Source: an uncultured delta proteobacterium
Lineage (GTDB): Bacteria > Desulfobacterota > Desulfomonilia > Desulfomonilales > Desulfomonilaceae
Assembly: GCA_963789265.1 (NCBI GenBank)
Contig: CAWBKB010000003.1
Coordinates: 960,001-1,024,000, forward strand
DNA length: 64,000 nt
Direction of reading: 5' to 3'
Position 1 is the first letter of the stretch; every line of letters begins with the position of its first letter. Of this stretch, positions 1 through 64,000 are shown one piece after another. Both the position numbers and the translations under genes were made by a program. The notes beneath the pieces are model-generated. The model was not told the origin of the DNA, made no database searches, and saw nothing but the letters and a program-made list of their open reading frames with translations.

Positions 1-1
1 T

Positions 2-487
2 ATTGGCGAGCCTGAACTTGAGGGGCTAGTGATGGTGAACATACACCCTGCCCTCCCCTGGGGCCCGCGAGGAACATGGCAGGAGGTTATCCACCAACTC
101 ATCGCGGAGCAAGCGAAAGAGCAGGGGATCATGGTTCATCTGGTCACAAATGAACTGGACAGAGGCCCTGTAATATCCTATTGCCGCTTCCCGATTCGCG
201 GGGATGAATGGGACCACCTGTGGGAACACTGGAAAGCTGATATAAGTCCCGATTCAACCAGAGAGACCAGGGAAAGCCACCCGCTCTTTCGAAAGATCCG
301 CGCGGAAGGGGAGAAACGGGAGTTGCCGCTCCTGCGAAGCGCAATCCGGGAATTGGCTTTCGGAAAGATAGTTATTCGAGAACGGCAGATTTTGGCCGAT
401 GGCTTCCCTCAGCGGGAAGGGGTGGATCTGACTGCTTTAATAGAGGACATCATCGTCAAAGAACCAGGCTGCGGACCCGTGTGTTAG
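2..487 (+). CDS. Formyltransferase (PurN/GAR transformylase-like), 5'-truncated by window edge
   Basis: Frame is open from base 2; VNIHPALP and VHLVTNELDRGPVI match the formyltransferase NxHP and HxVxxxxDxG motifs. Confidence 0.75.
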   Translation: MGEPELEGLVMVNIHPALPWGPRGTWQEVIHQLIAEQAKEQGIMVHLVTNELDRGPVISYCRFPIRGDEWDHLWEHWKADISPDSTRETRESHPLFRKIRAEGEKRELPLLRSAIRELAFGKIVIRERQILADGFPQREGVDLTALIEDIIVKEPGCGPVC

Positions 488-583
488 TAAAACGGGACGG
501 TTGGTTACAGCGAGACGACGAACGACGGTCGCCTCTACTCTGTGCCCCATTTCATCAATTTAGTACCATGCTTCTGGCAGAAG

Positions 584-644
584 TGGTGGGACAGGCATCT
601 TGCCTGTCGATTAAAAAATGACAGGCAAGATGCCTGTCCCACCA
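584..644. repeat. REP-like perfect 25-bp inverted repeat
   Basis: TGGTGGGACAGGCATCTTGCCTGTC (584-608), 11-nt spacer, exact reverse complement (620-644); lies between convergent genes. Confidence 0.85.
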
Positions 645-673
645 ACACAGAACTAGGGCGGCCACGGGCCGCC

Positions 674-1288
674 CTACCTGGCCCTTTGACCTTCCACAAT
701 CCGCTCTGTCAGCACCAGGACCAATGTGAATACCATGTCCAACTCGAACCATCGAGCTATCGACTTATCAAAGAGGACGGAAACCGAAGCGGGGAATTCA
801 TCGTCTTCCTTCCATAGTACATAAGTCACAGGAATGCCGGAAAAAGGGAGGAAGCGCATGGCCTTGTCACCGTGGGGCACCGGGTACGCGCCGAGTTCTC
901 GGGCACGATTCTCGAATGCTCCCGGATCATTCCCGTAAAGCCGAACCAAGGGCGCCACATGCAAGGCATGAGGTCCCTGGAAAAAGGTTACGCCGCCAGG
1001 AAAGTCTTTTTCGCTGACGTCTTTGCCGTCCAGGGGTCCTCCATTCTCCGCGACCAAATAGCGTATGAGAAGGATCTGAAACTCCTCAGGCAACACGCGT
1101 TTCGGATTTGGAGAAAGCTCTACAATTCGCTCGGCAACCGGATCTACGAGGTAGACCGAATTAAGAAAATCCACTTTATAGGCTTTACCAGAGGCGGCGA
1201 TTCTCACGCCGTCCCTATTTAAAATCTGTTCCCTGGAACGACTCCTAAGATCCTCCCAGTGGAACGAATTCGGAGCAGCACAAGCCAT
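674..1288 (-). CDS. DUF3786 family protein
   Basis: ATG 1288 with AAGGAGG upstream; ILLIRYL, FPGGVTFFQGPH and LWKEDDEFPASVSVLFD are typical of DUF3786. Confidence 0.75.
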   Translation of the reverse strand: MACAAPNSFHWEDLRSRSREQILNRDGVRIAASGKAYKVDFLNSVYLVDPVAERIVELSPNPKRVLPEEFQILLIRYLVAENGGPLDGKDVSEKDFPGGVTFFQGPHALHVAPLVRLYGNDPGAFENRARELGAYPVPHGDKAMRFLPFSGIPVTYVLWKEDDEFPASVSVLFDKSIARWFELDMVFTLVLVLTERIVEGQRAR

Positions 1289-1540
1289 AGAGCCTCCTTT
1301 TAAGGAAGTGTGATCGTTCACAGCGGAGAGCACAGAGATCGCCTGGAAAAAAGGATAGCTTATATCAATGCCCCGTCAAACAAGCAACGGCATACTGCCT
1401 GCCCCGCGTTCCGCGGGGTCACCCCGGATCCCGATCCGGAGCAGCGACGGCGTCCCTTCCGGCGGCTCGCGGACAACCGGCATCCCGCATCTCGCGGGAC
1501 CGGTCCTACTGGATGCGCGCGTACGCAGGCGTGACGATGC

Positions 1541-1569
1541 GTAGGGGCGGGTTTGAAACCCGCCCCTAC
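1541..1569. repeat. GTAG-family REP palindrome
   Basis: GTAGGGGCGGGTTTGAAACCCGCCCCTAC is self-complementary; a related copy is at about 30521-30546. Confidence 0.85.
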
Positions 1570-1889
1570 TCGGTGTCACTTGCTTGGAAGCGAATCGGTA
1601 TTATTCAGCAATACGTAAATCACCTCTGCGCACTCTGCGGTCACCTTCCCCGGGCATCTTCCATGAACCTCGGACTATATCAAGCTGCTAATGGTAAATC
1701 GAGCACCTGCTGCACAATTTGCATTTGCACAAAATATTTTCGCGGGAAATAGCATACGAGGTTGTAATACATTGTAGCGTCAGGGCAGATTTTCATAAGC
1801 TTATTGCTCTGCCTACAAATGAGCTTGACTTTATCGGCCAAATAGGCAAACCTAATCAGTAAGGAATTTGCCTGCAGAAACAGGACAAA

Positions 1890-2333
1890 ATGCTGAGTCG
1901 TTTACTAGTCATTATTACTTGCGTTTCTATGGTCGGCATGACTGTGGTCCCTGCTTCTGCCATTCCCTGCTGCTGTAACAAATCAATGCACAGTAAAAAA
2001 ATGTCGGGGGCAAAGGCTCAAATGAGCCCTGCTTGCCTACCGGAGAGCGCGGACAAAGCTCTTCCGTGCTGTCACGGCAAATTTGTTAAAGCCTGCTTCT
2101 CGACGAAAGTCATGAGACAAAACTGCCCCAGATGCCGATGTCTGGAGCAGTTACAGATTATTGCTCTTTCCGGATACGCGCCCACTGAAAACAACATCCG
2201 AGTTTCCACAGTAACTCTCGCGACAGTCGCCTCGATGCCATTTACTGATTTTGAGAAGTCGGCCGTCGTCATGCCATCGTCTGACTGCCGCGATCCCATT
2301 ATCAGCCTCCAAACTTCCATTCTCCGCTGTTGA
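1890..2333 (+). CDS. Exported Cys-rich small protein heading the metal-resistance cluster
   Basis: Signal-peptide-like N-terminus; CCC, CC and CPRCRC motifs; ends ISLQTSILRC. Confidence 0.6.
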   Translation: MLSRLLVIITCVSMVGMTVVPASAIPCCCNKSMHSKKMSGAKAQMSPACLPESADKALPCCHGKFVKACFSTKVMRQNCPRCRCLEQLQIIALSGYAPTENNIRVSTVTLATVASMPFTDFEKSAVVMPSSDCRDPIISLQTSILRC

Positions 2334-2467
2334 TACTTCCCCCCAAACATTCTTGATTACCCTGTAGTACTTTAACCCAAGGGCTGCACGAGAATTCTTG
2401 TCTATACTTGATCTCTCATGCCTAACGAAGTCCGTACAATTGGGCGGATGCCAATCGGAGTGTAAGT

Positions 2468-3413
2468 ATGTCCGTTGAAAGACCGATCAAAAAGATCGAC
2501 CTGGAGACACTGAACCAGGCAGATCGCAAAGTTTCTCTGAGCAAATTACGCCGCGTGGGCATTGCGGGGGCAGTACTGCTCTTTCTCGCAGGCGGCGCTT
2601 ACGGCGCGTACAGGCTTATCGCGGGCGAAGTGGTGGAATCCAGATTCGCAGTCAGCAAAATGGTATGCCCTGCCTGCGTCATTACAATAAAGGAAGTTAC
2701 CGGCAAGCTCCCCGGCGTCGTTGAAGCGGACGTCAGCCTCGCGGCTCGGAACGTAATCGTGAAGTTCCGAGATAAACAAACAACCCCGGACCAGATTAGA
2801 GAAGCCATTGCCAGAGCAGGCTATCCTATCAAACTGGACGGTTTGTTCAAGCCTGATGGCACTGGAATCGGCAAGCCGGTGGTGGCGACGGTAAACGGCA
2901 AGCCGATATTTCGAAAAGACCTCAAAATGCCTCTTAACGTGGACAACGCGGCCACAGAAGGTCCTGATCCTGCATCTGCCCTCTTCTCCGCGGTCGGTAA
3001 GGAGATCTTACTTCAAGCCCGCGGACGCTAAAACCGTTGTGATTCAGCCTCAGGAGATTGAAACAGAAATAGAGGCCCTTGCTAAGAATAAGGGCGCCTC
3101 GAAGGAAGAATTCCTCGCTCAGATCACAGCCGGCTTTGACTCCAACGAGAAGTACCTTCAGGTGGTTGGTCAACGGCTTGCCATCCGGAAGCTGCTTGAC
3201 GAACACGTGCTTGAGAGCATCCAGAACCCGCAGGAACGGAAACGCAAAACCATGGAGTGGGTTGGAAATACTTTCAAAGAAGCCGATGTCCAGATTCTTG
3301 ACTCCGGTTTCAGGAATAGGATCCAAGCCACGGTGGGTCAGGATCAGTGGAAGACCTTTTGGCCCAGAATGATTGCTAGGGAAACCGAACTGAAAAGCCT
3401 TCTGGTTCAATAA
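2468..3413 (+). CDS. Membrane-anchored HMA domain fused to SurA N-terminal-like domain (one frameshift at about 3018)
   Basis: TM helix, HMA motif MVCPAC...GVVEADVSL...AGY, then VVATVNGKPI. Removing one C in CAAGCCCGCG joins ORFs 2468-3031 and 3039-3413 (LLQAADAKTVVIQP). Confidence 0.7.
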
Positions 3414-3491
3414 CGGTAGACTGCACCAAGCTCCGACCTTCGAGCGGCGGTGAGATTTTGTCCAAGCTTTGATACAGAAAGGATTGAAAAG

Positions 3492-3959
3492 ATGCAGAAG
3501 AAATATGTGGGACTTCTTGTGGCGGCAATAGTTGTTATTAGCATTCTTATGATGATCGGTGTCGCCTTAGCGTGGAACTTCACCCTCCCCGCTATGGAAG
3601 TTAAGCCCGTGAACGGCGTATTCACCTTCCCTGTTTCCACCTTTGAGGATGGAAAGGCAAGATATTTCGAATACAAACATGCGCCCGGCAAGATAGTTCG
3701 TTTTTTTGTCGTCAAAAGCACTGATGGCATTATCAGAGCCGCGTTCGACGCGTGCGAGCAATGTTTTCGTTCCAAGAAAGGTTACATCCAGAGAGGCAAC
3801 GACATGGTCTGCATGAACTGCGGACTGAAGTTCAGAACGGACAAAGTCAATGTGGTGACGGGTGGCTGCAACCCGGCTGGGCTGAGGAGAACAATCCAAG
3901 GGCCCAACGTGCTTATATCCCAGCAGGATGTTCTGGCTGGTCTGCGGTATTTCCAGTAA
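3492..3959 (+). CDS. DUF2318 (FtrD-like) membrane Fe-S/metal protein
   Basis: AAFDACEQC...GY...MVCMNCG...GGCNP signature plus an N-terminal TM segment. Confidence 0.85.
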   Translation: MQKKYVGLLVAAIVVISILMMIGVALAWNFTLPAMEVKPVNGVFTFPVSTFEDGKARYFEYKHAPGKIVRFFVVKSTDGIIRAAFDACEQCFRSKKGYIQRGNDMVCMNCGLKFRTDKVNVVTGGCNPAGLRRTIQGPNVLISQQDVLAGLRYFQ

Positions 3960-3971
3960 GGGAGACAGTGG

Positions 3972-5129
3972 ATGAAACTTCACGATATAGCTGTGAACAA
4001 TTTGAGGCGTAGGAAGGGGAAGGTATTCTTTCTCGTCATGGGGCTTTTGGTCGGTGTGGCAGCAGTGGTTGCCCTACTCACCACAACCAGCGCTCTGGAA
4101 GCGGATATCGCTCACAATATGGATGAGTTCGGCGCCAATATACTCGTTACCCCCCGATCGGAAGGGTTGTCCCTAACTTATGGCGGAATGAATCTGGGCG
4201 GCCTCTCCTTCGATGTAAAGGAGATTTCAGAGGCTGACCTGAATAAGATAAGAACGATCAAGAATGCCGCCAACATAAGGATCGTCAGTCCCAAGGTTTT
4301 CGGTGTGTTTGAGAACCGGGGAGACAAAGCTCTTGTGGTTGGCGTGAATTTTGCCTCCGAATTTTCCCTCAAGAAGTGGTGGAAAATTATCGGAAACAAG
4401 CCCTCAAAGGATGGGGAACTCCTTGTAGGCAGAGAAGCGGCAGAGCGATTTCAGCTTCAGCCCGGCTCTCCCATCGACATAAAAGGGGAGACTTTTAAGG
4501 TGACCGGAGTGCTTGAATCCACCGGCTCGCAGGACGATGGTCTTTTGTTCATGTCTCTGCCTGTAGCCCAAAAACTGTTCGGCAAAGAAGGCAAAGTTGG
4601 AATGGTGGAAGTGGCGGCCCTGTGCAGGAACTGCCCGATCTCCGATATAGTTGCTCAGATCGCCCAAAAAATCCCCACAGCCAAGGTCACAGCGGTTCAG
4701 CAGGTTGTGGCCGGCCGCATGGATACTCTCCGCAGCTTTCGAAAATTTTCCCTCGGTGTTTCGGCCCTGGTCGTGTTCGTGGGCTCGATGGTGGTGTTCG
4801 TGACCATGATGGGTAGCGTCAACGAGCGCACCAGAGAGATCGGAATCTTCAGCGCAATTGGGTTCAGGCAATCTCACATAATGACGATCATCTTGGTGGA
4901 AGCGTTCGTGGTCTCCTTGATTGCCGGGGTGACCGGTTACCTTGCCGGGATCGGCGTTGCCCGTCTGCTGCTTTCGTTTCTCAAGGACCATACGGCCCAC
5001 TTCTCTCTGGATCCTTTTGTGGCGGTAGGTGCTGTTTTCCTGGCCATAGTGGTTGGTCTCTCGGCTTCTCTCTACCCGGCGATGGCCGCCTCGAAAATGG
5101 ATCCCAGTGAAGCTCTGCGGACTTTATAG
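3972..5129 (+). CDS. ABC transporter permease (FtsX/MacB type)
   Basis: NLRRRKGK N-terminus, SVNERTREIGIFSAIG and C-terminal PAMAASKMDPSEALR. Confidence 0.9.
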   Translation: MKLHDIAVNNLRRRKGKVFFLVMGLLVGVAAVVALLTTTSALEADIAHNMDEFGANILVTPRSEGLSLTYGGMNLGGLSFDVKEISEADLNKIRTIKNAANIRIVSPKVFGVFENRGDKALVVGVNFASEFSLKKWWKIIGNKPSKDGELLVGREAAERFQLQPGSPIDIKGETFKVTGVLESTGSQDDGLLFMSLPVAQKLFGKEGKVGMVEVAALCRNCPISDIVAQIAQKIPTAKVTAVQQVVAGRMDTLRSFRKFSLGVSALVVFVGSMVVFVTMMGSVNERTREIGIFSAIGFRQSHIMTIILVEAFVVSLIAGVTGYLAGIGVARLLLSFLKDHTAHFSLDPFVAVGAVFLAIVVGLSASLYPAMAASKMDPSEALRTL

Positions 5130-5141
5130 GGAGGTATCACG

Positions 5142-5834
5142 ATGAGTTACATAACTGCAAATCGTGTAGTCAAAGAGTTCGGCGATGGCGACGCAAAAGT
5201 GGCCGCGGTCCGAGGAGTAGACCTTTCAATCGATCAGGCCGGCTTTGTATCCATCATGGGAGAATCCGGGGCAGGCAAAACCACCCTTCTCTCAATGCTC
5301 GGCGGCCTGTTAAACCCCACACGCGGTGAAATCCTCATCGGAGGTATCAACATTTACTCCTTGAAGAGGAGCAAGCTGGCGGATTTCAGGCGCGAGTTCA
5401 TGGGATTCATTTTCCAGTCTTTTCAACTCGTTCCCTATTTGAATGTTGTTGAAAACGTGCAGTTGCCCTTGGCCGTCACCCATCATTCGGGGGCAAACAA
5501 GAAGGCGCTGGCCATGTCCGCCCTGGAGAGGGTGGGCCTGCAAGACAAGTGGCGTCGCCTTCCAAACCAGCTTTCAGGCGGAGAGCAGGAACGTGTAGCC
5601 ATTGCACGGGCCGTGGTTAATGAACCACCGATCTTGTTTGCGGACGAGCCCACCGGCAACCTGGATTCCAAGAATTCCGCAGAGATAATGCGCCTCCTCA
5701 CGAGGCTCAATTCCGAAGGCCAAACCATTGTTATGGTCACCCACAGTAATCATAACGCGGAATACGCTGACCGAATCATAGAGGTCGCCGACGGCAATCT
5801 CAAGGAAGGCCTGGCAATAAGGGCGGTAGTCTGA
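5142..5834 (+). CDS. ABC transporter ATP-binding protein (LolD/MacB type)
   Basis: Walker A GESGAGKT, signature LSGGEQ, Walker [13 protein letters not shown]. Confidence 0.95.
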
Positions 5835-6070
5835 GCAACTTTAGCGAAAGGCTCTCACAATGCTGAACGATGAGCAGGCTTTTCCTACCATAACAGTCGA
5901 GAATATTGACTTTGCGAAAATATATTTCATCATAAGGAAGTCGCTTAATCGAACGCGGAGTCTGGTGGAAAAATTCATTTGTGCGCGCGCGAGCGATGTG
6001 CAAACAGAGTCTACGGACCGAAGACGGACTTAATATTACAGAATGAGGGCATTATCGAGAGGGAAGAACC

Positions 6071-8314
6071 ATGGACGTCAGCTACATAACTGATCTTTGG
6101 GGCAGGATTCCAGCGAAGAAGCTTCTATTGGCCGTGCTGATCATCCTGGCATTTGTGCTCGGCTATTGCCTGCCGAAGAGCAGCGATACCAAAGTGGCAT
6201 GCGTTGATTCAAAGCATGAGCCGCAGAAGATTTCTACGGCCGCGGGTGCACACGATCACTCATCGGCCGGGTCTTCGAAAAAGGCTGAAAAAGTAAAATG
6301 GTGGACCTGCTCCATGCACCCCCAGATAAAGCTTCCCCATCCCGGTAAGTGCCCCATCTGCGCCATGGACCTTATACCGGTGACCTCGGACCAGGACACC
6401 GACACCAATCTTATACGATATACGATGTCCGAAGCGGCAAAGAAGCTGGCAGCAGTTGAAACCACAGCGGTAAAGCGCGACCACGCGAAGGTGGAAGTCA
6501 GGATGGTGGGGCTGGTGGATCAGGACGAGACAAGGATCGCATACCTGACATCTCGTGTTGCCGGGCGGCTTGACCGAATCTACGTTGATTACACGGGGAA
6601 TTTGGTCAGCAAAGGGGATCCGATGGTGACCATCTGGAGCCCGACTCTGATCACAAGCCAAGTCGAGTTGTTTGAGAGCATGAAGAGCAAGGACAGCGAG
6701 GGTATTATCAAGGGCGCTGAAGAAAAGCTCATGCAATACGGCATGACCCAAAAACAGATAAAGGACATCGAGGAAAAGAAAAAGCCGGATCTATACGTTA
6801 CGCTTCGGGCGCCGATAAACGGGGTGGTCACAAAAAAAACGGCGATCCTTGGCCAATTCGTTAAGGAAGGCTCCGAAATGTACACAATCAATGACCTGTC
6901 CCACGTGTGGGTGATGTTGGACGCCTACGAGTCGGACATGCCGTGGATACGTTACGGTCAAGACGTCACTTTCACCACTTCCGCGGTTCCGGGCCGAAAA
7001 TTCGCAGGTAAGGTCATGTTTCTGGATCCCGTGCTGGATACAAAGACCCGCACTGTGAAGATCCGTGTTGAAGCCGACAACCCGGATTACACGCTTAGGC
7101 CGGGTATGTTCGTTACGGCTGAAGTGAAGGCTGAAGTCGATTCAAAGGGGAGGGTCATCAAGCCGGAATGGGCCGGCAAATACATCTGCCCGGTTCACCC
7201 GTCGGATAAAGGGTGTTCAAAGCCGGGAATTTGTCCGATTAGTAAGAAAGCACTGCGACCTGCCTCTGCTTATGGATATGTGGACAAGCCAAACCCTGAA
7301 TTGCCGCTCGTGATCCCCGCTGCCGCTCCTCTGATAACGGGCAAGCGCAGCATTGTTTATGTGGAGGTACCTAACCAGGATAAGCCTACTTATGAATTGC
7401 GAGAGGTTGTTCTGGGGCCTCGTGCCGGAGACAGCTACGTTGTTTACAAGGGGCTGAAAGAAGGTGAGCGCGTAGTAACTAAAGGCAATTTCGAGATTGA
7501 CAGTGCAATGCAAATAGTCGGTAAGGCAAGCATGATGAATCCTATCGAGCCTAAACAGGCTCCGGCTCCCAAGGTTGCCAAAGCTTCTAACGCTTCCAAG
7601 GAAAATGGGGACGAAGAGGTGATTAAGAAGCTGCAAGCCCCTGAGAAGTTTGTCTTCGCGTTAACCCCGGTGGTTCAGGAGTACTTGAACCTCAAGGAAT
7701 CGCTTGTTTCGGAGAAGTCTGAAGAGGCCGCGGTGCATGCCAAGAAACTGACCGAGCTCGTGAAAGGAATGAATGCCGAAGGACTCGATGGCAAGGCTCT
7801 AAAAACCTGGACAAAACTCTCCGGGGCGATGTTGACCAACCTTAAACAAATCGCGGACAGCCGAGACATCGCGGCCATGCGTAAAGGCTTCGATCCTCTT
7901 TCTGAAGCGTTTGCGAAAGTTGTGATGGGATTCCGCCATACCATGAAGAACCCGCTTTTCTTGTATCACTGCCCTATGGCTTTTGACAACGAGGGAGCTT
8001 ACTGGATCGAATCGTGCAAGGATGCAAGGAACCCCTACTTTGGTAAAACGCCGTATGAGGGGCAATCAATGCTCAAGTGCGGGGAGATGATAGAGAAGAT
8101 TCCGCCCGAAACATTCCCTTCGCCGGACAAAGCAAAAGGTACTAAAGAGCCCGAGGCTAAGTCGAACAAGGAGAAACAAGGAAATGATTCGGCGGTGACC
8201 AAAGACAAGCAACACGTCGAATCGACTACCACCAAAGATAAGCAGGACTCCGATGCCAAGCCCGAGCCACCAAGTGCCGGGTCTCATTCCACGCAGAATG
8301 GGAGAGAAAAATGA
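6071..8314 (+). CDS. cusB: Cu/Ag RND efflux periplasmic adaptor with heavy-metal-binding domains and C-terminal DUF3347-like domain
   Basis: WTCSMHPQI...PGKCPICAMDL, second YICPVHP...CPI, LRPGMF, and C-terminal YHCPMA...W...NPYFG...MLKCG. Confidence 0.9.
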   Translation: MDVSYITDLWGRIPAKKLLLAVLIILAFVLGYCLPKSSDTKVACVDSKHEPQKISTAAGAHDHSSAGSSKKAEKVKWWTCSMHPQIKLPHPGKCPICAMDLIPVTSDQDTDTNLIRYTMSEAAKKLAAVETTAVKRDHAKVEVRMVGLVDQDETRIAYLTSRVAGRLDRIYVDYTGNLVSKGDPMVTIWSPTLITSQVELFESMKSKDSEGIIKGAEEKLMQYGMTQKQIKDIEEKKKPDLYVTLRAPINGVVTKKTAILGQFVKEGSEMYTINDLSHVWVMLDAYESDMPWIRYGQDVTFTTSAVPGRKFAGKVMFLDPVLDTKTRTVKIRVEADNPDYTLRPGMFVTAEVKAEVDSKGRVIKPEWAGKYICPVHPSDKGCSKPGICPISKKALRPASAYGYVDKPNPELPLVIPAAAPLITGKRSIVYVEVPNQDKPTYELREVVLGPRAGDSYVVYKGLKEGERVVTKGNFEIDSAMQIVGKASMMNPIEPKQAPAPKVAKASNASKENGDEEVIKKLQAPEKFVFALTPVVQEYLNLKESLVSEKSEEAAVHAKKLTELVKGMNAEGLDGKALKTWTKLSGAMLTNLKQIADSRDIAAMRKGFDPLSEAFAKVVMGFRHTMKNPLFLYHCPMAFDNEGAYWIESCKDARNPYFGKTPYEGQSMLKCGEMIEKIPPETFPSPDKAKGTKEPEAKSNKEKQGNDSAVTKDKQHVESTTTKDKQDSDAKPEPPSAGSHSTQNGREK

Positions 8315-11300
8315 CATCCTATCAGGATCAACAGCAGAGCCAAAACGGCCAAATCCGGGAAATGTCATTCTTCTCGAGAATGATGCAGTTTTGGATTGAG
8401 CAAAAATTCCTCATGGTGATCGTCTTGGCAGGGACTATCCTCCTCGGGTTGACTGTGGCTCCCTTTGACTGGGACATTTCCTGGTTGCCGCGCAATCCGG
8501 TTCCCGTAGACGCCATCCCCGACATCGGAGAGAATCAGCAAATCGTTTACACTCCTTGGGAAGGCCGCTCACCGAAGGATATCGAAGACCAAATCACCTA
8601 TCCTCTCACGGTAGCGCTTCTTGGTCTTCCCGGGGTAAAAGCCGTCAGGAGCAACTCTTTTTTCGGCTTCTCAACTATTTACATTATTTTCAACGATAAC
8701 GTTGATTTCTACTGGTCACGCTCGAGAATACTGGAGAAGCTCAATTCCTTACCTTCCGGCACACTACCCGAAGGGGTGCAGCCCACGCTGGGCCCTGATG
8801 CCACGGCATTGGGGCAGGTGTTCTGGTACACCGTTGAAGGCAAGGGCTTTGGTCTCGATGAGTTGAGAACTATTCAAGATTATTATGTCCGGTACGCTTT
8901 GGAATCAGCGGGGGGGGTGAGCGAGGTCGCCTCTGTAGGCGGCTATGTAAAGGAATATCAGATAGATATTAACCCGGATGCCATGAGGGCCAATAACATA
9001 ACTCTTCCCGAGGTCTTGAGCGCAGTCCGCATGTCCAACCTGGACGTGGGGGCGGGGACCATAGAAGTGAACAGGGCCGAGTACACGATTCGCGGCCTGG
9101 GCTTCCTCCATTCCGTCCAGGATCTTCTGGACAGTGTCGTAAAAGTCAATGAAAACGTTCCCCTGTATATAAAGGACATCGCCACAGTTTCGCTCGGGCC
9201 TGCGGTGAGGCGCGGTGCCCTGGACAAGGAAGGGGCCGAGGTGGTCGGCGGCGTGGTAGTCGTCAGATTCGGTGAAAACCCTCTTCAAGTAATCAAGAAC
9301 GTCAAACAGAAAATAAAGGAGATCAGTCCGGGACTTCCCTCCAAGACACTTCCGGACGGCACGGTTTCACGAGTCAAGATAGTTCCCTTCTACGACCGTA
9401 CCACCCTGATCCATGAGACGCTGAACACCTTAAAAAAAGCGCTCTCGGAGGAAATATTGGTCACCATGATCGTGGTTATCGTCATGGTGAATCACATTGC
9501 AAGCTCCGCGTTGATCTCCACGGTCTTGCCGCTGTCGGTTCTCCTGACCTTCGGAGTTATGAAGTTGGTGGGTATCGACGCGAACATAATGGCCCTCTCC
9601 GGCATCGCGATTGCCATTGGGGTCATGGTGGATATGGGCATTATTCTATGTGAGAACATCTTGCGGCACATGGAAGAGGATCATTCGGGGCGGAACATCA
9701 TTGATCTCATCCGCGATTCGGCCGCAGAGGTGGGGGGCGCGGTCATGACATCGTCATTGACCACTATCATCTCGTTCCTTCCTGTGTTCAGTCTTACCGG
9801 TCCGGAGGGTAAGCTCTTCAAGCCTGTCGCATTCACCAAGACATTCGCGGTTGGGTCCGCACTTGTGCTTGCCTTGGCCATAATACCCCCGCTCGCTCAC
9901 ATGGTCTTTTCCAAGAGAAATCTCCGTCGAAACACACTCCTCATTGCTAACGGTCTCATAGCAGTCCTGGGAATCTGGCTGGGGTTCTCCTTTTCATGGT
10001 GGGTCGGACTTCCGGTCCTTTTCGTAGGAGCATTGAAAGCCGGTTCGCAATTCTTCCCCGAAACTGTTAAGGGCAATATTCCGACAGTCCTCAACCTCGC
10101 GGCCCTGGGATTCGTGGTGGTTCTGCTGACAAAACACTGGTTGCCTTTGGGGCCGGGGGTCGGGTTTGTCCGGAATTTGATTTTTGCGTCCGGCCTAATT
10201 TTCGGCCTGCTAGGGATCAGAAAGATCTTCACGGCGTTTTACCGTCCATTCTTGAAATGGGCTCTGTACCACAAGGCCGTTTTCCTGGTGCTGCCTGTCA
10301 GCCTAATCATCTTTGGGCTGGTTATCTGGCAGGGATTCGACAGGGTATTTTTCTTTGTGCCGTGGACGGTGGATAAATTCATTGCCCCTCAGCGGCCCAC
10401 TGTGACTGCGCAAGGGGCGCAGGAACCCCAAGTGAAGAATGACGCTGCTCCCGAGATTCGGGAGACGGTTAGTCCTGTACGACTGACCTGGTTATGGTCG
10501 ACGCTGTCTCATAAGTTCCCCGGCTTGGGAAAGGAGTTCATGCCCGATTTGGATGAGGGTTCGTACCTCTACATGCCCTCTATGATGCCCCATGCAGGCA
10601 TTGGTGAAGCCTTGGACGCCGTTCGTAAACAGGATATGGCGATAAAGGCCATACCGGAAGTGGAGTCCGTGGTTGGGAAAGTAGGCAGAGTTGAGAGCGC
10701 TTTGGATCCCGCTCCTCTTTCCATGGTGGAGACCGTGATCAACTATCTCCCCGAGTACAAGACAGATCCGGTATCCGGAGAACTTGTGGTTGACCCCAAG
10801 ACAGGAAAGCCCATTAGGAATTGGAGGCCGGAGATAAAAAGCTCCGAAGATATCTGGAAAGCAATCGTCAAGGCCGCTCAAGTACCGGGGTGCACATCAG
10901 CGCCGAAACTCCAACCCATAGCGGCTCGTGTCGTGATGCTTCAGAGCGGCATGAGGGCCGCGATGGGAGTGAAAGTTCGCGGGAACAGCCTTGAGGACGT
11001 GGAAAAAGTGGGCCTTGAGATCGAGCGCTTGCTAAAGGAAGTTCCGTCAGTTGAACCTTCATCTGTCATCGTGGACCGGGTAATCGCAAACCCCTACCTC
11101 GAAATTGGCATCGACCGCAAAGCCATAGCTCGGTACGGGATCAAGGTCCAGGACGTCCAGGATGTGATCGAAATAGCAATTGGTGGGAAACGGATCACCA
11201 CGACGGTAGAGGGTCGCGAGCGATATCCGGTCAGGATCAGGTACCAGAGAGAACTGAGGGACTCTCTCGAAGATCTGGGGAAAATACTGGTTCCCGGAAA

Positions 11301-12162
11301 CGGAGGAGTGCAAATACCTCTTGATCTTCTTGCAAAAATTAAATTCACCCCCGGTCCGATGACCATAAAGAGCGAGGATACCTTCCTCGTAAGTTATGTG
11401 CTCTTCGACAAGAAGCCTGGAACGGCCGAGGTTAATGTTGTTGAGGCCGCGGACCGATATTTAAAGCACAAGATCGAAACAGGCGAACTCAAGCTTCCAC
11501 CCGGTACGTCGTTCATTTTTGCCGGGTCGTACGAGAATCAGGTCAGATCGGAGAAAACATTGAGGGTGGTGATTCCACTTGCGTTGATGCTCATCTTCGT
11601 TGTCCTGTATTTCCAGTTCCGTTCCATCCCGACTTCTTTGAACGTATTTTCGGGTATTTTTGTTGCGTGGTCCGGAGGCTTTATGATGATCTGGTTATAC
11701 TCGCAGCCCTGGTTCCTTAACTTCCACGTCTTTGGTGTCAACATGCACGAGCTTTTCCAGGTCCGTCCCTATAATTTGAGTGTCGCAGTCTGGGTAGGGT
11801 TCCTCGCGCTCTTTGGCATCGCGAGCAATGACGGGGTTATTTACTCCACCTATCTCGATCAGGTATTCAAATCGCGTACATTTCGTTCAGTAGCTGAATT
11901 GAGGGAAGCAACCCTGGACGCTGGAGTGAAACGAGTGAGGCCCGCGCTTATGACGACCGCTACAGCTATCCTTGCGCTGATCCCTGTAATGACTTCTCAC
12001 GGCAGAGGAGCGGACGTAATGGTTCCCATGGCGTTGCCAACTTTCGGTGGCATGGCTATAGACATAATAACGATTTTCGTCGTCCCCACTATTTACTGCC
12101 TCGTGAAAGAGACGGAATTTAAGAGGGGATTACAGATCCAAAACAGCGGAAAGGAGTCTTAA
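8311..12162 (+). CDS. cusA: Cu/Ag RND efflux permease
   Basis: PVDAIPDIGENQQIV, LGPDATALGQVFWY, GIAIAIGVMVD, RVRPALMTT; 1283 aa; overlaps the cusB stop. Confidence 0.95.
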   Translation: MTSYQDQQQSQNGQIREMSFFSRMMQFWIEQKFLMVIVLAGTILLGLTVAPFDWDISWLPRNPVPVDAIPDIGENQQIVYTPWEGRSPKDIEDQITYPLTVALLGLPGVKAVRSNSFFGFSTIYIIFNDNVDFYWSRSRILEKLNSLPSGTLPEGVQPTLGPDATALGQVFWYTVEGKGFGLDELRTIQDYYVRYALESAGGVSEVASVGGYVKEYQIDINPDAMRANNITLPEVLSAVRMSNLDVGAGTIEVNRAEYTIRGLGFLHSVQDLLDSVVKVNENVPLYIKDIATVSLGPAVRRGALDKEGAEVVGGVVVVRFGENPLQVIKNVKQKIKEISPGLPSKTLPDGTVSRVKIVPFYDRTTLIHETLNTLKKALSEEILVTMIVVIVMVNHIASSALISTVLPLSVLLTFGVMKLVGIDANIMALSGIAIAIGVMVDMGIILCENILRHMEEDHSGRNIIDLIRDSAAEVGGAVMTSSLTTIISFLPVFSLTGPEGKLFKPVAFTKTFAVGSALVLALAIIPPLAHMVFSKRNLRRNTLLIANGLIAVLGIWLGFSFSWWVGLPVLFVGALKAGSQFFPETVKGNIPTVLNLAALGFVVVLLTKHWLPLGPGVGFVRNLIFASGLIFGLLGIRKIFTAFYRPFLKWALYHKAVFLVLPVSLIIFGLVIWQGFDRVFFFVPWTVDKFIAPQRPTVTAQGAQEPQVKNDAAPEIRETVSPVRLTWLWSTLSHKFPGLGKEFMPDLDEGSYLYMPSMMPHAGIGEALDAVRKQDMAIKAIPEVESVVGKVGRVESALDPAPLSMVETVINYLPEYKTDPVSGELVVDPKTGKPIRNWRPEIKSSEDIWKAIVKAAQVPGCTSAPKLQPIAARVVMLQSGMRAAMGVKVRGNSLEDVEKVGLEIERLLKEVPSVEPSSVIVDRVIANPYLEIGIDRKAIARYGIKVQDVQDVIEIAIGGKRITTTVEGRERYPVRIRYQRELRDSLEDLGKILVPGNGGVQIPLDLLAKIKFTPGPMTIKSEDTFLVSYVLFDKKPGTAEVNVVEAADRYLKHKIETGELKLPPGTSFIFAGSYENQVRSEKTLRVVIPLALMLIFVVLYFQFRSIPTSLNVFSGIFVAWSGGFMMIWLYSQPWFLNFHVFGVNMHELFQVRPYNLSVAVWVGFLALFGIASNDGVIYSTYLDQVFKSRTFRSVAELREATLDAGVKRVRPALMTTATAILALIPVMTSHGRGADVMVPMALPTFGGMAIDIITIFVVPTIYCLVKETEFKRGLQIQNSGKES

Positions 12163-12163
12163 A

Positions 12164-12718
12164 ATGTTTTCACTCTTAAAGGGCCTTTTGTACACCGCGT
12201 TAGCACTCGTAATAGTAGTGTCGGCTCCTCTAATCTCCGGAGCCGCACAGACGGTGAATCTCCCGGATGGGGCAAAGCTTGATCTTTCGGGAACTTGCCC
12301 TGTTTGCAACATGAAACTGGGAAGCAGCCCCTCAGGGCCGGCCGCAGTAGTTTTCAAAGACGGCAAAGTAGTGGGTTTCGACACAACAGCCGATATGTTT
12401 CGATACGTCCTTGCACCCAAGAAATATGACTTCGACGCAGGGAATATCAAGGACATTTTCGTGACGGAACACGGAACCAAGAAGTTTATAGATGCCAAAC
12501 AGGCATTTTTCGTCGTCGGCAGCGACGTAAAGGGACACATGGGCGCCGAGGTGGTGCCGTTCCCGAACAAAGCTGATGCAGAGAAGTTCAGCTCCGAGCA
12601 CAAAGGCAAACGAGTTGCCGCGTACGGGACAGTCACTCTGGCTGACTTGAAATCACACAAAATGATGCTCAAGATGGAGCATGGCATGGGCGGGATGGAA
12701 CATGGCATGAAGCACTAG
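12164..12718 (+). CDS. NosL-family copper chaperone with Met/His-rich tail
   Basis: Signal peptide, CPVCNM, IDAKQAFFVVGSDVKGHMG, PF...AEKF...HKG; tail MMLKMEHGMGGMEHGMKH. Confidence 0.85.
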   Translation: MFSLLKGLLYTALALVIVVSAPLISGAAQTVNLPDGAKLDLSGTCPVCNMKLGSSPSGPAAVVFKDGKVVGFDTTADMFRYVLAPKKYDFDAGNIKDIFVTEHGTKKFIDAKQAFFVVGSDVKGHMGAEVVPFPNKADAEKFSSEHKGKRVAAYGTVTLADLKSHKMMLKMEHGMGGMEHGMKH

Positions 12719-12850
12719 GAGCGACCCCGTGTCACACGGTTGGAAGGCTCTTTCGAGGGAACTTCCCGGCATCCTGCCTAAATACGGAAACATATCGACA
12801 TATTTTAAAACCTTAAATTCTAACCCTCAACCTAACGGTGAGAATTAAAC

Positions 12851-14599
12851 ATGATTTTTTCTTTGCAACGACGATTTCTGATTCTCCTGCTTCTCCCAGT
12901 GACAGTGATACTAGTTGTCGCAGGTGTCGCGGGGTTCGTCTATTCGCTCGGACTTCTTCTTGAGCAATGGGGCATTGCCACGCGTCTGAAGTTGGAAAAA
13001 GCCGAGCACCAAATCGAGATGCAGCTCGAAGAGAAAGTGGCGCTGATCAGGCTCATCGGACAAGCTGAGGAGATCCCCAATAACGATATTGTCCGGACAT
13101 ATCTAATTCAGCAACTCATAAAAAAGGATGGCATTCGCTTCGTTGATCTGGAGCCGATCAGCGCTAAAGTCAACAAGGCCGCCAAGGGAGGAAAAAACTC
13201 CGACGATCCCGGCGGCAAAACCACGGGTAACGGCACGAGTTATACCACGGTACTGTGTGGCAACATGGGGTTCTGTGCTCCCATCATGGATCCAAATGCC
13301 CCGGACCGGGCTTTAACAATCATAAAACTCATAGGAGCTGACACGCCCTCCCCCAAACGACTAACTGTGCGGATCAGCTTTGATTCGTTCTTGAAGCCCA
13401 TAAAGGAAATGACCCTTTGGCAAGGGAGCACCGCGTGCCTTGTGACAAGCACCGGTCAAGTGCTGGCCCATACGGGTAAATCCTGGCGCGACAGAAAACA
13501 ACTGGGGGAAAACGGAAACGAAGTCGAAAAGGCTGTCCTTCGAGAGATTGGGAGCAATAAGCCTTACGGAACCGTATTCGGCAAAGGACATCCGCCGGAC
13601 ATTGTCGCAGGCTTCTACAAACTGCCTTTCATCAATTGGGACATGGTCCTCTTTTCCAAGGGCGAAGTAATCATGGCCCCCATGATCCAGTACAGGTTCT
13701 ATTACACCTTGGCGGGCATCATTGCGCTCGGTGTGATTCTCTTGTTGATCCGGTTGACCACCCGCTCGGTTGGCCGCTCTGTGGCAGAGATTTCCTCCGC
13801 GACGGAGCGGGTAGAAAAGGGGGATTACACGGTAAGACTGCCGGAGGACCGATACGACGAAATGGGTCACTTGAACCGGAGCTTTAACAACATGATCCAG
13901 GGTCTTAAACAACGAGACCTGATTGAACAGACCTTCGGTCGCTATGTTGACAAGAGTGTGGCCGAAGCCTTGATGAGTAAGCCCGAAGCGTTGCGATTGG
14001 GTGGGGAAAAGAAGACTGTCACGATCATGATGTCCGACATACGGAACTTTACCGGAATATCTGAGAAGCTACAGCCCGAAGAAGTTATCAAAATGCTGAA
14101 CAGGTACTTCGCGCGTATGATAGCCGTTATAGAATGCTACAGGGGCATCATCGTGGACTTTTACGGAGACTCTATTTTGGTCTTCTTCAACGGTATGGAA
14201 TCCGATATCAGTCTTAATGCTCTGGGTGCAATAAAGTGTGCTCTGGAAATGCAGCAGGAACTCGAAGGCTTTGTTAGGGAAAACGTGGCCCAAGGGCTCC
14301 CTGTAGTGACAATGGGCATAGGAATTCATACCGGCGAAGTTATCGTAGGCAACATTGGTACCGAAACTCGAGCAAAATATGGGATCGTGGGAGCCGACGT
14401 GAATTTGACCGATCGTATTCAAGCCTCTGCCGCGGGTGGAAAAGTGGTGATTTCAGAAAAGACTTACGAGGCTGTCGCACACAATGTCGAAATATCTCAG
14501 CAGTTCGAGGTCTGCCTCAAAGGCGTAGAAGACAACCACACGCTGTACGAGGTTCGAACTGCTATGGCCCGATCGAATTGCCTGACGGTCAGTATATAA
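12851..14599 (+). CDS. Membrane class III nucleotide cyclase (periplasmic sensor, HAMP, cyclase)
   Basis: Two TM helices; HAMP DEMGHLNRSFNNM; SDIRNFT, FYGD, MGIGIHTGEVIVGNIG, VNLTDR. Confidence 0.9.
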   Translation: MIFSLQRRFLILLLLPVTVILVVAGVAGFVYSLGLLLEQWGIATRLKLEKAEHQIEMQLEEKVALIRLIGQAEEIPNNDIVRTYLIQQLIKKDGIRFVDLEPISAKVNKAAKGGKNSDDPGGKTTGNGTSYTTVLCGNMGFCAPIMDPNAPDRALTIIKLIGADTPSPKRLTVRISFDSFLKPIKEMTLWQGSTACLVTSTGQVLAHTGKSWRDRKQLGENGNEVEKAVLREIGSNKPYGTVFGKGHPPDIVAGFYKLPFINWDMVLFSKGEVIMAPMIQYRFYYTLAGIIALGVILLLIRLTTRSVGRSVAEISSATERVEKGDYTVRLPEDRYDEMGHLNRSFNNMIQGLKQRDLIEQTFGRYVDKSVAEALMSKPEALRLGGEKKTVTIMMSDIRNFTGISEKLQPEEVIKMLNRYFARMIAVIECYRGIIVDFYGDSILVFFNGMESDISLNALGAIKCALEMQQELEGFVRENVAQGLPVVTMGIGIHTGEVIVGNIGTETRAKYGIVGADVNLTDRIQASAAGGKVVISEKTYEAVAHNVEISQQFEVCLKGVEDNHTLYEVRTAMARSNCLTVSI

Positions 14600-15426
14600 T
14601 AGCTCCGTACCCAACGAAGCTGGAGCCGGGCGCAACGTCGTAACTGGTATAGTATTCCAAGAGCTTGCCGCACTGGACCCCGTGGTGTGCCATTGACGTT
14701 ATCAGGGCAGCGATCGCACCTGCGGAACATGTGTTCTGCTTTGACTTCGCATCCAACAGCAGACCTTTGGCATCCAGGGCGAGCGCCTTGTTGATTAGGG
14801 AACGGTCATTTACTTCTTTTACCCATTTCACTGCCGAGGCCCCACTGCCTTTTGGCATGAACTCATAGTTGGGGCCGTAGTGAGTGAGATCGGCCGACCC
14901 AATGCACACGGCAGCCAGAACCCTTTACCTCAAGAAGCACGCACAGGGCTTCGCTCATTCGTATGGCCCGTACTGAAGCCGGTGCGTGAACTGCAATCAC
15001 CGGGATTCCGGGAAAAAACCGCTGGACAAACGGCAGTTGTATCTCCACGGTATTATCTGAAAAATCCCCATGTGCGGGCACAGCTTCCCCCGCGGAGACC
15101 AACTCCTGTGCTGTGGATGAATCCATAGGCTGAGCGCCCAGGGGCGTGTGCCACGAGTCATCGGTGTAGATAATCGGATCATCCGTTTCCGAGAGGTGCC
15201 CCCCGTAGATCACCACCCGATCCGGGCGCGTGGAAACAGCAATAGTATTTATGACACGAGCCGCGGCCCGCCCGGAAAAATACCATCCGGCGTGGGGCAC
15301 GATCCCGCCCACCCACATTCCCCCGGCGGGGCGGAATCCTTTCAAGAATTCGTCTATTTGTCGATTGCATTCGTCGGCGGAGTCAGGATACCAGCCTGTG
15401 GGTAGAACTCTTTTGCGCACAGACAT
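14589..15426 (-). CDS. AmmeMemoRadiSam system protein B (Memo family), one frameshift at about 14920
   Basis: IVPHAGWYFSG, WHTPLG, VEIQLPF, then SADLTHYG...SFVGY after removing one T. Confidence 0.85.
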
Positions 15427-15479
15427 CGTCTTATCTCCTCATTCGTTCATGCCGAATTCCCGGTTCTCGTAAACTGATT

Positions 15480-16511
15480 TTATTGCAACCCGAACCACAC
15501 GGCTACGAGCAAGCTGAAAGACACCAGGGAATTCACGTTGAAAAACGCCAAGTCTAAACGGCTCAAGTCGTCGGGATGGAGCAGCCGGTGTTCGAGGTAG
15601 AGCAGTCCGCATGTGACAAGACCTAATAGGTAGAATGTCCGGTTTAGCCCTGCCAACCTTCCCGTCAACATGAACAGGCAGACCGCCGCGATATGGGCAA
15701 GGCCTGCCGAGCGAAGAGCTGCACGGGTTCCGAGCCAAGCCGGCAAAGAGTGCAGTTTGACCATGCGGTCAAATTCTACATCTTGGCAGGCGTAAATGAT
15801 GTCAAAACCGGCAACCCAGAAGAGGACCCCGGTTCCTAAAATCGCCGGGATCCAATCCACTCGTCCCGCGACCGCCAACCATCCTGCCACTGGGGCCAGA
15901 CCAAGACATAATCCCAGGAACAGATGGCACATCCAGGTAAACCGTTTCGTATAAGAGTAGGCCAGCAGAATTGCAAGCGCCACTGGAGACAGGAAGAAAC
16001 AGACCCGGTTCAGAGCCAAAGCGGAAAGGAAGTAGACGCCCACAGCTACCACGACCAGAGCCCAAGCTTGGCGCACATTGATCTGACCGGAAGGAATTTC
16101 CCTGTTGGCGGTTCGAGGATTCAGCGCATCCAAGTCACGGTCCACCAATCTATTGAATGCCATGGCAGCGGTTCTGGCCCCGGCAAACGCCAGTGCTATA
16201 AGCCCCAAAACCTTCAGACTCGGCATACCGCGAGCCGCCAGAATGGATCCGGTTAATGCCAGCGGCAACGCGAACAATGTGTGCTCGATCTTCACCAAAG
16301 AGAACAGGCGTAGGATTATCGCAAAGGGTTTCGTGCGATCTGTCCTTGTCGCAAATCCCGGAGAGCATGCAGTCCGCGTTGAGCCGGTTCCTACAGTGGC
16401 CTCATTCAAAATACAGGGAATCATACAGCTACTGTCACCTTGGCCCTTGGCCAAAGACCTGCTGACGCTATCGGGTGCATCTGATCTGTCGTCAATTTGC
16501 CCTGTCGGCAT
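15480..16511 (-). CDS. UbiA-family prenyltransferase (MqnP-like, futalosine menaquinone route); start uncertain
   Basis: KIEHTLFALP, ARTAAMAFNRLVDRDLDALNPRTANREIP, AYSYTKR, GFDIIYACQD. Confidence 0.85.
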   Translation of the reverse strand: MPTGQIDDRSDAPDSVSRSLAKGQGDSSCMIPCILNEATVGTGSTRTACSPGFATRTDRTKPFAIILRLFSLVKIEHTLFALPLALTGSILAARGMPSLKVLGLIALAFAGARTAAMAFNRLVDRDLDALNPRTANREIPSGQINVRQAWALVVVAVGVYFLSALALNRVCFFLSPVALAILLAYSYTKRFTWMCHLFLGLCLGLAPVAGWLAVAGRVDWIPAILGTGVLFWVAGFDIIYACQDVEFDRMVKLHSLPAWLGTRAALRSAGLAHIAAVCLFMLTGRLAGLNRTFYLLGLVTCGLLYLEHRLLHPDDLSRLDLAFFNVNSLVSFSLLVAVWFGLQ

Positions 16512-16515
16512 TGAA

Positions 16516-17952
16516 TTATCCCAGGTTAAGTTTAGTCCATATTGCGTCGATTCTGGATTTGACCTCTCGATCCATCTCGATCAGCTCGGGCCAGGGTCGA
16601 GAATGACCTTCCTCAGCACCTTTCCGGGTGCAATCAAATCCCATTTTCGTACCCAGGTGGGGCAGGTCCGAGGAATGGTCGAGCGCGTCAACAGGTCCCT
16701 TCACCACGCACAGATCGCGCCCCGGCTCCAGATTGGCTCCCAGGAAAAAAAGCACCTGACCGATGTCTTGAACATCCACATAATGATCGAAAACAAAAAT
16801 CATCTTTGTAAACATCATTTGACCGAAGCCCCACAGCGCGTGCATCACCTTATGAGCCTGGCCGGGATAACTCTTGCGAATGGCTACGAAACAAAGGTTG
16901 TGGAAGACCCCCTCCACAGGCAAGTTAATGTCAACGATTTCAGGGAGCTGTTTCTTTATAAGAGGCAAAAAGAGTCTCTCGGTGACTTTGCCAAAGAAAG
17001 CATCCTCCATTGGAGGCCGGCCGACGAGAGTGGCTGGATATATGGGATTCTTGCGTCGGGTAATCGCCGTAAGGTGAAACATCGGGTACAGGTCGGCCGG
17101 TGAGTAGTATCCGGTGTGATCTCCGAATGGTCCCTCGACTCGTGTCTCACCGGGAACCACGTACCCTTCCAGGACAAATTGAGACTCCGCCGGAACTTCC
17201 AGGTCGCAGGTTACGCACTTCACGATCTCCACCGGCTTTTTTCGAAGGAATCCAGAGAGGATCAGCTCGTCCAAATCTTCGGGCAACGGTGCAATGGCAC
17301 TGTAGGTGGTGATGGGATCGGGTCCGAGAGCTACGGCCACCTGCATGGGCTCCTGAGCCGAGCGAAAGTGTTCCGCTCCCCCTTTATGTATGTGCCAATG
17401 CATGCCGCAGGTTTCGCTATCGTAGACCTGCAAACGGTACATGCCGACATTTCGACGGCCGGTCCGGGGATGCCGAGTGATGACCACCGGCAGCGTGATG
17501 AACGGGCCCCCGTCCCCAGGCCAGGAGGTCAATACGGGCAGCTCCCTCAGGTCTAAGCCCTGCGTCCGGACCACTTCCCGGCACGGTCCGTCTTTGACCC
17601 GCTTGGGAAAAATGCAAGCGATATCCTTAAGTTTGGGAAGCAGTTTCAGCTTGTCGATAAAGCCCTTGGGCGGCTCCAGATTCAGGAATTCCTGAAACCT
17701 GTCACCAAGGTCATTCAGCTCGGCAATGTCAAAGATAGCCTTTATCCTATCCAAGGCTCCGTATATATTCGTCAGAACGGGATAATTGTACCCGGTTGGG
17801 TGTTCGAATAGGAGAGCCGGCCCGCCTTTCTTGACCACCCGATCCGTCAACTCCGCTATCTCCAAATGGGGACTCAAGTTATCGGTAACACAAGCCAGTT
17901 GGTCGGTCCGTTTCAAAAATTCTATTAGATTCTGCAAGTTGTCAAAAGCCAT
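16516..17952 (-). CDS. ubiD: UbiD-family prFMN decarboxylase (MqnL-like menaquinone biosynthesis type)
   Basis: NVGMYRLQ, EGPFGDHTGYY, GRPPMED, QMMFTK, GPVDALDH; adjacent to the UbiA gene. Confidence 0.9.
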   Translation of the reverse strand: MAFDNLQNLIEFLKRTDQLACVTDNLSPHLEIAELTDRVVKKGGPALLFEHPTGYNYPVLTNIYGALDRIKAIFDIAELNDLGDRFQEFLNLEPPKGFIDKLKLLPKLKDIACIFPKRVKDGPCREVVRTQGLDLRELPVLTSWPGDGGPFITLPVVITRHPRTGRRNVGMYRLQVYDSETCGMHWHIHKGGAEHFRSAQEPMQVAVALGPDPITTYSAIAPLPEDLDELILSGFLRKKPVEIVKCVTCDLEVPAESQFVLEGYVVPGETRVEGPFGDHTGYYSPADLYPMFHLTAITRRKNPIYPATLVGRPPMEDAFFGKVTERLFLPLIKKQLPEIVDINLPVEGVFHNLCFVAIRKSYPGQAHKVMHALWGFGQMMFTKMIFVFDHYVDVQDIGQVLFFLGANLEPGRDLCVVKGPVDALDHSSDLPHLGTKMGFDCTRKGAEEGHSRPWPELIEMDREVKSRIDAIWTKLNLG

Positions 17953-19206
17953 TTAGGCTCCAATCCGGCTGTTTAAAGACGGTCCCGCGCCTATTGACGT
18001 CATGGCCTTGTGCAGTTCCGAAACCGCAATTCCGGCGAATTCCGTGTCGTTGATATGGAAGTCCGCTTCTATCACTTTAACCCGAGAATCCAACAACGTC
18101 TTCAAGGCCGTGACAAAGACGCGATTCGTTTCCGGATCATAAAGGGGCCCACCGGGCGCGTCTGCTTCGGACCACCCTTTCAAGGGAATTACAACTGACG
18201 AGGGACCCTTGGCATGGTTCAATTTGGCGGCTATGACCTCTGCCAAGCGGAGGAGATCGTCCGCGCTGGTGCGCACGCCGGATCGGAAATCGTACCAGAA
18301 TACCTTTCTGTCTTTGAATCTCTCCGGAATCGTTTCCGGTGAGTCAAATTCCAACACGACGCAATCCAGGCCCCCGGGAACGGCCACCAGGGGTATGCCG
18401 TGGCGCCCCGCAGCCTCCATCCTGCCCGGCCCTATTCCACCGCAGTATCCGTTGTATAACTCATCCGCAAATTCATGAAGTGCAAAGTCCAGCACGCCGT
18501 CGATCAACCCCTGCGATATCAGGTCCTCCATTGCCATTCCGCCCGTGCCGTTAGCATGGAAGGGAGCGACATCATAGCCTTGATCTTCGAGCATCTTCTT
18601 TACCAGCATGGCACCTTCGGTTATGAACCCGAACGAAGTAAGACCGATGATGGGCCTTTGCCGATCCATACGAACGGGGCTCGACACCATCCCTGCCATC
18701 GCTGCGGCAGCGTTTGCGAGTATTTTTCTGCTCAGCGGGTTGAGACCCAGGATGTCTATCACCGAGTGCATCATGGTGATGTCTTTCGTTCCTATCAAAT
18801 CACTCATGTCGCGGCTTGCGACGGTTGAGAGCATCACCTTGGGTAGTCCCAAAGGCAGCGAGCGCATGATTCCGGTCCCAATGTGGGTCCCTGTCCCGCC
18901 TCCCAGGGCGAGAATACCCGAAACCACTCCCTGCCGGTGCAGGTCGTTGACTATCCTTTCAGCTCCCCGGGTCATTGTTTGAATGGCCAACCTTCGATCG
19001 CCCTTTTTCAGCAGCTCTTGCAATTGAACTCCGCCCGCGGTCGCAACCTGTTCACGTGAAATGTCCGACTGGATCCCGGGAGCATGGAGAACTCCGACGT
19101 CAATTACGAGTGTGGAACACGCGGCATCTTCGAGTAGCCGCTTCACGTACCCGATTTCCTCGCCTTTGGTGTCCAGAGTTCCTACGATAACGACCGTTGG
19201 CGGCAT
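17953..19206 (-). CDS. UPF0261 / Tm-1-like ATP-binding protein (paralog 1)
   Basis: GTLDTKGEE, ALGGGTGT, LPLGLPKVMLST, FHANGTGG, HINDTEFA; ATG 19206 after AAGAGGT. Confidence 0.9.
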   Translation of the reverse strand: MPPTVVIVGTLDTKGEEIGYVKRLLEDAACSTLVIDVGVLHAPGIQSDISREQVATAGGVQLQELLKKGDRRLAIQTMTRGAERIVNDLHRQGVVSGILALGGGTGTHIGTGIMRSLPLGLPKVMLSTVASRDMSDLIGTKDITMMHSVIDILGLNPLSRKILANAAAAMAGMVSSPVRMDRQRPIIGLTSFGFITEGAMLVKKMLEDQGYDVAPFHANGTGGMAMEDLISQGLIDGVLDFALHEFADELYNGYCGGIGPGRMEAAGRHGIPLVAVPGGLDCVVLEFDSPETIPERFKDRKVFWYDFRSGVRTSADDLLRLAEVIAAKLNHAKGPSSVVIPLKGWSEADAPGGPLYDPETNRVFVTALKTLLDSRVKVIEADFHINDTEFAGIAVSELHKAMTSIGAGPSLNSRIGA

Positions 19207-19290
19207 AGGCACCTCTTGTGGTTGGGTTGCCAGCTCACATTACAGGAGCCCCCTCCCGTCGGCAACAAAATTAAGGGGTATTGTGCAGAT

Positions 19291-20191
19291 CTATTGAGGG
19301 AGGTTCTTTTCCGCGTATTTCTTCAAAATCTCCAGGAAATGACCCAACGCAGGAGACAATGGCTCGTTTCGTCGAATCACGACATCGCTCTGGAAACCTA
19401 TGGTGCCTTCGAGAAGCAGAATGGGTTTTAGAACCCCACGGGACAGTTCTTCCTCGATCTCGTGCGACAATATGAACGAAATCCCCATCTTTCTCTCGAT
19501 GTACCCAAGTATTGAAACCGAGGCTTTCTGATTCGACCAGTAACGAAGGGGTCACGTCGAATCGTCGCAATAGCTGAAGGATCGCATTACGTGACCCTGA
19601 ACCCCGCTCCCTGAGAATCATGGCTTCTCCGTCAAGCGATTTTATGGGGACAGGATTGCCGGTCGCTAGAGGGTGGTCCGGTCGGGCAACCAGGACAAAC
19701 TCCGCCCGCGCAAACGGAACAGCCCTCAAGTCGGACCCGTACTCCGAACGGGCCACCACCACAAGGTCCTGCTTTCTGATCCGGACTCTATTGATTAGAT
19801 CGGCTGAGTTGCCTTCACTGAGATGCACGCAAATTCGAGGATATTTCTCCTGGAAACGCGCAATAAGATCGGGCATGACGATGCCCGCGTAAGCTTTTGT
19901 GATTCCTATTTTCAATACCTCAGAAGTGGCCTTTCGCGCTTTCTCGAGAAGTCCCTCGGCCTGTTCGATGCGCGAAAAAATACTTTTGCTCAGCAAAAAG
20001 AGCTGGTCCCCTGCTTCGGTAAGCACGTACTCGTGAGCCTGCCGGTAGAAAAGTTGCACGCCGCATTCAGCCTGAAAACTTCTAAGTTGCTGAGAGACCG
20101 CCGGCTGCGTCACATTTAGACACTCTGCGGCCCCGCTCATACTCATGAACCGGCAGAAGTAATGAAATGTTTCAAGATGCTTGAGATTCAT
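19291..20191 (-). CDS. LysR-family regulator (one frameshift at about 19512)
   Basis: MNLKHLETF...AAECLNVTQPAVSQQL HTH; RERGSGSR; removing one A restores ESLGFILGYIERKMGISF. Confidence 0.9.
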
Positions 20192-20228
20192 GGTGGTCCG
20201 GCGAAAAGGGATCTTTTCATATTATACT

Positions 20229-20293
20229 ATTAGGCAGCCTAATGCATCCATAACTTTTTATGACTTGACTGGCCTTAAAAAATCCCTGACAAT
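20229..20293 (+). promoter_or_regulatory. LysR box plus sigma70 promoter for the ubiX-pps operon
   Basis: Palindrome ATTAGGCAGCCTAAT (20229-20243, T-N11-A core), then TTGACT (20265-20270), 17 nt, GACAAT (20288-20293). Confidence 0.7.
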
Positions 20294-20453
20294 TCGTAGT
20301 GATGAAAGCTCTTCCTGAAAGAAGACCTTTTCAGGACAACCTCAAGCTCCACGATCGCAAAGATTCTTTTCACAACCTGTAATTTCCTGAAGGTACATTC
20401 ATGACTTGCCATAACAACCCAGCCGTTGGCCGTACGGAAGCACGGGGGGTCAT

Positions 20454-21017
20454 TTGAAGAGAGTTGTTGTTGCTATTTCCGGCGCGAGCGGCGTCATTTA
20501 CGGCGTCCGGCTTCTGGAGGTTCTTAAGCAGCTTGACGGGATTGAGACTCACCTGATCCTTAGTCATGGAGCAAGCATTACAATGAAATTGGAAACATCC
20601 CTGGATCCTGAGCAGGTGCAGGCGTTGGCAGATAGATCGTATTCCCCCGACGATCTTGCAGCTCCTCTTTCCAGCGGATCGTTCCGTACAGAAGGGATGA
20701 TTGTGGCTCCGTGCTCCATGAAAAGCCTTTCAATGATCGCCTTGTCTCTCAACGATAATCTCCTCATCCGGGCAGCGGACGTGACATTGAAGGAGCGCAG
20801 GAAGCTTGTCCTTGTCCCGCGTGAGACACCCCTACATCTTGGCCACCTGCGGGCCATGATCGCGGTTACGGAGATGGGCGGAATAATCCTGCCGCCTGTT
20901 CCATCGTTTTATCACCGCCCCAGCACCATTGAAGACGTTGTGGACCAAACCATCGGCAAGGTGCTGGATCAATTCGGACTACCAAACAATCTCTTTAACC
21001 GCTGGGGCGGAGGATGA
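20454..21017 (+). CDS. ubiX: Flavin prenyltransferase
   Basis: AISGASG, SSGSF, APCSMKSL, RAADVTLKERR, PRETP, PPVPSFYHRP; TTG start. Confidence 0.95.
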   Translation: MKRVVVAISGASGVIYGVRLLEVLKQLDGIETHLILSHGASITMKLETSLDPEQVQALADRSYSPDDLAAPLSSGSFRTEGMIVAPCSMKSLSMIALSLNDNLLIRAADVTLKERRKLVLVPRETPLHLGHLRAMIAVTEMGGIILPPVPSFYHRPSTIEDVVDQTIGKVLDQFGLPNNLFNRWGGG

Positions 21018-21533
21018 CGAAGGAAGAGCTGGAAGGTGCTGTGATCGCTTACATGGACTCGTTCACTACGATGACGCTCGCGTGCAGTACCAGAAGATAA
21101 GCCTTGGACAGCGGCCGTTTATTACGCCCGGCAAGGTTTGGATTTGATCTTCTTCTCTTCTCCCACCTCCCGCCATTCAGAGATCTTTTCCCGGAATCCC
21201 CTGGCCGCAGCCGCCATACATGGAGACTATCGGGGATGGAAGGAGATCAAAGGGTTGCAGATGGAAGGACGCATCCACTCCGTGACCGGCCCAAAAGCAA
21301 AGGCCCGTGCTATTTCTACCTATGTGAAGCGACATCCTTTTGTTCGTGAATTTGTCTCCGATCCACTGTCTATTAGTTCGGAAATCGCAAGAAAAATGAC
21401 CAAAGTGAATCTCTACTTCTTCCGGCCTGACGCGATTTTGTACCTCAATAACGAGGCCGGCTTTGGAACTCGATGGAAGCTGGAAGTTGAAGGAGGGCGG
21501 GCCTCCGGTCTGGCTGGGGAACCTTTGCTCTGA
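21014..21533 (+). CDS. Pyridoxamine 5'-phosphate oxidase-like split-barrel protein (YhbP/UPF0306-like), one frameshift at about 21091
   Basis: ATGA overlap with the ubiX stop; MTLAC, then after removing one C: EDKPWTAAVYY...FFSSPTSRHS...IKGLQMEG...NEAGFG. Confidence 0.75.
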
Positions 21534-21634
21534 TTGAGTTCTCCATAGCCTCTTCCGACAACCTCCAATGTATTGGCGCTTTTCTGGACCTTCCTCAACT
21601 GAACGTCAACCAACAACAACCAGGAGGTGTAGAG

Positions 21635-23467
21635 ATGGCCGATGTGAAGTTCCCCAGCCCGCACGAGGCGGAAAGCATCCCGGGAACCGAGGGATGGGAA
21701 AGAATGTTCCCGTACCATTATCAGTTCAGCACCAGTGATCCGGAACGAAAGAAGTACGAAGAAAGCATGTTCTGGTTCTACGACGGGCTGCACTACCCGG
21801 AGCCGATGTATCCTTTTGACATCATGTGGGATGAAGCTTGGTTTCTTGCTCTGTCCCAGTACAACAGCCGCATCTTCATTGTTCCGCCGGCCATGGGGAT
21901 AGACCACAGAATCCATAACGGCTACATCTACATCACGCCTCTCCCGGTTGCCAATCCGGAGGATATCCCCAAGCGCGCGGAACTCTTCATGAAGCGCGCG
22001 GGTTATTACTATCAGAATTGGAAGGAACTCGAAAAAAGCTGGGAAGGCAAGATGCGCAAGGTGATCACGGAGCTCATCGAGATCGAGATCCCGTCCCTCC
22101 CTGAAATGGAAGATGAGTCGGTCGTTTTCAAGGGAATAGGCCAGTCTTCCGGGTACAAACTTCTCAATGCCTACGACAGGCTGATAGACCAGGGAATACT
22201 CTGTTGGCAATACCATTTCGAGTTCTTGAACCTGGGATACGCTGCGTACGTCTTTTTCATGGACTTTTGCCAGAAGGCGTTTCCCGACATCACGGCGCAA
22301 CAGATAACTCAAATGGTTAGCGGCATTGATGTCATGATGTTCAGGCCGGACGAAGAACTCAAAAAACTGGCCAAACTAGCGGTAGAACTGGGAGTAGACG
22401 ACATTCTCCTGAAGGGCAAAGACGGTTCAGTGCTGGAAGAATTGAAAGCCTCCGAAAACGGGGCAAAATGGCTGAAAGATTTGGATGCAGCTCGCGATCC
22501 GTGGTTCTATGTCTCTTCCGGCACTGGGTGGTATCACGATCATGTTTCATGGAACGACGATTTCGCCTTCCCGCTCTCTTTTATAAACATCTATGTCGAA
22601 AAACTCAGGGCTGGAAAAAGCATCGATCGTCCCAAGGAAGCAGTGGCCAAGAGGCGCGACCAGTTGACGCAAGGCTACAGAGATCTCCTCAAGACCGACG
22701 AGGACAGGACTACCTTCGATCAGATGTTGACTCAAGCAAGGACTGTTTTTCCTTATGTTGAAAACCATCTCTTTTACGTCGAGCATTGGTTCCACAGCAT
22801 CTTCTGGAACAAGGTCCGAGAAGTTGCAAAAATCCTGGTCGACGCCAAATTCATCCAGGACGTAGAGGATGTTTGGTACTTGACCCGAGCCGAGATCAAG
22901 GACGCTCTTTGGGATGTCGTGACCTCTTGGGCCACAGGCTCCAAACCCCGCGGGCCTCTGGTATGGCCTCAAGAAGTAGTTTGGAGAAAACAGTGCATGG
23001 AAAAATTTCGGGAATGGACTCCGCCTGCTGCTATGGGCACTGTCCCCGAAACTATCAATGAGCCTTTCACCATAATGCTCTGGGGTATCACCTCCGAGTC
23101 AATGGCAAATTGGGCGAAGCTCAAAGCTATAGGCGAGGGGGATGTCTCCAAGATCATCGGATTCCCCGGTTCACCCGGGACGGCTGAGGGTCCTGCGCGA
23201 GTATGCCGCAAGGTATCCGACATTACAGATCTGAAGGAAGGTGAAATCCTGGTCTCTACAACGACTTCGCCGAGTTGGGCACCTGCTTTCCAGAAGATCA
23301 GGGCCGCAGTGACCGACGTCGGCGGGGTCATGTGCCATGCTGCCATCGTGTGTCGGGAGTACGGCCTTCCCGCGGTGGTTGGGACAGGCTCGGCAACATC
23401 AAGGATCAAAACTGGCCAACGAATCAGGGTAGATGGTGTTTCCGGCGAAGTTGATATCCTCTCATGA
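21635..23467 (+). CDS. ppsA: Phenylphosphate synthase alpha-like subunit (phospho-His carrier)
   Basis: N-terminus KFPSPH...IPGTEGWERMFPYHYQF resembles Thauera-type PpsA as recalled; GGVMCHAAIVCREYG phospho-His domain; 610 aa. Confidence 0.9.
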   Translation: MADVKFPSPHEAESIPGTEGWERMFPYHYQFSTSDPERKKYEESMFWFYDGLHYPEPMYPFDIMWDEAWFLALSQYNSRIFIVPPAMGIDHRIHNGYIYITPLPVANPEDIPKRAELFMKRAGYYYQNWKELEKSWEGKMRKVITELIEIEIPSLPEMEDESVVFKGIGQSSGYKLLNAYDRLIDQGILCWQYHFEFLNLGYAAYVFFMDFCQKAFPDITAQQITQMVSGIDVMMFRPDEELKKLAKLAVELGVDDILLKGKDGSVLEELKASENGAKWLKDLDAARDPWFYVSSGTGWYHDHVSWNDDFAFPLSFINIYVEKLRAGKSIDRPKEAVAKRRDQLTQGYRDLLKTDEDRTTFDQMLTQARTVFPYVENHLFYVEHWFHSIFWNKVREVAKILVDAKFIQDVEDVWYLTRAEIKDALWDVVTSWATGSKPRGPLVWPQEVVWRKQCMEKFREWTPPAAMGTVPETINEPFTIMLWGITSESMANWAKLKAIGEGDVSKIIGFPGSPGTAEGPARVCRKVSDITDLKEGEILVSTTTSPSWAPAFQKIRAAVTDVGGVMCHAAIVCREYGLPAVVGTGSATSRIKTGQRIRVDGVSGEVDILS

Positions 23468-23491
23468 ACTGCCTTAGCGGAGGACTTAGCG

Positions 23492-24571
23492 ATGGAAAAC
23501 TCCGAGTACGTGCTCCCCTTCGAGGAATGTGACCTCACCATGGTCGCTAAAGTGGGCGGCAAGTGTGCTAGTTTGGGGGAGCTTTTGAAGGCGCGCATTC
23601 CCGTCCCACCTGGATTTGCCGTTACTACCGACGCTTATGAGCTTTTCCTCGAAGAAAACGGTCTGACTGAAGGAGTAATGGGTAAACTCAAGGACTTGGA
23701 TGAAAGCAGGCTCGATGAAATCAACCGGGCATCTTCTGAAATTCGAGCCCACATAGAAGCGGGGACGATCAACGAACCCCTGGAAGATATTATTGCGGAG
23801 CACTATCGCTCCCTGGCAAAACGTTCCAGGACCCCAGCAGTACCTGTCGCAGTCCGATCTTCCGCCACCGCCGAGGACCTCCCCGACGCGAGCTTTGCAG
23901 GCCAACAAGATACCTTCCTCTGGGTGCGAGGAGTGGACGACTTGTTCGACAAGATACGCAAGTGCTGGTCCAGTTTGTTCACTGCTCGCGCCATTTCTTA
24001 CAGGACGAAAATGGGATTCGACCATTCCAAAGTACTGCTGAGCGTAGCAGTCCAAAAGATGGTCCGGTCCTTTGCCGCAGGAGTCATGTTTACCCTCAAC
24101 CCGTCTACAGGTGACCGCTCGACGGTCGTGATCGACTCGAACTGGGGATACGGGGAGAGTGTAGTCTCCGGCGAAGTAACACCGGACCAATTTCAAGTCA
24201 ACAAGATCACTATGGAGGTTGTCAGGAAGACGGTCTCTGACAAGGCAATGTACTACACGACGGATCCGGAGACCGATGAGGTAAAGAAACTTGAGGTCGC
24301 GTCTGAGCAACGGACGTCTCAGAGTCTGCTGGACGCCGAGATTATTGAACTGGCCAAGATGGCCAAGTTGATTGAGAAACATTACGGCAAGCCCATGGAT
24401 ATTGAATGGGCCACTGAAAAATCCCTCCCTTACAAAGGGGAAGTATTCATTCTCCAGAGCCGCCCGGAAACTGTCTGGAGCCGGAAAGAGGTGAAGCCCG
24501 TAGTGGAGCCCCGAAAGAGCGCGCTTGAGCACATAGTCGCGGGACTCATTGCTGGAAAGAAGATCAGATAA
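23492..24571 (+). CDS. ppsB: Phenylphosphate synthase beta-like subunit (ATP-grasp)
   Basis: VGGKCASLGEL, AVRSSATAEDLPDASFAGQQDT, MDIEWA, ILQSRPETVWS; stand-alone PEP-synthase N-domain next to ppsA. Confidence 0.9.
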   Translation: MENSEYVLPFEECDLTMVAKVGGKCASLGELLKARIPVPPGFAVTTDAYELFLEENGLTEGVMGKLKDLDESRLDEINRASSEIRAHIEAGTINEPLEDIIAEHYRSLAKRSRTPAVPVAVRSSATAEDLPDASFAGQQDTFLWVRGVDDLFDKIRKCWSSLFTARAISYRTKMGFDHSKVLLSVAVQKMVRSFAAGVMFTLNPSTGDRSTVVIDSNWGYGESVVSGEVTPDQFQVNKITMEVVRKTVSDKAMYYTTDPETDEVKKLEVASEQRTSQSLLDAEIIELAKMAKLIEKHYGKPMDIEWATEKSLPYKGEVFILQSRPETVWSRKEVKPVVEPRKSALEHIVAGLIAGKKIR

Positions 24572-24743
24572 CTCCAAATTGACAAGCCTGTAGGTGATGA
24601 TCGCCGCACCCGTGGACAGGGGTTGGGAATGCTGGACTATGACCACCGGGAGCTAGTGGCGAAGTGCGCCCTGAAAAGGGCAAAACAGGAACTCGCGGGC
24701 ATGACCGAGCGTTCGAAAACATCGATCCAAGGAGGATAGCAAC

Positions 24744-26186
24744 ATGAAGGAATTGAGGGACTTTATCAACCGGTGCGAACAAGAAGGGGAACTCCTTCGC
24801 ATCAAAACTGAGGTCGACTGGAACCTCGAGCTGAACCATGTCGCTAAAATCAGCGAGGAGCGCAAAGGCCCAGCGCTCCTGTTCGAGAACGTCAAAGGCT
24901 ATGACATTCCCGTTTTGACAAGTGCATTTACAACTACCAGGCGCTTCGCCATCGCTCTGGACATGCCGCTTGATTCTTCTATTTGCGACATGGCTCGTGA
25001 ATGGATGCAGCTCACGATAAAAAAGCCTGTTAGGGCCAAAATTGTGGACTCCGGCCCTGTCCGTGAAATGGAGATCAAGGGCAAGGACGTCGATATCCTG
25101 TCTTTACCGGTTCCCTTTTTCAACCCACTGGATGGCGGACGATTCATTGGTACCGCGGTTTACCTCGTGACTAAGGACAAGGAATCGGGATGGACCAATT
25201 GCGGAACCTATCGAATGCAGGTTCATGACCGGAATCACTGCGGTGTCCAGATCATCAAAGGTAAACACGCTGACTTCCACTTCAACCAGCATAAGAAAGA
25301 CGGTACAAAAATGCCGGCGGCCGCAGTCATCGGCGCGGACGCGGTTCACTTTCTTGTTTCATCGACTCTGGTATCAGCCCAAACGGATGAATTCGACATC
25401 ATCAGCACGCTTCGTCAAGAACCGTGTGAGATATTTGAGAGTGAGCTCACGGGGCTCAAACTGCCGGCCAACGCGGAGATTATTCTGGAGGGTTGGATCG
25501 ATCCGGCAGACATGCGAGAAGAGGGCCCCTTTGGCGAGTACACAGGCTATTATTCCGGTGCAAAGGGCGAAGAATGGCCGAAGCAGGTGCTCCATATCGA
25601 GCGCATACTAAGGCGCAAGAAACCTGTCTTCTGGGCAACCACAGTCGGCAAGCCGATCACGGACACTCACATGATCCAGTCTCTCAACCGGAGCGCTACT
25701 CTGTGGACGGATCTGGAGAACATGAAGATTCCGGGAATCAAATCCGTTTACTTTCTTCCGGAATCCACAGGCCGCTACTGGTGCGTTGTTTCCGTAGAGC
25801 AGAAATACCCTGGTCATTCCAATCAAGTAGGCAATGCCGTCATCGCAACGACTACGGGGCATTACGGAGTCAAGGGAGTAATCGTGGTAGGTGACGACGT
25901 GCCCGCGGACGATTGGGACAGAGTCATGTGGTCTCTTGCAGTTCGATTCGATCCGAAGCGTGATGCGCAGATTATTGATCGTGGGCGTTCCACCCCTCTG
26001 GACCCGGCTCTTCCCATCAACGCGCGCCATATAACTTCGAGAATCATTATGGACGCTTGCACTCCTTTTGAGTGGGAGAGAAAGCCGATCGAGATCTTTC
26101 TCGATGAAGACATGAAGAAGAAAGTCCTTGCCAGATGGAAAGAATACGGCTTTGAGGATTGGAGCGCAGCTATCTGCAAACCCTGA
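24744..26186 (+). CDS. ppcB: Phenylphosphate carboxylase beta-like UbiD protein
   Basis: EVDWNLELNHVAK, GTYRMQ, EGPFGEYTGYY, PESTGRYW, RGRSTPLDPAL resemble PpcB as recalled. Confidence 0.85.
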   Translation: MKELRDFINRCEQEGELLRIKTEVDWNLELNHVAKISEERKGPALLFENVKGYDIPVLTSAFTTTRRFAIALDMPLDSSICDMAREWMQLTIKKPVRAKIVDSGPVREMEIKGKDVDILSLPVPFFNPLDGGRFIGTAVYLVTKDKESGWTNCGTYRMQVHDRNHCGVQIIKGKHADFHFNQHKKDGTKMPAAAVIGADAVHFLVSSTLVSAQTDEFDIISTLRQEPCEIFESELTGLKLPANAEIILEGWIDPADMREEGPFGEYTGYYSGAKGEEWPKQVLHIERILRRKKPVFWATTVGKPITDTHMIQSLNRSATLWTDLENMKIPGIKSVYFLPESTGRYWCVVSVEQKYPGHSNQVGNAVIATTTGHYGVKGVIVVGDDVPADDWDRVMWSLAVRFDPKRDAQIIDRGRSTPLDPALPINARHITSRIIMDACTPFEWERKPIEIFLDEDMKKKVLARWKEYGFEDWSAAICKP

Positions 26187-26310
26187 GATAGTGGGCGCTC
26201 AGGAGATAAGCCGCCTAGGAACACAGTAAGTGTTTCGGCATAAACTCCTGAGCCTTTACCGCAGGACTTGCACAAGCTTAAACACATCGGCAAGGGAGGT
26301 GCACGGGCTG

Positions 26311-27971
26311 ATGAGACCCATACGCTATACCGATGACATGATAGACGAATTTCGATCTCAGGGATTGTGGACGGATGAAACGTTCGCTGATTATTGGCTG
26401 AAGAAACGCCCACGAACGCCCGGATAAAGAGGCTCTGGTAGATTCCACCACGCGAGTAACGTGGGCGGAGGCGGCTAAGCTCATGGATCGCTTCGCTCTG
26501 GCGTGGATACACATGGGGCTGGAAAGGGACGACAGAGTAATCCTGCAGGCCCCGAACTGCGCCTATGGATTCCTGTCCAGGATTGCGTGTGAGCGGGCCG
26601 GTCTGATCAATATCACGGTTATGCCTTATCTGCGTCAGAAAGAACTGACACATCTAATCAACAAGATAGATCCCAGGGCCATGATTATTCCCGGAATATA
26701 CAGGAAATTTAATTACCTCGAAATGGTAGAGGAACTCAAGCGAGAGTTCACCCGCTTGAAATACACGTTTCTTCTCGACGAATCCATTCCCGGCCCTTAT
26801 CCGGAAAACACCCACTCTTTGGTGAAGATCGCGCAGGAGCCGTGGGAAGAGAAGACTGACCCAACCGTCCTTAAGACGACAAGGTTTCATGCAACTGGCG
26901 ATGTGGGGGCTCTAACCAGTACCAGCGGAACGACCGGGGTACCCAAAATCGTCGAATGGCCTCTCGCACCGAGATTGATGACATCCAAATGTCGAGTGGA
27001 AATCTGGAAGCTTACAGGCGATGACGTGGCCCTCGCCGTCGCACCGTTTGCCGGTGGCGCGGCCGGAACCCTGACATATTTTGCAGCTCCTCTCGTTGGA
27101 GCGAAAATCGTACTGCTGGAAGAATTTACTCCCGCTGGTGCTCTGGAGATGATTGAGAAAGAGAAAGTGACCGCGATAGGGGTTGTTCCTACTCATGTCG
27201 TTCGAATGCTGGAGCAGGATCTTTCGAAATACGATCTTTCCTCTCTTAGGTTTATCCGATCCGCCGGCGGATACTTACCACCCAAGGTGGCCATGGAGGC
27301 TGAGGAGCGTCTGGGCGGACGTATAACGTCAGACCTTGGAACCCAGGACGTCGGCTCCGTCTCCGGCTGCTCCATAGACGATCCCGGTGATGTTCGGCGA
27401 CGAACCGTGGGCAAACCTTTGAAAGGTAACAAAATAAGGCTGCTCGATGAGCATGGCAAGGAAGTACCCGACGGAGAACCGGGCATCCTGTATTTGAGAG
27501 GACCTCACTCACCGGCGGGCTATTGGAGAGATCCGGTCGCCACCCGTGAAGTCTTCGATGACAACAACTGGACTACAACGGGCGACATCGTCACTCTCGA
27601 AGACGGCCGTATATGGATCATGGGCCGGCAGAAAGACATGATCATACGCGGCGGCCAGAACATTTATCCTGCGGAAATCGAAGGGTTGCTGAACGAGCAT
27701 CCCAAGGTTTCCGCAATCTCCATCGTGGCGATGCCCGACAAGGAATTCGGGGAGAGATGTTGCGCTTACGTAGTGCCCAAAGCAGGAGGGATGTTCAGCT
27801 TCGATGAAATGGTCTCATTCCTGAAGGAAAAGAAGTTGGCCATGTACAAATTGCCAGAAACGCCTCGAAATCATTGAGGCCATGCCTACTGTAGGCGACT
27901 CGGGCAAAATCGACAAGAAGATTCTGAAAAAGCGGATCGAGGAAAAAATAGCAGCCGAGGGGAAGGTCTGA
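26311..27971 (+). CDS. Aryl/acyl-CoA ligase (AMP-forming), frameshifts at about 26402 and 27860
   Basis: ATG 26311 after GGGAGG; STSGTTGVPK, TTGD, GRQKDMIIRGGQNIYP; corrected C-terminus LPERLEII...SGKIDKK ends at TGA 27969-27971, overlapping the next ATG. Confidence 0.85.
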
Positions 27972-29203
27972 TGGAACGGGTCATTCTCCTCATATCAACC
28001 CTTGACACGAAGGGACCCGAAACCCTCTACCTGCGGGACAAGATCCGTGAGAGAGGCCACAATCCGGTGGTGCTGGATGTCGGCATGTCCGACGAAGCAT
28101 CGGGCGCGGATATCTCTCCTGCAGACGTGGCGCAGGCGGGAGGCGCAAACATAGAAGAGATCAGGTCCTCCAGGGACCGAAAAACAATCACCCGGCAAAT
28201 GATCAATGGAGCGATTAAGCTTGCCCGCGACCTTCTGGATTCGGGTCGCTTGGCCGGCGTCATAGGACTCGGCGGCTCGACCGGCAGCCTGATGGCGACT
28301 GACGTGATGCGCTCTCTGCCTTTTGGTATCCCCAAGCTCATGGTCTCCTCTACTGCTGCACTGCCCGGGCTTGCCACACGGTACATCGGAACCGGAGATG
28401 TGGCTATCCTGCACACGGTGATTGAAATTTCGGGTCTTACCCCGCTGTTGGTGAACCTGCTCGACCGGGCCGCCGCGGCCATAGTGGGAATGTCGAGTGT
28501 TGCACCACTTAGAGTGGAATCTACCCGCGTAGGAGGCCGGCCTCTGGTGGCCATGTCAATGTTTGGGCTCACAGAAAAATGCGCAGAGCGCGTGCGCAAG
28601 GGACTGGAAGATGCGGGATACCAGGTGATCGGCTTTTCCGCAGCCGGAGTTTGTGATCGAGCGATGGAACAGATGCTCAGCCGACGCTTCTTCGACGCGG
28701 TTGTCGATCTAGCCCCCGGTGGGGTGGGTGAAGAGATTTTGGGAGGCATGAGAGCAGCGGGACCGGAGCGACTAACAGTGGCCGGGAGGCTCGGGATTCC
28801 TCAAGTCGTCGCCCCCGGAGGAGTAAACCTCACCAGCCCGCGGAAGTCTCATTATAAACCTGAGCATCATCAACGCAGGAAGTTCGATCTGGACGAGCTC
28901 CGAACATTTCTGCGGGTTTCCGACGACGAGATGGAGCGGATAGCCTACGTTTTTGCCGAAAAGCTCTGTCGCGCCACGGGCCCGGTGATACTCCTTTTCC
29001 CGGCAAAGGGGTGGTCGGCTGCGGATCCTCCCTCCGGCCACATGTTCGATGGAGAACAGGACCGAATATTCCTTAAGATATTGAAGGAAAGGACCGGTCC
29101 ACATCTTATAACACGGGAGGTTGATGCAAATTTGGAAGATGAGGCGTTCGCCGGCGAGGTGATCAAGGCGTGCCTTGAAGTGTTTCCCAAGCCGATTTCT
29201 TGA
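27971..29203 (+). CDS. UPF0261 / Tm-1-like ATP-binding protein (paralog 2)
   Basis: STLDTKGPE, GLGGSTGS, LPFGIPKLMVSS, GIPQVVAPGG, GWSAAD. Confidence 0.9.
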   Translation: MERVILLISTLDTKGPETLYLRDKIRERGHNPVVLDVGMSDEASGADISPADVAQAGGANIEEIRSSRDRKTITRQMINGAIKLARDLLDSGRLAGVIGLGGSTGSLMATDVMRSLPFGIPKLMVSSTAALPGLATRYIGTGDVAILHTVIEISGLTPLLVNLLDRAAAAIVGMSSVAPLRVESTRVGGRPLVAMSMFGLTEKCAERVRKGLEDAGYQVIGFSAAGVCDRAMEQMLSRRFFDAVVDLAPGGVGEEILGGMRAAGPERLTVAGRLGIPQVVAPGGVNLTSPRKSHYKPEHHQRRKFDLDELRTFLRVSDDEMERIAYVFAEKLCRATGPVILLFPAKGWSAADPPSGHMFDGEQDRIFLKILKERTGPHLITREVDANLEDEAFAGEVIKACLEVFPKPIS

Positions 29204-29245
29204 CGAAAAGAGAACGGCCATAGACAACCAAGGAGGAAAGGCATC

Positions 29246-30351
29246 ATGGAAACCCCAAAAATTGGTGTCGGCCCCACAGGTCCGGTTGCCGGGCTTATTC
29301 AGTTCCTGGCCTTTGCAGTTGCCGGAGTTGTCATCTTCGTCTATGCAATCCCTTCAGATCTCATCGTCATGAAGATTATCCCCGCAACACTACTGATGCT
29401 GGTCGCCCTCGGCCATCTTGTGCTGCTTGGAGACAATTTTCCTCTGGCGCCGCCGGGTGGAACGTGGTGGACCCCCGACAAACCTCGTTACGTGGCAGGA
29501 ATAGGGATGACTGTCATTTGGGCCATCTTTACGTTCGGGCTGCTGCTCTTCATGAGATTCGTATATCCAAAATGGCCGTTGGGACCTCTCTATCTGTGGT
29601 TCGGTGTGATTGCGTTCTGGCTGACTTTGCTCTATGGAGTCAACTGGAACGGTTGGCCTTTTAAGGGGCGCATCCATCCATGGGGAACGATGGCGGCAGG
29701 CTTCATCATTGTCATGGGCCTCTCCATCTTGATCTGGAATTTTTTGACGAATCTGGATGGAACCCCTCTTGCCGCTACCCCCATGAATCACAAGGGTCCT
29801 TTCAATGTCAACTGGCTAACTGGATATCTGGTTCTGGTGTATTGCATGGAGCTTCGTGTTCAATCCTGTCTTCATCACACAGGGTTGGCCTTTCCGTTCT
29901 TGGGGACATCCTGGTGCGGCAGTGGGTCAGACCGTTCTTTCTATTGTCTTAGCTTACGTCTTCTGGCAGGGGAGTTTGGCCGTAGGTCTTAGTCCCACCT
30001 TTTCTTTTGCCGCTGTGGCCTCGTCCATCATCTTCTGGTCTTTGGTCTATAGCTGGCATCTCCAATTCTGGGGAGTTACCAAATACACGTTTTTCAAAAG
30101 GTCGATTTCGGCATTCATTATCGAGTGCATCATAGTCATGGTCTCGGCTTATCATATCGAAAGTGATTCTTGGCCCTGTAGCCGAGAAAATAGCAGCAGC
30201 GAAGTTACCCGCAGACGTAAGCATTCTCATAATCTATCTCAACCTCTGTATTGTCGGTCCGGCCCTCATCCTGCACAATGCCTTCTGGTTAAGATGGCCG
30301 TTGACAATACCGACTCCTCCGGGAACACCACCACCGGATCAAGCCGCATGA
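29246..30351 (+). CDS. Polytopic membrane protein with repeated (W/F)P(F/L) motifs, putative transporter; frameshifts at about 29832 and 30145
   Basis: Three overlapping hydrophobic ORFs join into about 367 aa after removing two single bases; GGAGG RBS. Confidence 0.7.
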
Positions 30352-30463
30352 AAAAGTGCTTCCGTCGGCATTGCCGGTACTTGGAAGGCGAGGTGTAAGC
30401 CCATGAGACGAATTCGACATGCGGGCTCCATCCGGGGTTGGTAGAGGCTACCGTCGGGCGCCT

Positions 30464-30546
30464 GGGGCGAATGGCATTCGCCCCCACAGTTCCCCCATGG
30501 CGCGGGAATGACGGCCTGTCAGGGCGGGTTTCAAACCCGCCCCCAC
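30464..30546. repeat. Cluster of REP-like hairpins
   Basis: GGGGCGAATGGCATTCGCCCC and GGGCGGGTTTCAAACCCGCCC; the latter is the same family as 1541-1569. Confidence 0.7.
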
Positions 30547-30659
30547 GCCGACCCTTCAAAACTCTATGCATAGGATGGCCCCAAAGACATCCTTTGCGGC
30601 AACCGCTTTAGCTGATCGATACTCTTCCGAACTATTCATCCGGTCCAAAGGAGGCCATC

Positions 30660-31301
30660 ATGTATGTGAAGAACTGGATGCTGCCCGCACAATTTTCCAT
30701 ATCCAGTGACGCTTTGGCCACCGACGCACTGTTGCTGATCCGGGAGCATAATCTGAAAATTCTTCCCGTGGTCGACAATGGTCGGCTGCGTGGAGTTCTC
30801 CACCGTCGCGATCTCAGCGAGGCCGCACTGTGCGTCAGCGGCAGCGGTGATCTTTGCGAAATGAGGTACTTTTGTAACAAGCTCAAAGTCAAGGATCTTA
30901 TGGTCCGAATGCCTGTCACGGTTTCAATCAATGACACGGTAGAGAAAGTTCTTATCAAGGGTAAAGAGCTTATGATAAGCAGTTTTCCGGTTATGGACGG
31001 GGACAAGGTTGCCGGTGTTGTGTCGGATCGCGAGATATTTGTGACACTTTTCAAAATCTTGGAGGCAGGACAAGAACGCACACGGATCACCTTGAGGAAC
31101 GTCGCCCTGGAAAGGGGAACGCTTACAAAGGTTCTCGAAGTGGTCGAAGGGGCGGGTTCAAAGGCCCGTTCAATCTTCACGGTCCCGGAAAACGGTTCCG
31201 ATACGGTCAGAGTGGTGCTGCGTTTGGAAGCAGCGGAGCCTACCGTGGTTTACAAGGCCTTGCAAGATGAGGGATATGATATAATGGAAGCATCTGCTTA
31301 A
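30660..31301 (+). CDS. ppsC: Phenylphosphate synthase gamma-like CBS-pair protein
   Basis: MYVKNWM, LPVVDNGRLRG, YFCNKLKVKDLMVRMP and an ACT-like C-terminus resemble PpsC as recalled. Confidence 0.8.
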   Translation: MYVKNWMLPAQFSISSDALATDALLLIREHNLKILPVVDNGRLRGVLHRRDLSEAALCVSGSGDLCEMRYFCNKLKVKDLMVRMPVTVSINDTVEKVLIKGKELMISSFPVMDGDKVAGVVSDREIFVTLFKILEAGQERTRITLRNVALERGTLTKVLEVVEGAGSKARSIFTVPENGSDTVRVVLRLEAAEPTVVYKALQDEGYDIMEASA

Positions 31302-31315
31302 CGAGGCGAGACTGC

Positions 31316-31903
31316 GTGCACGGTATTTATAAGAAGATCTACGAGCTGGCCGGGCCTTATCTGAATACCAGATCTAATGACCTTCACACCCGTACAGCTT
31401 ACTCTTTTGCATTAAATCTCCTGGAGGCTGAGGGAGGGGACGAGGAGATTGTTATCCCCGCTGTGTTGCTTCACGACGTGGGCTGGAAGACGGTCCCCGA
31501 AGAGCTACAGATTAAGGCATTCGGCCCCGGCGACGTAGACCCTGAAATCAATAGAATACATGAAGTCGAAGGTGCGAAGATTGCCAAAGAGCTGCTTGGA
31601 CAGGTAGGTTACGACCCCGCCCTGGTGGACCGGATCGCTGAGATAATTCTGGGCCATGATTCAAGGCGCAAAGCGATCTCACTCAACGACGCTTTGGTAA
31701 AGGATTCGGATAAGCTGTGGAGGTTCTCGCACGCCGCTATCGGAGTGGATCCCTTTCGTTTCCATGTGGACCCGCGTGACCATGTGGCCTGGCTCGGCAA
31801 CAGCATCTACACGTGGTTCTTCACGGAAACCGCTATCAAAACGGCCCTTGCCGAACAAAGATTGCGACTTCAAGAGTTGGAAAATTCACTGCCGTCGATC
31901 TAG
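31316..31903 (+). CDS. HD-domain phosphohydrolase
   Basis: DLHT...LLHDVG...HEVEGA...GHD...KDSDKL; 14 nt after ppsC. Confidence 0.85.
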   Translation: MHGIYKKIYELAGPYLNTRSNDLHTRTAYSFALNLLEAEGGDEEIVIPAVLLHDVGWKTVPEELQIKAFGPGDVDPEINRIHEVEGAKIAKELLGQVGYDPALVDRIAEIILGHDSRRKAISLNDALVKDSDKLWRFSHAAIGVDPFRFHVDPRDHVAWLGNSIYTWFFTETAIKTALAEQRLRLQELENSLPSI

Positions 31904-32115
31904 TCCGCTGAGAATACCGGCAGTCAGGGCATAGGCGTTAAAATAGGCTCCAAGTCCACTTCGTCCCGGAGGGACGGCACCATAGTAGCCCGGCGCCTCT
32001 CTGGGGCTCATAAGGTTGCAAGGGATGCCTTATTTTAAGGCCTGTGGGGATTGCCGGTCGGTAACAGGGCGTTTTCATAGGACTTCGCTTCCTTTCTGCA
32101 ATTCCCCCGGCAAGT

Positions 32116-33372
32116 TCACGCTTTGATGACTCTGAGTAAAAGGTTGATCATCTGTTCAGTGTTGGCCGCGGTGGGCTTACGCCTGGCCAGCATCATTCGC
32201 GCGAGGGCTTCGTGCTCGAAGGTTCCCTGGATAATATGCATATAGAGGTCGATCTCAAAGTCCACCCTGAAGACGCCGCTCTTCCGCCCTTCTTCGACTA
32301 TGGTTCTGATTAGCTTCCAAAAACGGTGAGTGCTCCTGTACGCCTGAGACTCATAAAATGCCGGATTTCGGTACAAGTCTAGGATTAGCACACGCGTCTC
32401 CCACTCACGTGTCTGAAAATCCAAGGCCCAACGGCGGAGCAGATATAAGAGGTGTTCGTGTGCATTTAACCGGCCGGAAAACACTCGCTCCAACTCTTCG
32501 GCAAGCTCGTCAAACCAGTTTCCCGGAACAGAGAGCAAAAGGTCTTCCTTGCTTTTAAAATACTGGTAAATTGAAGCCTCAGCAATCCCGACTTTGCCGG
32601 CTATTTCCGAAATTGTCGCACCACCGTAACCTTTTTCTCCAAAGACTTCCGCCGCGGCCTGCATAATCGCGTGGCGCCTCATCTGACCACGCGTCGGCCC
32701 GTCTCCGTTTTCATACCTGCGAATTTCTTGGCCGCGCCAAATTGCCGCCTTGATAAGAGAACAGAGTTGGTCGGCAACCTTTGTGGGATCGTAAGCCTGG
32801 TTAAAGAAGAGCCAGCGAAGAACGACGCTATCAATAGCCCCAAAGATCATTTCCATGACCTGAGTCGGCTCTACCTGCGAGTCTATCTCGCCGTCGCGAA
32901 TCCCCTCTTGAATGGCCTCAGAATAAAACGCGCTGTATTTCCGAATCATTTCGTACGCAGGGGACTTGTAAAATGCAGGCAGGGTCCTGAGGTCTCTCAG
33001 GAGAATGGATGTATAAGCTCGGTTAATGGTCAGATCCCTGAGCTGATGCCACATAAGCTTTCTTAGCTTCGGTTCCGCGCCCTTCATGCCTTGCAGGTGC
33101 TCGGTGATCCCGATCAGGGTCTTCTTCAGATGTCTTTCCGGAATGGTAACGATCAGATTTTCTTTGGTTTTGAAATATTGGAAGATGGACGCTTCATGTA
33201 CCCCGGAATCGCTGGAAATATCAGCGATAGTCGTGTCGTGAAAACCGCGGGCGGCGAAGATACGTTCCGCGGACTCAATAATGAGCTGGCGTTTTCTATC
33301 TGCCGTAGGGCTTCTTCGTTTGCTGGAGGACGCCCTTTTGATAGTGTTTCCGGTTAATTGGGTATAAATCAT
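32116..33372 (-). CDS. Tandem (double) TetR-family regulator
   Basis: Two HTH units, TTIADISSDSGVHEASIFQYFKTKE and ATISEIAGKVGIAEASIYQYFKSKE, each followed by a ligand domain. Confidence 0.9.
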   Translation of the reverse strand: MIYTQLTGNTIKRASSSKRRSPTADRKRQLIIESAERIFAARGFHDTTIADISSDSGVHEASIFQYFKTKENLIVTIPERHLKKTLIGITEHLQGMKGAEPKLRKLMWHQLRDLTINRAYTSILLRDLRTLPAFYKSPAYEMIRKYSAFYSEAIQEGIRDGEIDSQVEPTQVMEMIFGAIDSVVLRWLFFNQAYDPTKVADQLCSLIKAAIWRGQEIRRYENGDGPTRGQMRRHAIMQAAAEVFGEKGYGGATISEIAGKVGIAEASIYQYFKSKEDLLLSVPGNWFDELAEELERVFSGRLNAHEHLLYLLRRWALDFQTREWETRVLILDLYRNPAFYESQAYRSTHRFWKLIRTIVEEGRKSGVFRVDFEIDLYMHIIQGTFEHEALARMMLARRKPTAANTEQMINLLLRVIKA

Positions 33373-33664
33373 ATACAGACTCCGGGCATTCAGGTACTAT
33401 GATCACTATATCTTCGATTAAAACCGAATACTACCTATATGGCAAGGAGTCAAGAATATTCTTGTGTGCGTCGCGTGTAATGCCCGGGAGTGTGAAGTTT
33501 CTCTCGCTAATCTGCTGTTCTCCGGCCGTTGATCCAATCATATTGGACCGCGCTGCGGATATCACACGGCCTGCTTCATAAAATTATCGGCATTCGCGTC
33601 GTTGATTCGTGACAAAAGGCCCTGTTAATCGACTTGAAAATTTTTTCGAGTAGAGAACAAAAAG

Positions 33665-33718
33665 ACTTGACTTGGTTGTTGTATAAGTTATATTTATATC
33701 AACGGTGTTATCAAGTCT
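33665..33718 (+). promoter_or_regulatory. Putative bam promoter/operator
   Basis: TTGACT (33668-33673), 16 nt, TATATT, inside an imperfect AT-rich inverted repeat (GACTTGA...TCAAGTC; GTTGTATAA...TTATATCAAC). Confidence 0.5.
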
Positions 33719-33823
33719 CGGTCAAAACATCCTTCACCAAGACCCACGTGTCACCGGCTCCACTATACCATTCGGTACTGCGGCTCCCAGGCCATTAAAC
33801 AAAGGCAGGCCGTCGTGAATAAA

Positions 33824-34033
33824 ATGGTTATTGATCCACCGCATGTTCCTATCCGTCCTATGAAAGAAGAAGACGTCGATGCCGTTGCATTGATCGACAG
33901 CATGTACGTCGGAGCGCATAGAGCGGAATATTGTTCGGGGAAGCCTGGTTCTGGCTCTGAGAGAGCGAGGATTAACACTTCTTTGGTTGCAGAAGCGCGG
34001 GCGAGCATATCGCAACTCCGCTGCAAGGGGTAA
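33824..34033 (+). pseudogene. Truncated GNAT acetyltransferase N-terminal remnant
   Basis: IRPMKEEDVDAVALIDSMY...RAEY...NTSLVAE matches the GNAT beta1/alpha1 and beta2 region; it stops before motif A, 5 nt upstream of bamB. Confidence 0.5.
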
Positions 34034-34038
34034 ACAAG

Positions 34039-36009
34039 ATGAGGTACGCAGAGACAGGATACAATTTAGAAATCGATTTGGCGACGGGAAATATTGAACG
34101 GGTAGAAACCGACCCGAAATTGACGGAACTTCATCTCGGAGGGTTGGGTACCAGCGTCAAGACGCACTGGGATAGGGTTCCCCCCGAGGTCAAACCGTTT
34201 GATCCCGAGAATTTATTAATATTCAGCACCGGTCTTCTCAATGGCACTCCGGCTTTTAGCGCCAACCGTACCCTTGTTACCTTCGTTTCCCCTCAGTCGA
34301 ATTATCTGGCGTACCCCATGATGGGGGGATTCTGGTCCGCGGAATTGAAGTATGCCGGTTATGACAAAGTGATCTTTCGCAACAAGTCCCCCAAGTTGGT
34401 CTATATATGGATACATAATGACAAAGTGGAAATCCGTGATGCCTCTCATTTGAAGGGCAAGGGCGCTCTTGAAACCCAAGACCTCATAAGAGAGGAGCTG
34501 AAAGAACCGAGGGCCCAGGTGGCCGCCATCGGCCTGGCCGGTGAAAATCGGGTCTTTACGGCTTCCATTGAGCAAGCCAGGTCCAGCGCCAGCAGGCTCG
34601 GCGGCGGCGCGATCATGGGAGACAAGAAGATAAAGGCGGTCGCTGTTCGTGGAACAAAGGACGTGTACCTTGCCCGAGGCGAGGAATTCATGAAGCACAT
34701 GGAAGAGGTGGCGGAATACATAAAATTCCGAAACACAAATCCCATTCCGGACGTGATGACCATTTTGCAGGGGATTGGGTCGCCGCAGGAAATGCTGCAC
34801 ACTGATGAGAAGTGGCACACTGAAAACTTCATGTGGGGCAATGCCCGTCTGCGGAGAAGAGACTTCTGGAACAAGGATAACGAAGAGAATTGGACGTCGA
34901 CTCAATTGGGTGCGGTGAAGCGGTTAATAAGCTGTTTTAACTGTCCACAGCATTGCGGCGCCCTGGTTTCCCACCAGGAGGGCCCACGATACATGATGAA
35001 ATGCTTCGGAAAGCTCACTTATTCCATGGCGGCCTATGTAGACGACCTGGGCTTTAACTTCAGAATCCTTCAACGTGCCACGGAATATGGCGTGGACTCA
35101 TTCTCAACCCCGCAGATTTTGGCATTCGCCGTTGAGCTCTATGAAGCCGGCATTCTGACCGACAAGGACTTCGAAGGATGTCCGTCTGACAAGGAAGGCA
35201 GATTCTTCTGGTTGCTTGACAGAGTGGCCCGGCGGGAAGGAATCGGAGATATTCTGGCCGACGGCGTTTATTATGCGGCCCGAAAGATCGGCAACGGGGC
35301 AGAAAAATTCGATCACAATACGATCAAGAAACATGAGCAACTCCCCATCAAGCTGGGGATGCTGGATCCTATCTATTTCCTTATGTATTCTACCAACGAG
35401 AAGGTAAGCATCACTCAAATTGAAGGGAATTTCCCGCAGTCGGCTTTTCCCTCCAGAGAGCAGAGGGAAGCATTTGTAAAGGACTGGCCCCAGCTTCCCG
35501 ACGAAAAGTTCAAGCAAATCTTGCTGGACTGGGAAATACGAGGAGATCACGCGATACCGTATTTCCCAACCCCGGAGATGTGCAGTGAAATTGTGGATTG
35601 GATGGAGATGCTGCACAACATTGACGACGCCCTGGGAATATGCGCGGGCATGGGATCGTTTTGCTTGAAGCCTCCCTATCATATACACAATTACCCGCTG
35701 CTCATCTCGGCCGCGACAGGGATGGACGTAGATGAAGCCGGACTGAAGAAAATGGTCAATAGAAGCCGTAATCTGCACAGGGCATTCAATAACCGAAGAG
35801 GCATGACAAGGGTTGAGGAGAAGCCGCCTGAAGACCATTGGAAAAGAAGATTCCCCGAACTCGAAGAACAACTCTTATCCACGTATTACAAATACAAGGG
35901 ATGGAATATGGACGGTATTCCTACGAGAGAAAGACTGGTGGAATTAGATCTGGGTTATGTTGCCGAAGACTTGGAAAAGAGAGGGATCCTAAAAGATGGC
36001 CAAAATTAA
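34039..36009 (+). CDS. bamB: Class II benzoyl-CoA reductase W-pterin subunit
   Basis: MRYAETGY start; PQEM, EKWHTENF, SCFNCPQHC, YMMKCF, TQIEG, LKPPYHIHNYP match BamB as recalled. Confidence 0.95.
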   Translation: MRYAETGYNLEIDLATGNIERVETDPKLTELHLGGLGTSVKTHWDRVPPEVKPFDPENLLIFSTGLLNGTPAFSANRTLVTFVSPQSNYLAYPMMGGFWSAELKYAGYDKVIFRNKSPKLVYIWIHNDKVEIRDASHLKGKGALETQDLIREELKEPRAQVAAIGLAGENRVFTASIEQARSSASRLGGGAIMGDKKIKAVAVRGTKDVYLARGEEFMKHMEEVAEYIKFRNTNPIPDVMTILQGIGSPQEMLHTDEKWHTENFMWGNARLRRRDFWNKDNEENWTSTQLGAVKRLISCFNCPQHCGALVSHQEGPRYMMKCFGKLTYSMAAYVDDLGFNFRILQRATEYGVDSFSTPQILAFAVELYEAGILTDKDFEGCPSDKEGRFFWLLDRVARREGIGDILADGVYYAARKIGNGAEKFDHNTIKKHEQLPIKLGMLDPIYFLMYSTNEKVSITQIEGNFPQSAFPSREQREAFVKDWPQLPDEKFKQILLDWEIRGDHAIPYFPTPEMCSEIVDWMEMLHNIDDALGICAGMGSFCLKPPYHIHNYPLLISAATGMDVDEAGLKKMVNRSRNLHRAFNNRRGMTRVEEKPPEDHWKRRFPELEEQLLSTYYKYKGWNMDGIPTRERLVELDLGYVAEDLEKRGILKDGQN

Positions 36010-36541
36010 GAAGAAGATTAAGTCCATCAAGATTGATGCTGATAAGTGCAATGGCTGCCGGGCATGCGAGATCATCTGCTCCGCGTTTCACGCCACTCCG
36101 AAGTACAGCAGCAATAATCCGGCTAGGTCTCGTATTCAGGTGATCAGTCATCGGCTGAAAGATATATGGCTTCCGGTATTCGCGGGTGAGTATGCGCCGG
36201 CCGAATGTATGGGCAGAGACAAGTATGTGATTGACGGGAAGGAATACGAAGAGTGTGCCTTTTGTAGAGCATCCTGCCCATCCAGGGACTTCTTCAAGGA
36301 ACCCGATTCCGGTCTCCCTCTGAAATGCGACATGTGTGAAAGCGACCCGTCGCTGGAAAAGCCGATGTGCGTTCAGAAGTGCCTCAATGATGTCCTGATC
36401 TACGAAGAAAGAGAAGAGGAAGTAGAAGAAGAAGTGAAGCTGGAGGACGTAGAGTTAGGACTGGAATCCATGATCGACAAGTATGGCTTGCAGAAAGTCA
36501 TGGATACCGTTTCTCGCATCTCGGCGTCAAAGAAGGGCTGA
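35996..36541 (+). CDS. bamC: Class II BCR Fe-S subunit
   Basis: CNGCRACEIIC, CAFCRASCP, PLKCDMC...CVQKC; overlaps the bamB stop. Confidence 0.93.
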   Translation: MAKIKKKIKSIKIDADKCNGCRACEIICSAFHATPKYSSNNPARSRIQVISHRLKDIWLPVFAGEYAPAECMGRDKYVIDGKEYEECAFCRASCPSRDFFKEPDSGLPLKCDMCESDPSLEKPMCVQKCLNDVLIYEEREEEVEEEVKLEDVELGLESMIDKYGLQKVMDTVSRISASKKG

Positions 36542-36573
36542 AACATTAGGCCGAAAGAAGAGGAAGGAAGACA

Positions 36574-37729
36574 GTGGAGACCGTAAGCCCCTATAAAGAG
36601 ATCATTGATGTCATCAAGACGAGCGGTGGAAAAGCCTTCAAAAGATGCTTTCAGTGCGGATTATGCGATACTGTTTGTCCGTGGAACAGGGTCAGGTCTT
36701 TCAGCATGCGCAAGATCGTCCGTGAGGCCACGTTCGGTTTGACCGATATCGAAACTGACGAAATCTGGCGCTGTACAGACTTGCGGTAGATGCCCTCAGC
36801 AGTGCCCCAGGGACGTCAAACAGATTGAATCCGGGGTGTCCCTGCGCCGGATCGCCACGGAATACGGCGTTTTTCCCGATTCCGTCAAACCTGTCCGCAC
36901 CGTTGCTGCAAGCCTGGTCGGCGAAGGCAACCCTCTGAGTGAAGAGCGTGCCAAGAGGGCAAACTGGGCGGAAGGCCTTTCAGTCAATACGTTCACCGAG
37001 GGAATGGAAATTCTCTATTTTCCCGGCTGCTATCTCAGCTATGACCCAAGATTAAAGAAAGTGGCCAAAGCCACAGCCCGTATCCTCAACCTGGCAGAAG
37101 TGGATTTCGGGATTCTGGGCTCCAAGGAGAGCTGCTGCGGGGAAAGCATTCGTAAGACGGGCGATGAGGAGTTGTTCAAGCGTCTGGCCAAAGAAAACAT
37201 CAAGGCATTTATTGACAACGGCGTGAAGAAGATCCTTGTTTCTTCTCCCCATTGCTACCACACCTTCAAGAACGAGTATCCGGAATTCAGAGTGAACTTT
37301 GAGGTGGTGCATATCTCCCAATACCTGTTCGAGTTGATGAACGAGGGAAGGCTTCAGTTTAAGAAGGATTATCCGAAGAAAATAACGTATCACGACCCTT
37401 GTTACCTGGGCCGGCATAACGGCATATATGACGAGCCGCGAGAGGTTTTGAAGAAGATACCGGGTTTAGAGCTGAGTGAGATGCCTGAGTCACGCTCGGA
37501 TAGTCTCTGCTGCGGAGGCGGAGGCGGCAGGGTTTGGATGGAAACCGAAAAGGGTGAGAGATTCTCTGATCTCAGAATAGAACAGGCTCTTGGGGTCGGA
37601 GCCGAGGTGCTGGCTGCTGCCTGCCCCTATTGCATCACCATGCTTGAGGATAGCAGGTTGACCCTCGGTGCCGCGGAAAAAATCGAGGTAAAAGACATCA
37701 CGGAAATCATCCAAGAAGTGATTGAGTGA
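36574..37729 (+). CDS. bamD: HdrD/GlpC-like Fe-S oxidoreductase (one frameshift at about 36778)
   Basis: CFQCGLCDTVCP; corrected WRCTTCGRCPQQCP; two CCG domains (ESCCG, YHDPCYLGR, LCCGGGG, ACPYC). Confidence 0.9.
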
Positions 37730-37793
37730 ATCGAAGTACTCTGGGTTTCCTATGTTGAAAAACGAAATTGACACGTCAAGAGGGACCGAAGCT

Positions 37794-38286
37794 ATGGCGA
37801 CAAATCCCGATCTCATTTCTCCTTGCGGTCTATACTGCGGTGTCTGTGCCATTTATATTGCACACCGCGATAATAACCTTAAGCTGAAGGAGCGACTATT
37901 AGGTCTTTACACAGGTGGAACTCCCGGCAAGGGCACCCTGCCCAATAGCGAAGACCTAGCAATAGAAGACATTCGATGCCGTGGCTGCTCGTCGGACGAA
38001 CAGTTTATGCATTGCCGCCAGTGTGAGATCAGGAATTGCACAAAAGAGAAAGGATACTCAGGGTGTCATGAATGCAATGAATTTCCCTGTCGTTACGTTG
38101 ATAATTTCTCCATGGCCGTTGGCAAGAAGGTTATTCTGCGGGCTGTCCCATATCGACGAGAGTTCGGGTACTGAAAAATGGATTCGAGACGAGGAAGCCC
38201 GCTATATATGCCCCCAATGCGGCAACAGAGTTTTTCGAGGTGCGATGAAATGTAATCAATGCAAAGTGCAACTAGATCTGGACTAA
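37794..38286 (+). CDS. DUF3795 Cys-rich protein with C-terminal zinc ribbon (one frameshift at about 38168)
   Basis: SPCGLYCGVC, CRGC, CEIRNC...CHECNEFPC, then CPQCG...CNQC. Confidence 0.75.
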
Positions 38287-38385
38287 ACAAATTCTTTTAA
38301 GTGCGCATAGCAATTGCATGGTTGGGATTGCCTCGAGTCTCTGGCTTCCGGCAACCGTACATGCCGCCCGATGAGGTGATAGAAA

Positions 38386-41300
38386 ATGGGAGAAGTAATT
38401 TTGTTGAAAGAAGATCTCCAGCAACTTTGTGGCAGCTTTGGACAAACCAATTTTGGAGACGTGATGGTTGTTGGTGGAGGCATCAGTGGCATTCAAGCCT
38501 CTCTTGATCTTGCCACGGCCGGGTTCAAGGTTTACCTGGTGGAGAAAGGACCGAGCATTGGGGGACACATGGCTCAGTTGGACAAGACCTTTCCCACCAA
38601 TGAATGCTCCATGTGAATACTTTCACCCAAGCTGGTCGAGGTCGGCCGGCATCCAAACATAGAGGTCCTTACCTACACGGAAGTGGACCGTGTAGAAGGG
38701 GAAGCAGGAAACTTTAAGGTAGCTCTGACCAAAAGGCCCCGGTATATTCTCGAGGACAAATGCACGGGTTGTACTACCTGCGTAGAATACTGCCCGGCCA
38801 AATACCCCGATCAATTCAATCAGGAAATATCGCAGAATAAGGCCGTTCATATATACTTCGCTCAGGCAATTCCCCTTATTTCATATATAGATGAAAGCTG
38901 TCTTTACCTCAAAGAGAAAAAGTGTCGTATTTGCGAAGCAGTGTGCAAGAATAACGCGATAGATTTGAAACAAACGGCAGAGAAAAAAGAAATACAGGTA
39001 GGGGCGATCATTCTGTCGCCCGGCCTTGAGCCCTTTGATCCAAGGGTGAAGAAGGAGTATCGCTACGGAGAGTTTGCAAACGTCGTAACCAGCATGGACT
39101 ATGAGCGTCTGTTATCTTCCACGGGGCCGTACCAGGGAGAGATTCTGCGTGCTTCCGACCAAAAACACCCCCGCAAAGTAGCCTGGATTCAGTGCGTCGG
39201 TTCCAGACGGGTTACTAAGGGCGACAACAGCTATTGTTCCGCCGTATGCTGCACCTACGCCCAGAAACAGGCGATTTTGACAAAAGATCATAACGCTGAG
39301 GCCGAGTGTACAATATTCCATAACGATATTCGGTCCTACGGGAAGGATTTTGAGCGATACTTTGAGCGGGCAGAGAAACTCCCCGGGATTCGATTTATCA
39401 GGAGCTACACTTCGATTGTGCGAGAGGACCCTGAAACCAAGAATGTCACGTTACGATATTCCACCACCGACGCCGGAGTAAAAGAAGAAGAATTCGACAT
39501 GGTGGTATTGTCTGTTGGATTGAATCCTCCCGCTGATGTGAAGTCCATCGCAAACAAATTCGGCATAGAGCTGGAACCTCATGATTTTTGCAGGACCAGC
39601 CCCGTCAATCCCATGTCCACAAACAGACCGGGGATCTTTGTAAGCGGGGGCTTCCAGGGGCCTGTCGATATCCCGGAGTCGGTCTTCAGCGCCAGCGGAG
39701 CGGGTGCCCAGGTCGGTGAGCTTCTTGAATACAGGCGAGGAAATCTTGCCGAAGAAAGAGTATATCCGCCTGAACGAGATGTCTCTGGGGAGGAGCCAAG
39801 GATAGGAGTCTTCGTATGTCATTGTGGGGCCAATATCGGTAGGATAGTCAATGTTCCTGAGACAGTCGAGTACTGCAAAACGCTGCCTAATGTCGTCCAT
39901 GCTCAGGAACAGTTATTTTCATGCGCCACTAACTCCGCCAAAGAAATTACCGACATGACGAAAGAAAAGGGGCTCAATCGAGTGATTGTCGCTGCCTGCT
40001 CTCCCAGGACTCTTGAACCGTTATTCCGGGACACGGTTCGGGAGGCTGGAATTAATCAATATTACTTCGAAATGGCTAATATCAGGGAACACAATTCCTG
40101 GGTCCACTCGAAAGAACAAGAGGAGGCCACGCAAAAGGCAAAGGATATCATCCGGATGTCAACAGCACGAGCTTGCCGATTGGAGCCCTTGCAGGAATTT
40201 GACCTGCCGGTCAACAAAGCTGCATTGGTGGTCGGTGGAGGCATAGCCGGCATGAATTGTGCTCTCTCCATTGCCAACCAGGGGCATGAGGTACACCTAG
40301 TTGAAAAGAATACAGAACTTGGGGGAATAGCACGAAGGATTCATTCCACGCTGGAAGGACTGGATGTTCAGGAGTACCTGCGCGATCTCATAGCAAAGGT
40401 GTATCAACACCGCTTAATACATGTCTATCATAATGCGACAATCACGAATGCTACAGGTTATGTTGGGAATTTCGTGACCGCAGTGAAGTCTGATAGAGGA
40501 GTCGCAGAGATAAAACACGGTGCCTCGGTCATCGCTATAGGTGCCGATCTATATACCCCCACCGAGTACCTTTATGGAGAAGATGATCGGGTCATGACTC
40601 AGCTTGAGTTGGAGGAGCAAATCGCCAAAGGAGAAGAAAAGGTGATGAACTCCCAGAGTCTGGTGATGATCCAATGCGTAGGCTGCAGGAATGAGGACAG
40701 AAATTACTGTAGCCGGATATGCTGCAGCCAGTCGATAAAGAATGCTTTGAAATTGAAAGAGATCAACCCCGAGAAGGATGTTTATATTCTCTTCAGGGAT
40801 ATGAGGACCTACGGGTTTCGAGAGGACTATTACCGGGAAGCGGCCGAGAAAGAGGTAAAGTTCATCCGTTACGAGCCGCAGGACAAACCTCTGGTGGAGG
40901 CCGGCGAGTCGGAAGAGGGTCGGCCTGTTTTAAAGGTTACCGCGACCGACTATGTTCTGGGAAAGAAGCTTGTACTGGATGCCGATATAGTAGCTTTGGC
41001 TGCCGCGGTCATTCCCTCGGCCGCGACCAAGGAAATTGCCGGGTTGTTCAAGGTGACTTTGAACCCGGACGGCTTCTTCAAAGAAGCCCATGTCAAATTA
41101 AGACCCGTTGAGTTCGGTACAGACGGGGTTTATCTCTGTGGACTGGCTCATTATCCCAAGTTTATGCAGGAAACCATCAATCAGGCTTATGGAGCTGCAG
41201 GACGGGTTTTAACGTTGCTTTCACGTGATGTAGTGGTCGCATCCGGTTCAGTTTGTGAAGTGGATGAGAATAAATGCGTTTCCTGCGGGGCATGTACAAC

Positions 41301-41526
41301 GGTATGCAACTATGGCGCCATAGAATTTGTCGAGACAGCGCTCGGCAGAAAGGCCAGGGTTAATCCTGTCCTCTGTAAAGGGGACGGCCTCTGCAACACC
41401 GTTTGCGCGACGTCTGCCATAGTGCTGAAGCACTATACCGATGATGAGCTTTTGAGCGAAATTGATGCCGCGTTTCCAGAGGAAGAGGTCAACCAGCCAA
41501 TGGATGCTGCGGTTGGAAGTCACTAG
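38386..41526 (+). CDS. bamE: HdrA-like electron-bifurcating flavoprotein, selenoprotein (TGA 38614-38616)
   Basis: VVGGGISG...[30 protein letters not shown] continues in frame into the 947-aa ORF; two FAD sites and ferredoxin motifs. Confidence 0.93.
38631..38650 (+). promoter_or_regulatory. Candidate SECIS hairpin of bamE
   Basis: GCTGGTCG-AGGT-CGGCCGGC forms an 8-bp stem (including G-U pairs) with a G-containing loop, 14 nt after the TGA. Confidence 0.65.
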
Positions 41527-41570
41527 GCCAGGCATCCTGCCTGTCTGACGGGCTGAAAGCCCGTTCCACC
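41526..41570. repeat. REP-like hairpin pair between bamE and bamF
   Basis: CAGGCATCCTGCCTG and ACGGGCTGAAAGCCCGT-TCCACC; related to 584-644. Confidence 0.6.
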
Positions 41571-41668
41571 AAAACATGCAAGGACCGGCCTCCCCGCCAA
41601 ACGCGGGATCGCCGAATACCCTGTGAACGTCCGCAAACCTGAGATTACCAGGCACGAGGAGAGGACCT

Positions 41669-42436
41669 ATGAGTGCGGAACTTAAATTCAAACCAAAGAT
41701 TTTAGGGTTTGTGTGCCATTGGTGAGCATACGGCGCAGCCGACTTAGCTGGAGTTTCCAGAAGTCAATATACAACTGAAATGAGACTTATTCGCGTCATG
41801 TGTTCCGGTCGAGTCGATCTGACTCATGTATTCCGAGCTTTCTCCAACGGAGTGGATGGAGTGTTCCTTGGTGCCTGCCACTTAAATGAGTGCAACTATA
41901 CTACTCACGGAAATTACCACGCCTTAACCATGGTGAACCTGGCTAAGAAATTGCTGGAACGCATAGGGCTGAACCCGGAGAGATTGAAGATCGAATTTAT
42001 GTCCGGCAGTGAAGCCAACATTTTTGTCGAAGGGGTCAATGGTTTTGTCAGGAAGGTTAAGGAACTGGGGCCTATTGGCCGAGGTGAAGGACTGGACCAA
42101 AAGGAATTGAAGTTCAAACTGGAAGCGGTTACCCAACTTATCCCCTACATTAGACTGGTGGAAAGGGAGAGACTGAGAATACCCATTAAGTCCGAAGAAG
42201 AGTACCATCAATTCTTCGCGAGCGACGAGCTGAACCGGCTATTTGATGAAACTATTGCCGACAAATTGACGATAAGCCAAATTACGTTGCTCCTGCGGGA
42301 AAGACCCCTTCCAATGGCGGAAATGGCAAAAAGGTTGGGCCTAACCCCGTCGGAGGTATCCCGGCATCTGAATGCCTCATCGCGGCAAGGATTAGTCCGA
42401 TACGATGAAAGCCGGAAGTGCTTTGCTCTCGCCTGA
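41669..42436 (+). CDS. bamF: MvhD-like Fe-S subunit, selenoprotein (TGA 41723-41725), with C-terminal helix-turn-helix
   Basis: ATG 41669 after GAGGA: MSAELKFKPKILGFVCHW-TGA-AYGAADLAGVSR...IRVMCSGRVD...GACHLNECNY; hairpin CTGGAGTTTCCAG at 41748-41760. Confidence 0.92.
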
Positions 42437-42489
42437 GGCGAAAAAGCAAGCGGTGGATCGGACGAAAGAAGGAGATCAGGAAAGAGGCT

Positions 42490-42942
42490 ATGGACAAAGA
42501 GAGAATCGATCAGATTATTGACAAGCATCACGGCGAACCCAGTTCGTTGATTCAGATATTGCTGGAGATTCAGGCTGAAAATCATTGGCTTCCCAAGGAA
42601 GCCCTGGAGCAGGTCAGCGAAAGATTACAGGTCCCTATGACCCGGATACAGCATATCGCCACCTTCTACAAAGCCTTTAGTCTGGTTCCCAAGGGACGCC
42701 ATCAAATTCACATTTGTCAGGGAACGGCTTGCCATGTTCGGGGTGCATCGCGTGTGCTCGACACGGTGGAAAACCTGACGGGAATTAAACCCGGAGAAAC
42801 CGACTTGGATATGAAGTTCAGCCTGGAGACCGTGAACTGCCTCGGCTGCTGTGCTTTAGGTCCGGTGATGGAGATCGATGGAAAGGCTCACGGCAAGATG
42901 ACGCCGGCGCAGACCGCAGACGTGTTAAGAAACTACGATTAA
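42490..42942 (+). CDS. bamG: NuoE-like 2Fe-2S subunit
   Basis: ATFYKAF, CQGTACH, VNCLGCCALGP. Confidence 0.9.
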   Translation: MDKERIDQIIDKHHGEPSSLIQILLEIQAENHWLPKEALEQVSERLQVPMTRIQHIATFYKAFSLVPKGRHQIHICQGTACHVRGASRVLDTVENLTGIKPGETDLDMKFSLETVNCLGCCALGPVMEIDGKAHGKMTPAQTADVLRNYD

Positions 42943-42951
42943 GGAAAAACT

Positions 42952-44880
42952 ATGTCGCGGATAAATTCACCCGCTGAATTGGACGAATTCAGAAGAAACC
43001 TCCTTTCGGAAAGAGACCCCGATAAAACCTGCATCACGCTCTGTTCCGGATCTGCTTGCCATGCTTCAGGCAGTCGGGAAGTTGCTGCCAGTATCCAGGA
43101 GGAAATCCAAAAACAAGGTTTAAACGAGGAAGTGGAATTCAGGAGGACCGGTTGCCACGGTTTTTGCGAGCGAGGCCCCATTATCGTTATTCGCCCCGAA
43201 GAAATATGCTATTTCCAGATAAAGCCTGAGGATGTCCCTGAAATCATCTCCCAGACTATCAAAGAGAAGAAAATCATAGACCGTTTACTCTATACCGATC
43301 CCGGCACCAAAGAAAAGATCGTTCATGAATCTGAAATCCCCTTCTACAAGAACCAGGGGCGGCTGGTATTTGGTTCCAACGTCAAGATTGACCCTAAGAG
43401 CATTGATGACTATCTGGCCTTGGGTGGCTATTCGGGGTTAGCCAAAGCGCTTTGCGGGATGACCCCCGAGCAAGTTTTAGAGGAAGTCAAAAAATCCAAC
43501 CTGAGAGGAAGGGGAGGTGGCGGCTTTCCCACCGGAAGAAAGTGGGCGGAATCGCGCAATGCCCCCGGCGATATCAAATACGTGATCGTCAATGCCGACG
43601 AGGGGGACCCTGGAGCCTATATGGACAGGAGCCTTCTCGAGGGGAATCCTCACTCCGTGCTCGAGGGATTGCTCATCGGAGCCTATGCCATCGGCTCCAA
43701 CGAGGGATACATTTACGTTCGTCAGGAATACCCCTTGGCCGTGGAAAATGTGAACATCGCTATCCGGCAGGCCGAGGAGTACGGCCTTCTTGGCAAGGAC
43801 ATCCTGGGGTCCGGCTTTGATTTCACTATTTCGGTGCACCAGGGTGCCGGCGCTTTCGTCTGTGGTGAATCGAGTGCTCTAATGACGGCCTTGGAAGGCA
43901 AGGCCGGAGAGCCCAGACCCAAATATATACATACAGCGGTCAAGGGCGTTTGGGATCGACCCAGCGTTTTGAATAATGTCGAGACCTGGGCGAATGTGCC
44001 GCTGATCATCAATAAGGGCGCGGACTGGTTCACTCAATATGGAACCGAAAAAAGCAAGGGCACCAAGATCTTCTCCCTGGTGGGTAAGATAGTCAATACG
44101 GGGCTGGTGGAAGTCCCCATGGGCGTTACCTTGAGAGACATCATCTACAAAATAGGCGGCGGAATCCCCGGAGGCAAGAAGTTCAAAGCCGTGCAAACCG
44201 GAGGACCGTCGGGGGGATGTCTCCCTGAGGAACTGTTGGACCTGGAAGTGGGGTTTGATGAACTTACCAAGGCCGGTTCCATGATGGGGTCCGGTGGCAT
44301 GATCATTATGGATGAAGATACCTGTATGGTCGATGTCGCCAGGTACTTCCTTAACTTCCTTACGGATGAATCGTGCGGCAAATGCGTGCCCTGCCGGGAA
44401 GGCATCCGGCAGATGCTGAAGACGCTTACCAATATAACCCAAGGAAAGGGCAAAGAGGGCGATATCGAACTTTTGGAACAGTTAGCCGAGGTAGCCGGCG
44501 AGGCATCCCTTTGTGCTTTGGGCAGGAGTGCTCCCAACCCGTTTTTAAGCACGCTAAAATACTTTAAAGATGAGTATGAGGCCCACATCAAGGACAAGCG
44601 GTGCCCGGCTCTATCCTGTAAGGAACTCATCTCGTACTACATTGATCCGAAAGAATGTCGGGCCTGCACGACTTGTGGCAGGAAATGCCCTTCGGAGGCT
44701 ATTATAGGCGGCAAGAACCAGATTCATGTAATTGATCAGGAGAAATGCACCAAGTGCGGTACCTGCTTTGAAGTGTGCCCTCCCCGTTTTCATGCCGTGA
44801 GGAAAATTTCCGGCGAGCCTGTTCCGCCTCCTATCCCTGAAGAAGCCAGAACCATAGTCAGAAAGCGTAAAGAAAAATGA
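42952..44880 (+). CDS. bamH: NuoF-like FMN/NAD-binding subunit
   Basis: LRGRGGGGFPTG, NADEGDPG, GAFVCGE, ESCGKCVPCREG, C-terminal 2x[4Fe-4S]. Confidence 0.93.
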   Translation: MSRINSPAELDEFRRNLLSERDPDKTCITLCSGSACHASGSREVAASIQEEIQKQGLNEEVEFRRTGCHGFCERGPIIVIRPEEICYFQIKPEDVPEIISQTIKEKKIIDRLLYTDPGTKEKIVHESEIPFYKNQGRLVFGSNVKIDPKSIDDYLALGGYSGLAKALCGMTPEQVLEEVKKSNLRGRGGGGFPTGRKWAESRNAPGDIKYVIVNADEGDPGAYMDRSLLEGNPHSVLEGLLIGAYAIGSNEGYIYVRQEYPLAVENVNIAIRQAEEYGLLGKDILGSGFDFTISVHQGAGAFVCGESSALMTALEGKAGEPRPKYIHTAVKGVWDRPSVLNNVETWANVPLIINKGADWFTQYGTEKSKGTKIFSLVGKIVNTGLVEVPMGVTLRDIIYKIGGGIPGGKKFKAVQTGGPSGGCLPEELLDLEVGFDELTKAGSMMGSGGMIIMDEDTCMVDVARYFLNFLTDESCGKCVPCREGIRQMLKTLTNITQGKGKEGDIELLEQLAEVAGEASLCALGRSAPNPFLSTLKYFKDEYEAHIKDKRCPALSCKELISYYIDPKECRACTTCGRKCPSEAIIGGKNQIHVIDQEKCTKCGTCFEVCPPRFHAVRKISGEPVPPPIPEEARTIVRKRKEK

Positions 44881-45491
44881 GCGAAGTCCAATTAAAGATT
44901 GACGGAAGAGAAGTTAAGGCCGAAGAAGGGATGACCGTCTTGGAGGCGGCACGAAGTGCAGGGATATCTATTCCCACACTGTGTCACCACGAGAAATTGG
45001 AACCCTATGGGGCTTGCCGACTTTGTCTGGTGGAATTAGATATGCGCGGCTGGAAAAAACTGGTAGTTTCCTGCCTTTACCCGGTAGCCAATGATTTGGT
45101 GATAATCACCCGGTCGGAAAAGATAGATCGAATTCGCAAAACGATCTTGGAACTCTTGATGGCTCATGCTCCTGATGCTTTTGGATTGCAGGATTTGGCG
45201 AAAGAGTATGGAGCCGACAGGGACCGTTTCGATAAAGAGGCATCCTTCTGCATTCATTGCGGTCTTTGTGTAAGATACTGTGCTGAGGTTAAAAAGAAGA
45301 ACGCGGTTGGATTCGTTAATAGAGGAGCTAATCGGGAGATCAGCTTCATTCCGGAGGTGGCCTCCAAGGAGTGCTGGAACTGCAAAGAATGTTTTCAGCT
45401 TTGCCCTACAGAGGCGCTACAAGCCGCGTACGTTTTGGTCGAAGCGCTTGCGTTTCCGTCTGCTTCAATCAAGTCTACGTCAAACCGTTGA
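44877..45491 (+). CDS. bamI: NuoG N-terminal-like Fe-S subunit
   Basis: IPTLCHH...GACRLCLVE...SC, CIHCGLCVRYC, CWNCKECFQLCP. Confidence 0.9.
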   Translation: MSEVQLKIDGREVKAEEGMTVLEAARSAGISIPTLCHHEKLEPYGACRLCLVELDMRGWKKLVVSCLYPVANDLVIITRSEKIDRIRKTILELLMAHAPDAFGLQDLAKEYGADRDRFDKEASFCIHCGLCVRYCAEVKKKNAVGFVNRGANREISFIPEVASKECWNCKECFQLCPTEALQAAYVLVEALAFPSASIKSTSNR

Positions 45492-45765
45492 AGATGAGTC
45501 TGAATCTGCGGCCATCTGCGGCATCTGCGGATTGGTCTCACTTGCCGTCAAAATCGAGTTTTGGAACTTGAAAAGGAATAGGCCCGTGCTCTTTGACCCA
45601 GGCCTCGTTCTTCCGATTCCATTCCTCCTGCTTGGTTAGTCTCTCAGCTTCAAGCGTTCGCGCTCGTTTCCAAGAATTTTTGCCTGTCATAGTCCTGTGT
45701 CATTATTTTCCCTTCCAAAAGTGATTTGGCCTATAGGTCAGGCACATACTAATCGACCGTTATAA

Positions 45766-45788
45766 GGGGGCAACAGAGCAGAGCCCCC
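45766..45788 (-). terminator. Probable thrS terminator hairpin
   Basis: GGGGGC...GCCCCC stem just downstream of the thrS stop, followed by TTAT on the minus strand. Confidence 0.45.
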
Positions 45789-45805
45789 CAGTGGCGAGGA
45801 TGTCG

Positions 45806-47587
45806 TTAATCAATCGCCTTTGTCCGAATTTCTTCCTTAATCCTGGCCAGGAACTCATCGAGAGACATGCTCCCGAGGTCTTTCCTTCCGCGGCGCCGAA
45901 CAGAGATCGAGCCCGTTTGAGCCTCGCGTTCACCGACGATAATCGTGTAAGGGATCTTCAAAACCTCAGACTGACGTATCTTGTATCCCATAGTTTCATC
46001 GCCGTCATCGCAAACCGCCCGAATGCCTTCCAAAGTGAGTTTCGAGCGAATTTCTTGCGCATAATCCAAGAATCGTTCGGATACCGGTACCGCATTCACC
46101 TGCTTGGCGCTCATCCAAACAGGAAATGCACCGGCAAAGTGTTCGATGGCAACGCCAAAGAACCGCTCCCAGCTTCCAAGAACCACTCGGTGGATCATCA
46201 CGGGACACTTTTCTGTGTCTTCTGCATCGCGATATGTGGCATCCAGAGACTTCGCGGTGTTGAAGTCCACCTGAATTGTAGGCCCCGTCCATTTTCGACC
46301 GATCGCGTCAAATAACGCAAACTCGATCTTCGGGCCGTAAAAGGCCCCCTCTCCGGGGAGCAACTCGAACGGGATGCCTCGCTCTCTCATGGCGGCTTCC
46401 AGGGCAGTCGTGGCCTCATCCCACATTTCATCGGTTCCCACATAGCCCTTTTCCGGACGAGTCGCCAAAAACAGCTTATATCCAAACCCAAACGTGTCGA
46501 GCATGTCGATGGCAAAATCCACGACACTGACGACCTCTGACTGGACCTGATCCGGTCGGCAAAAAATGTGGGCATCATCTTGAGTGAACAACCTCGCGCG
46601 TGTCAGCCCGTGCACCGTACCGGAAAATTCCGCACGCAAGACAGTCCCAAATTCGTAGTACCGGATGGGAAGGTCCCGATAGCTCCGGATCTTATGACGA
46701 TAGATCAGCACGTGACCCGGGCAGTTCATTGGTTTGATCGCGTACGGTTCCCCATCCTTCTCCAGGAAAAACATCATGTCCCGGTAATGATCTTCATGGC
46801 CGGTTCTCTTCCAAAGATCCGCGTTGAGGATGTACGGAGTGGATACGATGTCATAACCTCGCTTGAGGTGCTCGTCTTCCAGGAACCTGGCTATAATTGA
46901 GCGCATCAGAGCCGCGTCCGGATGGTAAAGCGGCAAACCCTTGCCGGCATCTTCTTCAAAGTGAAACAAATCAAGTACCTGGGCAAGTCGACGATGATCT
47001 CGCCTTTCAGCTTCTTTCAGACGTTTCTTGTAGTCATCCAGGTCTTGTTTGGTCTCAAACGCAATCCCATATATGCGCTGTAATTGAGGGCGCGTCGAAT
47101 CGCCTTTCCAGTATGCTCCGGAAACCTTCGTCAGCTCGAAATAGCGAAGATCTTTGGACGATCCGACGTGCGGCCCACGACAGAGATCCACGAAATTGTC
47201 ATGTCTATAATAGGTGACAACGTCGCCAGGAATATTCTGGAGCATTTCCACTTTGTACGGCTGGTCAACGTCTGCCCAATAGCGAACCGCCTCTTCCTTG
47301 GAATGCTCTTCCCACTCGAATTTGAACCCCTTCTTTATGCTCTGCCGCATGCGATCTTCAATTGTGCGGAGATCTGTATCGGAAATCATTACGCCTTTTC
47401 CGTCCGCATCCCGGATCTCTATGTCATAGTAGAATCCATCATCCGTAGCGGGCCCTACGCCCAGGCGGGATTTTTCCCACAGTTCCAGCACTGCGGCGGC
47501 CAAAACATGCGCATAGCTATGACGCATTTTTGACAGCCAGTCCACGGACTCATTCTTCTTCTCAAGATCCAATTGTTGGATCGGCAT
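45806..47587 (-). CDS. thrS: Threonine--tRNA ligase (no N-terminal TGS domain)
   Basis: MRHSYAHVLA, DLCRGPH, GAYWKGD, RDHRRL, KPMNCPGH, FTQDDAHIF, GAFYGPKI, MIHR. Confidence 0.95.
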   Translation of the reverse strand: MPIQQLDLEKKNESVDWLSKMRHSYAHVLAAAVLELWEKSRLGVGPATDDGFYYDIEIRDADGKGVMISDTDLRTIEDRMRQSIKKGFKFEWEEHSKEEAVRYWADVDQPYKVEMLQNIPGDVVTYYRHDNFVDLCRGPHVGSSKDLRYFELTKVSGAYWKGDSTRPQLQRIYGIAFETKQDLDDYKKRLKEAERRDHRRLAQVLDLFHFEEDAGKGLPLYHPDAALMRSIIARFLEDEHLKRGYDIVSTPYILNADLWKRTGHEDHYRDMMFFLEKDGEPYAIKPMNCPGHVLIYRHKIRSYRDLPIRYYEFGTVLRAEFSGTVHGLTRARLFTQDDAHIFCRPDQVQSEVVSVVDFAIDMLDTFGFGYKLFLATRPEKGYVGTDEMWDEATTALEAAMRERGIPFELLPGEGAFYGPKIEFALFDAIGRKWTGPTIQVDFNTAKSLDATYRDAEDTEKCPVMIHRVVLGSWERFFGVAIEHFAGAFPVWMSAKQVNAVPVSERFLDYAQEIRSKLTLEGIRAVCDDGDETMGYKIRQSEVLKIPYTIIVGEREAQTGSISVRRRGRKDLGSMSLDEFLARIKEEIRTKAID

Positions 47588-47869
47588 TCATATCCTCCGC
47601 TGAGTGGGGTCCATTCTTTATGAACTACATAGGCGCCCAGCAAGCGGCGCCCAGTACTCCCACTTCTTTGTGTTTTCTCAGTCGCTTAGTGCAGGCTTTG
47701 TTCTGAACCCTGAGATACCGACCGCTTCGGGCCAGAGATTCCCTTAGTTTAGACCTTGAATGGTCTAAATGGTTCAATGCCGCAGATTATGCTACCTGCG
47801 CAAGGAAGCGAAGTCAACAGAAATCCCGGTTGTAACCCTTCGGTTAGGCGTGAAAATTGCCGGTTCCTT

Positions 47870-47960
47870 GACATTGCGAGAAGCGAGGCGACGAAGCAAT
47901 CTAAGCAGCGTCTAAAGCAAAAGATTGCTTCGTCCCACGAGACGCGGGACTCGCAATGAC
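47870..47960. repeat. RPE-like palindromic element
   Basis: CATTGCGAG...GACGAAGCAATCT, spacer, AGATTGCTTCGTC...CTCGCAATGAC; right half recurs at 54421-54459. Confidence 0.75.
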
Positions 47961-48029
47961 AAGCATTCACCGCTCGCTAGTGAATGCTTGCATTGTAACC
48001 GTTCAGTTCGGCGGGGAAAAGGCAATTTC

Positions 48030-48220
48030 GAGCCCTGACGGGGCGTACCAAGAGTAGCCACGGGTGAAAACCCGTGGAACCAGTGAGACCCCCACCCGAA
48101 ATGTCGACCCCAAGGGGTCGACCAGACGTGGCGGTTTTGAATGAGGTTGAGTGAACCCTTGCAGGGTCCCTTGGAACCAATGTTGCTCCTTTTCCGTGGA
48201 TTGCCCCTTCGGGGCATTGA
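48030..48220. repeat. Array of short GC hairpins (intergenic repeat cluster)
   Basis: GCCCTGACGGGGC, CCACGGGTGAAAACCCGTGG, GTCGACCCCAAGGGGTCGAC, ACCCTTGCAGGGT, GCCCCTTCGGGGC. Confidence 0.6.
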
Positions 48221-48431
48221 TCGCCTAGCGCGCGCAACTGAACGGTTCCGTAGCGGGGCAGTTTGAGATTTCGTTGCAGCGATTCAGTTCCTATCACTAT
48301 CTGATGAACAATTATCAAAAACACTAGCGGAACGTCCCCCAATCAGTCATGTTAATGTAACAATTGCTGAAACTATGGTGCAGACGCTCGTACGCTGTTA
48401 CAGCAAAGTTTCATCTCAGGAGGCAGTACTC

Positions 48432-48938
48432 ATGGACGCGTTGCAGGCAATTTTGACCAGAAGAAGCATTCGAAAATACACCTCTGAACCTGTTTCCGAC
48501 GAGATCGTGACAGAACTCCTCAAAGCCGCCATGAGTGCGCCCACCGCCGCAGGAGAAGTCTGGGACTTTGTTGTGGTGCGTGATCGAAACGTATTGGCCG
48601 GCGTTTCCAAGTATCACCCGCACGCTGAAATGCTCAAAAACGCGGCTGTAGCAATTCTGGTCTGCGGCAACCCCAACATTGAAAAATTGCCCGGCCGCTG
48701 GGTATTGGATTGCGCCGCGGCCACCGAGAATATTCTGATTGCTGCTAACGCCCTTGGTCTGGGTGCCGTCTGGGTGGGAATCTACCCGGTGGAGGAACGT
48801 ATTAAGGGCTTGCGAGTTCTTCTTGGAATACCCGACTACATTACGCCTTTGTCCATGGCATCTCTTGGATACCCCGGAGAAAAGAAATCTCCGCCTTCAC
48901 GGTTTAGAGCGGAGCGCATCCATCGCGACCGGTGGTAG
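48432..48938 (+). CDS. Nitroreductase family protein
   Basis: ILTRRSIRKY, AAMSAPTA, DCAAATENILIAANALGLGAVWVG. Confidence 0.9.
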   Translation: MDALQAILTRRSIRKYTSEPVSDEIVTELLKAAMSAPTAAGEVWDFVVVRDRNVLAGVSKYHPHAEMLKNAAVAILVCGNPNIEKLPGRWVLDCAAATENILIAANALGLGAVWVGIYPVEERIKGLRVLLGIPDYITPLSMASLGYPGEKKSPPSRFRAERIHRDRW

Positions 48939-49018
48939 AGCTGTACGGGCTCGCGACGTTGAGGAAGTCCGTGCCAAGTTCGACTTCGCCCCATTAAATC
49001 ATAACTGCCAGTCAGCGG

Positions 49019-49726
49019 CTATGATTTCTTCCCTACCGTGACCAGAACTACAGGTCGCACGTCCTCCGGGAGCTTAAGGACCTTGGAAAGCTCCTTGTCT
49101 CGGATTCCGCCGACGGTGTTGGTTTCAAGACCGAGGGCTCGCGCCTGGAGCAGAATGTTCTGATCCGCGTTTCCGGCTTCCATCACCCCGAAATTGATCC
49201 CACGCTCGGGCCCCGATGTAGCCTCGGCCCGCTTGAATACCGTGCCAACAACTACAGACACAGGCGCTCGGTCAATCCAAGACTGTCCTTTGCATGCTGC
49301 GGACATGGGCTTTCGCTGATCGCCTTCGGCGATCTTTTGCAGGGCATGATTATCCGCATCGTAGTGATATACCCCAGCGGGGAGCTGCTTCACCGTTTCC
49401 TGGCCACATACGAGGTAGAGCTCGATGGGATATGTTTTCTTCGCGGACGGGATTACTTTCTTTGTGGCCGCAGAGACCGCATCAACCGGTATGTTGCCGT
49501 TACCTGCCCACAGGATTTGCCCGACTTGGGCAAGGGTGAGCGGAGCAGGCGAGTAGCTTCTGGATGTTTGACGGGTAGCAAGCGCCTTTTCCACCGAAAT
49601 GGTCCCATCCAGTGCGGGCTTTGGAAGTGGTATTTCCTCTGCGTATGCAGGGCAGGAGCCAAATGCGAGGATCATTGTCAAAGCGAGGAACATGAGCAAT
49701 TGAAAACGGATCGAACATCTTAACAT
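49019..49726 (-). CDS. SagB/ThcOx-like nitroreductase with signal peptide
   Basis: ATG 49726 after GGAGGT; LPKP...SVEKALATRQTSRSY, PSA, YPIELY, MEAGNADQNILLQA. Confidence 0.8.
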   Translation of the reverse strand: MLRCSIRFQLLMFLALTMILAFGSCPAYAEEIPLPKPALDGTISVEKALATRQTSRSYSPAPLTLAQVGQILWAGNGNIPVDAVSAATKKVIPSAKKTYPIELYLVCGQETVKQLPAGVYHYDADNHALQKIAEGDQRKPMSAACKGQSWIDRAPVSVVVGTVFKRAEATSGPERGINFGVMEAGNADQNILLQARALGLETNTVGGIRDKELSKVLKLPEDVRPVVLVTVGKKS

Positions 49727-49998
49727 GATAATTACCTCCACAGGCGAAACGCAGGATCTTTCAGTTCCGAGCATAATACCGGGCAAGCTCTTCGGTCAAC
49801 CGCCACCTTTTTCATAATTCAGCTCGACGAAGCTATAGAGGCACATTATATTTTAGCGTGTTGAAATCAGGTCTTTTTTAGGGCAGAACTGGTTGCCTGG
49901 CGAATTGCTTCGACAGACAGTCCAGTGATCGCAGATGCTGATTGCGACTATCACCCGCTCCCGATGAAGATTCGATGCAATCCTACGCAGGAGCTTCA

Positions 49999-50301
49999 AT
50001 GATGACCAGAGAGAAGATCTTCGGGATATTGCAAGCAAAAATTTCCTATCTTGCCACTGAATTGGACGTTAGTAAGATCGGATTATTCGGCTCGTACGCG
50101 AAAGGGCAACCCGACGAGACCTGTGACATTGACATTGTTGTAGAGTTTGAACGCCCGATCGGATTTAAGTTTCTAGAACTGGCTGAGTTCCTTGAAAGTT
50201 TATTGGGTCACAGGGTGGACTTGCTTACACCCGCGGGCATTCAAAATATTCGAAAAGCACAAGTCGCAGAAAGCATTTTAAAAAGCATCATGTATGTCTA
50301 A
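49999..50301 (+). CDS. Minimal nucleotidyltransferase (MNT/MntA antitoxin)
   Basis: LFGSYAKG...DIDIVVEF...LESLLGHRVDL. Confidence 0.85.
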   Translation: MMTREKIFGILQAKISYLATELDVSKIGLFGSYAKGQPDETCDIDIVVEFERPIGFKFLELAEFLESLLGHRVDLLTPAGIQNIRKAQVAESILKSIMYV

Positions 50302-50347
50302 GCCGACAGACCAAGAATTCCTGAGCGACATACGCGAAGTAATTTAA
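50294..50347 (+). pseudogene. 17-codon stub of HEPN/DUF86 toxin
   Basis: MSKPTDQEFLSDIREVI* overlaps the MNT stop, as HepT genes do, and resembles DUF86 N-termini. Confidence 0.55.
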
Positions 50348-50348
50348 C

Positions 50349-51245
50349 ATGAAGCTGCTGGCAACAAAGCCCCTCTTCACGTTACTTCAGTTGATCTCCT
50401 TCCTTTGGCCTGCAGTCTTTTCCCCAGCCCAAGCCGCAGAACAATCCCTCAAAATCTCGGGCATGGACGTCACCGTCTGGGCCCAAAAGACGGAAGAACC
50501 GACCAAACAACCGGTGATCATTTTTTCTCACGGTTTTCATGGGTGCAACACGCAATCACGTTTCCTCATGGAGGCTTTTGCATCCGCGGGGTACATCATA
50601 TTCGCGCCGAATCACCGTGACGCGACCTGTCACGGAGGTAGAGCCAGATGGATTGACAGGCCCGAGGTACGTCTTCGCAAACCGCAGAATTGGACCGAAG
50701 CCACCTATCGCGACCGCGCGGAGGATATTCGACGATTGATTCAGGCTATTCAGACGGATGATCGCTTTCGTGAACGAGTGGATTGGAATCGCTTCGGTCT
50801 CGCGGGACATTCCCTCGGAGGGTACACGGTTCTAGGGTTAGCCGGGGCGTGGCCGAGCTGGAAGCTGAGTGGGGTAAAGGCCGTGCTTGCGCTTTCGCCT
50901 TATACTCAGCCATTCGTTTTGCATGACACATTGGCGGGTTTGTCCGCCCCAGTGATGTATCAGGGGGGTACATGGGATTATGGCACTGCACCGACGATGC
51001 ACAAATCTATGGGCGCCTACGATCAGTCGCCGGAACCGAAATACTACGTGGAATTCGAAAGAGTGGGCCATTTCGCCTGGACAGACATTGGCAGAAGAAC
51101 CGCCCGTAACGCTATCATCGCATACAGCCTCGCGTTCATGAATCATTACGTGAAGCGCGAACCTGCCGATCCTGTGCTGACAAAAGCCCTGGCCGGCGTG
51201 GCACTATTCAGGTACGCGTCGGAATTCGGCCGCATGGGGCGCTGA
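50349..51245 (+). CDS. Exported alpha/beta hydrolase
   Basis: Signal peptide, IIFSHG, GHSLGG nucleophile, GTWD, GHFAW. Confidence 0.85.
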   Translation: MKLLATKPLFTLLQLISFLWPAVFSPAQAAEQSLKISGMDVTVWAQKTEEPTKQPVIIFSHGFHGCNTQSRFLMEAFASAGYIIFAPNHRDATCHGGRARWIDRPEVRLRKPQNWTEATYRDRAEDIRRLIQAIQTDDRFRERVDWNRFGLAGHSLGGYTVLGLAGAWPSWKLSGVKAVLALSPYTQPFVLHDTLAGLSAPVMYQGGTWDYGTAPTMHKSMGAYDQSPEPKYYVEFERVGHFAWTDIGRRTARNAIIAYSLAFMNHYVKREPADPVLTKALAGVALFRYASEFGRMGR

Positions 51246-51271
51246 GACCGACTTCTTCCGCAGCTTGTTCC

Positions 51272-51298
51272 TTGACAAATCGTACGTAACGACGTACG
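51272..51298 (+). promoter_or_regulatory. yefM-yoeB promoter/operator
   Basis: TTGACA (51272-51277) followed by two CGTACG palindromes (51281-51286 and 51293-51298). Confidence 0.65.
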
Positions 51299-51322
51299 GT
51301 TTGGGTAGCGAAGGAGCACACT

Positions 51323-51565
51323 ATGACCGTTGTCAAAGCAAGTGACGCGCGAGCCCGTTTGTACCGACTGATTGACGAAACCGCGTCTTCTCACGAACCG
51401 ATGCTTATCACCGGCAAGAGAAGCAACGCGGTTCTAATCAGCGAGGAGGACTGGAGATCCATCCAGGAGACGCTGCATCTGCTTTCGATTCCGGGCATGA
51501 GGGAGTCCATCAAAGACGGCCTCAAGACCCCGGTTGAAGAATGCGCCGGGGAACTTGAGTGGTGA
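51323..51565 (+). CDS. yefM: Phd/YefM antitoxin
   Basis: ASDARARLYRLID...ITGKRSNAVLISEEDWRSIQETLHLL. Confidence 0.9.
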   Translation: MTVVKASDARARLYRLIDETASSHEPMLITGKRSNAVLISEEDWRSIQETLHLLSIPGMRESIKDGLKTPVEECAGELEW

Positions 51566-51825
51566 AGTGGCAAGTTGTTTACACCCGCCAGGCTCGAAAA
51601 GATGCCAAGCTACTCGCCGCCGCCGCATTGAAGGAAAAAGCAAAAGAGTTGTTGAACCTTCTCGAGCGGGATCCTTTTGAGACCCCACCTCCTTATGAGA
51701 AGCTAGTCGGCGACTTGAGCGGCGCCTACTCCCGAAGGATCAATATTCAACGCAGATTGATCTACCAACTGATTGAGGAAGACAACGTCGTAAATGTGAT
51801 CCGTCTATGGTCTCATTACGAGTGA
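51562..51825 (+). CDS. yoeB: Txe/YoeB toxin
   Basis: PPYEKLVGDLSGAYSRRINIQRRLIY...WSHYE; overlaps the yefM stop. Confidence 0.9.
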   Translation: MKWQVVYTRQARKDAKLLAAAALKEKAKELLNLLERDPFETPPPYEKLVGDLSGAYSRRINIQRRLIYQLIEEDNVVNVIRLWSHYE

Positions 51826-51837
51826 TGAGGATTCAGG

Positions 51838-52608
51838 ATGCGAACTATCGATCTCAACTGCGACATGGGCGAAAGTTTCGGCGCTTATACCCTCGGGAGA
51901 GATGAAGATGTCATCAAGCACATTTCATCGGCAAATATAGCGTGCGGTTGGCACGCGGGCGACGCTCTGGTAATGAACCGAAGTGTCCAGCTTGCGGCTG
52001 CCCGCGGCGTCGGAGTTGGCGCCCATCCAAGCTATCCGGATCTTATGGGATTCGGCCGGCGCAACATGAGTTGCACTCCGGAAGAGATCCGCAACTACGT
52101 GATATATCAGATTGGGGCTCTCTCGGCTTTCTGCACGGCTAACCGCGTCAAAATGCGGCACGTCAAACCGCACGGGAGCCTCTATCTGACTGCCGTGGAA
52201 AATGAAGCTGTGGCAACCGCGGTCGCGGAAGCAATAGTCAGCGTTGACCCGGGCCTTATGTTCGTTGCACTAGCCGGTCCCAAAGGCGCTCTCATGGCCG
52301 GAATAGGCGAAAAGCTCGGGCTCAAAGTGGCGTACGAGGCTTTTCCGGATCGGGTATACTCACCGGACGGCACACTCGCGTCACGTAGTTTGCCAGGAGC
52401 GGTAATTTCAGATCGCAGTCAGGTTGCTGAACGTGCTCTGAAAATGGCGACAGAGGGGAAGGTCGTTGCAATAGATGGGACCGAGATCGATCTTCACGCC
52501 CACACTTTGTGCGTTCACGGCGATAATCCAAGTTCCGTGGATTTAGTCAAGACAATTCGGGGGCTGCTGGAAGCCGAGGGCATCGCGGTGAAACCGATGA
52601 ACTCTTGA
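51838..52608 (+). CDS. pxpA: 5-oxoprolinase subunit A (LamB/YcsF)
   Basis: IDLNCDMGESFG, SANIACGWHAGD, HVKPHG, CVHGD. Confidence 0.93.
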   Translation: MRTIDLNCDMGESFGAYTLGRDEDVIKHISSANIACGWHAGDALVMNRSVQLAAARGVGVGAHPSYPDLMGFGRRNMSCTPEEIRNYVIYQIGALSAFCTANRVKMRHVKPHGSLYLTAVENEAVATAVAEAIVSVDPGLMFVALAGPKGALMAGIGEKLGLKVAYEAFPDRVYSPDGTLASRSLPGAVISDRSQVAERALKMATEGKVVAIDGTEIDLHAHTLCVHGDNPSSVDLVKTIRGLLEAEGIAVKPMNS

Positions 52609-52641
52609 TCGGGTGATACGTAACAGTTTGCAGGTCAATTG

Positions 52642-53347
52642 ATGAGTGGACTTTACAGGAAAGCAGTCTTTCGACTCGTCGGCGACAGGGGCCTTCTGGT
52701 CGAATATGGAGATGCAATCTCCCCCGAGATTAATATCAAGGTCCGCACTGTGGCGATGGCCATAGCCAAGGCTAAGCCGGAAGGAGTCGTGGAGGTCATC
52801 CCCGCCTATCGATCGCTCTTGATAGTCTATGATCCTCTGGTGACCGATCCCCAAAGCCTTGAAGACAACGTGAATCTCATGGACAATCGACTGGATGCGC
52901 TCGATATAGCGCCACCAAAGACCGTCGAGATCCCTGTCTTGTACGGTGGCGACTTCGGACCTGACATTGAGTTTGTAGCGAGTACGCACAATTTGACGGT
53001 CGAAAATGTAATCAAAATTCACTCCGGGGCGTTTCTATCAAATTTACATGATTGGATTTACTCCCGGGTTTCCTTTTATGGGCCCCCTGCCTGAGGAACT
53101 GTGCACCCCGCGACTGGATACGCCCCGCGAATTGGTCCCCGCCGGCTCGGTGGGGATCGCGAATAACCAAACAGGCATTTACCCTGTGGATAGCCCTGGC
53201 GGTTGGCGGTTGATTGGACGGACCCCGCTGAATCTATTCAACCCATCTAAAAAAGAACCATTTCTTTATGCCGCCGGAGACAAGATCAAGTTCGTGCAGA
53301 TCTCGGAAAAGGAATATTATCGCATCCTATCTGAAGAGAAGGGCTGA
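52642..53347 (+). CDS. pxpB: 5-oxoprolinase subunit B (one frameshift at about 53033)
   Basis: GDRGLLV, PAYRSLL, IPVLYGG, then GFTPGF...GIYP...GGWRLIGRT. Confidence 0.9.
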
Positions 53348-54303
53348 TGGAGGTTTTCAAAGTTCTGGAACCTGGTCCTTTCACGACTGTCCAGGACACT
53401 GGTAGATACGGCTATCAGCAATTTGGAATCCCGGTTTCAGGTGCGCTGGACAAGTTTTCTTACCTGGCTGCGAACGCGCTTGTGGGCAATGGTGAAAGCG
53501 CTGCCGCTCTGGAAATCACCTTCATGGGGCCTCGACTTGAAGCCCTCTCTGAGGCTCTGATAGCTATCACGGGCGCGGAAGTCCCTCTGTTCGTCAATGG
53601 TCAACCCCAGCCGATGTGGACGTCATTCCGCGTTCGCCGTGGTGACATCATCAGCATGAGGGCCGCTGTCAAGGGAGTGCGAGCTTACCTGGCTATGGCC
53701 GGCGGGCTTGCAGTCTCTATGGTCATGGGCAGCCGTTCCACGTACACAGGCGGTAAAATCGGTGGCCTGGAGGGTAGGCCGTTGGCTAAGGGTGACATAC
53801 TGCACCGCGAATCTACCGATTCTTTTGATCGGATTCTGTCTCTGCCCGAGGATTTCAAACCGACATTCAGCAACAGGATCACATTGAGAGCCTTGCCCGG
53901 CCCTCAGGATGACTATTTCGACACGGGGCTCGCCGTGCTCTTTAAAGCGGAGTTCGTGGTCACATCCAAAGCCGACCGCATGGGTTACCGCCTTGAAGGG
54001 CCGATCATTGAACCCAAAGCCGGAGCCTCCTTGAGCATCATCTCAGAGCCCAGCTTGTCGGGATGCATCCAGATCCCTCCGGACGGCCGCCTGATCATAC
54101 TCCTGGTTGAACAGACCGTCGGTGGGTACGCGAAGATCGCGACAATCATTACGCCGGATCTCGACGTCATAGCGCAGGCGCGTCCGGGCGACAAAATTCG
54201 CTTTGCCCGGGTGGATCTTGCTGAAGCCCGTCGGCTTTACCGTGATTATCGTTTCAGACTTGGTAGGCTCCAGCATTCCTTACGTGGGGAATCTTCTATC
54301 TAA
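53347..54303 (+). CDS. pxpC: 5-oxoprolinase subunit C
   Basis: TTVQDTGR, SGALD, GSRST, DRMGYRL, GGYAKI. Confidence 0.92.
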   Translation: MEVFKVLEPGPFTTVQDTGRYGYQQFGIPVSGALDKFSYLAANALVGNGESAAALEITFMGPRLEALSEALIAITGAEVPLFVNGQPQPMWTSFRVRRGDIISMRAAVKGVRAYLAMAGGLAVSMVMGSRSTYTGGKIGGLEGRPLAKGDILHRESTDSFDRILSLPEDFKPTFSNRITLRALPGPQDDYFDTGLAVLFKAEFVVTSKADRMGYRLEGPIIEPKAGASLSIISEPSLSGCIQIPPDGRLIILLVEQTVGGYAKIATIITPDLDVIAQARPGDKIRFARVDLAEARRLYRDYRFRLGRLQHSLRGESSI

Positions 54304-54310
54304 CATCTAT

Positions 54311-54459
54311 AATTGCAAGGAGTGGAATCCCGCGTCCCGGCGGAAAGCATCTTCATTGGACGGACAGGCTTCAAGCTTGTCCATTAAAATAACCGGCAAG
54401 ATGCCGGTCCCACGAAGTTGAGATTGCTTCGTCCCGCGGGACGCGGGACTTGCAATGAC
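54311..54459. repeat. RPE-like element with a nested REP pair
   Basis: Inner GGACAGGCTTCAAGCTTGTCC-ATTAAAAT-ACCGGCAAGATGCCGGTCCCAC (54362-54413) lies inside ATTGCAAG...AGATTGCTTCG...TTGCAATGAC. Confidence 0.7.
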
Positions 54460-54523
54460 AATTTTTGGGCTCGCACATAAGTAAATGCATGCAAGAAAAA
54501 TCTATGAACCTTCTGCCCCTGCT

Positions 54524-56482
54524 CTAAATTCTGGTTCCGATTTTGTATCCTTCGTGGATAGCATTGTACAGGCTTCGCGGCGTCATGGCGTCGCCTACGA
54601 TGTACAGCTCATCGCAAAAGTACTCCAGGTCATGCACCAGGTTCTGATTCGGGGCCAACGGTCCGGCAAGAATGACCGTATCTGCGGTCAGGGTTTGTTC
54701 TTGTCGGTCTTTGTCGCGGATTCGCACCGCGCTGCCCACGATGGCCAGAGCTTCGGCCTCGGTGTAAAGCCGGATCCCCAACTCTTTTACCAGCCCTGTA
54801 TGGCGCCATTTGAAGGTCATGGAAACGTCGAAATCAACACGGGGGTTAGGTTCGACTATGGCTACTTTCTTGCCTTGATTTGACAACACTTCCGCTGCGG
54901 TAAGACCAACCTTACCGCCGCCCAGAACAACCACGTTCTGTCCGATTTTGGAAAAGTCATCGTTCGCCAGCATATTCCAAGCGTTAAATACATTTTCCGC
55001 GGTCACCCCGGGAATGCTCGGTTTGACGATAGTGGAGCCGGTGGCCACGATCACAACATCCGGGAAAAAGCTCGCAGCAATCCGGCGATCTACCCGCGTG
55101 TTCAAGCGAACATCAATACCCAAGTCCTCAATACGATACAAGTAATACTGCAACAGCTCCTGAAGCACTTCTCCACCACTGATATCCTTGGATGAAGGGA
55201 TCAAGCCGCCACCCAAACGATCTCTTGCCTCAAAGATGACTACTTCATGGCCTCGTTGGGCCGCGGCTATAGCGGCCTCCAGGCCACCGGGCCCACCTCC
55301 TGCAACCATAACCTTTTTCTTGACGACAGCCGGGGTTATGCTGAATTCCGGCTCTACTTCATGACCCAACCGGGGATTCACTGCACAAATATACGGCTGA
55401 TTGTAGAACATCTTTGCCAGGCATAGCATGCACCCGATACAAGGTTTGACGCGTTCCGGCTGCCCCTTTTTCAGTTTGTGTATCAGTTTCGGATCGCTCA
55501 GCAGCGGTCGGCAAATTTCCCAAAAGTCAAAAACACCTGTAGCAAGTGCCTTGTCAGCCTCCCAGGGATCGGACAGGCGAGGACCAAATGCCAGTGGCAC
55601 ATCTCCTATGACCTTTTTGGCTTTTTCTGCGAGATACAGCCACTCAGTCCGGCTTACATCTCGGCCTAAAGCGCCCTGGCGAGATTCGTGCCAGCCAATG
55701 ACCATGCTGATCATGTCCACGCCACAGTCCGCGGCAATACGCATGATCTCCACACATTGGTCCTCCTTATTCCCGCCGAATTCATCCATCAGCTCGGTCC
55801 CGTTGAGGCGAATGATCAACAGCTTGTCCGGGCCAACCGCCTTGCGCAAGGCGTCGATTAGCTCCACCATAAACCGGGCCCGCTTCTCCAGCGAGCCGCC
55901 ATACTCATCGGTCCGTTTATTGGTGAATGGCGAAAGAAAGCAACTCATCAGGTATCCCATAAAACTTGTCACCTCTACGCCGTCATAGCCTGCTTTGATA
56001 CATCTTTCCGCGGCCTTGGCATGATCTTCGATCGCTTGAGCGATCTCGTCCTTCGTCATCTCTCTGGGCGGCCGGAAATGACGCAGAGTCTGCGGAATAG
56101 CCGACGGTTGAACGCAGTAATCTAGGTCAATGCCACCGTAACGTCCGCCGTGAAGGACTTGTTGGATAGCGACGGCCTTGTTTTCGTGAAACAGGTCAGA
56201 AATCCGCTCAAGACCCGGAATATATTTGTCGTCGTTGATACACAGTTGCCGATGGTAAGCCTTACCCTCACCAGCTTTGTCGGGGTAAGCGCCTTGATTG
56301 GTCATTATGGAAGCGCCGGTGGCTGCAATGATCCGGTCACGAGCGTACTCTCTTTCGGTGAGGAAGCCGTCACGAGTATTGAAATTGCTTACGCAACAGG
56401 CTGCATACTTGATGCGATTGTGCACGGTGAATGCACCGACGCGAGCGGGACTGAAGACATGAGGGAACTCTATACGAGCCAT
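54524..56482 (-). CDS. Old Yellow Enzyme family NADH:flavin oxidoreductase (FadH-like FMN barrel, 4Fe-4S, FAD)
   Basis: HGGRY, GYL...FLSPFTNKRTDEYGGS, CIGCMLC...CAVNP, VAGGGPGG, GGGKVG. Confidence 0.9.
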   Translation of the reverse strand: MARIEFPHVFSPARVGAFTVHNRIKYAACCVSNFNTRDGFLTEREYARDRIIAATGASIMTNQGAYPDKAGEGKAYHRQLCINDDKYIPGLERISDLFHENKAVAIQQVLHGGRYGGIDLDYCVQPSAIPQTLRHFRPPREMTKDEIAQAIEDHAKAAERCIKAGYDGVEVTSFMGYLMSCFLSPFTNKRTDEYGGSLEKRARFMVELIDALRKAVGPDKLLIIRLNGTELMDEFGGNKEDQCVEIMRIAADCGVDMISMVIGWHESRQGALGRDVSRTEWLYLAEKAKKVIGDVPLAFGPRLSDPWEADKALATGVFDFWEICRPLLSDPKLIHKLKKGQPERVKPCIGCMLCLAKMFYNQPYICAVNPRLGHEVEPEFSITPAVVKKKVMVAGGGPGGLEAAIAAAQRGHEVVIFEARDRLGGGLIPSSKDISGGEVLQELLQYYLYRIEDLGIDVRLNTRVDRRIAASFFPDVVIVATGSTIVKPSIPGVTAENVFNAWNMLANDDFSKIGQNVVVLGGGKVGLTAAEVLSNQGKKVAIVEPNPRVDFDVSMTFKWRHTGLVKELGIRLYTEAEALAIVGSAVRIRDKDRQEQTLTADTVILAGPLAPNQNLVHDLEYFCDELYIVGDAMTPRSLYNAIHEGYKIGTRI

Positions 56483-56871
56483 ACGAACCTCCAAACTGCT
56501 ATATCCGTGATATTCGGCGTCATCTACCTGCGGGATGTGGAGTCATGTCGCATCCGCAGGCAAGCCGGAAAAGGGAAGACTATCGGGAAACAGATCGCAA
56601 GCTTCTGCCAAAGCCGCCGAGTCACTGTGCAGAGGCGCACTTAAGGTCAAGTCCTCGCCATCGGAAGAGCAGTATCGCAAGAAGTGGACATTTTGAAAAT
56701 TCTTGACGAGTTGAACTGTCAGCCCAGCAGTAATAGATTCAGCTATCACTACGTAAGCTGAGTCATTTTCAGTACGCACTGGCAAACCTCGATCGCTGAA
56801 GGGAGACCCTTTGACTGTGGCATTTCGCATGTGCAAACCCGGCGCGCCCCAGTTGTGTTCCTATCTCAGGA

Positions 56872-57267
56872 TCAATCAATGATTTCGAGCAATACGCCGA
56901 ACATGGAGTGGGGATGAATGAATGCGAATCTACTGTCCCGCCAGGTTCGAGGTGTCTCGTCTATCAGATCCACGGGCTTCTTCTTGAGCTCCTCCAGGGT
57001 TTGATTCGTGTCGGGCACCTTGAGTGAGAGCAAGTACAGGCCTTCCCCGCGACGCCGAATAAATCGCGCCACTTCGCTGTCATCGCTGGTTGGGGCCACA
57101 AGTTCAAAGCCCACATCCCCTATATAATAGCGAGCCACATCAATCTTTTCGTCATTATCTATGTATCTTTCATCCGGTTCGATGCCAAAGACCTCCTTGA
57201 AACGGGCCTCTGCCAGACCGCGATCTTTCACTGCGATGCAAATATGGTCAATCTTTTCCAATTTCAT
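56872..57267 (-). CDS. VOC family protein (methylmalonyl-CoA epimerase-like)
   Basis: IDHICIAVKD, FELVAP, RGEGL, FIHP...GVLLE. Confidence 0.85.
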   Translation of the reverse strand: MKLEKIDHICIAVKDRGLAEARFKEVFGIEPDERYIDNDEKIDVARYYIGDVGFELVAPTSDDSEVARFIRRRGEGLYLLSLKVPDTNQTLEELKKKPVDLIDETPRTWRDSRFAFIHPHSMFGVLLEIID

Positions 57268-57492
57268 ATCAAACCCTCCGCTGCTAAAGGAAATGTTTGT
57301 GGCTCGTTTTCAGATCATGAGAAAAGGCAGTATCAAGATTTGAGCTAAACGACAAGCCCTGATCCGGCCCAGTGCCACTTGCTTGAAGCCTCATCCGCAC
57401 CAACGGCTTGACCACGGCATGATTGCGGCTACAATCTCTGAAGCCACAGAAATAGAACAGCCAAGAACCGAGTTTGGCTGCAGGAGACCATC

Positions 57493-58926
57493 TTGTTCGA
57501 TAACCTACAACCGGAAGGCAGCCGCTATGACCGGCGCTTTCAGATCCTCTTTGCTTTGATGTTCGGTATAATCCTGACCCCCATTGACGGCAGCATGGTC
57601 AATGTGATTCTGCCCACGCTCACAGATGTCTTTTCTTGCGGAATCGCCACTGCTCAGTGGGTCCCTATGATATATCTGCTGGTCATCAGTAGCTTGCTGT
57701 TGTTCTTTGGCCGTCTTGGAGATATCTGGGGCTACAAGAAAGTCTTTCAATATGGGCTTGTCATCTTCGTGATCGCGTCAGGGCTGTGCGGCCTTTCCCA
57801 GAGCATCTATGAGCTCATCTTGTTTCGGACGCTGCAAGCGGTTGGGGCGACCATGCTGATGGCGGTGCCCCTGGCAATAATCACAGCGTGCTTTCCACGC
57901 AATGAACTCGGACGGGCTTTGGGCACATTCTCCGTCGGTATTGCCGCGGGGCTTGCCATTGGGCCTTCCTTCGGCGGATTTATAGCTTCCCTGTTAGGAT
58001 GGAGATTCACCTTTCTCATTAACGTTCCCATCGGAATAGCAGCGTTCGTTGTCATTCACCGAGTAATGCCGGAAATCAAAGGACAATCCGGCAGATTTGA
58101 TTTTCTGGGCGCTGCAACTGCTTTCGGCTTCTTATTCTGTCTGTTGTTGTTTATCAACCGAGCCCAGGGTTCAGGTCTCAATGCTGCGACTGGAGCTTTG
58201 GTGGTCGTATCCCTCGCAAGCGGGATTGGCTTCGTCATGACCGAACATCAGTCCGCAGACCCAATGCTCAGGCTGAATTTGTTTCGCAACGTCACTTTCA
58301 CGTTCGCTAGCATCAGTTCATTGCTGAACTTCATGGCGCAGTTTGTGGTGATCTTTTTGACACCGTTCTATCTCCAGAGAGTATTGCATTACGCGCCGAA
58401 CAAGATTGGCCTGGTTTTGACGTGTTTCCCGCTGGCGGTCATGGTGGTAGGTCCCATAAGCGGTTGGCTTTCGGATCGTCTGGGGTCACGAGGTCTATCC
58501 TGCCTCGGGCAGCTAATTTGCGCCTTAGCCATGTTTCTACTCGGTCGGTTGCCCGCGTCGGCGGGAACGTTTGACGTTGCGATAAGGCTCACCTTGTTTG
58601 GAATTGGGGCAGCGGTATTCCAATCGCCAAATACGAGCGCCGCCATGAGTTCCGTACCCAGACTTCACCTCGGCGTAGCTTCGGCTGTTCTGGCCCAAAT
58701 GAGAAATATCGGCATGGTTATCGGCATCGCACTGGCCGGAGTGGTCCTTCATGCTGTGGTTCCTGAAGCTATCCTGGCGAAGGAGTCACTGAGCACTTCG
58801 GAAGCGCGTCTTTTTTTGCACGGTGTAGAGAGCGCCTTTCTGCTGGGGGCTTCGATTGCCGTTATTGCAGCAGGGACCGCGCTCGTAAAACAGCGACGCA
58901 ATGGACAGGCTCGTTTGAGCGAATGA
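57493..58926 (+). CDS. MFS DHA2-type transporter
   Basis: IDGSMVNVILP, GRLGDIWG, GPSFGG, FLINVPIG, FQSPN; upstream TTGACC-16-TACAAT (57408-57435). Confidence 0.9.
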   Translation: MFDNLQPEGSRYDRRFQILFALMFGIILTPIDGSMVNVILPTLTDVFSCGIATAQWVPMIYLLVISSLLLFFGRLGDIWGYKKVFQYGLVIFVIASGLCGLSQSIYELILFRTLQAVGATMLMAVPLAIITACFPRNELGRALGTFSVGIAAGLAIGPSFGGFIASLLGWRFTFLINVPIGIAAFVVIHRVMPEIKGQSGRFDFLGAATAFGFLFCLLLFINRAQGSGLNAATGALVVVSLASGIGFVMTEHQSADPMLRLNLFRNVTFTFASISSLLNFMAQFVVIFLTPFYLQRVLHYAPNKIGLVLTCFPLAVMVVGPISGWLSDRLGSRGLSCLGQLICALAMFLLGRLPASAGTFDVAIRLTLFGIGAAVFQSPNTSAAMSSVPRLHLGVASAVLAQMRNIGMVIGIALAGVVLHAVVPEAILAKESLSTSEARLFLHGVESAFLLGASIAVIAAGTALVKQRRNGQARLSE

Positions 58927-58938
58927 GACGCGCTTCTT

Positions 58939-59669
58939 TCATGGTTTGCAGCCACCGAAAAGCGCCAATTCGTAGTACTTGAAGAAGCAATCTACATCCG
59001 CATAACCGATTTCCCGCAACCAGTCACATTGAGTTTCCACTAAGGCGAAGAGATTCGCTTGTCGTTCGGGACGCTCAAAATACTCCTTTTCGATAGCCGA
59101 CCGCGGTTTGTTCGAACCACGCTGAACTGCGAATTTGTACAGCGAATCGACACGAACACGATCCCATAATGTAGCCGTCCGTTTGCTCGGAGAAGCCACA
59201 TGCTCCATGTTGATGAACATGCCACCTGAAGCCAAAATGTTGAAGATTTCCGAGTATATCTGCCGCTTGCGTGAATCCGGTTGATGATGAATGGAGAAAC
59301 CGGAAACAACGAGGTCGAGGGGAGCGTACAGGGCGACAACCTGTGTCCATTTCGGCCCGCTATAATCGACGGTGCAAAAATGAGTTGATCCTGGCGGGCG
59401 CGGGAGTTTCGCTCGAGCGGCTTCAAGCATAGGTTCAGAGTGATCTGCGAGGATAGCCGTAGCGTCGGATAATTCTCCAGGATTACGGCAGCAAGTATTC
59501 CGTCGCCGCTGCCAAGGTCAATAAAACGATGCACAGGACGACAAAGATCCTTAATCAGACGCAGCATTATCTCGATTTGCTCTTGGATGAATGGCCGCGA
59601 ATCCTTCCTGTCGAGATAATGAGCCACAACGGATTCGGACTTCCAAATTGAATGGTCTATGTCTGCCAT
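58939..59669 (-). CDS. Class I SAM methyltransferase (one frameshift at about 59468)
   Basis: IDLGSGDG; adding one base gives YPDATAILADHSEPML...SGFSIHH...DVDCFFK. Confidence 0.85.
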
Positions 59670-59760
59670 GTCTTCCCCACTGAGAAAAATATGCTCCATT
59701 GCCCAGCCTTTCGCAAACATGCAGCTATCTGGAGCCCAAACTGCAGAGATCAACCTTGCC

Positions 59761-61035
59761 TCAATGCTCTGCCGGAAACCGGGACTCGATCCAGTCGAAC
59801 AACGTTTCATGGAACATGTTCAAAGCCCCCATCTGACAGTGTTCGGCCCCGCCTTCCGCTTCGGAAAAGATCCTTATGGTTACACTCTTGGCCTTGGTCA
59901 GAGCTTTTCGAAACGCCTCCACCTGTTCCACGGGAAAAAGGTGATCTTTTTCTCCGGCTGTAATCAACACATCGCAGGTGATCAAACCCGCCTCATTCTT
60001 TAGGTCGTATTGATCGAAAATTCTGAGCACGTCGATTGGGTCCTTAGCGCCCATAGTCCATTTCGCGTTGAGTATTCCCCAGCGCATCCCTGGTTTGAAT
60101 TTCATGGCTATTCTCATCATCCAGTTGACCAAGCCGAAGTAACCACGGTCATATAGCCAGATGACCGGCCTCGGCACCTGCCTGAATGCCGCCTCTTGGA
60201 GATTATAGCAGACGTTGTGGGCCACGACTCCGTCAATTCTATGGTCATGGGCCGCGGCCCGGGGCGCAAGATAACCCCCAAGGCTAATTCCCATCAGCAC
60301 AATTTTTGGCGGTCGGCCGTGTTTTTCGATAAAGGCGTCAAGGATGGAGCTGGTGGGTTTTTCCCATTCCGGAGTGAACATGAGGCCCTGTTTGCGAATG
60401 GCCGAGCCTTGACCTGGACCAGCAAAGGTCAGGCAGGAGTAGCCGCGTTCCAAAGCCGCTGCCACTATAAGGAAATAAAGTTCCTCCTGTGTGGAATCAT
60501 ACCCGCCGTGGGCTACCAGCAGGGGTTTGCTCTCTCCCCCTAAAGCCCGATAGAAAACCGCCTTCAAGGTGTGTCCCTCGTATGGCACGGTCAGGACCTC
60601 ATACCGGACGCCCAAATCATCCAATGCCCGGTAAAAGGTTTCCACGCTCTTATCAAAGGCATGCAAACGGCGGCTGTCACCGGGGCGCAAAAAAAACTCG
60701 GCGGTCCGGTAATAATTGGCAGCCCTCAGCAGGGCCTTGCCCTGACTGATTTTGTCTTTGACGCGGTTGGCCCCGTTCTCCACTCGTTGGGCCATGTTAT
60801 ACCAGCCCAAATACCAGCCCTCGTCGTCGCCTTCCTTAAGCCCGCGAATGGCCGCAAGTACCTCCCCGGCCTCGGCCCCGGCAAAAGTTCCCTCCCCTAA
60901 AGTCCGTAGCACCTCATAATTATAGGACTGGTCACTGAACCAGCGCGTGTTCGCGGTCCTGGGTTTGAAAGCCAACCAGCCCAACAATCCGGCCACCACC
61001 AGAACTACTAGGATCCAGCCAAGCCACTTAGCCAT
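59761..61035 (-). CDS. Membrane-anchored alpha/beta hydrolase (FrsA-like / DHPON hydrolase-like)
   Basis: RAANYYRTAEF, GGYDSTQEE, GPGQG, GISLGGY, EHCQ. Confidence 0.85.
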   Translation of the reverse strand: MAKWLGWILVVLVVAGLLGWLAFKPRTANTRWFSDQSYNYEVLRTLGEGTFAGAEAGEVLAAIRGLKEGDDEGWYLGWYNMAQRVENGANRVKDKISQGKALLRAANYYRTAEFFLRPGDSRRLHAFDKSVETFYRALDDLGVRYEVLTVPYEGHTLKAVFYRALGGESKPLLVAHGGYDSTQEELYFLIVAAALERGYSCLTFAGPGQGSAIRKQGLMFTPEWEKPTSSILDAFIEKHGRPPKIVLMGISLGGYLAPRAAAHDHRIDGVVAHNVCYNLQEAAFRQVPRPVIWLYDRGYFGLVNWMMRIAMKFKPGMRWGILNAKWTMGAKDPIDVLRIFDQYDLKNEAGLITCDVLITAGEKDHLFPVEQVEAFRKALTKAKSVTIRIFSEAEGGAEHCQMGALNMFHETLFDWIESRFPAEH

Positions 61036-61074
61036 AATCGCACCTCCCTAACAATTGGCTTCACGAATGTGCTA

Positions 61075-61148
61075 AAATACGAACAAGGTTCATATTTGTG
61101 GCGGATTGTTTCTTAAGTCAAGAAAAAACGAACATCGTTCTTGTTTTT
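61075..61148. promoter_or_regulatory. Two putative TetR operators
   Basis: AAATACGAACAAGGTTCATATTT (61075-61097) and AAAAAACGAACATCGTTCTTGTTTTT (61123-61148) share ACGAACA-NN-GTTC. Confidence 0.65.
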
Positions 61149-61409
61149 GCTGACAAGCTGCGGTATTGCTCAGCAAGCTGAATATGTTCTGAGTATTCCG
61201 CATGGGGCGGTTCCCGAAAGAATTGTCGTCATACGAAATGCGTGTTGACACCCAGTTTAGATTGGTGGGGCGGTCCCGCGCCTCGTGGAACAGCCTGTCT
61301 ATTGGCCCTGACGAGCGAGATGCCCGTCGGCACCGGATCATTTCTTTCCGTGATTACTTTTGAGAATCCCCACATTCACACAAAGCCATGTAATCAAATG
61401 CGGAGGCCC

Positions 61410-62061
61410 ATGAAAAAAGTAGCCAGAAACGTTCATCCACATCGGACTCCGTACCAGGAACGAGCCAAAGACAAGAAAGATCGCATCGTCAAGGTCTCGT
61501 ACAGGCTATTCAACTTTCATGGTTTCGAAGCGGTGAGTGTACGCCGCATCGCGCGTGGAAGCCGGAGTGTCCATCGGGACAATCTATGCTTACTTTCGGG
61601 ATAAGCAGGACATTTTTGTAGCTGCACGCCAGATGTATAGACATGAGCTTTATGAGAATTTCCTGGAGGTCATCGAGCACGAACTGGACGCTGCTGCGTC
61701 AGTCGAAGAGGCTCTGATGGCAATGATCAAACGGCTGGACCAGGTGATGGGGCGGCATCTGACCTTTTACCGGGAAATGTTGATTCTGGTCCTGCGGGAT
61801 GAAGAACTGAAGAAAGGATTTATCGTTGACGAGAGGGAAAACGGCCAAGCCGTGGCAGAACTCTTTTTCCGAAAATTTGAATCCAGAATTAAGCTGAAAG
61901 ATCGAGAGTTAACAGCTTTTGTGCTGCGCCGGATCGTCAGGGAAGTGGTGCAATTTATGCTCCTGTTTCCTTCGGATGTATCCAGGGACAGGGTTTACGA
62001 GGAAATGGCCCGCATCATGGCGGGTTATCTGGGCAGAGGCAATGGGTTGGATTTACGATGA
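61410..62061 (+). CDS. TetR-family regulator (one frameshift at about 61557)
   Basis: PYQERAKDK...GFEAVSVRRIAR, then EAGVSIGTIYAYFRDK after removing one G. Confidence 0.85.
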
Positions 62062-62129
62062 TAAAGGGCGAAAGGTTCAGTGACACCCGTGAACTACTGT
62101 CGGTGCGAAGTAAGTCCCAGAGATCACTT

Positions 62130-63359
62130 CTAACGCTTTGACAAACCAAAATCCACCGGGATTTCTTGGCCGTTTGATGTTCTCAATACTCCCGTGACCC
62201 TTCCGTTGGCATCGAGTCTTCCGCTGAACGACTGTCCGCTGTAATGGGAAGCCCGAATTTGCCCATTCTCGAACGTACCGGTGAAGTGGTAAGTATCTTC
62301 TTTTCCCAATGGGTTGGTGATCCGAAATACTCCCCTGATAATTTTGCCTTCGTGCTGCGAGATATCGAGCTTTATTCTGTTCCTCATGTAAGTCGTTTCC
62401 CAATATCCGGTAATATTATCAGTAGATTCAGAAGGTTTAACGGGAGGAGTTGCGGCAGCCGGGGCCTCCGGTTTTGCCGCAGGCGGTTCCGATTCCGAGG
62501 GAAGATCCTCTTCTGAAAAATTATGTTCTCCATGTGTTAGTTTGTTTGTCCGAATTTCTTCTTTTACTCTAGCAGTCAAAGTCTCCAATTTTTGTTTTGA
62601 TTTTGGATCTGATTCCGGACCAACGACCTTTTGCAGAAAGCTCAGCGACTCTGCCGGACGCTTGGCGAGCATGCAGACTACCGCTATGTCGTAAAGTGCG
62701 TCCGAGTTCTTCGGCTCCTTCGAAAGGACCTTTTTGAAATCTCTTATCCCCTCCTCATACCGCTCTACGGCTACGTATGCAATTCCCCTTCCCAAATAAG
62801 CATCTATCGACGAAGGATTCAACCTGATAGAGTAAGAATAATCTTCGATACCCTTCTGGGCCTTTCCGTGAAACGTGTACGCATCAGCTCGGAGCAGATA
62901 TCCGGTCGGGTCCGTAGGTGTCGCGCTTATATATTCACTCAAATCCGATATTGCTTTGTCATAATTGCCCAAGAGATCGTATGCCTGACCTCTCAGTTTG
63001 AAAGCTTCCGGAGCGGGATTTCCCCTTATTGACACAGACAGTAACCTTATGGCCCGCAAATAGTCTCCTCGCAACAGATTATCTTTTCCGATAGCCAAAT
63101 ATTCAGAAGCCCGCTCAAGGTTGCGCTGCCTTGCAATACTCTCCTGGTCAAATGACATAGCATCTGCAGGTACAAAAAGAGGTGCCACCACAGCAAGAAA
63201 GACTAAGACAGCGGCAACACTTCTGCCACGCGATACAATATTCCACAACTGACAGTCGCCTGACAGGATATGCAAACGAGCAGGCACAGGTATCAAATCA
63301 TATACGCTTCGCAGAATAGTTTTTGCCATTCTAATCCAATACGCCTTCAGGTGAGACAT
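62130..63359 (-). CDS. Exported TPR-repeat protein (start uncertain)
   Basis: About five TPR units (AFKLRGQAY...AISDL; AYLGRGIAY...GIRDF), a Pro/Ala linker and a C-terminal beta domain. Confidence 0.8.
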   Translation of the reverse strand: MSHLKAYWIRMAKTILRSVYDLIPVPARLHILSGDCQLWNIVSRGRSVAAVLVFLAVVAPLFVPADAMSFDQESIARQRNLERASEYLAIGKDNLLRGDYLRAIRLLSVSIRGNPAPEAFKLRGQAYDLLGNYDKAISDLSEYISATPTDPTGYLLRADAYTFHGKAQKGIEDYSYSIRLNPSSIDAYLGRGIAYVAVERYEEGIRDFKKVLSKEPKNSDALYDIAVVCMLAKRPAESLSFLQKVVGPESDPKSKQKLETLTARVKEEIRTNKLTHGEHNFSEEDLPSESEPPAAKPEAPAAATPPVKPSESTDNITGYWETTYMRNRIKLDISQHEGKIIRGVFRITNPLGKEDTYHFTGTFENGQIRASHYSGQSFSGRLDANGRVTGVLRTSNGQEIPVDFGLSKR

Positions 63360-63506
63360 TTTTCAATACCGCAGTGGCGCCCGCTTCGAGCAAATCTCCT
63401 GGGCAAGGATCGTCGTGCTGCAACGAGACTGACCGGGTTTCCAAGACTTTCCGAAAGCCGCAGCTAGTACAGCCTGCACTGCGATCACTTGGCCGGGCCA
63501 TTGGTG

Positions 63507-64000
63507 TCATTCATCGACAGACAGTTCGACCTCCTGGTCTTCTCCGGAATTAATCTTAACCTGCCGAGTGAGCTTTCCGGCGGAATCGCGCTTGACCGAA
63601 GAAGGCACTACGATTGTGTATTCTCCCGGCGCGAGATCGAGCTTTTGCCCTGGCGGTGTGGTGTAGATTTTCTCTTTGCCCACCACTTCCACGGGTTCCT
63701 GTCTTAGGGCATTCAGGACTTGAGCGTAACTCCTCACCGAGGAATCCAGGTCTGCGGACCCATTGATCTTGAGAAATGTCCCGCCACTGTTTTCAGCCAG
63801 CTTCATATACGACTTTTGCTTGAACGACGGCATGCCCAGTGCCACGACGTCTATCTCGGGGCTTTCTTTCATCTTCACGAGCTTAACTTCCCGACTCATG
63901 TCAATACCAGAACACTCTGTTTGCCCATCGGTCATTATCATTATCCTGGGAACGCGGTTGCCAGTCACAGCAAAGTCATTCCTCAAGGCACGGATAATCG
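63507..64000 (-). CDS. vWA-domain protein, 5'-truncated by window edge
   Basis: IMIMTDGQTEC...IDVVALG...LAENSGGTF. Confidence 0.75.
   Translation of the reverse strand, partial: IIRALRNDFAVTGNRVPRIMIMTDGQTECSGIDMSREVKLVKMKESPEIDVVALGMPSFKQKSYMKLAENSGGTFLKINGSADLDSSVRSYAQVLNALRQEPVEVVGKEKIYTTPPGQKLDLAPGEYTIVVPSSVKRDSAGKLTRQVKINSGEDQEVELSVDE

Follow-up and report, generated by a model that had tools for sequence, protein, structure and literature searches.

Gene content of the locus

The window (the whole stretch of DNA that was analysed, 64,000 nucleotides) holds a set of genes for aromatic catabolism that the first-pass annotation described as a non-canonical aryl-phosphate carboxylation module beside a class II benzoyl-CoA reductase operon. 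Pfam and NCBIfam searches found every gene that it had named, in the order and orientation given. On the minus strand, a UPF0261 gene (paralog 1, 17953-19212; PF06792 and PF23189), which encodes a Tm-1/MarK-like ATP-binding protein of the "H-type", lies downstream of and co-oriented with a LysR-family regulator (19271-20191; HTH_1 and LysR_substrate) that is divergent from the catabolic operon. The operon itself runs on the plus strand and opens with the UbiX flavin prenyltransferase (20454-21017; NF004685, 272.6 bits, cut-off 188), a single-copy gene in this genome (one tblastn match); UbiX makes prenylated FMN (prFMN) for UbiD enzymes. Next comes a small PNPOx-like/YhbP-like flavin-binding protein (approximately 21020-21533; assembled open reading frame [ORF] 21138-21533), whose intact orthologs of 172-174 amino acids match PF01243 with 29 bits (cut-off 28.1) and whose YhbP score of 50.7 bits is under the cut-off of 176.

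The split dikinase consists of a PpsA-like phenylphosphate synthase alpha subunit (21635-23467; NF006152, 966.6 bits, cut-off 723), with a PEP-utilizers mobile domain at residues 534-604 and the phospho-histidine swivel motif GGVMCHAAIV, and a PpsB-like ATP-binding subunit (23492-24571; PPDK_N, 400.9 bits). They are followed by PpcB, the sole UbiD-family phenylphosphate carboxylase subunit (24744-26186), which scores 580.5 bits with the beta-subunit equivalog TIGR02724 (cut-off 468.95) and only 180 bits with the alpha model. Downstream of PpcB are an AMP-binding, DHB-AMP-ligase-like aryl-CoA ligase (approximately 26311-27972; assembled ORF 26483-27877), a second UPF0261 protein (paralog 2, ligase-linked clade; 27971-29203), a polytopic membrane protein that is a candidate permease (29246 to approximately 30350; 367-430 amino acids in relatives) and matched no Pfam or NCBIfam family, a PpsC-like CBS-pair protein (30660-31301; two copies of PF00571), and an HD-domain phosphohydrolase (31316-31903; PF01966, 42 bits). 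Intact orthologs of the ligase, 552 amino acids long in relatives, score 272 bits with TIGR02275 and 287 bits with TIGR03208, both under the cut-offs; we predict a 4-hydroxybenzoate-CoA ligase.

Divergent from the reductase genes lies the tandem TetR, a single ORF with two TetR units (32116-33372, minus strand; two TetR_N stretches); a read contig spans their junction without a gap. The class II benzoyl-CoA reductase was complete as claimed, from BamB to BamI and including the DUF3795 gene (34039-45491, plus strand). BamB, the tungsten-type active-site subunit (34039-36009), matches 4z3w_A over its full length with 1,004.6 bits, versus 213.6 bits for the best aldehyde oxidoreductase. It is followed by the iron-sulfur subunit BamC (35996-36541; Fer4 families), HdrD-like BamD with two CCG domains (approximately 36560-37729, start approximate; assembled ORF 36836-37729), DUF3795 (37722-38174; PF12675, 72.5 bits), HdrA-like BamE (38386-41526; HdrA2, 926.7 bits with a TGA read through), MvhD/FlpD-like BamF (41669-42436; FlpD, 108.9 bits), NuoE-like BamG (42418-42942; PF01257, 175 bits), NuoF-like BamH (42952-44880; Complex1_51K and NADH_4Fe-4S), and BamI, which resembles the N-terminal part of NuoG (44877-45491; Fer2_4 and Fer4 families). 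The in-frame TGA codons of BamE (38614-38616) and BamF (41723-41725) are read as putative selenocysteine codons.

A second UbiD gene (16516-17952, minus strand) lies one base outside the range first described (17953..45491). It is not PpcA but belongs with the menaquinone decarboxylases (TIGR03701, 609.9 bits, cut-off 495.9).

As assembled, frame changes split the PNPOx-like, ligase, membrane-protein, and BamD genes: the ligase N-terminus (MRPIRYTD) and the N-terminal Fe-S motif of BamD each sit in a different frame, and the membrane protein gene, one ORF in relatives, spans three frames. The five genes split in this way in the assembly could be taken to mean that the cluster is decaying, with the ligase, membrane-protein, PNPOx-like, and BamD genes being pseudogenes and the pathway non-functional here. 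However, contigs built from reads of public runs lack one base at 26404 and 27858 (ligase), 29832 (membrane protein), and 36777 (BamD) and agree with the window in every other letter over 588-648 bases; the PNPOx-like gene is one base shorter at 21090 in a related strain (a contig of run X3; the closest relative, L028, likewise); and relatives have intact ORFs for the broken genes. Similar splits are also scattered among other genes of the assembly. Decay is therefore highly improbable, and because the read-derived contigs lack the extra bases, the breaks are one-base assembly errors and the real genes are intact.

Distribution of the single-carboxylase architecture

The first-pass annotation was right that the window lacks ppcA, ppcC, ppcD, and hcr. 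A search of the whole genome, which is 95.6% complete, found no ppcA, ppcC, or true ppcD and only one PpcB-type UbiD; the hcr part of the proposed search did return an ortholog, approximately 728 kb away on the same contig. The module is thus non-canonical, and it is a conserved variant and not a one-off, since its accessory genes recur in 55 PpcB-anchored loci of other genomes. UPF0261 was present within 10 kb in 48 of these loci, PpsA in 49, PpsB in 48, the ligase in 35, the PpsC-like CBS protein in 30, LysR in 21, the PNPOx-like protein in 19, the membrane protein in 12, and the HD protein in 2. With UPF0261 in 48 of 55 loci and just three UPF0261 genes in the 6.06 Mb of the host genome, the arrangement of UPF0261 with PpcB is far beyond chance. 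Across 401 genomes of the phylum, 48 of the 76 PpcB genes that score over the cut-off have UPF0261 within 10 kb (counts cross-checked by hand). The UPF0261 gene behind LysR keeps its position in Desulfomonilaceae loci. The reductase, on the other hand, is next to the module in only 1 of 55 related loci, so this adjacency is not conserved, and L028 lacks the whole TetR-Bam block.

UPF0261 and the canonical carboxylase subunits have a complementary distribution. None of 38 UPF0261-linked PpcB loci contains a second, PpcA-like UbiD, whereas 17 of 20 UPF0261-less loci do and the other three end within 1.4 kb of PpcB (17 of 17 assessable loci), although these counts overstate independence, because the PpcBs of the PpcA type form a single clade (support 1.0) and the pattern may perhaps reflect one or two evolutionary events. 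In the PpcB tree, the UPF0261-type sequences make up the sister and outer clades, and the PpcB described here falls in the UPF0261-associated clade that is sister to the PpcA-associated one. Four of the 20 UPF0261-less loci were scanned, and all four have a PpcA over the TIGR02723 cut-off with PpcD-like and PpcC-like ORFs adjoining. In keeping with this pattern, three genomes with PpcB contain no UPF0261 at all, including one assembled as a single contig with a completeness rating of 98%. There are exceptions: two loci (L060 and L122) carry a PpcA-like gene together with UPF0261, and three with full flanks (L016, L043, and L064) have no UPF0261. UPF0261 is not strictly required in a related system.

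These data narrow the proposal that five accessory genes outside the canonical set take the place of ppcA, ppcC, and ppcD. By complementary distribution, it holds for UPF0261 with the ligase only. HD homologues occur in both architectures (46-53% identity in the PpcA-type loci L123-L125), and a 50% paralog lies beside a second PpsA/PpsB-like pair on contig C1. UbiX does not stand outside the canonical set, as Thauera ORF8 has been equated with a UbiX-like gene (PMC6114531).

Phenol as the predicted substrate

The trio of PpcB, the 552-amino-acid "DHB-AMP ligase", and a 403-amino-acid UPF0261 protein is the trio of the phe cluster of Desulfatiglans anilini; orthology to the characterised D. anilini, Geobacter, and Thauera proteins rests on gene order, lengths, annotations, and the NCBIfam model. 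That phe cluster, which includes ppcB (02059) and the ligase (02058), is described as phenol-induced (PMC6114531). On phenol, its "UPF0261 family" protein 02057 (403 amino acids) reached approximately 50 times its abundance on benzoate; the areas were 2.5e9 versus 5.3e7 in replicate 1, 4.2e9 versus 3.0e8 in replicate 2, and 6.7e8 versus 1.9e8 in replicate 3 (PMC7500099). For Thauera Pps-gamma, the nearest match in D. anilini is given as an AcuB-type protein (PMC6114531). In 16 of 38 related loci, genes for an hcr-type molybdenum enzyme follow the PpcB-ligase-UPF0261 trio, and the distant hcr ortholog of this genome (G000:C3:230597-232928), adjoined by FAD and 2Fe-2S subunit genes, is 64-65% identical to them. 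All hcr candidates score below the TIGR03194 cut-off of 994.55 (best single candidate 748.5 bits; rough sum for the split C3 gene 910).

The first-pass annotation had suggested a substrate other than phenol, and this part of it fares poorly. In such a scheme, aniline or another aminoaromatic, hydroquinone, catechol, cresol, or a hydroxy-heterocycle would be carboxylated as its aryl-phosphate or phosphoamidate, and the CoA ester would pass to the reductase. On the one hand, the aniline route of D. anilini employs a synthase resembling PpsAB, subunits of the PpcB type, and a UPF0261 protein of its own (03869), which is abundant with aniline or 4-aminobenzoate as the substrate but absent with phenol or benzoate (PMC7500099); the PpcB of the D. 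anilini phenol cluster serves aniline too; the window contains no hcr; and the regulator is a LysR protein, not an XylR-type phenol sensor. On the other hand, the genes flanking the cluster in other lineages include XylR-type activators of aromatic catabolism, and the PpsA is 61-64% identical to the PpsA of loci with XylR_N activators, versus approximately 26% to the PpsA-like paralogs of its own genome, which equals the reported distance between Pps-alpha and Pas-alpha. Moreover, the D. anilini aniline system needed two PpcB-type UbiD proteins and this genome has one, the trio is that of the phenol cluster and not of the ani cluster as described, and the evidence from TIGR02724, the phenol induction in D. 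anilini, and the hcr genes points the same way. We regard another substrate as quite unlikely.

Our main reading, to which we assign a probability of about 0.72, is that the locus encodes the "single-carboxylase" form of the phenol entry pathway in a strictly anaerobic member of the Desulfomonilaceae and that its apparent breaks are assembly errors. This form is known from D. anilini and Geobacter metallireducens, and publications from 2009 and 2018 already describe a layout with a single PpcB (PMC6114531). What has been observed is the gene content, the families to which the proteins belong, the synteny, the complementary distribution, and, for the D. anilini homologues, induction by phenol; each catalytic step is predicted. 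PpsA and PpsB, aided by the CBS protein PpsC, would convert phenol and ATP to phenylphosphate, which a homo-oligomeric PpcB with prenylated FMN from UbiX would carboxylate at the para position to 4-hydroxybenzoate. The ligase would then form 4-hydroxybenzoyl-CoA, the distant hcr-type molybdenum enzyme (best candidate G000:C3:230.6-234.3 kb) would take off the hydroxyl, and the adjacent BamB-I complex would reduce the ring of benzoyl-CoA.

Possible roles of the UPF0261 proteins

MarK, described as the only characterised UPF0261 protein, uses ATP to phosphorylate a phenolic hydroxyl and releases ADP (PMC12624787). Paralog 1 matches MarK (PDB 9mpy_A, E=3.2e-62), sits in the H-type clade of the UPF0261 tree, and retains the DTK ATP motif, G195, and the equivalent of MarK His219. 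Paralog 2 matches the same structure (E=5.9e-55) and retains DTK, but it has S, L, and A in place of MarK H219, H304, and H348, and N in place of D282. The ligase-linked clade to which it belongs is found beside the ligase (29 of 29 loci; 37 of 38 loci). Of 38 members, 31 have another residue in place of His219, and all 38 have one in place of D282. Because the residues that bind the phenolic oxygen in MarK are replaced, a kinase role for the ligase-linked UPF0261 is doubtful.

One possibility is that UPF0261 provides a second, cheaper, ADP-forming phenol kinase in parallel to the AMP-forming PpsAB and that PpcB needs no partner. The activity of MarK and the residues kept by paralog 1 fit this proposal, and each of the three UPF0261 genes of the genome has a split PpsA/PpsB-like pair within approximately 25 kb. 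Moreover, the energy that sulfate reducers must spend to activate phenol is recognised as a problem (PMC6114531). Yet paralog 2, the copy inside the operon, has neither His219 nor D282. In addition, both architectures contain PpsA and PpsB, whereas UPF0261 is anticorrelated with PpcA, PpcC, and PpcD, which is unexpected for a redundant kinase. We therefore consider a second kinase unlikely. Since PpsA and PpsB occur in both architectures, UPF0261 tracks the carboxylase and not the kinase, and the complementary distribution together with the separate PpcB clades suggests that it probably serves the carboxylation step. Our preferred reading, held tentatively, is that the two UPF0261 proteins handle the phosphoryl group at carboxylation and ligation: the H-type protein would be able to work as a phosphotransferase in the manner of MarK, and the ligase-linked protein, with a remodelled acceptor pocket, would either use the carboxylated product as its substrate or pass it on.

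The locus is probably an oxygen-free phenol-degradation set, carried by a soil bacterium that resembles Desulfomonile and similar in type to sets known in other strict anaerobes; the puzzle that it leaves is a kinase-like gene pair where the carboxylase helper subunits are absent.

Gene content of the window and its assembly

Pfam and NCBIfam models recover every gene named in the first-pass annotation, in the order it gave. The minus strand carries LysR and, behind it, a UPF0261 gene (paralog 1, 17953..19212). On the plus strand follow the genes for UbiX, a PNPOx-like protein, PpsA, PpsB, PpcB, an AMP-forming ligase, a second UPF0261 protein (paralog 2, 27971..29203), a membrane protein, a CBS-pair protein and an HD hydrolase. 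After the HD hydrolase gene come a double TetR gene on the minus strand and then bamB, bamC, bamD, a DUF3795 gene, bamE, bamF, bamG, bamH and bamI. The host assembly, in which the window spans G000:C3:960001-1024000, comprises 6.06 Mb in 9 contigs (completeness 95.6%, contamination 6.1%), and the nearest relatives of the window are Desulfomonilaceae MAGs, with PpcB identities of 83-97%.

As assembled, the reading frame changes in the PNPOx gene, at both ends of the ligase gene, in the membrane protein gene and in bamD. Alignment with the locus of the closest relative (L028; DNA identity 91%) places single surplus bases in the window at about 21090-21091, 26404 and 27858. Contigs derived from public read runs have exactly one base fewer at 26404, 27858 (two runs), 29832 and 36777, and a read-derived contig of a related strain has one base fewer at 21090. 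At all other positions, the contigs from the public runs agree letter for letter with the window in records 588 and 648 bases long; their depth is low (~3-5), and one run may be the window's sample of origin. Because these single-base losses coincide with every predicted break that the read contigs cover, the breaks at 21090, 26404, 27858, 29832 and 36777 are hard to explain otherwise than as assembly errors. A second frame change in the membrane protein gene (30148-30206) lies outside the span of the listed read contigs, and other genes elsewhere in the assembly are split likewise. The membrane protein has low recognition in the ESM Atlas (1619), where its best cluster, "AAT family amino acid transporter" with no Pfam family, is a lead only. 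A promoter and terminator scan of 14500-34200 yielded no more sites than shuffled sequence.

One gene had been overlooked: a UbiD gene at 16516-17952, which begins one base beyond the annotated range and passes the menaquinone decarboxylase equivalog TIGR03701 (609.9 bits, cut-off 495.9). Together with an MqnP-like UbiA prenyltransferase gene, this MqnL-type gene occupies 15480-17952 on the minus strand with zero spacing after UPF0261 paralog 1, an adjacency not seen in relatives. The genome has a single UbiX gene, at 20454-21017; thus, menaquinone synthesis and phenol carboxylation must draw their prFMN from the same synthase. Unrelated neighbors, at 2468-12718 and 51838-56494, comprise a pair of FtsX/ABC transporter genes, behind which lie the two genes of a Cus-like RND efflux system (HlyD_D23, AcrB family) and NosL; a 5-oxoprolinase-type set (LamB/YcsF, CT_C_D, CT_A_B); and a 656-aa OYE + Pyr_redox_2 enzyme of the dienoyl-CoA reductase type.

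Alternative partners of PpcB

The PpcB protein is a member of the phenylphosphate carboxylase beta-subunit family (580.5 bits against the TIGR02724 equivalog, cut-off 468.95) and scores lower against the other UbiD models: 180 bits for the alpha subunit, 302.6 for VdcC and 290.5 for the menaquinone model. PpcB and MqnL are encoded by the only two UbiD genes of the genome, and its one UbiX belongs to the flavin prenyltransferases (NF004685, 272.6 bits, cut-off 188). Genome-wide, nothing exceeds the PpcA cut-off of 564.6 bits (TIGR02723); the two UbiD genes reach 180.8 bits (PpcB itself) and 121.6 bits. MqnL was considered as a hidden PpcA and ruled out, since it passes the menaquinone decarboxylase equivalog and adjoins UPF0261 in 0 of 55 relatives' loci. 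The PpcC model TIGR02725, which does pick up weak PpcC-like ORFs (42-56 bits) in PpcA-type loci, has no match in this 95.6%-complete genome. No PpcD gene lies beside the carboxylase, and the sole genome match to TIGR02726, a model that also matches 8 of 14 control genomes, is KdsC-like, located in a 533-aa frame on another contig, and below the cut-off (147.4 versus 281.95 bits). Thus, the lack of ppcA, ppcC and ppcD, first noted for the window, holds genome-wide, and the canonical Thauera-type PpcABCD is not encoded: there is no PpcA, no PpcC and no adjacent PpcD. The parts of a PpsABC-type phenylphosphate synthase are all encoded: a separate swivel-histidine subunit (PpsA, PEP-utilizers domain, motif GGVMCHAAIV), an ATP-grasp subunit (PpsB, PPDK_N match of 400.9 bits) and a PpsC-like CBS-pair protein (two CBS domain matches).

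We found 61 PpcB-bearing loci and counted synteny in the 55 with PpcB identity of at least 50%; among the lineages represented are Desulfomonilaceae, Syntrophorhabdus, Bacillota, Spirochaetota, Anaeromyxobacter and Rhodospirillaceae. PpsA is present in 49 of these loci, UPF0261 and PpsB in 48 each, the ligase and UbiX in 35 each, the CBS protein in 30, the PNPOx-like protein in 19, the membrane protein in 12 and the HD hydrolase in 2; four of the seven loci without UPF0261 are cut off at their ends. Given three UPF0261 genes in the 6.06-Mb host genome, such a gene would be a chance neighbor in ~1% of 20-kb windows. The proposal that the window carries a variant module is thus borne out by the frequency of UPF0261 (48/55) and the ligase (35/55) near PpcB. 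Fusions of UPF0261 to UbiD or the ligase were sought among longer proteins, and neither of the two matches had such domains, although a blank of this kind is weak evidence. An apparent 832-aa PpcB-UPF0261 fusion in one locus (L044) was rejected as an out-of-frame artefact of GC-rich DNA; the PpcB stop codon lies 28 bases before the UPF0261 start. In three loci (L047:13441-13917, L049:12255-12647 and L058:12145-12528), a small PF21758 gene ("bacterial proteasome assembling chaperone-like"), absent from the window, is found just upstream of UbiX. It follows the CBS gene in L047 and L049, and all three loci have an H-type UPF0261 gene (the type of paralog 1) beside or directly upstream of PpcB.

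In a sample of 401 genomes of the phylum, 76 PpcB genes in 71 genomes exceed the TIGR02724 cut-off; for 48 of these genes, a cross-check by hand places a UPF0261 match on the same contig at a distance of no more than 10 kb. We fetched 20 loci of the remaining 28 genes. In 17 of them, two further UbiD genes, the first of them 29-32% identical, and UbiX come after PpcB; in the other three, the sequence breaks off no more than 1.4 kb from PpcB. Scores of 624-721 bits (cut-off 564.6) identify the second UbiD as PpcA by the equivalog model in all four loci scanned, and the same four loci contain KdsC-like PpcD-type ORFs (103-146 bits) and PpcC-like ORFs of 81-91 aa (42-56 bits), both below cut-off. 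Three PpcA-type genomes, among them one assembled as a single contig with a rated completeness of 98%, lack any UPF0261 domain. On the other side, none of the UPF0261-anchored loci (0/38) has a second UbiD, and 2 of the 55 PpcB-anchored loci do (L060, L064). One genus of the sample (g33) holds both architectures. A hybrid row, in locus L122 (G055:C1:159051-178466), runs PpcB, two PpcD-like genes, UPF0261, PpcA, a PpcC-like ORF, a third UbiD and UbiX, and is a possible intermediate between the two.

On a PpcB tree (FastTree, 104 sequences, rooted with MqnL), all PpcA-associated PpcBs are united, with support 1.0, in a clade of 20 tips, of which 15 are typed, 4 are truncated and 1 is a hybrid. 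The UPF0261-associated PpcBs make up its sister clade, to which the window belongs (63 tips, 0.96), and an outer clade (20 tips, 1.0). Since the best 120 matches each of PpcB and UPF0261 paralog 2 are all MAG or metagenome proteins (identity of at least 62%), none of them named Desulfatiglans anilini, Geobacter or Thauera, this tree is one of sequences without a characterized anchor. The PpcA/C/D set and the set of UPF0261 and a 552-aa ligase are, thus, alternative partners of two sister PpcB lineages; because the PpcA type is a single clade, the alternation may rest on one or two events only.

Two clades of UPF0261 proteins

The first UPF0261 protein with a known activity is MarK (Saro_1862 of Novosphingobium aromaticivorans, PDB 9MPY), which is described as an enzyme that phosphorylates phenolic hydroxyl groups in an ATP-dependent reaction with formation of ADP (PMC12624787). 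Residues D14, T15 and K16 are assigned to its nucleotide site, whereas G195, H219, H304 and H348 are placed around the substrate; the phenol-binding G195, H219 and H304 are given as >90% conserved in MarK homologues (PMC12624787). Both paralogs in the window belong to the same two-domain fold family (PF06792 + PF23189), carry the N-terminal DTK nucleotide motif and match MarK with E-values of 3e-62 (paralog 1) and 6e-55 (paralog 2), at an identity of about 35-40% by eye. At positions G195/H219/H304, paralog 1 has G, H and Y, thus keeping G195 and H219. Paralog 2 has G, S and L, and differs from MarK by H219S, D282N, H304L and H348A. The setting of MarK also differs: aerobic acetovanillone catabolism, with a biotin carboxylase partner and, in the account of PMC12624787, no UbiD enzyme. 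A full-text literature search returned no UPF0261 paper on phenylphosphate and no co-occurrence of "Tm-1-like" with "phenylphosphate"; the MarK paper (PMC12624787) is without the words "phenylphosphate", "UbiD" and "anaerob".

In a quick maximum-likelihood tree of 64 UPF0261 proteins, the relatives of paralog 2 form a ligase-linked clade (29 rows, SH-aLRT 99) apart from the H-type clades. To remove the anchoring bias, we searched the 401 genomes with a profile of the ligase-linked clade; its scores were bimodal (≥575 versus ≤457 bits), and the 38 high-scoring loci were fetched. The ligase adjoins UPF0261 in 37 of the 38, the remaining one being at a contig end, and its stop codon overlaps the UPF0261 start in 21 of 27 pairs. 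PpcB is present in all 33 loci with enough sequence (33/33). An hcr trio follows in 16 of the 38 loci, and an AOR-like gene (28% identical to BamB) and an Fe-S gene follow in 6 of the 38. The substitutions D282N (38/38) and H304L (37/38) are nearly universal in this clade; 7 of the 38 members retain H219, and the other 31 have S (29) or T (2) in its place. A complex prediction for the ligase of locus L020 and its ligase-linked UPF0261 protein scored 0.00 both times and speaks neither way.

The loci in which AOR-family and Fe-S genes occupy the usual place of hcr after ligase-UPF0261 (L080, L081, L085, L087, L088 and L090, also L037) come from one family of the phylum sample; there, a non-orthologous enzyme may have taken over from the dehydroxylating reductase. 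The host genome also has a second aryl-phosphate-type cluster (G000:C1:1855001-1888000; L071, L072). It contains hydantoinase A/B-like genes, a third UPF0261 gene (H219 kept), a thiolase-like pair, a ligase, an MFS transporter, acyl-CoA dehydrogenases, PpsA-like and PpsB-like genes, a 904-aa Mo hydroxylase, an ARMT1-like phosphatase and an HD protein 50% identical to that of the window. Its substrate may be hydroxyphenyl ketones or alkylphenols.

Known phenol systems and the proposed pathway

The PpsABC-PpcABCD system of Thauera aromatica and Aromatoleum was reportedly described by Breinig in 2000 and by Schuehle and Fuchs in 2004. The window shares with it homologous PpsA, PpsB and PpsC, a PpcB that passes the same equivalog model, and the overall chemistry from phenol via phenylphosphate to 4-hydroxybenzoate. 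In contrast to Thauera, the window's genome lacks PpcA and PpcC, has only the KdsC-like match to PpcD, and carries UPF0261 and a different ligase subfamily instead; its PpcB belongs to the clade that is sister to the PpcA-associated PpcBs. The pps-ppc operon of Geobacter metallireducens is said to have been treated by Schleinitz in 2009. In this operon (Gmet_2100-2102; Butler 2007, PMC1924859), likewise from a strict anaerobe, the carboxylase comes down to ppcB, and its mechanism is stated to be unresolved. A UbiX-like gene in the Thauera/Aromatoleum cluster, as presented in PMC6114531, is a further likeness.

The closest parallel is D. anilini, also a strict anaerobe with phenol-induced proteins (Xie & Mueller 2018, PMC6114531; Xie et al. 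2020, PMC7500099). Its "phe" cluster (H567DRAFT_02049-02059) is described as containing ppsA, ppsB, a single ppcB (02059), a UbiX-like gene and hcr genes (PMC6114531). Next to ppcB is the gene for a 552-aa, phenol-induced "DHB-AMP ligase" (02058), the function of which its authors state as unknown (PMC6114531) and which equals in length the ligase of the window's relatives; then follow a UPF0261 gene and the UbiX-like gene. The former (02057), with a product of 403 aa, appears in the proteome supplement of PMC7500099 under the name "Uncharacterized protein, UPF0261 family". Its area in replicate 1 is 2.5e9 on phenol, against 5.3e7 with benzoate, 5.0e7 with aniline and 0 with 4-aminobenzoate, whereas the UPF0261 protein of the aniline cluster (03869) is recorded only on aniline and 4-aminobenzoate. 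Other likenesses reported are the missing ppcC, a "ppcD" that is a KdsC-type phosphatase encoded elsewhere, and a class II BamB; for sulfate and iron reducers, the authors suggested "a different catalytic mechanism" (PMC6114531). According to these sources, D. anilini differs in that its cluster includes hcr and that another PpcB-like gene lies outside it, as opposed to an hcr candidate ~728 kb away and one PpcB in the host genome. Beyond D. anilini, the window has the H-type UPF0261 gene behind LysR, the PNPOx-like gene, the membrane protein, the HD hydrolase and the adjacent Bam operon. We infer orthology between the two clusters from gene order, lengths and annotations. The cluster type is thus already published, and the window is another example of the known single-PpcB cluster. 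What we add is the recognition of two UPF0261 clades with different pockets, the unbiased tie of one of them to the ligase, the placement of the alternation between PpcA/C/D and UPF0261 on the PpcB tree, and the tracing of gene breaks to assembly artefacts.

The first-pass annotation reported hcr as absent, which is correct for the window; the rest of the genome holds hcr-type candidates. TIGR03194 (HcrA-type alpha) has 35 matches in a dozen or more paralogous genes, all under the cut-off of 994.55 bits. One of these, a Mo-subunit gene on the same contig ~728 kb from the window (C3:230597-232928; split as assembled, with 695.7 + 214.7 bits over 230597-232895), encodes a product 64-65% identical to the Mo subunit directly after the PpcB-ligase-UPF0261 trio in two other loci (L035, L061). 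The genes next to it encode the FAD and 2Fe-2S subunits and a regulator of the IclR type. Nearby, a 1021-aa ORF (L073:5236-8301; G000:C3:227236-230301) fuses a phosphoglycerate dehydrogenase-like part to adenylosuccinate synthetase and is probably another assembly error in which a stop codon was lost. The earlier suggestion of a substrate other than phenol finds no support: the trio genes are phenol-induced in D. anilini, hcr follows the trio in 16 of 38 loci, and the hcr-type ortholog is encoded in the same genome.

The benzoyl-CoA reductase is of class II, with a full-length BamB (1004.6 bits versus 4z3w_A) that is distinct from aldehyde oxidoreductases (best, 1aor_A, 213.6 bits) and BamC-BamI domains in order in one operon. 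The subunit order equals that of G. metallireducens BamB-I (BamBC, PDB 4Z3W), and each of BamE (38614) and BamF (41723) has one in-frame, selenocysteine-type TGA at a position that fits expectation. Unlike in G. metallireducens, there is a DUF3795 gene between bamD and bamE (37722-38174), a double-TetR regulator upstream and an adjoining phenol module. A complete Bam operon beside the module is real in the window, but it is rare rather than conserved: true BamB occurs in 1 of the 55 loci. In L028, the 13.4-kb TetR-Bam block is missing, and the threonyl-tRNA synthetase gene, which in the window comes after BamI, stands right behind the HD gene. Between HD and TetR (31927-32090), loose ends and a single back-joint are seen in read contigs of two runs, which, together with L028, suggests structural variation at the population level; no repeats were found at the flanks of the block, so no mobile-element signature emerged. 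The double TetR itself (32116-33372, minus strand) is one 418-aa ORF with two complete TetR units, and this fusion looks real, since a read contig crosses the unit junction without gaps.

Judging from homology and context, PpsAB(C) would phosphorylate phenol at the expense of ATP, which would leave AMP and phosphate, PpcB with prFMN from UbiX would carboxylate phenylphosphate, the ligase would form 4-hydroxybenzoyl-CoA, the distant hcr would take off the hydroxyl group, and BamB-I would reduce benzoyl-CoA. Where does UPF0261 fit? Given the activity of MarK, it could be merely a second kinase. We consider this unlikely, because both architectures include PpsAB, whereas UPF0261 and PpcA/C/D alternate with each other; in addition, the remodelled pocket of the ligase-linked clade speaks against plain phenol phosphorylation by that protein. 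The same alternation leads us to place UPF0261, tentatively and at somewhat less than even odds, at the carboxylation and ligation steps. Refolded aniline enzymes of D. anilini are reported to have worked without UPF0261; thus, it may be an enhancer and not an essential subunit.

A bolder reading, to which we give a probability of about one in four, is that UPF0261 proteins are the long-missing parts of the phenylphosphate carboxylase that strict anaerobes build with a single PpcB. In this reading, the H-type would be a reversible aryl-phosphate/ADP phosphotransferase and the ligase-linked type a remodelled nucleotide-binding subunit. The former would deliver or remove the phosphoryl group at PpcB, replacing the phosphatase PpcD, and the latter, possibly non-catalytic, would couple release of the PpcB product to CoA ligation. 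Phenol is a major pollutant and a lignin-breakdown product, and how energy-poor strict anaerobes afford its activation is a question standing since 2009 and 2018. The comparison makes clear, cheap experiments possible on proteins already phenol-induced in a cultured organism. If the reading is true, the H-type route would save part of the ATP cost that has long been puzzling in sulfate reducers, and the two UPF0261 types together would amount to a second way, and a widespread one, of carboxylating phenol anaerobically.
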